Shown piece after piece: positions 1-64,000 of a DNA stretch of 64,000 nt. The notes beneath the pieces are model-generated. The model was given only the letters and a program-made list of their open reading frames with translations. It searched no databases and had not been told where the DNA came from. How positions within the stretch are numbered: position 1 is the first letter of the stretch; each line of letters begins with the position of its first letter. Source of the DNA: Amoebophrya sp. A120. Taxonomy: Eukaryota; Protista; Dinoflagellata. The DNA is taken from NCBI GenBank assembly GCA_905178155.1, contig CAJINV010000006.1, forward strand, positions 1,117,876 through 1,181,875, written 5' to 3'. The position numbers and the translations under genes are program-made.

Positions 1-215
1 CCCCGGGACCCGGAGGTCGGAGGTTTCGGGGACCCCGGGACCCGGAGGTCGGAGGTTTCGGGGACCGCGGGGCGCGGAGGTCGGAGGTTTCGGGGACCCC
101 GGGGCGCGGAGGTCGGAGGTTTCGGGGACCTCGGGGACAGGTCGCGGAGGTTTTGGGCGGGAGGTTTCGGGAGTTGGGGTTGGAGGTCGCGGGAGTTGTT
201 GGTGGAGGTTTCTGG
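1..215. repeat. GC-rich 32-bp tandem repeat, decaying rightwards
   Basis: Unit CCCCGGGACCCGGAGGTCGGAGGTTTCGGGGA at 1, 33, 65 and 97, then degenerate GGAGGTT repeats. Confidence 0.9.
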
Positions 216-285
216 AGGTGTGCGTTAAAATTTTTTGTTCTATACTTATCATTCGCGCTGTAACGTTACACTTGGATTCTAAAAA

Positions 286-511
286 AAATGCTGTCTCTGG
301 ATTCTAAAAAAATTTGTATTGCATGGCCAGCAAGTGCAAGAGGGCTCCAGTTTGTGCTACGCGGAGAGGGCATTTCTCATGCCGTAGAGGCATCGCAAAT
401 TGTTCTAAAAATCTGTGATGCTAGGGCATGCATCACAGACATCATGGGTCATTCAAAATATGCATGACAAACCTGGCAATCTTCCAGAACCAGACATTTT
501 CGCAGTTGATA
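286..511. mobile_element. Family A element, left end lost
   Basis: Right TIR CTTCCAGAACCAGACATTTTCGCAGTTGATA. Interior is the reverse complement of the 6081-6357 type. Confidence 0.8.
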
Positions 512-638
512 TGGTACTCGCCCAAAGTATTCTGACTTGCCCGCCAGGGGGCCGCAAGATTTCGGGTGGGTGCGGTACGGCGGTGACCCTCTTCCGGAGG
601 ACCGGATTGACGATCCTTCGGGGGGGCCGGGGACCCTA

Positions 639-926
639 TATGGATGTGTCAGGATCGAAATCGACAAAGTCGAAAAATTTGTGATGCGTGCTCGCAAATG
701 AGACCGATTGTAAGCCTGTTTAGGGGCTGGCATGCAATGTGCTGCCAGAGTAGTATGACAGGAGCAGTCTTCTTTGCCCAAACAGCATGACAGACTGGTT
801 TTGGGTGCTCCCGAAATTTGTCACGCGCCACTTACAAACTGGGGCTTCAACTGGTATCGATTTTTTTTTATGCATCCCAAAATTTTCGACTTTGTCAATT
901 TCGAATTCGATTCTGACACTTCCATA
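639..926. mobile_element. Family C TIR element
   Basis: TATGGATGTGTCAGGATCGAA...TTCGATTCTGACACTTCCATA; flanking repeat imperfect. Confidence 0.9.
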
Positions 927-992
927 CCTTAACCTTGCGAGGCCCCACCCCGTTCACCGAGGTCATTGTTCAGCCGCCGCCGCCAAGCCAGA

Positions 993-1158
993 TATCACAA
1001 GAAAAAGTGTTAACGTTACCGGCCTTCACAGATTGCAGTCATGCATCACAAATGTAGCCCAGTATGCCTTCATGCTATGCATGACAAATTTTGGCATGTT
1101 TTGCGATGCATTACTGCATCACAAATTCGAATTCCGTTAACGTTAATACTTTTTGATT
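993..1158. mobile_element. Family F-like TIR element
   Basis: TATCACAAGAAAAAGTGTTAACGTTA...TAACGTTAATACTTTTTGATT; TSD CCAGA/CCAGA. Confidence 0.8.
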
Positions 1159-1554
1159 CCAGAGCGCCAGACTCCAGGAGACCGTGTTGTTCTGAAGATT
1201 GTCGCCAAGAACGTGCCCCCCGAGAATATCCAGATGCCGGATCTGCTTTTGCCCGCCCCGGGAAATTGGGCGCCCCCGTTTCCGGTTACCCAAGTCGAAC
1301 TCCAGTTGTGCACAGATGAAGCTCGCAGCTCATCTTCCAGCTTGTGCAAGCTGTTGCAAAGGAATGGTAGCTCTGCTCGCGCGACCGTTCGCGTTCGCCT
1401 CATAGTATCGCAAAGCACCAGAGATGACGTAGCAGTTGAGCGGTACGACCTCGCGTTTGTTGTGGGCGGCTAAGCAAGTAGCTAGAGAACGCGTGGTAAG
1501 TGAAGGGACTTGCTTTATGCATCTTGAAATTTCAATTTGTCTTCTTCTCTTCAT

Positions 1555-4503
1555 CGGCCCGAGCGAAGCCGGGAGCGTGGGTATTACAAAGGGTCGGCCC
1601 CCGTATGCGTGCAACCCTTGGGCCGTGACTCTCCGGCGGCTCGAAAATCTATGGAAAAGAAAAAGGCGCTGTCGACGTAGTTTGTAGCAGGCAAGGTAGC
1701 GGAGGCGCTGCGGAGTATGCGCCCGCCGCAGCCCCCAAAAACCAAGAATAGAAAGCCAGGCAAAATTTATCTTCTTCTCCATTTCGGCCCGAGCGACGCC
1801 GGGGGCGCGGGTATTAAAAAGAACCGGCCCCCTTGCGCGTGTAACCCTCGGGCCGCGACTCTCCGGCGGCCCGGAAATCCCGGAAAAAAAAAAGAAAGGC
1901 GCCGCCCCCGCCGTAGGTTGCGGGCATGCGAAAGCGTTGCGGAGCTGCCGCCGCAGCGCCGAAACACCATGGAAGCCCGTAGATTTTTTTTTTTCTCTAT
2001 TCACTTCGGCCCGAGCTTCGCCGGGGGCGCGGACATTAAAAAGCGTGGGCCGGCCCCTTATGCGTGTAACACTTTGGCCGTGACACTCCCGAGGCGCGAA
2101 AACCTCGAAAGCCTAAACTCCTGCAAACCTCTATTGAGTGACCATGAATCTAGTGCGAGGGACTGTCTGTTTCTAGCCCGAAAACAAGTGGTCGGAAACG
2201 CAGCCCATTTGTGTCTTTGTCTGGCGCTGGAGATAGGAATGTTGATTGGTGTAAGTTTACGCCAGTTTGCTCCTACTTTTTTTTGGCACATAAAAAACGC
2301 CATTTGGTTATTACTCAAGTCGCATTCGTAAAATTTCTTTTTTGAGAACGCAAGCCGCATCCGGTTTTCTCTTTCTGATACCGCGTCGAGTTTCGTCGCG
2401 AAGCACCGCTGTAATGCATTCCGATGAGACTCTCTTTTTGTGCAGTAAAAAATAATTTATACATTTCTGCGAAGAGAAAGAAGAAGCCCTGACTTCTTCT
2501 CCTGTGGAAAATAAAACGCAAGTCTACAACGACATAGACATGTGCTCGCAGTGACAATCAATCACAAATTTTTGTACAACTCGACGTTGGTTGCGCGGTC
2601 TACTACTCATGGACGAACTCCTCAAACGTCTATTGAGTGGCTATGAATCTAGTTCGAGGGAGTGTCTGTTTCTAGCCCGAAAATAGATGGACGAAAACGC
2701 AGCGCAGTTGTGTCTTTGTGTGGCGCTGGAGATAGAAATGCTGACTGATGTAAGTTTCCGCCAGTTTTCTCGCTCCTTTTTTTTGACGCATAGCAATGCA
2801 ACCAGGCAAGCGGAGGCGCTGCGGCGTATTTGACCTCCGCAGCCCCCAAATACTAAGCAAGCCAACCGAAACTTATTTTCTTCCCAACTTCGGCCAGGGC
2901 GGCGCTGGGGGCGCGGGTATTAAAAAGGGGCGGCCCCCTTGCGCGTTTGAATCTCGGGCCGCGACATTCCGGCACAAAAACTCGCTTCCGTTGAAGAAAT
3001 CAGAAGCGCCGGGCACTGTACTTGCTGCACTTCGCTGAGTATATATGACTCCCAGCCGCTTACTTTTGCCTCAAGGTGAGGGGGCCAGCTGCTCTTTCAG
3101 CTTGGGGCATGCAACCAAAAGTCAATTTTTGTCTGCTCGGCGCAGCGCTTCAAGTATCAATTTTGTAAAACAACTGTGACAGCTTCAGGCGCAATTCATC
3201 AGGTACATCCAGAGACTGGCAGTCATGTTTATACTTATACGCGGACCTTTAACGAGACTGCACAGTTTCTCAGGCAGAACAGGAGGAAGAAATAAAAAAT
3301 TGCTAAGATGAAGTACTTACAATTCCAGTCTGTCACAGGGAAAAAAGTCAGGTCCGGTCTAGTGGCAAAGCTTCTATCTTTCCACACTCTACTACCTTGA
3401 CGGTGATTTTTTTTTACTTACTGGCGCACGTGTTCGGTGGTTGTTGGCTTTAGACTGGGGGAAAGAATCCAGTATAGTACTCTTGTTAGCAGCAGGTTGG
3501 TGCTGGCTAAAAGCGTCAGATGGCGATGTCGAGTTTGCGGTATACGAACGTATATCATTTGGCCCTCCGCTAATACGCAACTCCGGCAGTGCTGGGGGCA
3601 TCAGTTTTAGCACGTACATACGTTAGGAGTAGTTTTCTCAGGCTACCAGTAGATGCAGTGGACGAGGATTAGAAAAATGCCCACGACCACAGTTCTTTCG
3701 CAAGTAATGTCAGTAGTTCTGCATCTCGAATATGTCGTCAGCTTTGACGTCTTTCTGGTTTTTCTTTTGTTTTTCTAGCAGTACTAGCTTCAAATAAGTG
3801 TGAGCCCAGGGGTAGCGCAAATAACGGGCCGCGCGGATGTTGACGAGGGTGCAAACAATAAACTTGAAATCAAAGCTGGTTTTCTGAGCGTGTTTTTTCA
3901 TCTGCGAGAGGTGTTTGAAGAGAGGGTTTTTTTTGTTCGTGGAGCTTGGGGAGAAGCCAACGCTGGAAGAGCGTTCCGCAATATGTGTTGTTGCGAGGCG
4001 TTTTTTTTTTGCTAAGCCAGTACATCGGCCGCGATGCATATATTTATGAAATTTTGAACACAAAAATAATTACGCGTGGTTGCTTACTTCACGATTATAC
4101 TTCAGAAGAATCATATTTTTATTTTTTAGAACCAAGGAATATAAAAAAGAGAAAAAATAAAACTGTTGCCCTCCTCGTTCGTCCAGCGACCATGCCCTCC
4201 TCGTTCGTCCAGCGTTTGCTGGTGACTGCCGCGCGGCGAAAGCGCGGCCCGCAGGGCCGCGCTTTCGCCGCGCGGCTGGTTTGGCTTTCGCGCTGGTTAG
4301 ATTTTCGCGCACGCATTTGGTTACCAATATCGCCCTCCGGGCGCGATCTTCATAGCGAAGGGACTTGTTTCTTTATGCAAGACAGCCAGATGAAGAAATT
4401 GAAATTGGTCTTCTACTTCTTCTTTACCTCGGCCCGAGCGACGCCGGGGCGGGGGCGGGTATTACAAAGGACCGGCCCTCGTACGCGTGTAACCCTTGGG
4501 CCG
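1555..4503. repeat. Dispersed ~71-bp GC-rich unit (5 copies) within larger degenerate duplications
   Basis: CGGCCCGAG...GGGTATTA(A/C)AAA...CTCGGGCCG at 1555, 1785, 2007, 2891 and 4430. Also paralogous blocks ~2115-2290 / 2617-2790 and ~3060-3260 / 4555-4770. Confidence 0.85.
3830..4225 (+). pseudogene. Diverged duplicate of the upstream region and first codons of the giant gene
   Basis: Similar to ~7210-7774; 4192-4225 is identical to 7741-7774 (MPSSFVQRLLV), then diverges. Confidence 0.7.
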
Positions 4504-6080
4504 GCCCTGTAGTTGCTGCGCTACGCTAAGTACATACTTATCGTAGCCATTTAATACTTTTACCTCAAGGTCGTGAAGGGGCCAGTTGCTCTTTCAGCTT
4601 GGGGCAAGAATCGAAAGCCAACTTTTTTCTGCTCGGCGCAGCGCTCCAACTATCAACTTACTTTGCAAAACAACTGTGACAGCAGCTTCAGGCCCAATTA
4701 CTCAGGTTGACATGTAGAGAGGATTGGCAGTCATCGATTTATTTACATCTATACGCGGACCTTTAAGGAGATTGTGTATATGATTCTTAATGGTTGAGCA
4801 CGAACTGCCTCTCCACGCAAGACAGATTCACTGGCTCCGCTCCTGTCTTTTTGAAAAATGTATGATGTTTGTTTTGGTCTACTTTTCTGCTCCTGTTTTT
4901 TTGAAAAATGTATGATGTTTGTTTTGGGAATAAGGGTCTGCTTTTTATCGTTTTACTAAATTTGTCATGCAAATTTGCCATTCGGCAACAAATTGCCGCT
5001 CTCGAAAAAAGCATGCTCCTACATCGGTGCTACATCCTGTATGATTTTCAATGGTTTATTTTCTGTCTCTAGAAAGGGCGGGACGCCGGACTTCCCTGCG
5101 CCACAGCCTGCGTTGTTCTAGCTTGGCCCTAATGAAGACCGGCCCCGTGTCGCTACCTAGACACGGGGGCACGGTCCATTTTTCTGGGTCTTTATTCAGG
5201 ACCACTTGTGTATGGCCGATCGCTATTCCCCGATGCTACCACAAATTCGCGCTAGTGCCAGGGATCAAAAACACCTGGCAAGCGGTGCCATTTTTCTGGT
5301 TGTTTGCCCGGCCGCTCCCGTCACCACTTTGCAGAGATTCCTGATCGGCCATTTGCACTAGCATTAGATCCTAAAAACCGCACTACACACCTAAAAACCG
5401 CACCACGCAAGCCGACCTTCCCAGCCCTACCACAGGCCGGGGAGGGAGGCGTGTTGACGAACTACACCAACGTGAGGACACAGAATTCCGAACAGGTTCC
5501 AAAATGCTGGATCCATCGCCCTACACCAGGGCATCAGAGTGCTCGTTGTTGTGTTCGATCGAAATTCCCACTGCACAAGGGCCTGAGATCAACATCACCT
5601 CTGAGAGACTACCGCGTTCATTCTAAACTGAGACCGCCGCCCGGGGACGGCTCCCGGGTTATGCCGCCCCCCCCTTCCCCGCCCGGACAACGGAGATCGA
5701 CCTGCACCTCCCCCTCGACCCGCGCCGAACCTGTCGTCGCCGCGGCGTGCTCTCGCCAGCCCGTGACACTACGACCCCCTGCCGCCCCCCAGCGACCAGC
5801 TACTGCCCGTTCCGCATCGCGCAAGGGCTGAGCGACCGCTAGCTCTCTCGCGGCACAAGCGCCGGCGCCACCGTGCCGGGCCGCCGCCCTACCTGCCCGG
5901 GGGGAATCCTAACCACCCCAAGGGAACGCGCTAGAGCTTGAGGAAGAAAAGAGTCGCTTGTAGCGTCCACAATGTTTTCCACCGTTTGATGAATGGTTTA
6001 TTTTCCTGGATCTTCGTGTATGATTTTCAAATGGTGATCGCGAAAATTTCCATCCAAGCCGAGTGCCCACCACCCAGGCG

Positions 6081-6357
6081 TATCAAATGTAAAAATGTCT
6101 GGGTCTGGAAGATTGCCAGGTTTGTCATGCATATTTTGAATGACCCAGGATCGATCTGTGATGCATGCCTTAGCATCACAGATTTTCAGAGGACTTTGTG
6201 ATGTAGTCTCTACCGCATGAGAAATGCCCTCGTCTTCACGGAGCACAAACTGGAGTTGTCCTTTTGCTGGTCATGCAATACAAATTTTTTTAGAATCCAG
6301 AGACAGCATGACAAGTTTGAAATCTTCCAGAGGACCCAGACATTTTTACGTTTGATA
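6081..6357. mobile_element. Family A TIR element (no host gene identified)
   Basis: TATCAAATGTAAAAATGTCTGGGTC...GACCCAGACATTTTTACGTTTGATA; TSD AGGCG/AGGCG. Confidence 0.95.
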
Positions 6358-7514
6358 AGGCGAGTCGGTCACCTATATCCTGGACACTAAGCAGCTATTG
6401 GCCTCGCTCTCCGAACGCCGATCGTACTGTTCTAGTCCCAGAGCGACCATTTTTTGTGCTTGTGATTTGTCGTTGCACAGTTTGTAATGTCAAGAGTAGA
6501 AGACCTCCCTTGCTGCAGATCCAGCAACGATGGTGGTCTTCTGTTTGTTATGCAAAACCGGCACGGCGCGTGTCGTCCTTGCGATGTATTTTTTTTTTTC
6601 GCCGTAGCTTTATATTTTCTCATTTACATTTTTCGACTTTGATTTTTGGGTACTATCTTCCTTCTTGTTTGAATGAATTAAGAATAACATCTTCATAAAA
6701 ATGATCATATATCAGTCGTGCTTTTGACGATACCGGTAGACGGCTTAATTGCTGAACATGAAAATGTTTGTTTGTATGGATGTTCATGCGTGCCTTTTCT
6801 AGATTATAGCGCTACACCAAGATCGATGTTGTTACAGTTACTTGAATTTTTTGATGAAATGCCACTGCTCTGTTTTTCTGACATTACAACCGTACGTATC
6901 ATCTGTGTATCGCTCCAGTGACTACCGCCAGTGGAGCAACTACTTTTTGTGAATTTCGTTTTCGGGTGAATCGAGGTCGTGCACCTTCGCAAAAGGACAT
7001 CATTTCCGATGGCAGACGCGGTCGCAGGCTCGCATTCGTGCAGCGTCTTGTCCCTGTTCTCCTCTCTCATCATCTGATTTGTGCAGTTGTCTGCAAATAG
7101 ATTTTCCGTTTCGGTACATTTCTCCTACGTCGTCAAACTCAAATGCAAAGTGCGCGTAATTTTTTTTTTGCGATAATCCAATGAATTGCCTCTATGCAGC
7201 CTGTGACAGTGAGATACCGCAGGATGAGGGAAACAAATTTGAACTCAAAATTGGCCTCCCGAGTGTGTTTTTTCATCTGCAAAAGCTGTTTGAGAGTTGT
7301 TTTTTTTTTCGCGCGCGATTGGGGGGACGATGGATGGAACAGCGGGGGTGCTGTCACGGTCGGATAAACAGCATGTGAGTAGTTGCGTCGAGAGGTTTTT
7401 TCTGGTAACAAGGACGTTAGTGTTATTGCTCGTGCCCCAAGAAGAAGAACGAATTACCACTGCTACGCGCTGCTTAAGTAGGACACTACAATACTGTAAA
7501 AATAAAACTGTACA

Positions 7515-7720
7515 TATGGAGAGAAAAAAGTTTGTCACAGTCACTAACTTGCAGGCTTTGCATTACAAATTTTCTCAGCATCACAAACTTTCCTTGTATT
7601 GCAGAAACACTAGGGAAATACCTAATGAAGTTTGGCTGTGATGCATTTTTACGCATGACAAACAATTTTGTATTGCAAAAATGCGCATGAGTGATCGTGA
7701 CGAACTTTTTTTCTTTGATA
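7515..7720. mobile_element. Family I element ending 20 nt upstream of the giant-gene ATG
   Basis: TSD GTACA/GTACA; inverted relative of 21523-21738. Confidence 0.92.
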
Positions 7721-7740
7721 GTACAACTATCACCACCATC

Positions 7741-10700
7741 ATGCCCTCCTCGTTCGTCCAGCGTTTGCTGGTGATTTTTTTTCACCTAGCACTATGAAGT
7801 GCAAAAATGTCTGGGTCTGGAAGAGTCATGCCGTTTCTGCATGACACAGAAGGTGTGGCATGGAAGCTCTAGCATCACAGGTTTCGAGAAGCTTCCGCCA
7901 TGCCGAATTCGCATGACAAATCCCCCACTTTGGTGACAGAAAGTGGGCAGCTTTTGCCACCTATGCCTGAGAGATGTTTCTGTGTTCTAAAATGCGCATC
8001 ACAAGTTTGTATTCTTCCAGACCCAGACACTTTTGCAGTGCATAGGCACTGCTGCTCGCCGATACCGCGAGGAAAAGCCTGCTCGTCACCGCCACTACCG
8101 CCGTCGATGTGCAGCTCACACCGCCGGAACTCGTGTTCACCGGCACCTTCTTCGCGCCCCAGGGGTATGTGCTGTACGCAGGGCAGCGGTACTCTTTGGG
8201 TATCGCTCTGGACAGCATGTTTTGGCCCGCAGACTCCGTGCGGCTGATGCTCGTGGAATCCTCGCAATTTTTAAACGACGTGATGGCGGGCTTGGGACTG
8301 TGTCCGCAGATATGCACTGCAAAAGTACCGTACTCGTATAAATGCATGACAAATTCCCTCAGGAGCATGAGAAAGTCAATTTGTAATGCGGATTTACCTT
8401 GAGGAAAAAAATTTATTTTTTTATATGAAGGACTGCCATTAGATTTAGAATTAGTACGCGTATCAGATACTTTTGCACAGCATAGCAGAACCGCATCTAC
8501 GACGTGAACCCGCCCTACGACGGGAGCATGACCATTCCGCAGTCTTCCCTGCAGTACCCCCGGCAAGGCCGGTTGGTCTGCAGCCCCGCGTGCGAAGTGG
8601 ACTACCCACCACCCGACCACGTGGGCGCCGTGATCAACCACGGGGGGATCTTATCAAATGCAAAAATGTCCTCTGGGTCTGGAAGATTGCGGGGTTTGTC
8701 ATGCTTGTCTGGCATGACCAAAAAGTTTGTGATGCGTGTCCAAGAAGAGACCCTTTACCTTTTGCCTGTCATGCAAAAACGCAGTTTGTCATGCGAAAAA
8801 CGCAACACAAAGAGGCGCAGGCATTTCTCATGCTTGCCTGTGCATTACAGAGCATTTACTATTCCCAACGCAGCATTACAAGTTTCCAGACCCAGACATT
8901 TTTACACTTGATAGATCTTCCGGGTCTGCGTGTCGAAGTTTGGCACGTTTGGGCTATGGGGCTCTCAAACGTTACATTCTCGAACTGTCACATGATGAAT
9001 TTGTCATGCAAAAGCACCAGCATCATCATCCACACGATCAACCTGTTTCGCATGACAAATTTGCGCAGGGCTATTAAACACGACCTAAATTATCTGTGCG
9101 GAATTTGTAATGCTACAAGACAAGTGCAACCCCCCCCCTTTCACGACTTTTCCCATTCTTGCATCCCATTCTTGCATTCTACTTTGTACGCATGGGACCA
9201 GCTGCAGGCTGCTGCTTCCTCATAGCAGTTAGCCTGGTCGGTCCCTGCACAGTTTGTGAGCACTATAAGTTGGATCGTTGGCGAACGTTAAACGTGCTCT
9301 GGTGGCGACAAGTGTGGACCGTTGGCGAACGTTAAACGTATGTTGGCGATAAGTTGGACTGGTGGCGAAAGTAAGGTAAAGCTGGCGTGAGTAGGATGAT
9401 GTGCCCGAGCGTGATGGCGATGGCTTCGGTCCGCCTGATTCCGCGACTCGGTGGCCTGACCATCTGCGGAAAGGTGCCCTATGGGTTGCGTTTGTGGTTT
9501 CGGTCGGTTTAGCATCACAAATCTATGTAACAGTTGAGAGTGTAACATTTGAGAACGCCATATGGGCTGAACGACGCGACTCTGGTGAACGTCGACTCGG
9601 TGACGCAAGACGCGGTGTCTTACCGGTATCAAATGCAAAAGTGTCTGGGTCTGGAAGAGTCAAACTTGTGATGCTGCATGTGGCTGCTAAACAAATCTGT
9701 ATTGCATGAGCAGGAAGAGAAATCAAATTTGTCTACGCGGGGAGGGCATTTGTCATGCAGGATGCGCATCGATAAGCGCTCAAAAAATCTGTGATGCTAT
9801 GGCATACATCACAGACATCATGGATCGTAGAAAATGCGCATGACAAACTTGTCCTCTTCCAGACCCAGACATTTTTGCAATCTATAACCGGGTGGTGGGT
9901 GTGACGGATGACTGTCAGAACGAAGCGATGCTGAATCCGGCAACAAGTACTTCTTCTGCGGGTAGTTCTAGTTCATCTTCGGGAAGTGCGGCGACAAAGT
10001 CGTGCTTTTCCAACCGCCGGTTTTACTGCTTCGGCATACACTCGCTCTATTCCACCTTCTACGCCAACCACATCTACGACGAGGAGTTCCTATCCTGTGC
10101 AAAAGTATCGTACTCGTATTACTACAATCATGCATTACAAATCTTTCATTTAAGGTAAATCCCCATTACAAATTTTATGAAAATAATTTGTAATGCATTT
10201 ATACGAGTACGATACTTTTGCAATGCATAATTCCATTGTAAAATCTTCTACCAGGGCGCGAGCTACCAGATCGGGGAGTTGGCGAACGTGATTGGCAGGG
10301 TGCAGCACATATGCTGTGCAAAAGAGCATCGCACTCGTATAAATGCAAGTCTTGCATTACAAATCTTTTTATTAAGGCAAATCCACAACCACATGACAAA
10401 TTCCATTTCTCATGCTAAGGAAACTTGTATTGCAATTTATAGCTAGTACGATGCTTCTGCAATGCATAGCGCATGCAGCTCTCCTGGCACACGGACACTT
10501 CGGAGTCCTGTCCCATGCAGGTGATCGGGACCAATTTTGTTGACAACAGCTACCGCAGTCTCGACACCGCGTTAAAAAGAGCGCAGCCGAACTTCAACTA
10601 CAGTAGCAATTTCGAACAGGTGCAAAGATTCCAGAAATCCGAATTTACGTTGGGGAAAGTGGTCGATACTCTGTCTAGTGGGTTTACCTACCGCCTGTGT

Positions 10701-13700
10701 TTCTGTCCTGATTTCCCCGGGTTGGGCACCTGCCTGCAGCCGAAGCACTACCGGCAGAATGTGGGGAAAGTTGTGGTCATGATGCACAGTTACGGGGTTT
10801 TGCTGAACGGAAATTTTGGCAGGATAGACAGCAGTAGTACAACTAACGCAACGTCGTCTGCAGGTCCAGGTTCATCTACATCGACATCTACAACTGCATT
10901 AGCAGCTCCATCAGAAATTTCCGATTTTGACACGCGGATGATGGTTGCGCCGGTCTCAAAATTCACATTAGTAATTGACTGCGGCGGGGAGGAGTGTGGG
11001 AATACGAAAAATCTGACGGAGAGAATCAAGATTGTGAATCGCCGAGCCGCTAGTACTCCGTCAGAACAATCTTCATCCGGCAGCAGCACAACTGTTAATA
11101 CACAGACGCGCCCTTACTGGGACTCAGCCACAGTTTATCCCAGCACGAAAAAAGTGTTACAGTTACACATTTGTAGTGAATTCAGCAACACAAATTTCTC
11201 TGCATGATGAGAGAAAAACTTGTAATGCAGAAATCCTACGGGAAAACAGCTATGAAACGAGGCTCCTATGCATATCCGGCATGACAGAGCTTGTCTAGAC
11301 TATGTGTGTAACTGTAACACTTTTTCTTTGCGATACAATTTTTTCCGATTTTTGCAACGCACAAAACGACACGGAGTTGTTACAGCTTTCGCCGAACGGG
11401 GTCTGGGAAAAGGAAAGAACAAGCGTGACAGCGACAAGTACGGCTAGTAGCCACACAAATGCGCAAGACCAATCAACGCAACAACAGCAGCAGCAGCAGC
11501 TTCAACTCCTTTTGCAAGATTTCTACAAACTCCAACACGTCGCCCCCGTGAATCTTGAGGGAATCAGCACAAAAATCGCTTTTCCGGACCTATTTTTGAA
11601 ACCGCGCACAGTATCCTGTGCAAAAGTATCGTACTCGTATAAATGCCAGACTAGCATGACAAGTCTGGTTTCTTGGGTAATTGTTTAGCATGACAAATTT
11701 GATTTTTGATGCTGAGCTAATTTGTAATGCAATTTATACTAGTAGCATGCTTTTGCAGTGCATACACAGCGGCCAATAGCAATCTACCGGTCAGCGGAAT
11801 CTTGGACGTTTGCTTCTCCCACAATATGCATTGCAGATGTGTTTGGGTCTGGAAGATTCCGAGATTTGTCATGCGGTTTTTCCAAGCCCTGTCAAGTCTG
11901 GAATGCGGGGCCTAGCATGACAGGTTCTCGTGCAGCCCCTTCGTGATGCCTATTGTGCATGAGAAATACCCTCTCGTCAGCATGGCCAGAAGTGAGCACC
12001 TTTTGCCAGTCATGCAACACAGATCTTTGTATGATCCTCAACTCGCATCACAAGTTCGGATCCTTCCAGACAACCAGGGATATTTGCACTTGATACACAA
12101 CCCGGTGCTGCATGACTTTTTGAACGAAACAAGTCACGGTATTTTTCCCGCAGAAACTACGCTGAACGACACGTCGTTGATCCGCCAAGCAGCATTTTCA
12201 TCTTCAGCCGCGGATAGAAGTACTGGTGGCAACAACAATTACTACGACCCCGGTTCCATTTTCGCACTACAAACTCGCGCGAGAGTGTTCTTCAAGACGG
12301 GCGAAGTGCATTTGCACGGATTAACAATACAGCACGTGGACGATGCTGCGGTGGACATCACGGATACGAAGCCGATCATCGTGGAAACGGATTTTCGAGT
12401 GGCGGTGTTGCCGTTGCTATCCTGTGCCAAAGTTATCAACTTGTATTGCAATCATGCATTACAAATCCTTTTGTTAAGGTAAATCCGCATGACAAATTTC
12501 ATTTCTCATGCGGAGGAAATTTGTAATGCAATTATACGAGTACGATACAATTTTTGCACTGCATAGATGCTAGGGGTGTACGAAACGAGTGGAATTTTTA
12601 CCAACACTTTGGAAGTGAATAGTGGGAGCACATCAACAACGACGACCGGCAATACCAATACAAATGCGAACATTACGTCGGAGAACACTGTGAAATTTTT
12701 GTGGGACCTGGATGCGGAGTTTGGGAATAGCCAGTGCTATATGGATCGCAAATATGTCTGGGTCTGGAAGAATACAAACTTGTGATGCGCATTTCAGAAC
12801 ACAGAAAAGTCTCTCATGCACAGGTAGCAAAAGCTGCCCACTTTCTGTCACCAAAATGGGAGATTTGTCATGCGGATTCGGCATTGTGGAAGCCGAAGCT
12901 TCAGCTTCTCGAAACCTGTGATGCTAGAGCTTCCATGCCAGACCTTCTGTGTCATGCAGAACCAGCATGATTCTTCCAGACCGAGACCCAGACACTTTTG
13001 CATTTGATATGCTACCGCTACGACATGCATCCTTACAGCGCGACAAACAAACCGCCGATCACACACAGAGCGCACCGAGATGCGGATTTGGTGCCGAGGG
13101 GTGGCGGTGTGAGGACATCAAGCGGGGGCACAGGCACTGCGAGCAGTAGTGCAAGTAGCGGAAGCGGCAGCAGCACGAATGGCACTTCTGCAGCAACATC
13201 AACTCCAGCAGGATCATCAACTATCCCACGAAAGAACAACTGTTTCACTGTGATGGTTTTGCAAGATCTGCATCACAAGTTTGTTGCACATGACACAGAA
13301 AATTTGCCATGCGCGTTTCCCAAGGCACGGGAATAAAACACGCTTAGCAATCCATTGTGTTGCAGGTGTAGCAAGACAAACACTTTGGTGTTTCGTTCTC
13401 TGCGTCACAGGTTCACAGTGAAACAGTTTTTTCTTGCGATATCAACACAGATCGAACAAACTGAGTACGAAGTGGCATCGAGCTCTTCCACGGGGTACTT
13501 CAGCAACCGATACTGTCTAGACTACAGCACAAACTGCACGACCACCGGTCTTGCGAGTGCGAAGGTGAGTAACAAAATTTTGTTCGACAACATGTTACCC
13601 AAAGTTCCCGGCGTGTTCGCGGTGTGCTACTGCGCTGAGGGGTGTAGCGGGTCCTCTTCTGCCAGTGTACTAGACTCTAGTACTTCCGCATCGACGACGA

Positions 13701-16700
13701 CCTCGAGCAGCATGACAAATTCGAAAAACATTCCCCTCGCAACCCATCTTCAACGCTGGATGCTGGTCGATCGGATCACCGTCGCGGGGCCGGAGATGTA
13801 TCAAGTGCAAAAATGTCTGGGTCTGGAAAAGTGTAGACTTGTCATGCAGATTTTCGCTGACCCATGAGGTCTGGAATGTGGGACTTAGCATGACAGACTC
13901 GGCGAGGTCTCTGCCATGCCTATACTGCATGAGAAGCTCCATCCTAACTTGGTCAAAAGTGGACAGCTTTTGGTAGTCATGCAACACAGTTTTTTACATG
14001 ATTCAGATTTACCATGACAAGTTGCAATCTTCTAGACCCAGACATTGTAGCAGTTGATAAGATGGTTCCGGTAACGAAGAAATTCCAGCTGACCAGCCGG
14101 GTGATGGGCAGTCTGTCGATTTTAGGGTTTGGGTTCAGCGTGAAAAACCGGATCAGGCTGCTCCCGAAAGCGTTACTGCAAGAAATAGCTGCAACTACTG
14201 GGACGAACAATAAAGACGTGAGTGGGGCGAGTGTTCAGACCAGCACCGCAGAGAATTACCTTGCCTTGTGCCAAGAGCCCTTTCCGAACAGAACCGTTTC
14301 GGGGATCCAATCCTGCTGGCCGAACTACAACGGGTGTAGGGACCACGGGATTGATGAAGCAGTGAACAACCAAATCGCAGACTTAGAAGTGACAATCCTC
14401 CACTCGCACGTGTTTCCCATCCCGCGAGTGATCACGAGGCTGGAGTCCACAACGGAAGGAGCTAGTACAACCGCTGGTGGTGATAGTAGTACAACCAGCA
14501 TGACAAATAACATAGGCGAGGACTATTCCACCCGATCCACTTGGGTCTACTTCTCCGGCGTCCATTTACTTTCGAAAAACGACTATCCTGTGCAAAAGTA
14601 TCTGATACTCGTATTGCAATAAATGCATTACAAATCTTTGTTTTATGGTAAGGCAGCACTACAAACTTTATTTCTCATGCTGAGAAAATTTGTAATGCAT
14701 TTATACGAGTACGATACTTTTGCATTTCATAACGACCGGATTCACTTCGAAGACTTGGAGATCCCGCAACGGGAAGTGTCTCACCAGCTGTACTATTTGG
14801 ACTTAAACCGCCTCCTTCGCGGCGGCATGTCGGGGCACCGGATCTTGGAATCGGACAACGCGAACAATCGGGTCCGGATCGGCTTGAACCTGTTCGGGAT
14901 TGACGAAAGAAAATCACCTAGTTTCGATTTCCTCCCGAAAGTGAGACTGAACGAGGGAAAGTGGCGCAGGTCAAATGTTTTATCCGTGCCGTATTTGTTT
15001 GCGCCCAACCCGGTGAACGAAGAGGTCGTGATTTGCTGGAGTATATCCTGTGCAAAAGTATCGTACTCGTATTGCAATCATGGATTACAATTTTTTTTCT
15101 CAAGGAAAAACAGCATTACAAATTTTATTTCCCATGCTGAGGGAATTTGTAATGCTAATGCATTTATACCAGTAGCAGTACGATACTTTTGCAGTTCATA
15201 GAGTAGTGCTGAGATGAAACACAGCATCCCGAACGACGCAGATCCAAGTGGGGCGACGAAGATTGAGTCGTTGAAATACGAGTCCTTTGTCGGAGAATTA
15301 TTAGTCCCACTTCCCGCAAACTTCCGGCAGACAAATCTCGGTTTGTTGACAACCGAGTACAGTGCCGTACAGCCGGTGATTTTGAGTTTTGTGACGAACC
15401 GAGATAAACACAGCTACTACCAGTCGGTGGTGAACGAGATGCAGTTGCGGATTGCGGTGGAAAACACCGAGTATTTGAAAATTTTCCGCGCGGACCACGC
15501 AGAGGGGTACGGGTTGACCCCCGGCGGGGAGGTGGAGCGTGATTTGACGGTGAACGAACTCCACGAGCGAAAGCAGTCGGTGTGCGGGAGGGTTATTAAA
15601 GAAGCATGGTCAAACGACACCATGAACGGGATTTTTGAACAGCAGGCGAATTCCTTTGGGTATGAGACGGGGTACTTTCCGGAAAACCCCATCACGAAAA
15701 ACGACCCGCTGAAACACAAAATTCTCAACCCAGTCGGCTCCTCCGGCGGGTCGTTTCCGGTCCCGCAGGGGTGCTACTACGAGCAGCAAAACGGAAAATT
15801 TGAGTTCTTCATGGTGTTTGAGAAGGGGAATGGGTTTGTAGGGGGAGTGGAGTACCAGATCGTCTTGAACGTGCAGTATTTGGAGAATTTGCAGCAGAAT
15901 ACGAATGTATCCTGTGCAAAAGTATCGCACTCGTAGTAATTGCAAACATGCATGACAAATCTCCATCCCAAGGTAAAACAGCATGACAATTTTCATTTGT
16001 CATGCTGAGGTAATTAGTAATGCCATTACTACGTAGTACGCTACTTTTGCAATGCATAGAATGGCGGGGGAAGTAATGTGGGTCAACATCATCAGCCGAT
16101 CCAGGTGGCAACGTTTGGCGACATCGAGTTCGAGCGAAACCGTATCGTATTCAAAAACGTCCCCACCTCCCCAGAGCTGTAATGCAAATCTGCATGCTGA
16201 AACTGTTTCTCATGCGGAGGCCCATGAGAAGCCTTGTCTAGTCGCGTTTTGGAATCAGCATGATATAACTACTAGATTTGTGATGCTGCTTACCTACCTC
16301 AAACAGCACTGCACTACGAGTCCAAATTTGTCATGCAAAACAGCCAAACCTTGCGGATTTGTCTAGCCAAAGACTCACCATCTTGACTATGGGGTAGGGA
16401 CGTTTTCACATGGGATAAACCGAGTGATTGAATTAGACGACGTGTACCCGAGTTTTGGGCCAGTGCGAAGGCGGCAGATCTCGGACTCTTTTTTATCTTC
16501 CGGCATGTTGACAGCCGAGGAAGAGGCGCTGTTTGGCGGAAGTAGTAGTGCAACTACTGCTTCTAGCGGTGATTCAACTACTGCTAGTGGGCAGTCAGCG
16601 CAGTCAGCGCCACCTGTCCTCTTCCCGGGTGCACGAGCCAAATTCGCGAACAGCGCACTCAATGTGACGGAACAGCTTGGTATTAACGCAGCATCTACTT

Positions 16701-19700
16701 CTTCACAAACTTCCTCTGTCGGTATTCTCCACCCAGTAAGGGGTGTGATGATCAACGCCGATTCCATTCACAACGTTTCTGATATGGAGTTCTCAAATGT
16801 TACATTCTCAACTGTTGCGTGAATTTGTAATGCGAGACTGGCAAAAGTGAAAGGAGGAAGATTGCGCCTTTTGCATTACAAGTCTAGCGCAGATTTAGGC
16901 GCGGTTTAGCCCTTCGCAAATTTGTCATGCGGAGCAGCTTGATCGTGAGGATGATAGTGGTGCTTTTGCATGACAAATTTATGTATACAGTTGCGAATGT
17001 AACAGTTGAGAACCCCATATCCGAGAAAAAAACACTTCCCTTCCTACTCCAATCGCTGATATCCTCTGCAAAAGTACCGTACTCGTACTGATTGCATTTA
17101 TGCATTACAAATGTAGTTCCTAAGGCAAATCCGCAACCGCATTACAAATTCAATTTGTAATGCTGAGCCAATTTGTATTGCAATTCATACTAGTACGTTG
17201 CTTTTGCAATGCATAGCTGAACAAAGACAGCAAAATTGACTCCGGCTACATTCTGCGCATTTTCCCCTTACCCCTCACCCACTGGCGGTGGCCGAAGAAC
17301 GCAAATCTATATCAGGTGCAAATATGTCTCTCTGGGTCTGGATAGCTGGAAGTTGTCATGCTGAGTCTGGATCGTGCGAAAATCTGTGTTGCGTGAATGC
17401 CAAAAGAAGTCCACGACTTTTGACCTAGTTGACAGGGCGTTTCTCATGCAGGACAGGCATAATAGAGACCTCACAGGGTTTGTCATGCTGGGCCCTGCAT
17501 TCCAGACCTCATGAGTCATAGACAACCTGCATTACAAATGCCTGCACTCATCCGGACCCAGACATATTTGCAGCTGATAATCTAGGCTGCAGCGCCACGT
17601 GCCTGCGCCAGGTGGGGGCGCAGGACTACTTTTTATGCATTGCAAAAGTATCGTACTAGTAGTAATTGCATTACAAATTTTTAACCTAAGCATGTTTTAC
17701 CTTCAGGACAAGATTTGTCATGCATAATTGCAATTATAGTACGAGTGCGATACTTTTGCACAGGATACTTTTTCGGGCAGGACAAGATCACGGGGTGCAG
17801 CAGTATCGAAGCCCAAGACCGGAACAACGGGCAGCCGACGTGTTATCGTAAGGAAAAATCCCTCCTCCCGATATCGAGACGAAGTTTCTGATGCTGAATT
17901 TCCGTACACACATGCGCGCTGTCTTCCAATGAGGCATCGCAGCCGGATCCTCAGCCTAGGTAGAAGGGGCGTTTGGTTCTAGTTGTTGAGCATTGCGAAT
18001 GGCTTCCCCCTAGGCCCGACAGCATGCCAAATCGCTTCCACAATGGCGCGGAAGTAGCCTCTGCGCTTGTCTTCTTGCGAGACAGACGGGATCCGTGGCC
18101 TCAAATCAGCAACGCAAATTTCTGGAAACATACCGTGTTGATATGGGGAGGACGGAGCTTTCCTCTCAATGCGTGTGAGTTGGAGGGTATCTTTGACTTC
18201 TGCGAGGACCGGCTGGTCCGTGTGTATCAAATGTAAAAATGTCTGGGTCTGGAAGAATGCAACTTGTCATGCTAAATCTGAAGCAAGCAAAAATCTGTGT
18301 TGCATGAGTGCCAAAAGTCGCCCAGTTTTGACCATGTCGGGCGGGAGTTCTTTCTCATGCAGAATAAGCATGAGAGAGATCGCACAGAATGTGTCATGCT
18401 AGCTCCTGCATTCCAGACCTCATGGGTCATGGAAAAGCTGCACGACAAACCGCCCTCTTTCCAGACCCAGACATTTTTGCATTTGATAGTGTGATGGGAA
18501 CCACCATAGACAAGCCGTGGCACGACTCCCGCGGGCCGGCGTTCAACTGTTCGCATTTTTACGAGCAGCTGACGGTCCGCAAGATGACGGCAACGGATTC
18601 GACCGTCGCGGAAAAATTTGGAAGCGAGATGGAAAAGTTCATTGAACGATACGACAGCGGAAACGCGGTGTGGACCACAAGCACCACTACAACCACGACC
18701 ACAACGGGGTTCGATTTTTGTAGGTGTTTGGAAATTGATGCGGGAACCGCGAATGCGACAGCGAACTTCTGCGCCAACGCGACGACCAGTAGTACCTCCC
18801 CCTCGGCGGTAAGCGCGTCGTCGCCTCTCACCTGTTTCAATTGCACTGACGGTAGCTCGTCGGAGAGTTTCGTTTGCGTCCACAACGAGACACTATCTCC
18901 CGATAGCGCAGGAGCACCCTCGAGTGCAGCTTTTTCCCCACAAACAACGACCTCAGCCGCCACCACAGCTGCAAGCAGTGGAGGAAGCACACCGGGCTTT
19001 ACCACTTGGACCACCACAACCACACCTTTCTTCGACCCACTAGTCCGTGACGACGGCGCGTGTATGAAATACGGAAATTCGTTTCGCCAAGACATCCGCA
19101 CAGCCTCCGAGTCCTGTTGTGCCTGCGGGGGCGGGCAAATTCCGGAACAGAACCAATTTTACGAAGAACACTACAAACAAGCCGCGCTGAAAATCTACCT
19201 CCCTCTCTTCCTGAAAGAACCCGCATCGCAATCCCTTCTCACGCAATACAAATTTACCGTCTCCTGGAACCACCGGGAGCCGCAGGGCTTCCAGCCAACC
19301 AGGTTCGCGGCGCAATTGACCGATGAATATGATGAAAATCCGAGTTTTGTGTACACAACGGGCGCGTTCGTGTACCAGAAGTATGATGCGACTTTACTCA
19401 AATCGGTGACCGCGGTGGTGATGAATCAGGGAATGAGTCAATCTTTTTCCGGGTTGACGGTCGCGAACCCCAAACGCTTTACTTCTATGAAGGACAACTT
19501 TTTCTACTTGCGACTGACTTTACCGACAAATTTAGTCCCGAGTTCGAACGTGACGCTTGTTTTACCCGAAACGCCGGTGTTGAGCAGCGGTGGTAGTACG
19601 ACAGGTGGTGCTGGAACTACCTCGTTGAAGAAAAACTTCTACACCTGCAAAAACGTGTACCGTGTGGCGGAAGATTTCCCTTTACTCAATTTCACCAGAC

Positions 19701-22700
19701 CGACCACTACCACCACAACGACCAGCCTGCTCCCAAGGGAAACCACTACCACCACGACAACCACAGTGCCGTTGGTCTCCAGTACTAGCTCTGCATCAGA
19801 CTTCGAATTGAACCGGAGGTACCCGAGTTACAACGGGTTTTTCCGCGGGGGTATCAAATGCAAAAATGTCTGGATCTGGGAGGATGGAACTTGTGATGGT
19901 GCATTTGGAATCCAAAACAGTTTGTATTGCTTGAGTAGCAAAGGAAGAAGTGTGATCTTTGCTACGCGGAGAGGGCATTTGTCATGCGGGATAGGCATTA
20001 AGAACCCCTCAAAAGATCTGTGATGCTACGGCATGCATCACAGACATCGTGGCTCGTGCAAAACTCTCAGAATCTTCCAGACCCAGACACCTTTACGGTT
20101 GATAGGGGGATATCCCACGGTCAATTTTGACTACAATGTAAACAACAACTGGGACTTTTCTGCCGGTGACAACCGGTGCGTGTTTCAACTGGATACCGAC
20201 GCGCGATTTTACCAGTCGCAGCGGTTTTGGTTCTTGGTATCGGTGGACAATCCGGATTACCCCTTGTCCATTTACGACGTGGAAAACGAGTGGAAGTGGG
20301 AGTATTCCGTTGTAGATGAAGTAGATGGCGGCACAAGCACTACTGGGACAGGAGCAGCGGGGGCATCGTCACAAGTTCTAAAAACCTCCGACGGGCAGTT
20401 CCTTTTGAATCCAACAACCGGTTCGTTCACCCTCGCCCCAACAGACACAACAACAACTGCTGGAGCCACGACCACAAGGATTGCGAAAACCGGCCGGGAA
20501 AAAGCAGTGGAATTTCTCATGCAGAAATGCTACCCAAATGACGCAACTTTAACCGCAAATGATGAGTACAACGTGATCCTCGACCAAGCACAGACCCTAG
20601 GCGCGAACTACTACGCGCCACCTTTAGTTTCGGAGAGAACGACGTTTCAGCTCTTTGTCCACCCGTTTGCGCCGCGGTTGGAGCACCGCAACAGCTTTCC
20701 GTTGTTTCCCAGTAGGAGAGTGTCGTCGGCTCCTGCGGGGAGTGGTGGTGGAGGTACGGTTGCCGGTCCTGTGCAGGAGCAATTCCCGATCGAGCTCCCA
20801 CGCACGTTTCAATGGGTGAAAAATGAACGTTTTGGAATTTTCGAGTGGCAATTATTGCCGGATACCGAGAATTACACGACAAAGTTCACGGTTTTGGGCA
20901 TGATTGTGCAGCACGGGGTGACAACAACAACGTCCGCTGAGGAAAACACAAACAGTCAAAACACGTTCCATTTACCAAAAACTTTAATCCAACCGCTCTC
21001 CTTCACTTTCGCCGACTCGTTTCCAAAATCCATCGCCATGACGATTGGGGACAGGAATAGTTTAAAGGAAACCATTTTCCAAATCTTCTTCGCCATAGAA
21101 CGACCAACAAGTGAATCACCCGGCGTGGAGATCGACTTTCCCATTGGGTTCGGGATTGAGCAGGAGTGTTGGGCGTTTAATTTGCCGGATGAGAACGTCT
21201 ATGCATTGCAAAAGTGTCTGGGTCGTCTGGAAGGATGCAACTTGTAATGCTAATTCTGGATCGTGCAAAAATCTGTGTTGCATGAATGCCAAAAGTTGTG
21301 CACTTTTGACCAAGTTGGGAGGAGGTTTCTCATGCAGGATAGGCATGATAGGTGAGGTCTCACAGAATCTGTCATGCTAGGTCCTGCATTCCAGACGACA
21401 TGGATCATGGAAAATCTGCATGACAAGTCTTGGAATCTTCCAGACCCAGACACTTTTGCATTTGATAACGTCAGGGAAAAGTGGTACAAACCGTTTGACA
21501 GCAGTACAGCAACCACATCAGCTATCAAACAAAAAAAGTTCGTCACGATCAACTATGCGCATTTCTGCAATACAAAACTTTCTGTCATGCGTAAAAATGC
21601 GTCACAGCCAAACTTCATAATCATAAGGGATATCCCTAGTGTTTCCGCAATACAAAGAAAAGCTGTGATGCTAAGAAAATAGATTTGTAATGCAAAACCT
21701 GCAAGGTAGTGACAAACTTTTTTATTTTTCTCTCCATATCAACGAGCAGCTCTAGTTCAAGCGTTTCGGTTTCCTCTACTTCCAGCAACACAGATTCATT
21801 CGAGTCCGATGAAGCGGCTTTCGGGGTTGGGAAGATTGACTCCTGTGTATCAAAAGGAAACTCCCCCCTCCCCATATCGAAACGAAGTTTCTGATGCAGG
21901 ATTTGCGTACACAAATCAGATTTGTCTTGCTAGAGAGGACGGCAGGCCTATGCTGAGCCTGAGGAGGGAGCTTTTGGGCTAGGCACTGAGCATGGCAAAC
22001 GTCTAGTCTGTAGGGCCAACAGCATCACAAACCGCCTGCAGAATGCGGCGGAGCCGGTGGGGTTGCGTTCTTGCAAGACAGAGACGATTTGTGGTCACAA
22101 ATCAGCATTACAAATTTCTTGAGACGTCGCACCTTCTCGATATGGGGAGGGGAAATTTTTCCTTACGATACTGTGCTGGTAGCTACAGTGAGGACTTGGT
22201 GAAGTTTGTCGGGAGCAACAGCGATACTACAGGGGAGCAGCTGTCTTCCTACAGCTTCAACCGCGCGACTTTGAAACTGGCGGAGAAATTGTCCCCGGGG
22301 ATCATTTACGGGTTTGAGTTGGTAGTGAAACCGGTGGAGAAGGGGGATTATGAGAGGTTGTACGGAGGAGGTGGTGCTGGTGGTGGAGCAGCGTCATCGT
22401 CTACGGCTAGTACTGTTTTTACGACCACTTCTGCTCCTGTATCGTCCGCGACGGGCTCAAGTAGTACAACAACCGCCGCCAAGTGGGAATTCAAACTCCG
22501 AACCTTAAACAAACACTCCGAGCCGATGGACGAAACCCTCTACAACATCCCCTGGTCGGTCGACGGGATTTACCCGAGTCACATTGATCCGGCAACTAAT
22601 TCCTACACTTTAACCGACTTCTTCACCCAACCTTACCAAATCCACGAGTTTGAGAATGTCACTTCCTATCCAGTGCAAAGACATCGCACTCGTAGTAATT

Positions 22701-25700
22701 GCAATTATGCATTACAAATCTCAACTCCAAGGTCAAACAGCATAACAACTTCCATTTGCCATGCTGAGGTAACTTGTAATGCAGTTACTACTAGTACGGT
22801 GCTTTTGCAATCCATGTCTCCCCTTCTACCACAATCCCTGTAACGGAAAGAGAAAACATTCCAGAAAATTTCCTCCCGCAGATCTATTTCCACGACCCCA
22901 GACCCTCGTTTTTGTATCAAATGCAAAATGTCTGGGTCTGGAAGAGTGGAACTTGTAATGCTGTCTGCGGATTCTAAAAATATCTGTGTTGCGTGCGCAG
23001 TAAGACGAGTCAGCTCGTCTTGGCACGCGGAGAGGGCAATTGTCATGCGTAATTAGCATCAAGAAGCTCTCGAAAAATCTGTGATGCTAGCACCAGCATC
23101 ACAGACCTGATGGGTCCTGAAAAATGTGCATGACAAGCCCCGACTCTTCCAGACATCCAGGGATGTTTGCAGTGCATATTTTGACCAACAGCCCCACTTT
23201 GGTGGTAATCTCGAATTTGAAGCTGTTTGGTTATGGCGTTCTCAACTGTAGTTACGTTCTCCACTCCTACATGAGTTTGTGATGCAAGAACGGCAAACGT
23301 GATATGGGGGATCTTGTGCGTCTTGCATGACAGACTTGGCACAGTAGATTCCCAGCCCGTTTGATGACCCTTCAAGAATTTGTCATGCGAAGCAGCTTGG
23401 TCGTGTCAATTCTGATAGCAATTTTGCATGGCAAGTTCATGTAACAGCTGAGAGTGTAACATTTGAGAATCCCATATTGGGAGGGAGAAGATTTTGAAAA
23501 TCACCGCCCCGTACGGCTTCGAGTGGGATTGGGATGGTATATGCAAGAAAAAAAGTGTGTAAGTGTAAATCTGTGATGCAGAAAATGCAGAACTGTTACA
23601 CTGACTTGTCATGCCGGACAGCCACGAAGTCCTCTTTTCAACATATGTGTTTTCCCTTACAAGCCACGCATGACAGGTTTTCGCTGTCATGTAAAGCAAA
23701 TTTGTGATGCTGTTAGCCAAAGAAAGTTACACTTACACAGTTTCTTTCCCTGGATATGGTAGCAAAATAAGCGACTATTGGGGCCCGTATTGGCCGACGC
23801 AGGGGAGTTACCGGCTCTGGATTGATAGTACTCTAAAAGAAGAGTTCCGAACGAATTTTACTAGCAGCTACTTGACAGAGGTGAGCAGTGCTGGAGAGAA
23901 TTTGTCGATGCAGAGACTAGTGGAGAAGAAGTACGATTTAGATTGGGCCGGACTTTCGTCATCTTCTTCGAGCATGACAAGTTCATCTTGCGGAGAGCCG
24001 ATGCGACCCACACCATCAACAGGAACTACAAGCAGTCAGCACTTTACCCCGCAGAAAAACGTGCTGCAGTGGAACAAAACTTGCGACTTCAACTATTGTG
24101 AGGAAAAATGTCCCCACCCCACAGTTGTCATGCAATTCTGCATGCCAAAAAAGTTTCTCATGCGGAGCTCAATGAGAAGCGTTTTCTATTCGCGTTTTGG
24201 AATTTATGATGCTAGAATCAGCGTGCTATGCTAGATCTGTGATGCTTCTGAACTAGCTAAACAGGATTACACTACCCGGACAAACCTGTCATGCCAAACA
24301 ACCAAAGCTGGTCGATTTGTCTAGCACATTTCCCATCTTGACTCTGGTGTGGGGATGTTTTTCATCAGGATATCAACGGGGACTTCCTCTACGGTTTTCG
24401 GTCCTGGATCTACATCCCTTTGCAGCCGCCCATCACGAGCGGGAATTTCTGGTTGGTACAGCTACTAAAACCGAAGACTTTCGCAGGTGGTTCTGGGAGC
24501 GTGGTCGGGGTTGGTGGAAGTGTGGGTCACGGAACCTTTGCCTACCGATTTCCACCGCCGCCGGTGGGGCAGATAGAGGCAGGAGGTATAGCAACGGGTC
24601 GCGCTACTGCAGAAGTTGCGGCGAATGGAGACACAGCTACAACTACTTCTGTTGCGTCGTCAGCTACAACAGGTCAACAGCAGCAACAGCAACCGAGGCA
24701 ATCCCTCTCCCACTTCCACCCGCAGATCGCGGCGATTTCCAATGTGAAAATCCAACTTTCCCCCGCCACCCCCGGCGCTCTGGCGGACTTGCAGTTTGAG
24801 TTCAAATTATCCAGAAACCTACCGGTGAATGGGTCGATTGAATTTCTGTCCCCCTTCAAATTCGAATATTTGATGGAGTACCGGAAGGATTTGAATCGTT
24901 CTACGATTCTCAAAACGTATCCACAGGAACAAATTTGCCGTACATGATGTTCGAAGTTCAAATGCTGTTTCGGCATGACAATAAAGCTGTGGCTCAATCC
25001 TATTCAGCATTGCACGTTTGGAGTGGTTCTTCTATGGGAGTAAAATTTGTGATGCATTTTGTACGTCGTGTGTGGGAAATTTGTATTGCATAAAACGGAA
25101 TACGAGTACATGCCGAGCTGCATTCTGGAAGATTTGTCGAGCACGAAACAATCGATTTCGACCATAACGGAACAACTGGCGCAGGAGATTTCACTGCAGG
25201 AAGGGGAAGTGTCCGCATTGGATGACGATCGAGTGTTACTCTTTCGCACGAGAAGCACCATGCCGTATGCGCGATATGACCGGAGTTGGAATTTACTACC
25301 AGTTGATTATATGCACTGCAAAAGGAAAAGTATCGTACTCGTAGTATTGCAATACAAATTAGCGCAGCATGACAAATGGAATTTGTCATGCTGATGTAGC
25401 TTGAACAAGAAATTTGTAATGCATAAATGCAATTCGTACGCTACGAGTGCGATACTTTTGCACAGGATAGATTACACCTGTAAAGTGATTTTTTTCATCA
25501 ACGCCGATGCAGAAGTGAACGACGCGCGAGTGCAGATCATGAGTAAAATATCTCAAGAAAAAGCTTTTCAGTGTGAACTTGTGATGCATAGAATGGAGCA
25601 CAGAACGATTTGTCTTGCTACACCTGCAAGACATTGGATTTTTAGGAGTGTTTTCCCTTTGGAAGTGCGCATGGCAAATTTTCTGTGTCATGTGTAACAA

Positions 25701-28700
25701 ACTTGTGATGCAGATCTTGCAAAGCCATCACAGTGAAACAGTTCTTCCTTTTTCGTGGGATATAAAACGGAGAAATTCGTCGCTGGGAAATATTCCTTCG
25801 CGTTGAAAGTTCGGAACCCGAATTTTTCGGTTGGAGGGGGTGGTGGTGGTTCTTTCAGCTCCAGTGCTGGTGGGGTATCGTCGCTGATCGACCTGGAAAC
25901 AACTTCGTCAAGCACAGCAGGAGGTGGAACAGCAACTACCAATCCTAACGCGAACAAAAACCCCTGGGATCTCGACTTTCAGCCCCCCGTTTCGCGTTCC
26001 GGAGAGCTCCCGTCTAGATCCGGCTCGAATCCGAGAATCACCACTGCGACCTACCTCGACGACAACGGGTTTACACGACAAAATCGTTGCGGGTACAAGT
26101 ACTGTTTCGAACTGATCACTATGTACAGGGATGCGGTGTTCATATGCAATGCAAAAGCATCGTACTAGTATGAATCGCATGACAAATTCCATCAGCATGA
26201 AAAATGGAATTTGTAATGCGGATTTAGGTTAAGAGGGAGATCTGTAATGCATGACTGCGATTACTACGAACGAGTGCGATACTTTTGCACAGGATAGGTC
26301 ATGCGCGACAACAAGATGCTGGAGTTTGACGACAGTTTGCACGAGACCACGTATCAACCGCAAAAATGTCTGGGTCTGGAAGTAGATTGCCAGGTTTGTC
26401 ATGCATATTTTGAATGACCCATGATGTCTGTGATGCCTGTTCTAGCATGACAGATTTTCAGAGTGCTTTGTGATGCCTCAAACGCATGAGAAATTATGCC
26501 CTCTCCACGTAGAACAAAGACAAACTGGAGTCCTCTTCTTGCTGGTCATGCAATACAAAACTTTTCAGAATCCAGAGACAGCATCACAAGTTTAGAATGT
26601 TCCGGACCCAGACATTTTTGCATTTGATACCACGCCGCATTTCCCGATGCTGCTGCCGAATTTGGTGACGAATTTCCCGGATTTGAAGAAGTTTTATTCA
26701 CATGTTTTCTACAAGGAACTAGAAAATGCTGATGGTGGTGATTCCGATTCGAGCACGACTCAATTGACCCGCGCGCAAATCGAGTATCCTGTGTAAAAAC
26801 GTATCCACCCCAGAGTTGTCATGTAGATTTGCGATTGCAGGAACATTTGTAATGCGCAGCGCTACGAGAGGCACTTGGACTTCCAATCGTGTCTTGGAAT
26901 CTGTAATGCTGTAAACAGGATGAGCAGATGGATTTGTGATGCGGTTGTCCTTGCTAACATGCACTACACTACGGACTCCAACTTGTCATGCGTGGCGTCC
27001 AAAACTTCTGGATTTGTGTTGCTAAGTTCCCAACTTGACTCTGGTGTGGGGACGTTTTTACATATGATATCGAGCTCGCGGCTTTCTACAACGTCCCGCC
27101 GCCACCGACAACCCTTAGCAGATCGCACTACGTCTCCTACTATGCATTGCAAATATGTTGTCTGGGTCTGGAACGCTGCAACTTGTCATGCTGAGTCTGG
27201 ACCGTGCAAAAATCTGTGCTGCAGGATGTGCACTAAGAGTTGTCCACTTGTGACCAACACGAGGGCGCGTTTCTGATGCAGAATAGGCATGATAGTGATC
27301 TCACAGAATCTGTCATGCTAGGGCCTACATTTCAGACCTCTTTGGTCATGGAAAACCTGCATGACAGGTCCTGCCCTGTTCCAGACCCAGGTATTTGTGC
27401 ATTGCATACCTACAAGTACGACGAGAGGACGAGGGTATCGACGTTTTACCCACCGTTCTCGTTAGATCGAGAACATTACTTGATTGACAAACCAACCGAC
27501 AAAGCGGTCAACTGGCTATCGCAAGAAAAAACTGCTTCACTGTAAACTTGTGATGCATAGAATGGACGAACACAGACCCATTTGTCTTGCTACACACGCA
27601 AGACATTTCGTTTTTAGCTCTGTTTTCCCTGCTTAGGAACCTCGCATGGCAAGTTTTCTTTTTCATGTGTAACGAACTTGTGATGCCAAATTGGCAAGAT
27701 CCGTACAGTGAAACACTTTTTTCTCACGATACTGGCTATCGCAGGAAAAAACTGTTTCACTGTGATGGCTTTGCAAGATCTGCATCACAAGTTTGTTACA
27801 CATGACACAGAAAATTTGCCATGCGCACTCCCCAAGGGAAAACACTCTTAAAAATCCAATGTCTTGCATGTGTAGCAAGACAAATAGTTTTGTGTTCCAT
27901 TCCATGCATCACAAGTTCACAGTGAAACACTTTTTTCTCACGATACTGGCTCCACGAGATGTACTATTCCGTGAAAGCGTATGGATGTGTCAGAACCGAA
28001 ATTGACAAAATCCAAATATTTTGTGATGCGCAAAATGTAAGTCACTGATGGCCTGTATTGCGGAGCAGGCAAATGAGACCGATTGCAAGCCTGTTTAGGG
28101 GTATGCAATCAGCTGCCAGAGTAGCATGACAGGAGCAGTCTTCTTTATTGCCTAAACAGTGTGACAGACTGGATTTGGGTGCTCCCCAAATTTGTCATGC
28201 GCCACTTGGAAACTGAGGCTCCAAGTGACATCCATTTTGTGCATCACAAATTTTTCGATTTTGTCAATTTCGATTCTGACACTTCCATAAAGCGCCGTCC
28301 ACCAAAGTGGACAAGATGCCAAAAGCGTTTTTCTACGAACCGCGAAGCTTTTCTGAAAGACGGATTTTGAATCGAGACGATCGGCCGGGGTTTTCGCAGG
28401 ATTTGGTCCTGATCTTCCAACTGGAGGGCTGGAAGGTGTGGCGGGTGGACTGGGACTTGGTTCTGGAGATCAATGACACGCTGAATGACAGCATGAAATT
28501 AACCTTTCCGGAAGACGTGTACAATGCGACGCTCTGTCCGAATTATGAACTGCAAACGTATCGTACTCGTATTCGTATAAATGCATTACAATTTTCCTAA
28601 GCATGAGAAAGGAAGTTTGTAATGCTAATGCGAGTACGATGCTTTTGCAGAGAATACGAATTGCGTCGGCGTGCAGACGGTGTACGATGTGAATCACGAA

Positions 28701-31700
28701 TATCCACAGTAAATTTCGCGTACACGACGTACAAATGCAGTCTGTGCATGACAAAACTGGGCTTCGATCCGAGTTTACCATGACAAGTGTTACACTTCAA
28801 ATTGGTCGAATTTGTGATGCATCTTGTACATCATGTACGGGAAATTTGTATTGCATAACGAATTATTGGCGAACATGACAGAAAAGGAGTGGTATTTCGA
28901 CGTGGAGTCACCAGGTGAAATAAATTCTGGCTCGCTAAATTCAGAACTGATTATCACCGCGCCGATCGGGTTTGAGTTTCCGACGAGTTGTGAAATCGGG
29001 GTGGATCTGGAAAGCGAGATTTTAGTGTACAAGGATCCGAGTTTTGATGTGACGGCGCAGGCAATTGCCGATGGGGATGCGGATGATGTGAGTGAGGTTT
29101 TTGATCCAGATTCCCATCCGGTGTTTGGTACGAATAAACATGTGCGGCAGGAGGATGCGATCACGGCGTTTGATGCGGTTTTTGGGTGGGTAGACGAGCC
29201 CCCGTTGGGAAATAACACTGGTAGTACAGCCATTGGAGGAGCTGGCGAAATTTTTGATATCACGGTGAACGACAGTACAAGCAACGTAACAGCGGCCAAC
29301 GAAACTACCGAGAATCTTACAACAAACGGTACGACAGCCGACGAATCGCCAGCAGTTTCGAAAACAAGTCTACTTTATTCCACGAAGCAGATCCTCCTCC
29401 CCCTCGGCGCGGCAAATTCCTCCGATGTGAAGCTGTACGGAAAAACGCAAACTGTTGCTGGAAGAAAAACAACCTCCGACTTCACCTGCCGAGGGTCGCA
29501 GAACGTGCTGAAAATAACCTTCACACCCTCTGGGACAACGACTGTGGTCAATAACAAACGGCTGAGATTAATTCCCGGGAGGAACTACGCAATCAGGTTT
29601 CCGGTGAAGAAGAACCCATCAATGTATCGACAGAAAATTTCCCGTACATATACAAATGCGGTCTCCGCGTGACAAAACTTGGCTGCGATCCTAGTTTAGC
29701 ATGACAAGTTTTACGTCCCAAATAGGTGCCATTTGTGATGCATCTTGTACATGTACGGGAAATTTGTATTGCATAGAATGGCTACAGGGACTACAACTAC
29801 AAATCCGCAAAACAATTTCTGGCACTTGACGTTTGTGAACCAGGAGGCGTTTGTACCCGGGTTTCAACTCGACACGTTTACGCCGATCAGCATCACGCCC
29901 ATTTCCCAGGCGATGGCGCAGTTTTCCTCGACGAGTTCTGGGACTTCTGACCAATTTACCCCGGTGAATATCCAGTTTTCAGTGCGAACCAGCCTTCCCA
30001 GTCAGAGAGAATCGGAGTTTTCCTACGGAAAATTGCTGGTCACAGCGCCCAACGGGTTTGTGTTTGAGCACTCGGCCTTGTCGGAGAACATTTTTTCCGC
30101 GAAATTCCCGTGCAGACTCGCGATGCAGGCTGTGGGCGATTGTTTGAAGTGCGGCATGCCATTCGCGGTGGAGACCTATCAGGGCGGCGGAGCAGGAGCA
30201 CAGTCTACTTCGAGAAGTAGCGGCTCAACAGGACTGTTATCGTCCATGTCGGTTTCTCAAGTCCTGGGCGCTTCTACGGAAAACAGCAATACAAATAACC
30301 CAACCTTCTATCACAAGTGCCGCACGACTTCAAATCAGCCGAACGAAGCGTCGATCCTCTTGACCGGTGAGCAGGGGCTGCACACTGTGTATGCATTGCA
30401 AAAGTATCGTACTTGTGGTAATGGCAGTGATGCATTACAATTTTTTTTCCTAAGGTAGATCCGCATGACAAATTTTTATTTCTCATGCTGAGCAGGAAAT
30501 TCAAATTTGTAATGCATTTATACGAGTGCGTGTGCTGTGCGATACTTTTGCAGTGCATACTGCAGCTACTGTGACGAAGGCGTATGAGTTACTGAACGAC
30601 CCTTCTTATCAAATGCAAAAATGTCTGGGTCTGGAAACTTGTAATGCTCAAAGTGAATGATAGACGCACTGCAATACGCAACTACGCATGACAAATTTTT
30701 TGGCTGCCATGTCTTACGTATTCCGCATGGCAAACTGCGTTTCTGCATGACAGGTAAGAGGGCTTTTTCCTGCCTACGCAACACAGATTCTCGAGTCATG
30801 CCAGACAAGCATGACAAACCTGGCAAGCTTCCAGACCCAGACATTTTTACATTCGATACTTCTAGTTCTCCGACCTACAGTCTGACGCTTTTTGTCCATA
30901 TGGAAGCGTCAGGATTGAAATCGACAAAGTGAAAGTTGAAATAATCTGTGATGCATAAAATGCAAGGCACGAGGTGACTGTCTTGCAGGGATTGCATGCG
31001 AGGCCGATTGTGAGCCTGTTTCGGGTTTGGGATAGAGCTGCTGAAGTAGCATGACAAAGGATGCCTTCTTTCGCTAAACAGCATGACAAACTGGATTATG
31101 ATGCCGTCGAAATTTGTCATGCGCCGCTTGGAAATTGGGCTTCCAACTGGTATCGGTTTTATGCATCACAAATTTTTCAACTTTGTCAATTTCAATCCTG
31201 ACAGTTCCATAGTCCAAAACCCGAGGATATTGCTTCTGAAAAAATCCACCTGGGTGATCCAGTCTTTTATCCGGGATAGGAAAAGGTCGGAAATAAAACG
31301 ATACTCGGTGTTCCAGCCCTTTGATTACTACCTCTTCCCCGGGTACGAGATCCGCGACCCCGCACCGGTTTTTTCCGTGGAGGAACCCAGTAACAAGCAG
31401 GGCGCGGTTCTCCAGTGGAAGAGCCATAAAGTGGAGTTTCTGTTCAAGGATTTCGTGAAAAATCTGGACAATGTGGAGCTGACACTACCTATTGGGTACA
31501 GTGTGGAGAATAAAACGACAATCAGTGGAGGAGAAGTCTTATCTTCCTGCTACGGGTTTGAATTTGATCCGTTTGTGATGCAGGTGCCGAATGCGAGTTC
31601 GCACTATACGGAAAAATTCAACCTGACGATGCAGGATTTGTTTTGGCTGCGGGTCGTGCGGAGGAGGATGATGGAGAACGATACACTGCACGGAACAACC

Positions 31701-34700
31701 GATAGAGCTGTTTTCTCTGTGACCACTTCGAAATGGAAGATTCCAGTCGTGAACGACAGTGAGGCAGTTTTGTTACCAGCAAATAATTTCCTCGAAAGCG
31801 TCGAAGAGGCTTTGAATACGACTACGAGTGCGGAAGCAACCACGGCGAGCAGTAGCGGTAGTACTTCTTTTAGCACGACTGGTTCCAGTTCTAATACAGA
31901 TTCTGCATCACAAGATCCGCATCACGTCCCCATTAACAACCGCGATTTATTCAACACGGTAATTTTCGAAGGAAAGGGGTTCCGGGTTAACACAACGTCG
32001 ACGGACTTCTGCTTCGTGGCGGATGGTAGTGCTGGAACAACAAGTCCACAACAGCAACTACCACAACACGAACACACGCTCCCGATCCTTCTCGACCAGG
32101 TGAAACTATTGAAGACCTGGGAGCCGTTTCCACCGGGGCTGTACGCCATTGACACACAGAGATCCGCTTGGAATACCACGATTGCGGTTGGTGGGGGCAT
32201 GAGCACTTCTAGCACAACAGGAGCTGGTGCATATGTTGATCAGCACAGCCAGAACCACATGTTGACCTTCCCCACCCGCCACGCCATCCCCTTCAACGTT
32301 TTAAACGACGACGCAAACTACGCAAAATTGAGCTACCGACCGCCTTCGATTACCAACGATTTGCAGTGGGAATTGTACAAAAGGAGCAACTTGAACAAGA
32401 GATCGCTGCTATCCTGTGCAAAAACGTCCCCACCCCATACTAGTCAGTGGCCACATAGCATATGCGTTTCTCTTCTTGTCGTAGTTCGTTCTCCTCTCGA
32501 TTCCTTTCTGAAAATTCGAAATTTCTCTGTGCTTTAAATTTGGCTTTTTCCAGTACATAAACACCCCATACTAGTCAAGTTGGCAAATCTGCAACACAAA
32601 TCTCCAAGTTTTGGGAGTTTATCCATGGCAAGCTTATCCTCGTAGTGTAATCCTGTTTACTTACCTGGTTCAGCAGCATGAGAGATCTAGCACATCAAGC
32701 CAATTCTAGCATCACAAATTCGACGACGACACGAAAAAGAACGCTTCTCGTGGGGCTCCGCATTAGAAGCATTTTCAGCATGCAGATCTGCATGACAGCT
32801 ATGGGGTCGTGGGGACTTTTTTCCTCAGGATCCCTCCATCTGGAATTACTGTACGGGACGGAATATTACGTGGATTTTTTGAACGAATTGAGGAGGAACG
32901 AAACCAATTTACTTCTAACCGCGCAGGCAATTCAACAGCAGGAAGGAGGTAATATCGCTGGTAGTACAACTACTGTCAAAGCGCCGTTTTCTGTCAACGT
33001 CTCATCCCCGTTCATCCGTGTGCCAAAAATCCCGGCAATGGGCATGAATTCCGGGGGGAGCTGGCGGATCCCGGGGAAAAAGGATTTGGAACTCAATTCG
33101 ACTTGCTCGGCTCAGGGGGCGAACGAAATCGATTTGTTGGTCAAGTTTCTCTCCAATGTGTCGATGTCGGCTAATTACGTGTACGAACAACGTACCGCGA
33201 CAACGACCACCACTACCACCGCGAGGGTTTTTATCTTTCCTTCGATACTGCTAGGATTAAATCAGGAGGAGACGGAGGAGGAAAAATTGGCGAAAGAATT
33301 GGCAAAATTGGAAGAAGAATCCCTGCCGAAATTGTGGAAGGGGTTTGTGGAAAGTGCGGAGAATCACGACAGTATTCAGAGGAAATCGGACTTCAACATT
33401 TCCAAATTCCTCCAACCCTCATCCCACGTCACCTCCGACGTGTTTTGGCTTCACTCGGAAAATTTCTGGAGCGCGGCTTTACTGGATGGAGACGTTGTGG
33501 GTGGCGTGGGCGGGGGGAACACAAAGACTTCTCTGAGTAGCAGCACAATAGACAGCACAACGTCGACCCGAAAGTACTGTGCGTTGTTACAGCTTCCGAC
33601 GAAGTTCGACCGGGTGAAGTATCAAATGTAAAAGTGTCTGGGTCTGGAAGGGTTGGAACTTGTGATGCAAACTCTGGAACACACAAAAATTTGTGTTGCA
33701 TGAGCGCCAAAAGCTGTCCATTTCTTGGCACGCAAGTAAGTAGGAAGTTTCTCATGCGGGACAGGCATTATGAGGCGTGCTCAAAACCTGTGATGCTTTT
33801 GCCTGCATCAGACGCCACTTGCGTGATCCGAAATATGCATGACAAATCTCAGAATCTTCCAGACCCAGACATTTTTACATTTGATATGAAGATCAAGGAT
33901 TTGACAGCTACTATGGTGGCGAATTTGCAGGAAACGAGGCAAATTGCGGCGGAGTTGTTTTTATGCATTGCAAAAGCATCGCACGGCCTAGTATGAATTG
34001 CATTACAAGTTTCCTCAGCATGATGCGAAATCGAATTTGTAATGCTGATTGAGCTTTAGGAAAAAGATATAAGATTTGTGATGCATAACTGCAATTACTA
34101 CGAGTGCGATGCCTTTGATGCACTGGATAGCTTTACTTAAGACGGAAGGTCTTGATCGAACAGTACTACGTTGAGGAGTTTTTCCTGGGATTCCGTGACT
34201 TTATCCAAGAAAAAAAGTGTGTAAGTGTAACTCTGTCATGCAGAACATGCAACAGAGTTACACCTGTCATGCCAGACAAGCATGAGGTGCTCTTTTCATT
34301 TGTGGTTTCCCTTACAAACCACGCATGAGAGGCTTTCTCTGTCATGCAGAACAAATTTGTGATGCTGTTCCTCCGAGAAAGTTACACTTACACACTTTTT
34401 TTCCTGGATAGACGTGAATGGGCAGTTAGGCGGGAGTTGCGGAACAGGCACGACGAGCGATGGGTTGCTAGCCAAGATCGAAAGCATTCAGGCATTCGTG
34501 CAAGCGAGGAACGAAAAGCGGGGCATCTATCCCAGTAGTACAGCCGCTTCTTCAAGTAGCTCGACCTCGAGCGGTGGTGTCTCCAACAATCAGGGAAGTG
34601 ACGCCGACCACAACACGCATTTCGAGCACCGCTATTTTCTCGAGCAGAGAGCGGAGGTTTTGGAACAAAAATTGCAGGAGGCAGAAATTTACAAGCAAAC

Positions 34701-37700
34701 GGTGCGAGATCTACACGGAATATCAACAAGCAGTGGGGATGCTTCATCTTCTATCAGAGGTGAAGATGTTGAGAAAAAGCTCGTCGCGGTTGACACGCTA
34801 CCGCTTCTTAACGCGACTACCCTGTTGACAAGTGCTGCGACATCAACGGAAAGTCAACCGCCCTCATCTCAACAAGAAGAACAGGCGCAGAGTCATTTCA
34901 ACTTCACCGCCTTCCACCTGGATCTCCAGCGCGGCAACACGGAATTCTACGCGAACTTGATGCAACTGAAACCCTCCTGCAACACGACCTACCACCGGGA
35001 AATCTACCTTCCGGATGTGAGTGAGATTTTTTTCCAAACAGATGCGATTTTAACAGATTGGGAGACGTATAAACTACAGGGTGGCACAACTAGTAGTAGT
35101 GGTGGCACTGGCACGACGATCTCTGCGGCCGCGCTTGCTGCAGGAGAAAAACAAACCCCAGAAGTCGTCGATCTCTTGCAGAAAGTGTATGGATCTGTCA
35201 GGTCTGAAATCGTCAAAGTCGAAGTGATTTGCCATGCATAAAATGCAAGGCGTGAATTGCCTCTCTTGCAGGGATGGCAAGTGAGGCAGATTGTCAGCCC
35301 GTTTGGGGTCTGCGATAGAGCTGCTAAAAGTAGCATGACAAAAGACGCCTTTTATGCCCAAACAGCATGACAAATAGGATTCCGGCGCTCCGAAACTTTG
35401 TCATGCGCCGCTTGAAAATTGGGCTTCCAACTGGTATCCATTTTATGCATGACAAATCATTTCAACTTTGTCGATTTCAAACCTGACGCTTCCATAAAGT
35501 GTGCCGGAATGTCACGAAGCCTGCAGGATCGGCTACTTCTTCTTCCAGTGGTGTTGCTACTTCTTCTGGAGCAGCACTGACCAGCGAGGACCATTATGTT
35601 CTCCACCGTGCCTGCACTCACACGGCGGAAATTATAGAGATTGCCGCGGCGGGGAACGACACAACTTCTAACAGTGGTAGCGGAGCAGGCGGTACAGCTG
35701 CCTCCTTGAATGCTGGTTTGAGCACTTGTGAAAAGAGATTCTTTTTTCAGAACAGTGGAGAGCGTGGAGGTCCACCAGGAGGCGCAGGAGATGCGTCGGG
35801 GGCCACAACAGCTGCAGTAGATGTTGACACAACGCTCTACCAGCCCTGGGAAGGTAACGAAACTGGGACAGACAAAACTTTTTACCACCGGCTGGATTAC
35901 GGCTCCCAGGGTGGAACATCAAGACCTGCAGGGGGCGACAGCTCGGCAGATGAACCAAGTGTAAAAAGCAACGGCTTGAACCTCGTACCAGTAGAGGAGC
36001 TAAGTTCTTTTCCTTACGCTGCCGCAATACAAGCGTCGTCAACGGGTGGAGGTGGTTCTTCTACTTCACTGGAACAGCCCAGCAACACTATCGTCGATCC
36101 TTCCACGACCTCCACACTAGAGAGCATCCAAGCAGCCCATTTGAGCGAAATGGCGACCCACTGGGTCGCGAGCTCGAAACTGCGCAGTTCGTCCGGGGCG
36201 GTTGTCCCACAAACCACCGCGCTGCCGATAGTACAGAAGATCCCTGTTGCTAGCTCATCTAGCACGACCAGCATTACAGGACCTGGCTCTGGTAGCATTT
36301 CAGCAACACAAACTCCTCGTCCGCTGAAGTTTTTCGAACTCCGCCTCCCGTTCCTTTTCAACGTGACATTTTCTGCCCAGGAAATGGAATTTATCCTCTG
36401 CAAAAGTATCGTACTCGTATAAATGCAAGTCCTGCATTACAAATCTTTTTCTTTTTAAGGTAAGTCAGCATTACAGATTTCATTTCTCATGCTGAGGAAA
36501 TTTGTAATGCATTTATACGAGTACGATACTTTTGCAGTTTATAAAATTTCAGGAATTGCGAAACTTCTACGTGCGGGAATACCCGGTGTGTAAAAACAAC
36601 CAGCTCTCCTGGCCCGCGGTGTCGAAATTACACCCGAGGTTGCTGGCAATGACAACGACTTCTGGTTTACCAAACCCGTTGTACGAGAAGAACTTTCAGT
36701 GGAGTTTTTACATAAGATTCCAAAACGCCGCGGCGAAGCTGTCCGAGCATGAGAATTTCTGGTTTGTGAAACATTACCGACCTTTGGAGACGACGTTGAA
36801 GAAATTCGGTTCCACAGTCACGGAATTACAAGACCTAATCGCCCCACCAACGACGATGGTCTCGTCCGGTAGTGGTCAAGTGCAGCAGCTCACCCCGGCG
36901 GCAGCACAAAGTTTTACTGCGAATCAGCTATCGACGTACTACACGCGATTGTCAGAGCGAGCGTTTCAATCGTGGATCATCCAGTCGCAACTCTACGCGA
37001 TCTATGCATTGCAAATATGTCTGCGTCTGGGTCTGGAAAGAGGAGAACTTGTGTTGCATGTGTTGCATTCCTGAAAAATCTGTATTGCATATTAGCCACC
37101 AAACGCACAAGGACTCTTTTGTGATGCAAAAACGCAGCTTGTCATGCGTGCTACGCATCAGAAGGCACCAAGTACTTAAACTTCTCATGCAGCTTTGCTG
37201 CACTTGAAGGCACCAGACTTATCCATGCTTTAGCATCACAAGTTCCAGACTCAGACACATTTGCACTTGATACGATCCGAGTGGAATTCACCTCCGGGAC
37301 CTTTGACAACGCAACGTTAGAGATGGAGTTCATGTCCAGGAGTACGTCAGATGAACTCCGGTGGGTCGCGCGATATGATCCCGTGGAAAAGCTAGCGTAC
37401 TCGTACTGGCAGTTGTAATCATGCAACACAAATCTCGTTCCTATGGTAGATTTCAGCACGACAAACCCAATATTTCATGCTGTGCAATAAATTGGTGATG
37501 CAACAAGTACCACGTACTAGTACGTTCCTTCTCCAATGCATACATGAAGCCCAGCCGGCTTCGATTTTGGAAAGACCACGGTGGAGTCCCTTGGGGTGCC
37601 GATGAGCCAAGAATATGAATTGCAAATGTATCGTACTCGTAGGAATTGCAGTTATGCATTACAAATCTCCGTCCCAAGGTAAAAGAGCATGACAAATTCC

Positions 37701-40700
37701 ATTCGTCACGCTGAGCTAATTTGTAATGCAATTTTTACTACTAATACGATGCTTTTCTTTGCACAGGATAAAGAAGTTTTGGACGCGATTGGGGGGACCA
37801 CATCAAGTGATGGAACGTCGACAGGAGCAGGGTCATCTTCATCGTCCAGCACCCCGAGAAGTTTGTTGACAAAGGACGAGGGCCAACATCAACTCACGGT
37901 TCGTGGGCAAAATCTTCGTGGAAGTCCCCAACTGGTTGACGTTGCAGAGGCTGTGCGGCACACAGGAGACAACCACGACGACAGGTCTACTCTAGTAGCG
38001 CAGCCACAGCCACGTCAGCTACAAACTAGTCTAGCCGACATCCCGCGGGAGCACCTCGCGTTCACCAAAGTGCCGTATCAAAATGAAAAATCCCCCCGTC
38101 CCATACTCAAACAGGGAATTCGTGATGCTGATTTGTGACCACAAATCATGTTGTCATGCTCAAAGGGAAATAAAGATGCGGACTGTGGTGCTGGCTGGCC
38201 TGGGAAGGCCTTGCATCTTCAGCATAACAGGAGGCAACTGGAAGTGGTAAACAGCATGACAAACTGCCTGCAAACAATTGCGCAAATACGTCTCTTGCCC
38301 TTCTAGCAATACAAACCGATTTGTGTACGCAAATCCAGCATCACAAATTTCCTGTCCGATGGAGGGAGCGAAGATTTTTCCTCACAATATGCCGGTCGTT
38401 GTGGCCCGACGGGTGAAGAACGAGATCCATCTTTTCTTCCCCTACTTAATTCCCGCGACCTCTTCTACAAGGATAAAACTCCGGTTCAACAGCGTCACTC
38501 TTCCCTCCATTGGTGGCGAAACCAGTTTCGACTTTCAAACTTTCTACCGGGGCGAGTTGATGGACGAATCCCTTAGCTGCTGCAGTCCAAACGCTGGAGG
38601 ACCTTCTGCTGCAGACGCTGATCCAAGTACTGGTGCACCGGGAACATCAGGAGCTCCTGTCAACCCCAACACTCCCTTCGAGTCCTTCCGGATTCCGCGC
38701 AAGATCCCGATTTTGTTTGAATTCCTGGACTCTGTGCAACTCACCCCGGCGTTGTTGTCCACTTTCATCAGGAAGGAGAACGGCATGGGCCTCCACCCGG
38801 TGGAATCGTCCTTACCAGTCCGATACGGGGACGACGCGTTTATACAACTGGAATTTTTGGCGAGTTCGGACTTCCAATATCCTGTGCAAAAGTTGTATCG
38901 TACTCGTGTTGCAGTCATGCATTACAAATCCTTTTGTTAAAGGTAAATCTGCATTGCAAATTTTATTTCTCATGCTGAAATTTGTAATGCATTTATACGA
39001 CGAGTACGATACTTTTGCAGTTCATATTCAATATATCAACCCAGCGACGGGAATGTTGGTATCCACCGCATCTTATGCAATGCAAAAGCATCGTACTAGT
39101 ATAAATCGCATGACAAATTCCATCAGCATGAAAAATGGAATTTGTAATGCGGATTTAGGTTAAGAGGGAGATCTGTAATGCATGACTGCGATTACTACGA
39201 GTACGATACTTTTGCACAGGATACATCTTCCAGTTCCACGCAGCAGTTGCCAACGGTGTTGGAGATTGTCAGCCCGGTGAGGGAAGTTGTGAAGAACGCG
39301 GCTACGGGGGAGGTGGAAACAGAACCGTTGTATGATATGAGCCAGATTTTATCCAACAACAACTTCCAACTCCGCGACGCCACGGAATGCTTGGTGGTGA
39401 CGAGTCAGCACCCGATTATCAAGTGAAAATAGATTAGAACAAATATGTCCTCTGGGTCTGGGTCTGGAAGGATGCAGCTTGTCGTGCGAAGTTTTGATGA
39501 CAGAAAAATCTGTGCTGCAGGAGGAACGAACCACAAAGGTTGCTCACTTGTTGCTAGGAGCTAGGCAATAGGCGGATCATTGCTCATGCGGCAGGATAGG
39601 CATGAGGACCAGGAAGGTCTCGCAAAATCTGTGATCTTCCTTCTGCAACACAACTCCAGACCATGTGCATGGTCCGCGAAGACGAGATGCATGACAAGAA
39701 CTCTTGCGTTCTTGATCCAAAGAACCCGGACAACATATTTGAATTTGCAGTGGATAGCGACGTACCCGGTGGAATTGTTCGACGGCAGCTGCTATTTCCC
39801 GTTACTGTATGTGAAACGGGTTTACAGTACTACTGCTAGTGCGTCTTCAAGTGCTGCTGGCGCGACATCTACTTCAACCACAGCCGCACCAAAGCAAGGC
39901 CGTTTAGCGTTTGAGTTAGTGTCTACCGAGGCGGAGATGCAACAAAATTTCTACGACTTGCTGCTCAACAAGGTGCAGCTGCCGAAGCACCAAGGTACAG
40001 CTAGCACATCAGGACAGAATACTAACGCGGCGGAGAAACTTCCTGACAATTACCAAAAGGATTTTAGCAACACAAACGTCGAACAGGTTTTATTAGAGGA
40101 GAGAATCTACAATGCGGCTTTGGACCAGAACGCGCAAAACATGACCAGCATCGTGCACGCCCAGGAAATTTTGTACCAAAAACTCCCGGAACTGAAGAAG
40201 CTTTTCGAACGAAATAGGATCGTGTTTGGCCGGAAGTATTTTCTCGAGTTCAAAGTGAAAGCGCCGGAAGCTGTGGCGACGAGTAGTAGTGGTGGTGGTG
40301 GTGGGGATGGTAGTAGTACTGGCACTGTTGTAGCAGCAGCAGGAACAGCGTCCTCTACTTCCTCGTCGGGCAGTGCAGCAACTTCGTACACCTTTACAAC
40401 CACCTCCGCACCTCCAGCCCCGAAGCCGAACAAAGCCCTGTCCTCCACGACCAACTGGCAGGTGTTTTTCACGAACAAAAACAACATTGAGAAACAGCTG
40501 TACCCGTTTGATAGAGGGGTTTTCGAAGATTTCAAGCTGTACTTTAAAACAAAGTTCCAGACGATAAAATCCGCCAGGACCATGATACAGATGTACGACA
40601 ACGTTGAAGCGACCTCGATCTACAACGAAGACGTCCAAGCCATGGGGCTGGCGCCGGATACGCTGAACGACGTTTATTTGGAGGTCGAGAACTTCGTGCC

Positions 40701-43700
40701 CCCGCCGTTGAGTACTAGTAGTACATCTTCTTCATCTTCAGCGGCAATTTCAAGTACAACATTGAGCAGTGGTAGTAGCAGTACATCAGCCTCTACTTCG
40801 GTTATCAACGTGAACAGCCTAGAACTGTACCCCGCGAGTAAGCACTTCGAGGTTCCCGACGGACTTTTCCTCACCAGTGGTTGCTTCTCGGAGAATCAGT
40901 TAGACGCATCTACTTTAGCAACAGCGATGGTCGCCGGAGCAGCTGGTTCATCTTCAACATCTCTCCTGCAACTACAGGACCAACAGCAAATATGGATGTG
41001 TCAGGTTTGAAATCGTCAAAGTTGAAATAGTTTGTCATGCATGAAACGGATACCAGTTAGCCCTACAGTTTGTAGTCGGTGCATGAGAAATTTTCCCGGT
41101 CCTGGAAGCGAGTCTGTCATGCGGTTTAGGGCAAAAGAGCTGCCTTCTGTCATGCTAGTTAGCAGGCGAACTTTTGAGCCTTACCAGGACTATAATCTGC
41201 CTCCCGTGGGTCCTCTGCAATAGAGTCGCGTTTCCGTTTTGTATCGCATTTTATGCATTACAAATTATTCCAACTTTGACGATTTCAAACCTGACGCTTC
41301 CATAGCAAACGCAACAGGAATACCTGGAATCCATTCTCGCCTGTATCAAATGTAAAAATGTCTGGGTCTGGAAGATTAGAACTTGTCATGCTAAATCTGA
41401 ATGATGCAAAAATCTGTGTTGCGTGGGTGCCAAAAGCTGTCTGCTTTTGACCAAGTTGAGAGGGGGTTTCTCATGCAGGAAAGGCATGATAGAGACCTCA
41501 AAGAATCTGTCATGCTGGGTCTCGCATTCCAGACCTCATGGGTCATGGAAAACCTGCGTCGCAAATCTTGTATTCTTCCAGACCCAGACACTTTTACATT
41601 TGATAGCCTGTACGAAGCAGCAAAAGGCGGACTTGCCGTTCGGGAATAAGATCACCGGGATTTCTTTAACCGATCGGTTGAAGAAGCCGCAGGGGATTAA
41701 CTTACCCTTGAAAATAACGTTAAAAGTGAAGGCGAAGAAGTTGCCGTGGCAAGACGAGCGGCAAGCGGTAATGTCGACTGGCGCCCCTGTGACGGCAAAC
41801 ACCGTTACCGACGCCGCAAACTACTGGTATGGCGTTCTCAACTGTTACATTCTCAGCTGTTACATGAATTTGTCATGCAAAAATACCTTGAGCCGCCAGA
41901 TGGTGAAGCTGCTTCGCATGACAAATCAGGTAAGGGCTAGACAGCACCTAAATCTGTGCGGGATTTGTAATGCAAAAGGCGCGACCCTCCTCCTTTCACT
42001 TGTGCCATTCTTGCATTACAAATACAAACTCATGTAACAGTTGAGAATGTAACGTTTGAGAACGCCATAACTGGTACCTGATCGCAACAACCTTCAACGC
42101 CACGACCGGCCAGGTGATATGGAGTTCTCACACGTTACAGTTTTCTCAACTGTTAGTTACATGATTTGTCATGCAAAATGACCATGAGCCGCCAGACGAT
42201 CAAGTTGGTTCGCATGACAAATTCTCCCTCGGAAGGCTAAATAGCACTAGAATCCGTGCTGGTGCCAAATCTGTAATGCAAGACGCGCAAGGTTCTCCCT
42301 CTCACCTGTGCTATTCTTGCATTACGCATCCATCTAACAGTTGAGGATGTAACGTTTAAGAGCCCCATAGGTGACCATCGTCGGCTGGGACAGGATCGTC
42401 AACGCGGAAGTGGAAGAAAAATTGCCGCAACTTTTCCCGACGCTCGAAGCTAATTCAGACAAACTTTTAGTGAAGCAATTCAACATCAACTTTATCCAGG
42501 CGGCGTATTCCTTAGCGGCCACGCAGGTTTTGGTCAAAATTCAACTGCAACTCCGCTCGCCTTTACCCTTGTTATGGAACTGTCAGGATCGAAATTGACA
42601 AAATTGAAAAATTTGTGATGCATAAAACCGATCGCAGTTTGGAGCCCAATTTCTATGCGGCGCATGACAAATTTCGGCGTCATCGAAATCCAGTTTGTCA
42701 TGCCGTTTAGCGAAAGACGGCATCCTTTGCCATGCTACTTTAGCAGTGCTGCCCCAAACCCCAAACAGGCTGGCGATCGGCCTCATTTGCAATCCCTGCA
42801 AGACAGTCACTTCGTGCCTTGCATTTTATGCATCACAGATTATTTCAACTTTGTCGATTTCGATCCTGAAGCTTCCATACTTGTTCGGGAAAATTTACAT
42901 CCAGGCGCCGGTAGACTACCAGTTTTACTGTACGGGGTTGCGGGTAGTACAGGAGAACGTGGAGCCGAATTATAGTGTGGGGTATGCTGCAGATGAAGCA
43001 GGAGTTAGTCTTGCAACTGGAAGTAGTAGCACGACTTTACTCGACGCCACCGCAGCTAAAACTGCGGGCCAGCAACTGTACTACCAAAACCACGCGGAGT
43101 ACTACCTGAAAAAGCCGTTCTGCCAGCGGAATCCGCAGACAAAGTTTCTCCAGCGGTGCCAGCAGTATCAAATGTAAATATGTCTGCGTCTGGAAGACCG
43201 CAGAAGTTTGTCATGCTGTTTTTCCGTGACGCGACAGGTCTGGCATGCAGGCCCTAGCATTACAGGTCTTGAGAAGGTATCTCAATGCCTAATCCGCATG
43301 ACAAATTCCCTTTTTCGGTGACACAAAGTGGGCCACTTCTGCTGTGCGCGCATGACAGATTTTTGTGTGATTTGAGATGCGCATGACAACTTTGCATCCT
43401 TCCAGACCCGGACAGATTTGCAATGCATAAGCAGCTGAACCAAACGATACTAGCAGCGCAGCACGAAATCGAGGTTTTGCAAAACCGCACGGTGTACCTG
43501 CAAACGCTGTTCGCAACGAAGACGCAGTCTGAAATGAACACGTTGGAACGGGTATGCATTGGAAGTATACCTTTTTTGTGTAGGTCTGGATTTCGATTTG
43601 GTTTGTGATGCGAGATTTGAAGGAGAATTGCGGCTTCTTTTGTCGTGCTTGAGGCCATTTTGTTATGCCACGTACTGATAAGATCGGAACAAGCTTCCAG

Positions 43701-46700
43701 ACTGCACTACAGCAGACCGGCTTCGACTACCATCCAAGGAGCAGCAACACAAAAATCTCAATGACAAATCAGCTGCATGTTTCCGCCATACTCAGACATA
43801 CTTCCCTTCCATACCGGGAAATCTGGCGAACGGAGACCGTGAACGGAACGAAAGCGAAGGTTTGGAACCTCACTATGGGCTTGAACGAAACGAAATTTTT
43901 TTTCCAAAAATGCAAACCCTTTTCGGAAGTCATGTTGGACTTTGTGGAAGAGAAGATTTACACGAAACCTTCCTACGACGAACAGTTGTTGCTGTCTCCG
44001 CAACACAGATTCGATTCCTTGTCCACGCTTTTGACCCGCAACGTCCGCGTAAACAACGGGCAATTGACCGGGTTTGTCGTGCGCGAAGACAAGACCTGGC
44101 CGGTGGCGATCGACAACGCAAAAGGGAATTTGGACATTCTGCTCTACGCACAACTACCCTACACCCAACTGCCCCGGGAGGTGAAGGTGCCCGTACCCGA
44201 GTACGTGGCAGCTTCGGGATTTCTGATGTCCTCTTCGAGCAACACGGGAACTACCAGCGGTGCGACGACGACGATGCAACAAGGAGAAGAGGAATCTACG
44301 ACGTCATTAACGGTCGACTACTCGCAGTCGCGACACAATACCTGGACGATTTACATCCTAGACCGGTTTCAGCGAGTGCTGGATTCGAACGCGCATTACA
44401 AGGTGTCCGCAGCAAATGCCCCGGCGGAGCAGCTAGTAGAGACGGTAGGGGGAGGAGGAGGTGGAGGAGGAGCTGCAGGGGGCTTTAACACTGGTGTTGT
44501 TCTTGACAAAGTCTTGCACCAGGAAGACCTCGTGATAGACAAGGTTGGTTTGTTTTGGCAGAGCCGGTGTCGCTACCCAAATGAGGAGCAGGTGTTCTCC
44601 AGTTTACTCGGGGCACCGGTGTGTGACGAAGACGAAACGGCGGAGGACGAGGCATTTTCAACCGGCGGTGAAAAAGACGGCGATCAAATGAGCGATCTCA
44701 TGCCCCCCGCGGGGGGTAGCGCCAGTACCACGACTGCAGGAGGAAGCACGGGCGCGAGGAACGACACTGCTGGATATCAAATGCAAATATGTCTGGGTCT
44801 GGAACATTCCAAGGTTTGTCATGCACATTTTGCATGACCCGTGATGTCTGCGATGTATGCCCCAGCATCACAAATTTTTTGCGGGTATCTTGATGCCTAT
44901 CCCGCATGACAAATGCCTTCTCCGCGGAGCAAAAACTGGACGCCTCTTGCTGCTCATGCAACACTGACCTAAACGTCACGGGGGAAGTGCGCCGTGCAGT
45001 AGAGGCGTGCACAGGGGAGCTCGATAAGAAGGGGAAGCCCACGGAGATTGCAAAGCTAATCGACTTCACCGGGCAGGCGAACATCTTGCGCGAGATCGAA
45101 ACCCCAGAGCAGCCCGCGCAGGACCTCCAGACTGAGTATTGCAACATTGTGAGAGAGGTCTGCAGCTGGTCGGACTTCGACATCACGCCGGACCTTCCGA
45201 ACCTGCCCGAGCTGTACGCGGACTCCACGTTGCCCCGCCCCCGCAGCTGGCGGATCCGCGAGATCAGGTGTGCGTGCATCCCCTGTCTCCGAACAAACTC
45301 GCTTAGGCCGAAGAAGCTTGGCTCACTCCGCCTCGCGTTCATCCACATGCGAGTCAACCAGCAGCAGGCCACAGAGGAAAAGTTTGCGGCGGCGTTTGCA
45401 CCCCCGCCCCCGCCACCGCAGCCACAAAGACCGCTGCCAAAGCGCAAGCACAATGACACCCCGCCGCGGGTCAAGCAGGCGCTCGAGCTGCGGGGGGCAA
45501 GCAAGTCCCTCCCGGCGGGGGTCACTTACAACAAGAAAACGCAGAAGCTGTTAGTGACGGTCCGAGTGAAGATGGACGACGACGGGGAGACCTACCCACT
45601 GAGCAAAGTGGTCGACCCGGAATTGTCCGCAACGGCCGAGGAGGCGCTGGAGGCCGCACAGCAAGCCCGCAAGGACGTGCTTGCGAACTATCGCGAGCGG
45701 GTCGACGCCATCCGGGCGCAACGCGCGCAGCGAGCTGAGGCCCCCGCCCCGCCGCTCGGGGGTCTCGCACAATGAAGTCGAAGAAAGGAAAGAATTTGTT
45801 CTGAAATTGAAATCAAGAGGTTCTTCACGGTGAAGTTCCTCAAATAGACTCCTCATTTTGAGTAGAAGTCTCGCGTACTAAACGCGAACACTGTAAACTG
45901 TAAACTGTAAATACAGATTTTTTTAGATTCCAAAAATAGCATCACAAATTGCATTCTTCCAGACCCAGACATTTTTGCAATCCATACTGGAGCAGGAGCA
46001 TTAGCTACGACTTCTGCAACGACATCCTCATCATCGGCAAGAAACCTTGAGGCTGCTCTTCAGAACGTACATGGTAAAAAAAGAAGAACGACCGACAACG
46101 AAGCGGGAGCGGCTACAAGAAGTAGAGAAGATGAAGAAAGTACTACAGGAGGTCCAGGTGGTACGCCCACGCAAAAAGAAGTACAACTCGTACCACATCA
46201 ACGGTCCCTCCAATCGTCCATTGGCAGCAGCAGCAGCAGCTCTCCTGCAGCTGTCATCTCCGATAGTACAACTGGATCATCCACCTCTGCAACCGTGGAT
46301 CGGAAATGCGTGCTGCCAAAAGATTACTACTACTTCCGGAAACAAACCTCTACTTCCGCAGGATCAGTCCCGATCCCCACCGGCTGGACGAGGCAGCAGG
46401 CGGAATATCCAGCGCAAAAGCTCTTGTTTCGTAGTGGTTGTAGAAGTACTCATTGCAGTTGTGACCACGCATCACAGATTTCTGCGTTGATGGCGTTCAT
46501 GATCCCCCGAACTGAATTAGTTGCTTGATCTTGATGTCGAATTCCATGATAGATTTTCTCGTTGAAAAACAAATGTCAATGTGTGTTGCGAAAAGCTCCA
46601 CCAGTAGCTCCTGTACACCGAAGATTCTTTTGCAAAGTGCATACATAGGCCACCACCGCAAAAAGCCGGCCCCACGTGCAGCGGTCGCTGTTTCACATCG

Positions 46701-48587
46701 GTTTTGAGGTCAAAGCGGACATTTTGAAGAAACACCAGTTTCCCGTGATATCCGTGGAGTTGCCTATCAAATGCAAATGTGTCTGGGTCTGGAAGACTGC
46801 GAAATTTGTCATGCTTGGTTGTCTAGCATGAGCAAAAAGTTTGTGATGCGTGTCCAAGAAAAGACCCTTTTGCTTGTCATGCAAAAACGAAGTTTGTCAT
46901 GCGAAAAACGGAACAAAAAGCCTCGCAAATATTTCTCATGCTTGGCTGTGCATTACAGTAGAGCATTCACTATTCACAGCCCAGCATTACAAGTTTCCAG
47001 ACCCAGCAGACATGTTTGCGATGCATATTGCCGGATTTGGTACCAGTGGACGTGGCGATGCTCATGAGCAAGGCGGGGTCGGGTCCTCAACAGGGTGTAC
47101 AATTACCCACTGCAGCAATATCAAATGCTGGGAGCAGCAGCAGCAACGGGGCATTAGAGACGGTTGTAAGCATCCAAGACGGCTTTCAGTTCATCATTCA
47201 GCACGCCACGGACATCGTATGAGAGTGCACAACTCCCCCTCTCCCTCATTTGTATTGCATGAACAGCAATACAAACGGCAGCGGCCCTGGAGCCTGTGCA
47301 TGAAAAATTTATGTACCTACTGTAGTACAACTGCTACTGTTTGGGCTTTCGAAATTTGTCATGCATAATAGTGAAGCAGGGGAGCAACTGGAATTGTGGA
47401 TTTTGCATGAGAAATGAGAACGAGGGGGAGTTGTGCACTGTCATACATCGAGGTTTTGACGCCGGAGTTCCCCGCACCCGACTGGGGCTGGATCCCCACG
47501 GGGCAGCCCGGCTCGGAGTTCAAACCGATAACCAAGCTCTTTTTCCGGCTCGCCGGGAAGATCAACGGCAAAAGCTGGTGGGACCGCGACTTTCCCGGGC
47601 CCGTCACCAAAACTTCCGCGTCGCAACTCCTCACTGCCAAAGAGCAAGGGGAGGTGTTTCTGCGAAAAAACCAGCACTTTCTGATCAATATCCTGTGCAA
47701 AAGTATCGCATTCGTAGTAATTGTATCTACGCACTACAAATCTCTTTTTCAAGGTAAATCAGCATTACAAATTTACTTAATTTGTAATGCTGCGCTAGTT
47801 TGTCATGCAGCTTATCCTAGTGCGATGCTTTTGCAATTCATAATCAAGGTGCCCGTGGAGTGGCCAAGGTACGAAACTGGGTTTCCAATATGCATTGCAA
47901 AAATGTCTGGGTCTGAGAGGATGTAACCTGTGATGCGCATTTCAGAACACACAAAAATCTCTCATGCATAGGTAGCAAAAGCTGCCCACTTTCTGTCACC
48001 AAAATGGGGGATTTGTCATGCGGGTTCGGCATTGCGGAAGCTTCTCGAAACCTGTGATGCTAGAGCTTCCATGCCAGACCTGCTGTGTCATGCAGAAACA
48101 GCATGACCACTCTTCCAGACCCAGACATTTTTACATTTGATTTCCGAAGTTGAAGAACAATTTCGTGAAGGTGAAATTCTGCTTCGATTTCCCCTTCTGT
48201 TTGGAGCAGCTGGCGGAGTACAGTGTACCTGGGCCGGTAGGATACCACGTCGTGCCCTTGCAGTTTGGAAGCAGTAGTAGCACAAATCCAAGGGCGTCCT
48301 CTACCGATGGTGCATCAACAGCTGCGTCTTCTGCAGCACAACATTCTGGCCTGTGGGAGGAGTTTCAGCTGAAGACGCCGGAGTGCGAGGTGCCCGTGTT
48401 CGAGAACACAGGCATCGGTAGTGGCAGCCGCGGATGGGAGAGCAGTGCGACTTCTATTCATTTTCGGAGAACTGGAACAAGGTGGTCGGCGGGGCAGCTG
48501 CTGCTCGGTGGACAAACCTTTTCCCAGCAGTCGCTGTTGTTCTTTGGCGGCTTTGTCGGGCTTTGGGTGCTGCTCGTCCTCACGTGA
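7741..48587 (+). CDS. Giant (~7,336 aa) predicted secreted, GPI-anchored surface protein; multi-exon gene split by 75 TIR introner elements at 74 sites
   Basis: ATG at 7741 gives MPSSFVQRLLVIFFHLA|LLLADT (signal-peptide-like) after removing the first element. Removing each element plus 5 nt keeps the frame open at every junction and links ORF-track pieces (8109, 8504, 9892, 10473, 11302, 11943 ... 43665, 46295, 47414, 48150). Span 40,847 minus 18,836 removed = 22,011 nt, divisible by 3. Ends SLLFFGGFVGLWVLLVLT-TGA. Confidence 0.88.
7793..8044. mobile_element. Introner family A
   Basis: TIRs; TSD AGCAC/GGCAC; removal restores frame. Confidence 0.93.
8311..8484. mobile_element. Introner family B (TIR core TGCAAAAGTATCGTACTCGTA)
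   Basis: TSD GCAGA/GCAGA; frame restored. Confidence 0.93.
8652..8913. mobile_element. Introner family A
   Basis: TSD GATCT/GATCT; frame restored. Confidence 0.93.
8955..9562. mobile_element. Introner family D with ~340-bp internal insert
   Basis: TATGGGGCTCTCAAACGTTACA...TGTAACATTTGAGAACGCCATA; TSD TGGGC/TGGGC. Confidence 0.9.
9627..9886. mobile_element. Introner family A
   Basis: TSD ACCGG/ACCGG; frame restored. Confidence 0.93.
10091..10229. mobile_element. Introner family B
   Basis: TSD GTTCC/ATTCC; frame restored. Confidence 0.92.
10310..10468. mobile_element. Introner family B
   Basis: TSD GCACA/GCGCA; frame restored. Confidence 0.92.
11136..11335. mobile_element. Introner family F-like
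   Basis: AAAAAAGTGTTACAGTTACAC inverted repeat; TSD CAGTT/CAATT. Confidence 0.9.
11612..11764. mobile_element. Introner family B
   Basis: TSD CACAG/CACAG; frame restored. Confidence 0.93.
11825..12095. mobile_element. Introner family A
   Basis: TSD CACAA/CACAA; frame restored. Confidence 0.93.
12418..12565. mobile_element. Introner family B
   Basis: TSD GTTGC/GATGC; frame restored. Confidence 0.92.
12740..13009. mobile_element. Introner family A
   Basis: TSD TGCTA/TGCTA; frame restored. Confidence 0.93.
13222..13441. mobile_element. Introner family E (AACTGTTTCACTGT inverted repeat)
   Basis: TSD TCAAC/TCAAC; frame restored. Confidence 0.93.
13799..14059. mobile_element. Introner family A
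   Basis: TSD AGATG/AGATG; frame restored. Confidence 0.93.
14584..14731. mobile_element. Introner family B
   Basis: TSD ACGAC/ACGAC; frame restored. Confidence 0.93.
15044..15200. mobile_element. Introner family B
   Basis: TSD GAGTA/GAGTA; frame restored. Confidence 0.93.
15908..16058. mobile_element. Introner family B
   Basis: TSD GAATG/GAATG; frame restored. Confidence 0.93.
16143..16417. mobile_element. Introner family G (AAAACGTCCCCACC inverted repeat)
   Basis: TSD AACCG/AACCG; frame restored. Confidence 0.92.
16783..17019. mobile_element. Introner family D
   Basis: TSD TCTGA/TCCGA; frame restored. Confidence 0.92.
17060..17215. mobile_element. Introner family B
   Basis: TSD GCTGA/GCTGA; frame restored. 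Confidence 0.93.
17310..17579. mobile_element. Introner family A
   Basis: TSD ATCTA/ATCTA; frame restored. Confidence 0.93.
17634..17767. mobile_element. Introner family B
   Basis: TSD CTTTT/CTTTT; frame restored. Confidence 0.93.
17844..18171. mobile_element. Introner family H (CTCCCCATATC inverted repeat), right end degenerate
   Basis: TSD CGTGT/CGTGT; frame restored. Confidence 0.88.
18225..18488. mobile_element. Introner family A
   Basis: TSD GTGTG/GTGTG; frame restored. Confidence 0.93.
19852..20104. mobile_element. Introner family A
   Basis: TSD GGGGG/GGGGG; frame restored. Confidence 0.93.
21200..21467. mobile_element. Introner family A
   Basis: TSD ACGTC/ACGTC; frame restored. 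Confidence 0.93.
21523..21738. mobile_element. Introner family I
   Basis: TSD TCAGC/TCAAC; frame restored. Confidence 0.92.
21848..22170. mobile_element. Introner family H
   Basis: TSD CTGTG/CTGTG; frame restored. Confidence 0.92.
22667..22816. mobile_element. Introner family B (ends CATG)
   Basis: TSD decayed CTTCC/TCTCC; frame restored. Confidence 0.85.
22915..23178. mobile_element. Introner family A
   Basis: TSD TTTTG/TTTTG; frame restored. Confidence 0.93.
23232..23476. mobile_element. Introner family D
   Basis: TSD TTGGT/TTGGG; frame restored. Confidence 0.92.
23540..23756. mobile_element. Introner family F
   Basis: TGTGTAAGTGTAA inverted repeat; TSD TGGTA/TGGTA. Confidence 0.93.
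24094..24372. mobile_element. Introner family G
   Basis: TSD TCAAC/TCAAC; frame restored. Confidence 0.92.
24918..25092. mobile_element. Introner family J
   Basis: TSD AAACG/AAACG; frame restored. Confidence 0.9.
25310..25469. mobile_element. Introner family B
   Basis: TSD GATTA/GATTA; frame restored. Confidence 0.93.
25549..25762. mobile_element. Introner family E (inverted relative to 13222)
   Basis: TSD TAAAA/TAAAA; frame restored. Confidence 0.93.
26143..26296. mobile_element. Introner family B
   Basis: TSD GTTCA/GGTCA; near-identical to 39074-39223. Confidence 0.93.
26352..26629. mobile_element. Introner family A
   Basis: TSD CCACG/CCACG; frame restored. Confidence 0.93.
26785..27069. 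mobile_element. Introner family G
   Basis: TSD TCGAG/TCGAG; frame restored. Confidence 0.93.
27141..27408. mobile_element. Introner family A
   Basis: TSD CCTAC/CCTAC; frame restored. Confidence 0.93.
27517..27731. mobile_element. Introner family E (first of back-to-back pair)
   Basis: TSD CTGGC/CTGGC. Confidence 0.93.
27737..27945. mobile_element. Introner family E (second of pair, opposite orientation)
   Basis: TSD CTGGC/CTGGC. Confidence 0.93.
27980..28289. mobile_element. Introner family C
   Basis: TSD AAGCG/AAGCG; frame restored. Confidence 0.93.
28544..28656. mobile_element. Introner family B (short)
   Basis: TSD CGAAT/CGAAT; frame restored. Confidence 0.9.
28701..28857. mobile_element. 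Introner family J
   Basis: TSD ACGAA/ACGAA; frame restored. Confidence 0.92.
29625..29775. mobile_element. Introner family J
   Basis: AAATTTCCCGTACAT inverted repeat; TSD CAATG/GAATG. Confidence 0.92.
30390..30559. mobile_element. Introner family B
   Basis: TSD CTGTG/CTGCA; frame restored. Confidence 0.9.
30607..30858. mobile_element. Introner family A
   Basis: TSD CTTCT/CTTCT; frame restored. Confidence 0.93.
30899..31211. mobile_element. Introner family C
   Basis: TSD GTCCA/GTCCA; frame restored. Confidence 0.93.
32410..32832. mobile_element. Introner family G with internal 115-bp insert
   Basis: TSD decayed GCTGC/CCTCC; frame restored. Confidence 0.85.
33620..33886. mobile_element. 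Introner family A
   Basis: TSD TGAAG/TGAAG; frame restored. Confidence 0.93.
33962..34129. mobile_element. Introner family B
   Basis: TSD GTTTT/GCTTT; frame restored. Confidence 0.9.
34202..34410. mobile_element. Introner family F
   Basis: TSD GACTT/GACGT; frame restored. Confidence 0.92.
35188..35496. mobile_element. Introner family C
   Basis: TSD AAGTG/AAGTG; frame restored. Confidence 0.93.
36392..36543. mobile_element. Introner family B
   Basis: TSD GAATT/AAATT; frame restored. Confidence 0.92.
37003..37272. mobile_element. Introner family A
   Basis: TSD CGATC/CGATC; frame restored. Confidence 0.93.
37377..37542. mobile_element. Introner family B, degenerate
   Basis: Starts GATCCCGTGG; TSD lost (GATAT/CATGA), but removal of element + 5 nt restores frame. 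Confidence 0.75.
37614..37770. mobile_element. Introner family B
   Basis: TSD AAGAA/AAGAA; frame restored. Confidence 0.93.
38076..38389. mobile_element. Introner family H
   Basis: TSD TGCCG/TGCCG; frame restored. Confidence 0.9.
38878..39026. mobile_element. Introner family B
   Basis: TSD TCCAA/TTCAA; frame restored. Confidence 0.92.
39074..39223. mobile_element. Introner family B
   Basis: TSD CATCT/CATCT; frame restored. Confidence 0.93.
39417..39756. mobile_element. Introner family A, degenerate/expanded
   Basis: TSD CCGAT/GCGAC; frame restored. Confidence 0.85.
40991..41304. mobile_element. Introner family C
   Basis: TSD GCAAA/GCAAA; frame restored. Confidence 0.93.
41344..41605. mobile_element. 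Introner family A
   Basis: TSD GCCTG/GCCTG; frame restored. Confidence 0.93.
41828..42069. mobile_element. Introner family D
   Basis: TSD ACTGG/ACTGG; frame restored. Confidence 0.93.
42118..42369. mobile_element. Introner family D
   Basis: TSD GGTGA/GGTGA; one register (42114-42370) is GT-AG. Confidence 0.93.
42573..42879. mobile_element. Introner family C
   Basis: TSD CTTGT/CTTGT; frame restored. Confidence 0.93.
43166..43429. mobile_element. Introner family A
   Basis: TSD AGCAG/AGCAG; frame restored. Confidence 0.93.
43553..43813. mobile_element. Introner, singleton family K
   Basis: TATGCATTGGAAGTAT...ATACTTCCCTTCCATA; TSD ACGGG/CCGGG; frame restored. Confidence 0.85.
44906..45775 (+). 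CDS. Cargo ORF fragment with degenerate C2H2-like finger and C-terminal AP2-like domain
   Basis: CACIPC...SLRLAFIHMRVNQ (45269-45361) and LPAGVTYNKKTQKLLVTV...EEALEAAQQARKDVL (45509-45682). The ATG at 44906 lies in the host introner, so the native start is missing. Confidence 0.55.
   Translation: MTNAFSAEQKLDASCCSCNTDLNVTGEVRRAVEACTGELDKKGKPTEIAKLIDFTGQANILREIETPEQPAQDLQTEYCNIVREVCSWSDFDITPDLPNLPELYADSTLPRPRSWRIREIRCACIPCLRTNSLRPKKLGSLRLAFIHMRVNQQQATEEKFAAAFAPPPPPPQPQRPLPKRKHNDTPPRVKQALELRGASKSLPAGVTYNKKTQKLLVTVRVKMDDDGETYPLSKVVDPELSATAEEALEAAQQARKDVLANYRERVDAIRAQRAQRAEAPAPPLGGLAQ
44962..45911 (+). mobile_element. 5'-truncated non-LTR-retrotransposon-like insert nested inside a family A introner
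   Basis: Interrupts the family A sequence between CATGCAA and TACAGATTT. GC-rich open frame to the stop at 45775, then a short 3' UTR and an (ACTGTAA)x3 tail at 45890-45910. Confidence 0.65.
46406..46643. mobile_element. Introner family B-like, degenerate
   Basis: TSD lost (CGGAA/CATAG); removal of element + 5 nt restores frame. Confidence 0.78.
46765..47027. mobile_element. Introner family A
   Basis: TSD TTGCC/TTGCC; frame restored. Confidence 0.93.
47218..47445. mobile_element. Introner family L
   Basis: TATGAGAGTGCACAACTCCCCCTC...GAGGGGGAGTTGTGCACTGTCATA; TSD CATCG/CATCG. Confidence 0.93.
47689..47842. mobile_element. Introner family B
   Basis: TSD ATCAA/ATCAA; frame restored. Confidence 0.93.
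47889..48142. mobile_element. Introner family A (close inverted copy of 7793-8044)
   Basis: TSD TCCAA/TCCGA; frame restored. Confidence 0.92.
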
Positions 48588-60982: not shown

Positions 60983-63900
60983 ATGTCCGCTTCTACTTCC
61001 AGCTCGAGCATCTACGATGCCATCAAGGCACAAAACCCGTCCTCCACGCTCCTTCAGGAGAATATGGGAGTGTCAGGATCAAAATCAACAAAATCGAAAT
61101 GATCTGCAATGCATAAAATGCTACGCAAAAACCGACTCTGTTGCAGAGGATGCAAGGAAGGCGGATTGTAGTCCTGGTAAGGGTTCAGTGTTGGGCTGCA
61201 GACTAGCATGAGAGAAGGCAGCTCTTTTGCCCTAAGCCGCATGACAAATTCGTTTCCAGGACGGGTGGAATTTGTCATGCGCCGACTACAAACTGTGGGT
61301 CTAACTGGCATTGATTTTGTGCATCACAAGTTTTTCGATTTTGTCAATTTCGATTCTGACACTTCCATAGAGAAGGCGGACCAAATACAAGCGTACGGAA
61401 ACCAGAAGTTGTACCACCAGCTCGTCTATCCTGTGGAAAAGTGTCGTAAGCTTGTACGCAAAGATTGCAGTACTTATGTGCATGACAAAGCTGCTTCCTA
61501 AAGGCTAAAGTAGCATGACAAGTTCCATTTGTAGTGCTGACGAAGTTTGTAATGCAATTTGTACTTACAACTACGATCACGATGCTTGTTTTCCACGTCA
61601 TACTGTCGAGACGGTGTTCGAGTTGCTACCGCTGCTCACCGAGAAACTGCAGAACGACCTGGTAGAAAAGGAGATCAAGCCGATCGCCGGAAAACTGAAC
61701 CCGGTGCGGTACATATCCCGTTTAAAAGCGTCCCCGCCCCAGAGTTGTCATGCAGATTTGCAACAACAGAAACATTTGCCATGCGCATCCCCATGAGGGG
61801 CATTTTCCATCGTGTTTGCGAGCATTTGTAATGCGGTAAACAGAATAAAGAGATGGATTTGTGATGCGGCTTTCCTTGCTGACCCGCACTACAATACAGG
61901 AGGGGGAAGTTTGCCATGCGCGACTCGCAAAACTGGTGGATTTGTGTTGCAAAGTGCCCAACTTGACTACGGGGTGGGGACGTTTTTCCTCAGGATAGCA
62001 CATGGAATTAGTCGGAATTCTGCTCAAGGCCAAACTGTCGACGACGAATCCCCCGAAGCAGGAGAAAGACAACCTGCTCGCCTGGCTCGCGGACCACTTT
62101 CAGCCCTTCGACATTTTGCCGAAGAGACAGCCCGAGCCGACGTCCTATGGAAGCGTCAGGATCGAAATCGTCAAAGTTGAAATAATCTGTGATGCAGAAA
62201 AGCGATACAAGCTGAAGCCCAGTTTGCAAGTGGCGCATGACAAATTTTAGGAGCATGGAAATCCAGTTTGTCATACTGTTTGCGTGGAGAAGATTGCTTT
62301 TGTCATGCTATCTTAGCAGCTCTACCTCACACCCCAAACAGGCTGATAATCGGCCTCAGTTGCCTGCTCTACAAGACAGGCCCTTTGCGCCTAGCATTTT
62401 ATGCATCACAAACTATTTCAACTTTGACGATTTCAATCCTGACACTTCCATACGTTCAGCACAACGACTACAACCGGAGACAAAGATGGGAAAGACAAAA
62501 CTGCTATCCACCGGTGCAAAAATACGATCGTACCGTGCTTCCTCGTGCAAGGAACTATTGCAAAATAAACTGCATGACAAATAAAGTGTAGTTTTCAACG
62601 ACAACGTTTATAGCAGAATCTGCATCAGAAAGTCGTGGTCCTTTTTTCATCTATTTCAACATTCGGAAGTTTGTCATGCTCATGCATTTGCATGAATGTT
62701 GTGCTTTAGCTTTGCTAAGCTACATCATAACGATTACAATCAGACGGTCGTACCTTAACTTTTGCAATGCATATATGGCATTCTCAAACGTTACATTCTC
62801 AACTGTTACATGGATTTGTCATGCATAACTACCTGAAGCCGCCAGATAATCAAGCGGCTACGCATGACAAATCCCGGAGGGCTAAACAGCATGTAAATCT
62901 GTGTGGAATTTGTCATGCAAAAGGAGCAATCTTCCCCCTTTCATTTTTGCCGTTCTTGCATTACAGATTCATGTAACAGTTGAGAATGTAACATTTGAGA
63001 ACTCCATAGCATAAGTGACAAGGATGGGGACAAGAAGATGGAGGACGCCGCAAAGCCGACGTCCTTTGCGGCAAAGAAGATTGGGCAGCTATGAACTGCA
63101 AAAGTATCGTACTCGTATAAATGCATTACAAATTTCCTCAGCACGTTGAGAAATAAAATTTGTAATGCGGATTTGCCTTCAGAAAAAGATTTGTAATGCA
63201 AGACTTGCATTTATACGAATAGGAATACGATACTTTTGCACAGGATAGCAGCTGTCGCACTACAACAAGGCCGCGGAGGCGGATTTTCTGGACGCCCGGG
63301 CCCTGCATCTGTCCCTGAAAGCCTCTGTGTTGCTACGCATTGCAAATTTATCCTTGGCTACTTTGGAAAAGGAAACGCCGCCCAGAACAAGACGAGATTC
63401 CTTTTTCATCTTTTCACGCATGACAGATCTGGAGGTTACAGAAACCGCGCATTACAAATTCAATATCATGACATAGAAAAACTAAAACAAGGTATTTGCA
63501 ATGCATAGCTAGTGAGCTTCAACGACTTGGAAGCAGCAAAAGAAACCGTCGCCGACGAGCTGAACTATGCTATTGGAAAACTGCCTTCGATCGACGATTT
63601 CGATTTGTCTACTGATTCTTGGGCATTGATTCAGGATCAGCATATACAAGTTTATTTCTTTACCTGTGCTTTTGCCGGTAAATGAAAATGTAATAAGCAA
63701 ATATAAAGAATTTCAGGACATCTACATCACAAATAGCTCCTGTTTGATTACCAGAGCAATTTTTGCCTTGCAAATTCAGACCCAGATCGAGATTGAATAT
63801 CGAAGGAATTTTACCCTAGCATACCAAAGACGAGCTCTTCAAGTACCGGGTACCCGTCAGCGTGAAGCCACGAGTTTTATGCATTGCGAATTTGTGGATG

Positions 63901-64000
63901 TGGCGATCATTCTCCGACAGATGAACATTTTGTCATGCAAAACTGGCGTACGACTGGGACTGCTGTGCTCTTTGTAGCACGTGCACTTGTCACCGCGACT
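60983..64000 (+). CDS. RPN9: 26S proteasome lid subunit RPN9/PSMD13 homolog (5' part; continues past window)
   Basis: Exons 60983-61062, 61375-61426, 61608-61713, 62003-62145, 62458-62504, 63019-63089, 63253-63333, 63513-63565, 63829-63877. They give ...AYGNQKLYHQLVETVFELL...EIKPIAGKLNPVRYMELV...LLSFNDLEAAKETVADELN, matching by recognition the PSMD13 KLWHQL, NPLSLVEI and GDLQVTKETI segments. Confidence 0.72.
61063..61369. mobile_element. Introner family C
   Basis: TSD GAGAA/GAGAA; frame restored. Confidence 0.93.
61427..61602. mobile_element. Introner family B-like
   Basis: TSD TCGTC/CTGTC; frame restored. Confidence 0.85.
61714..61997. mobile_element. Introner family G
   Basis: TSD GTACA/GCACA; frame restored. 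Confidence 0.92.
62146..62452. mobile_element. Introner family C
   Basis: TSD CGTCC/CGTTC; frame restored. Confidence 0.92.
62505..62773. mobile_element. Introner family B-like, degenerate; host of a terminal nested insertion
   Basis: TATCCACCGGTGCAAAA...TTTTGCAATGCATA; outer TSD ACTGC/AGTGA (63014-63018). Confidence 0.8.
62774..63008. mobile_element. Introner family D inserted at the tip of another element
   Basis: TSD GCATA/GCATA (62769-62773, 63009-63013). Confidence 0.9.
63090..63247. mobile_element. Introner family B
   Basis: TSD GCAGC/GCAGC; frame restored. Confidence 0.93.
63334..63507. mobile_element. Introner, degenerate
   Basis: TACGCATTGCAAAT...ATTTGCAATGCATA; TSD GTTGC/GCTAG; frame restored. 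Confidence 0.8.
63566..63823. mobile_element. Introner, very degenerate
   Basis: TATGCTA...TAGCATA ends; removal of element + 5 nt keeps frame. Confidence 0.6.
63878..64000. mobile_element. Introner left part, cut by window end
   Basis: Starts TATGCATTGCGAATTTG; contains TTTGTCATGC. Confidence 0.65.

Follow-up and report, generated by a model that had tools for sequence, protein, structure and literature searches.

The interval 7741..48587 (+) of the window, by which the whole analysed stretch of 64,000 nucleotides is meant, was read as one gene with 76 exons and 75 introner elements at 74 sites. With high confidence, the whole locus is explained as one Amoebophrya sp. A120 gene, the transcript of which loses, as introns of a non-canonical type, 75 MITE-like introners with 5-bp target-site duplications (TSDs). 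Deletion of each element together with 5 nt gave a coding sequence of 22,008 nt including the stop codon, encoding 7,335 amino acids without an internal stop, and 18,839 of the 40,847 nt (46.1% of the locus) were removed thereby.

Reading frame of the locus

The gene model was built by a dynamic programme in which jumps were allowed only over 'element + 5 nt', and 5 chance candidates were curated manually; the count of 75 inserts at 74 sites given in an earlier note on this DNA was thus reproduced. The start codon ATG was located at 7741..7743 (+), with an in-frame stop 33 codons upstream, and the stop codon TGA at 48585..48587 (+). The single open frame that the earlier note had expected from the removal of element + 5 nt was obtained by script at almost the same length (22,008 nt as against 22,011 nt), and its insert share of about 46% also held. 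As a control, element + k nt was deleted, and the frame was open only at k = 5. The values k = 2 and k = 8 yielded 3 stops and a premature stop, respectively, though both preserve the frame, and every k other than 2, 5 and 8 yielded 175-206 stops. The element 47689..47842 is in frame and stop-free if kept in the transcript, and its removal therefore lies beyond the reach of the frame test. Judged from the open frame alone, 7741-48587 would be transcribed into a single 22-kb mRNA.

In the predicted protein, 19-aa windows with strong hydrophobicity were found only at residues 3-21 and 7317-7335. Their sequences are compatible with a signal peptide and a C-terminal tail, and their position at the two ends of the protein agrees with the earlier description of a frame running from a signal peptide to a hydrophobic tail. 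Pfam domain search of 9 long exons gave no match. As far as its sequence allows a judgement, the 7,335-aa product is probably a surface protein.

Ends, flanking repeats and families of the elements

The left ends of the 75 elements were TATC (43), TATG (31) and TATT (1), and the right ends were CATA (36), GATA (31), TATA or AATA (4) and ends with a mutated last base (4). The termini TAT(C/G)...(G/C)ATA proposed earlier were thus recovered, with 74/75 elements beginning TAT[C/G] and most ending [G/C]ATA. The flanking 5-nt direct repeat matched at 5/5 positions in 53 elements, 4/5 in 16, 3/5 in 5 and 2/5 in 1, and no base preference was found in the repeat or its flanks, in line with the 5-bp repeat without an obvious target consensus that had been claimed. 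Among the TAT..ATA pairs of the window with a good inverted repeat, exact flanking repeats of 5 nt were counted 42 times, and no other length between 2 and 10 nt reached more than 4 occurrences; among the TAT..ATA pairs in 256 kb of other A120 contigs, the corresponding counts were 43 for 5 nt and at most 7 otherwise. When the flanking-repeat comparison was shifted 7 nt out of register, the candidates fell from 93 to 17. The repeat length was exactly 5 nt in all families sampled, and the +5 rule was kept also at sites with a decayed repeat.

BLAST clustering inside the gene resolved about 10 multi-copy families and 12 singletons. The elements have no coding capacity and measure 113-423 nt, except for two enlarged by extra internal sequence to 608 and 1,212 nt, respectively. 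At least 9 of 16 end bases were complementary in 72/75 elements; in predicted folds, the ends were paired in 73/74 elements (median z-score -6.2), and the stem, of 15-25 bp and beginning at the first base of the element, closed at nt 1 and the last nt in 50/74. Both orientations occur within families, an observation to be taken with caution because the elements are palindromic. With their terminal inverted repeats, fixed 5-bp repeat of the target-site type, small size, lack of coding capacity and high copy number, they are MITE-like, and the previous description as non-autonomous transposon-like inserts is upheld. Ends of U2-type GT-AG spliceosomal introns were considered and rejected: in any equivalent register, GT-AG was possible in 1/75 elements and GC-AG in 1/75, and none of GT-AG, GC-AG or AT-AC was possible in 71/75.

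The positions of the elements are given below by family, each with its direct repeat in brackets (upstream/downstream where the two copies differ); the strand field was '.' for every introner. To the ~260-nt family belong 7793..8044 (AGCAC/GGCAC), 8652..8913 (GATCT), 9627..9886 (ACCGG), 11825..12095 (CACAA), 12740..13009 (TGCTA), 13799..14059 (AGATG), 17310..17579 (ATCTA), 18225..18488 (GTGTG), 19852..20104 (GGGGG), 21200..21467 (ACGTC), 22915..23178 (TTTTG), 26352..26629 (CCACG), 27141..27408 (CCTAC), 30607..30858 (CTTCT), 33620..33886 (TGAAG), 41344..41605 (GCCTG), 43166..43429 (AGCAG), 46765..47027 (TTGCC) and 47889..48142 (TCCAA/TCCGA; last base mutated, ..GATT), and 37003..37272 (CGATC) is of the ~260-nt type. 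The 264-nt element 18225..18488 has thousands of genomic copies: 2,909 first-look candidates were found in the genome of 115.5 Mb, and each of the 40 that were scored covered the whole element (positions 1-264 or 2-264), with an identity of 90-95%. A further member, 44775..45986 (CTGGA), totals 1,212 nt with a nested 955-nt insert at 44958..45912 (+), a 5'-truncated copy of a multi-copy element that is probably a non-LTR retrotransposon.

The ~150-nt family comprises 8311..8484 (GCAGA), 10091..10229 (GTTCC/ATTCC), 10310..10468 (GCACA/GCGCA), 11612..11764 (CACAG), 12418..12565 (GTTGC/GATGC), 14584..14731 (ACGAC), 15044..15200 (GAGTA), 15908..16058 (GAATG), 17060..17215 (GCTGA), 17634..17767 (CTTTT), 22667..22816 (CTTCC/TCTCC; right end mutated, ..CATG), 25310..25469 (GATTA), 26143..26296 (GTTCA/GGTCA), 30390..30559 (CTGTG/CTGCA), 33962..34129 (GTTTT/GCTTT), 36392..36543 (GAATT/AAATT), 37614..37770 (AAGAA), 38878..39026 (TCCAA/TTCAA), 39074..39223 (CATCT), the frame-neutral 47689..47842 (ATCAA) and a short member at 28544..28656 (CGAAT). 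The ~155-nt family was found at 24918..25092 (AAACG), 28701..28857 (ACGAA) and 29625..29775 (CAATG/GAATG), and the ~210-nt family at 23540..23756 (TGGTA) and 34202..34410 (GACTT/GACGT). The ~215-nt family occupies 13222..13441 (TCAAC), 25549..25762 (TAAAA) and the tandem pair 27517..27731 and 27737..27945, which shares one site and the same repeat (CTGGC); 11136..11335 (CAGTT/CAATT) is of the ~215-nt type.

Members of the ~240-nt family are 8955..9562 (TGGGC; enlarged to 608 nt), 16783..17019 (TCTGA/TCCGA), 23232..23476 (TTGGT/TTGGG), 41828..42069 (ACTGG) and 42118..42369 (GGTGA), the last being the sole element readable as GT-AG, in an equivalent register. The ~280-nt family lies at 16143..16417 (AACCG), 24094..24372 (TCAAC) and 32410..32832 (GCTGC/CCTCC; enlarged to 423 nt, last base mutated, ..GATC), and an element of ~285 nt at 26785..27069 (TCGAG). 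The ~310-nt family was located at 27980..28289 (AAGCG), 30899..31211 (GTCCA), 35188..35496 (AAGTG), 40991..41304 (GCAAA) and 42573..42879 (CTTGT), and the ~325-nt family at 17844..18171 (CGTGT, exact; right end mutated, ..AATG) and 21848..22170 (CTGTG), with 38076..38389 (TGCCG) of the ~325-nt type. Singletons were recorded at 37374..37542 (CGCGA/CATGA), 39417..39756 (CCGAT/GCGAC; 340 nt), 43553..43813 (ACGGG/CCGGG) and 47218..47445 (CATCG), the last being a singleton within the gene; an element related to it, with the same TIR start, lies at 50398-50711. The remaining introner is 21523..21738 (TCAGC/TCAAC). The decayed element 46406..46643 has a repeat of 2/5 and ends unpaired in the fold, and the +5 rule still restores the frame; with this repeat and no hairpin, it may belong to another class of introns.

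Removal of the elements

Public protein models at the locus are NCBI CAD7953382.1 '[Amoebophrya sp. A120]' and EukProt GSA120T00013552001, with the strain name given as A120 / RCC4398. The rule-derived protein contains, letter for letter, the partial models P0003/P0012 (205/206 aa) and P0013 (618 aa). These cross 8/75 junctions as the rule predicts; at one of the 8 the element end is mutated and the repeat matches at only 3/5 positions. The junctions at 19852..20104, 21200..21467, 21848..22170, 22667..22816, 22915..23178, 23232..23476 and 23540..23756 are exact in public models, and at 21523..21738 the public model keeps the upstream copy. The metagenomic homologue P0005, which is distant (30% identical), crosses one junction with a gap of at most 1 residue. 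By read mapping, the depth of the gene was 0-4 in presumed RNA contigs, two raw RNA runs contributed practically no reads, and at this near-absent expression 0 spliced-junction reads were obtained from these data. Since our own reads held no spliced junction, the evidence that the elements are removed from transcripts, namely the agreement with public models at 8/75 junctions, is indirect and partial.

As to the register of the cut, the public model can be matched only with k>=4 at 21523, and at 22667 only with k>=1. Stops arise at 29625, 37374 and 46406 if the downstream copy is kept, and never if the upstream copy is kept. These five informative sites, of which only one is tight (k>=4), suggest that the upstream repeat copy is retained; since five of five favour it, the intron would consist of the element plus the downstream 5 nt. 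The elements would thus remain in the DNA and leave the transcript as non-canonical introns, the excised piece being the element with one copy of the 5-nt duplication, so that the reading frame before insertion would be restored. The predicted hairpin would bring the exon ends together. Because the rule still holds at decayed repeats, the cut positions would be measured from the stem, without reading of the repeat sequence. The enzyme would most likely be a modified spliceosome, as the literature proposes.

Other readings of the locus and of the removal were weighed against this one. The public annotation holds only partial models (120-618 aa), expression was very low in the runs examined and the 9 long exons lack a Pfam domain, as might be expected of several genes or of a decaying pseudogene with merely tolerated inserts. 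Such a reading is very improbable, as a stop-free frame of 7,335 codons after 75 insertions cannot persist by chance, the sole two strongly hydrophobic segments are located at the two ends of the protein, homologues were found in other data sets, and the public partial models abut or overlap in the same frame. Excision from the DNA instead of the RNA, as in the programmed elimination of ciliates, was also considered, since the sequences eliminated there look similar, being cut out precisely between short direct repeats; nevertheless, it is extremely improbable here. Contigs of the DNA run pass across borders between element and exon with normal unique depth (e.g. 17858-18248 and 18463-19978), among the DNA joints listed (305 further joints are not shown) none matches a predicted junction, the listed joints derive from other copies of repeat families, and the published RNA-seq work treats the elements as introns (PMC7789003).

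Removal at the RNA level might also proceed without the spliceosome, for example by an endonuclease and a ligase that recognise the hairpin and set the intron free in linear or circular form, a route put forward for the nonconventional introns of euglenids. In favour of this are the 71/75 elements without usable GT-AG, the predicted hairpin closing exactly at the element ends, the rule kept despite a decayed repeat, the tolerance of both element orientations, the U1 snRNA reported missing with a distinct mechanism suggested (PMC7789003) and the precedent of euglenid introns (PMC11282704); a dedicated removal machinery is itself a published speculation (PMC7789003). However, A120 is reported to have nearly all spliceosomal proteins together with U2, U4 and U6 (PMC7789003), and in Fritillaria, according to PMC11282704, a modified U2 spliceosome handles MITE-derived non-canonical introns. 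Our own snRNA searches were uninformative, as even U2, known to be present, went unfound. A non-spliceosomal route is considered unlikely, and removal by a modified spliceosome is retained as the preferred reading.

Mobilisation and relation to known introners

The 8-nt box GCATNACA or its complement was counted 220 times within the elements, for which shuffled sequence gave an expectation of 2.3; the 22 kb of exons held 7 copies. The box was enriched about 100-fold in the elements and present in 73/75 of them, often about 40-50 nt from each element end and in inverted orientation, a placement that resembles the subterminal repeats bound by transposases. The box contains a UNAC core, and it could be a splicing signal instead.

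Whether every family depends, as a non-autonomous partner, on the same type of transposase, one that recognises TA-starting ends and makes a 5-bp staggered target cut, is evenly balanced. One mobilising enzyme type fits because several families whose sequences diverge after TAT[C/G] have in common the start (TAT in 75/75 elements), the 5-bp repeat, found in every family in the window and 256 kb of other contigs, and the internal GCATNACA box, often subterminal and inverted. Duplications of 5 bp are also left by a Copia-like LTR element of A120, the LTR of which starts TATGAC, and Gozashti et al. (2025, PNAS, PMC12130899) report A120 TIR elements that carry integrase-like ORFs. Against this, no autonomous element with matching ends was found, exon-split genes being hard to see in six frames, nor did Farhat et al. 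detect a transposase in A120 (PMC7789003). Domains of hAT (2 models), Harbinger and MULE gave no hit in six-frame Pfam searches, a method weak on introner-split genes; integrase-bearing TIR elements of the kind reported by Gozashti et al. were not found; and every long TAT..ATA pair flanked by a perfect 5-bp repeat either proved to be an introner with a nested insert or lacked a transposase ORF. The integrase (rve) hits that were checked, from two families, are ordinary LTR retrotransposons. The uniform repeat might instead reflect selection, only elements with a duplication length matched to the machinery surviving in coding sequence, and the box may belong to splicing.

Joined with the removal rule, the one-enzyme reading would give the following picture, which is put forward tentatively and is doubtful as a whole. 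Cutting would follow a ruler and not a sequence: the 5' cut would coincide with the base that opens the stem, and the 3' cut would lie precisely 5 nt beyond the base that ends it; this offset would equal the 5-bp stagger of the inserting enzyme, and only matched elements would live in coding DNA. One enzyme type would move all families through the TAT[C/G] ends and the subterminal GCATNACA boxes, and this enzyme might resemble an integrase, like that of the A120 LTR element which duplicates 5 bp and has an LTR starting TATG.

In the DNA-transposon introners of Micromonas and Aureococcus, said to have been described by Huff et al. in 2016, the intron reportedly consists of the element and one copy of the duplication, as here; those elements are said to supply or co-opt canonical GT/AG sites, whereas the A120 elements do not. 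Introners had already been described in Amoebophrya, as the earlier note stated (Farhat et al. 2021, BMC Biol 19:1, PMC7789003). In A120 they have TAT-starting inverted repeats followed by an A-run (8-20 nt), direct repeats of 3-5 nt at variable position (5 bp in Fig. S19), non-canonical borders, hairpin-forming capacity and strain-specific families, and they make up about 17% of the genome (PMC7789003). The present locus shares with them the strain A120, the TAT inverted repeats, the short direct repeats, the non-canonical borders and the repeated genome-wide families; organism and elements are the same and there is no difference in kind, the element type having been published for A120 in 2021, so that the locus adds no new kind. 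Since the TAT start and the 5-bp repeats were already in that paper, the 'one rule' is a sharpening of known facts and no discovery. Compared with it, the repeat was here exactly 5 nt in the families sampled, as against 3-5 nt, and the rule kept at the decayed repeat, the hint on the copy kept and the shared GCATNACA box are added; one continuous 22-kb gene model also replaces the partial models of the public annotation. Single A120 genes with tens of introners are reported by Gozashti et al. (PMC12130899).

The introns of Fritillaria borealis (Henriet et al. 2019, via PMC11282704) are alike in being transposon-derived, with inverted repeats, TSDs, non-GT-AG borders and exact removal. They differ in their preferred borders AG-AC and AG-AT and in having been shown to depend on a modified U2 spliceosome, whereas the downstream border in the A120 locus is whatever the target site was. 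The nonconventional introns of euglenids, according to the same article, likewise have variable borders, an end-pairing that draws the exons together, TSD-like junction repeats and a suspected spliceosome-independent route; they differ in a short conserved CAG/CTG pairing a few nt inside the ends, as against A120 stems of 15-25 bp from the first base, and were shown to leave as circles.

The public A120 annotation, judged from this locus, fragments very large genes. With 75 elements of about 20 families in a single reading frame, the locus is a compact natural test set, and long cDNA reads across the 22 elements with imperfect repeats would reveal the exact cut positions. The introners of Amoebophrya are among the clearest living cases of genome-wide conversion of transposons to introns, and those of A120 pose the question of how cells remove introns without fixed borders.

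Reconstruction of the open frame

By reading of positions 7500-10500, GC-rich coding sequence was found to alternate with AT-richer TAT[C/G]...[G/C]ATA blocks, each carrying the same 5 nt on either side. A strict scan of the window, in which the 5-nt repeat had to be exact and no fewer than 12 of 14 end bases complementary, yielded 29 pairs, and a looser one yielded 93 pairs, versus 17 in a control with the repeat compared 7 nt out of register. The coding frame of the gene at 7741-48587 (+ strand) was searched for by a shortest-path or best-score walk from the ATG at 7741, during which codons were read and jumps were allowed only over an element plus 5 nt (the +5 rule). The final model comprised 75 elements at 74 sites and 76 exons, and scripted removal of each element with 5 nt left a single open frame with a CDS of 22,008 nt and a protein of 7,335 aa, 46.1% of the locus being removed. 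The figures of the earlier note (75 inserts, 74 sites, 22,011 nt and 46%) were thereby essentially reproduced and its observation is confirmed. When an element plus k nt was removed as a control, the frame was open at k = 5 only; the phase was kept and stops were introduced at k = 2 and k = 8, and about 200 stops appeared at the remaining values.

Five elements that at first seemed to break the +5 rule (named by start coordinate: 17844, 22667, 32410, 46406 and 47889) all fitted it on re-reading by eye. Four (17844-18171, 22667-22816, 32410-32832 and 47889-48142) are normal members of their families except that the last base is mutated, and they had escaped the filter because it demanded an ..ATA end. 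The fifth, 46406-46643, is a decayed element with unpaired ends and a repeat matching at 2/5 positions, and still fits the rule. The candidates 20303, 33373, 34721, 34959 and 44339 were dropped as chance pairs, being in frame, stop-free, GC-rich and without relatives. The element at 47689-47842 together with its 5 nt amounts to 159 nt and would add 53 residues if retained; because this stretch is in frame and stop-free, its constant removal cannot be proved by the frame test.

Homology searches were done by using single exons, and the joined 7,335-aa model was used for string comparison. The longest exon, searched against protein representatives, retrieved three 100%-identical public fragments, one of which is EukProt GSA120T00013552001 (NCBI CAD7953382.1, 'unnamed protein product, partial [Amoebophrya sp. 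A120]'); two further exons searched for public models gave no match. Indirect transcript evidence came from the public models P0003/P0012 (205/206 aa) and P0013 (618 aa), which were exact substrings of the rule-derived protein and together cross eight junctions (19852, 21200, 21523, 21848, 22667, 22915, 23232 and 23540). A distant metagenomic homologue was continuous over one junction. In the public A120 annotation, the gene is represented by partial models only, of 120-618 aa (P0001, P0002, P0003/P0012 and P0013).

Over 17600-23599, reads were mapped from a DNA run, two raw RNA runs and one set of contigs presumed to be RNA. The gene was almost silent here: in the presumed RNA contigs the depth was 0-4 and limited to exons, and the two raw RNA runs contributed hardly any reads, so that no junctions were visible in the runs mapped. 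The element-exon borders were kept in the DNA run, and the many apparent joints listed there stem from repeat-family copies elsewhere.

Element families and their flanking repeats

Exact flanking repeats in the window numbered 42 at a length of 5 nt and at most 4 at every other length from 2 to 10 nt; in 256 kb of other contigs, the corresponding numbers were 43 and at most 7. No base preference was visible at the target sites, in agreement with the earlier note, which had seen no obvious target consensus. A GT-AG, GC-AG or AT-AC reading was possible in only 4 of the 75 elements, any register giving the same product being allowed. By clustering, the elements in the gene were sorted into about 10 multi-copy families and 12 singletons, and their ends vary from family to family past TAT[C/G]. 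An 8-nt box, GCATNACA, was present in 73 of the 75 elements, often 40-50 nt from either end; the box or its complement occurred 220 times in elements, versus 2.3 expected from shuffles and 7 in exons. This box may serve as a subterminal repeat bound by a transposase, or else as a splicing signal. One 264-nt element occurs in thousands of genomic copies, and the 40 that were scored were all homologous to it from position 1 or 2 through to 264.

The same families were also found outside the gene at nine places in the window (639-926, 6081-6357, 7515-7720, 50398-50711, 50974-51226, 61063-61369, 62146-62452, 62774-63008 and 63090-63247), each with an exact or 4/5 flanking 5-nt repeat, one of them lying 21 nt upstream of the gene's ATG. 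Neighbouring genes are probably split by elements in the same way. A + strand gene split by at least 10 introners with 5-nt repeats lies about 80-94 kb past the window end (genomic pieces L040-L041 on contig C6, 82.8 kb downstream).

Several elements are enlarged or compound. A 1,212-nt introner harbours a nested 955-nt insert (44958-45912), other genomic copies of which share a common 3' end with a short TAAACTG-type repeat and differ in their 5' starts (relatives in the genomic pieces L022-L030 and L042:1209-7286, - strand). A diverged relative carries a 2,025-aa ORF with no Pfam match, for which the nearest ESM-Atlas clusters are reverse transcriptase and endonuclease (score 0.85, a lead only). 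The insert is probably a 5'-truncated non-LTR retrotransposon. A 293-aa ORF in the 1,212-nt element, taken by eye for an AP2 domain, was rejected, since the Pfam search was blank and the ORF belongs to the nested repeat and not to the introner. Nested sequence is probably also contained in 8955-9562 (608 nt, versus a family norm of about 240 nt) and 32410-32832 (423 nt, versus about 280 nt). At 27517-27945, two copies of one element of about 215 nt stand head to tail with CTGGC before, between and after them; the pair could have arisen by tandem duplication or by two insertions into a single site.

Probable mode of removal of the elements and search for a driver

When the elements were folded with their flanks, the ends were paired in 73 of 74 (median z-score -6.2) and the stem was closed at the first and last base of the element in 50 of the 74 folds; in the predicted fold, both 5-nt copies would lie unpaired just below the stem. 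In six elements, the repeats matched at only 2-3 of 5 positions, and the frame there still required exactly +5, so that the hairpin, rather than the sequence of the repeat, seems to set the positions of the cuts. For one of the six, 22667, the junction agreed with a public model. Both orientations were found within families, uncertain as this is for palindromic elements, which favours a structural signal.

The repeats are imperfect at 22 sites, and the two copies differ within positions 4-5 at 21523, 30390, 34202, 39417 and 47889, among others. The register of the cut was estimated at five informative sites. The upstream copy was needed by the public model at repeat position 4 in 21523 (k, the register within the 5-nt repeat, at least 4) and in 22667 (k at least 1), and keeping the downstream copy would create a stop at 29625, 37374 and 46406, whereas a stop would never arise with the upstream one kept. 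Retention of the upstream copy at 5/5 informative sites is suggestive only and points to an intron that would consist of the element and the downstream 5 nt. An Rfam search of the window gave no match, and Rfam searches of the genome for U1 and U2 were both blank, which is uninformative as U2 is known to be present.

The earlier note had interpreted the elements as non-autonomous transposons mobilised by one transposase type. This interpretation is partly supported, in that the exact 5-nt repeat across families and the shared TAT[C/G] start would fit one enzyme type. No TIR transposase was found: six-frame Pfam searches of the genome, which are weak on split genes, were blank for hAT dimerisation, hAT-like RNase H, Harbinger DDE and MULE domains. 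Integrase (rve) domains are common in the genome, and the possibility that they mark Ginger-like drivers was rejected for the two families resolved, whose long direct terminal repeats show them to be LTR retrotransposons. One, of 7.05 kb, is present in four copies on four contigs (L013-L020) with about 98.7% identity and LTRs of ~368 bp that start with TATGAC and end with CACA. It encodes an integrase domain within an open frame of 1,986 aa and makes target duplications of 5 bp; its duplications and TATGAC start are a weak lead only to the driver. An LTR element of ~12 kb (L031-L036 on contig C4 and L037-L039 on contig C11) has ~805-bp LTRs, 4-bp duplications and open frames exceeding 3,000 aa. 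On C11, two ends of the ~150-nt introner type carry the exact repeat TCATC at a distance of 14,985 nt (L037:8029 to L039:3013), resembling an introner into which a giant insertion has gone. Each of the long TAT..ATA pairs bounded by an exact 5-bp repeat either was an introner with nested inserts or had no transposase ORF.

Relation to the elements known from A120

As the earlier note had stated, introners are already described in Amoebophrya. A120 carries exactly these elements (Farhat et al. 2021, PMC7789003), in 29,850 copies or 17% of the genome, with non-canonical borders, hairpin-forming sequences, inverted repeats that begin with TAT and continue with some seven variable bases and then an A-run, and direct repeats of 3-5 nt (5 bp in Fig. 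S19); no transposase was found there and a distinct splicing mechanism was suggested. Tens of introners within single A120 genes were reported by Gozashti et al. 2025 (PMC12130899), and the A120 elements were grouped with Fritillaria and euglenid introns in a review (PMC11282704). The finding therefore correctly rediscovers, in an extreme example, a kind of element that was already known. Its additions are modest: an exact 5-nt repeat throughout the families sampled, a +5 rule that holds however well the two repeat copies match, a clue to the register of the cut, a box common to families, and a full-length gene model in place of the fragments in the public annotation.
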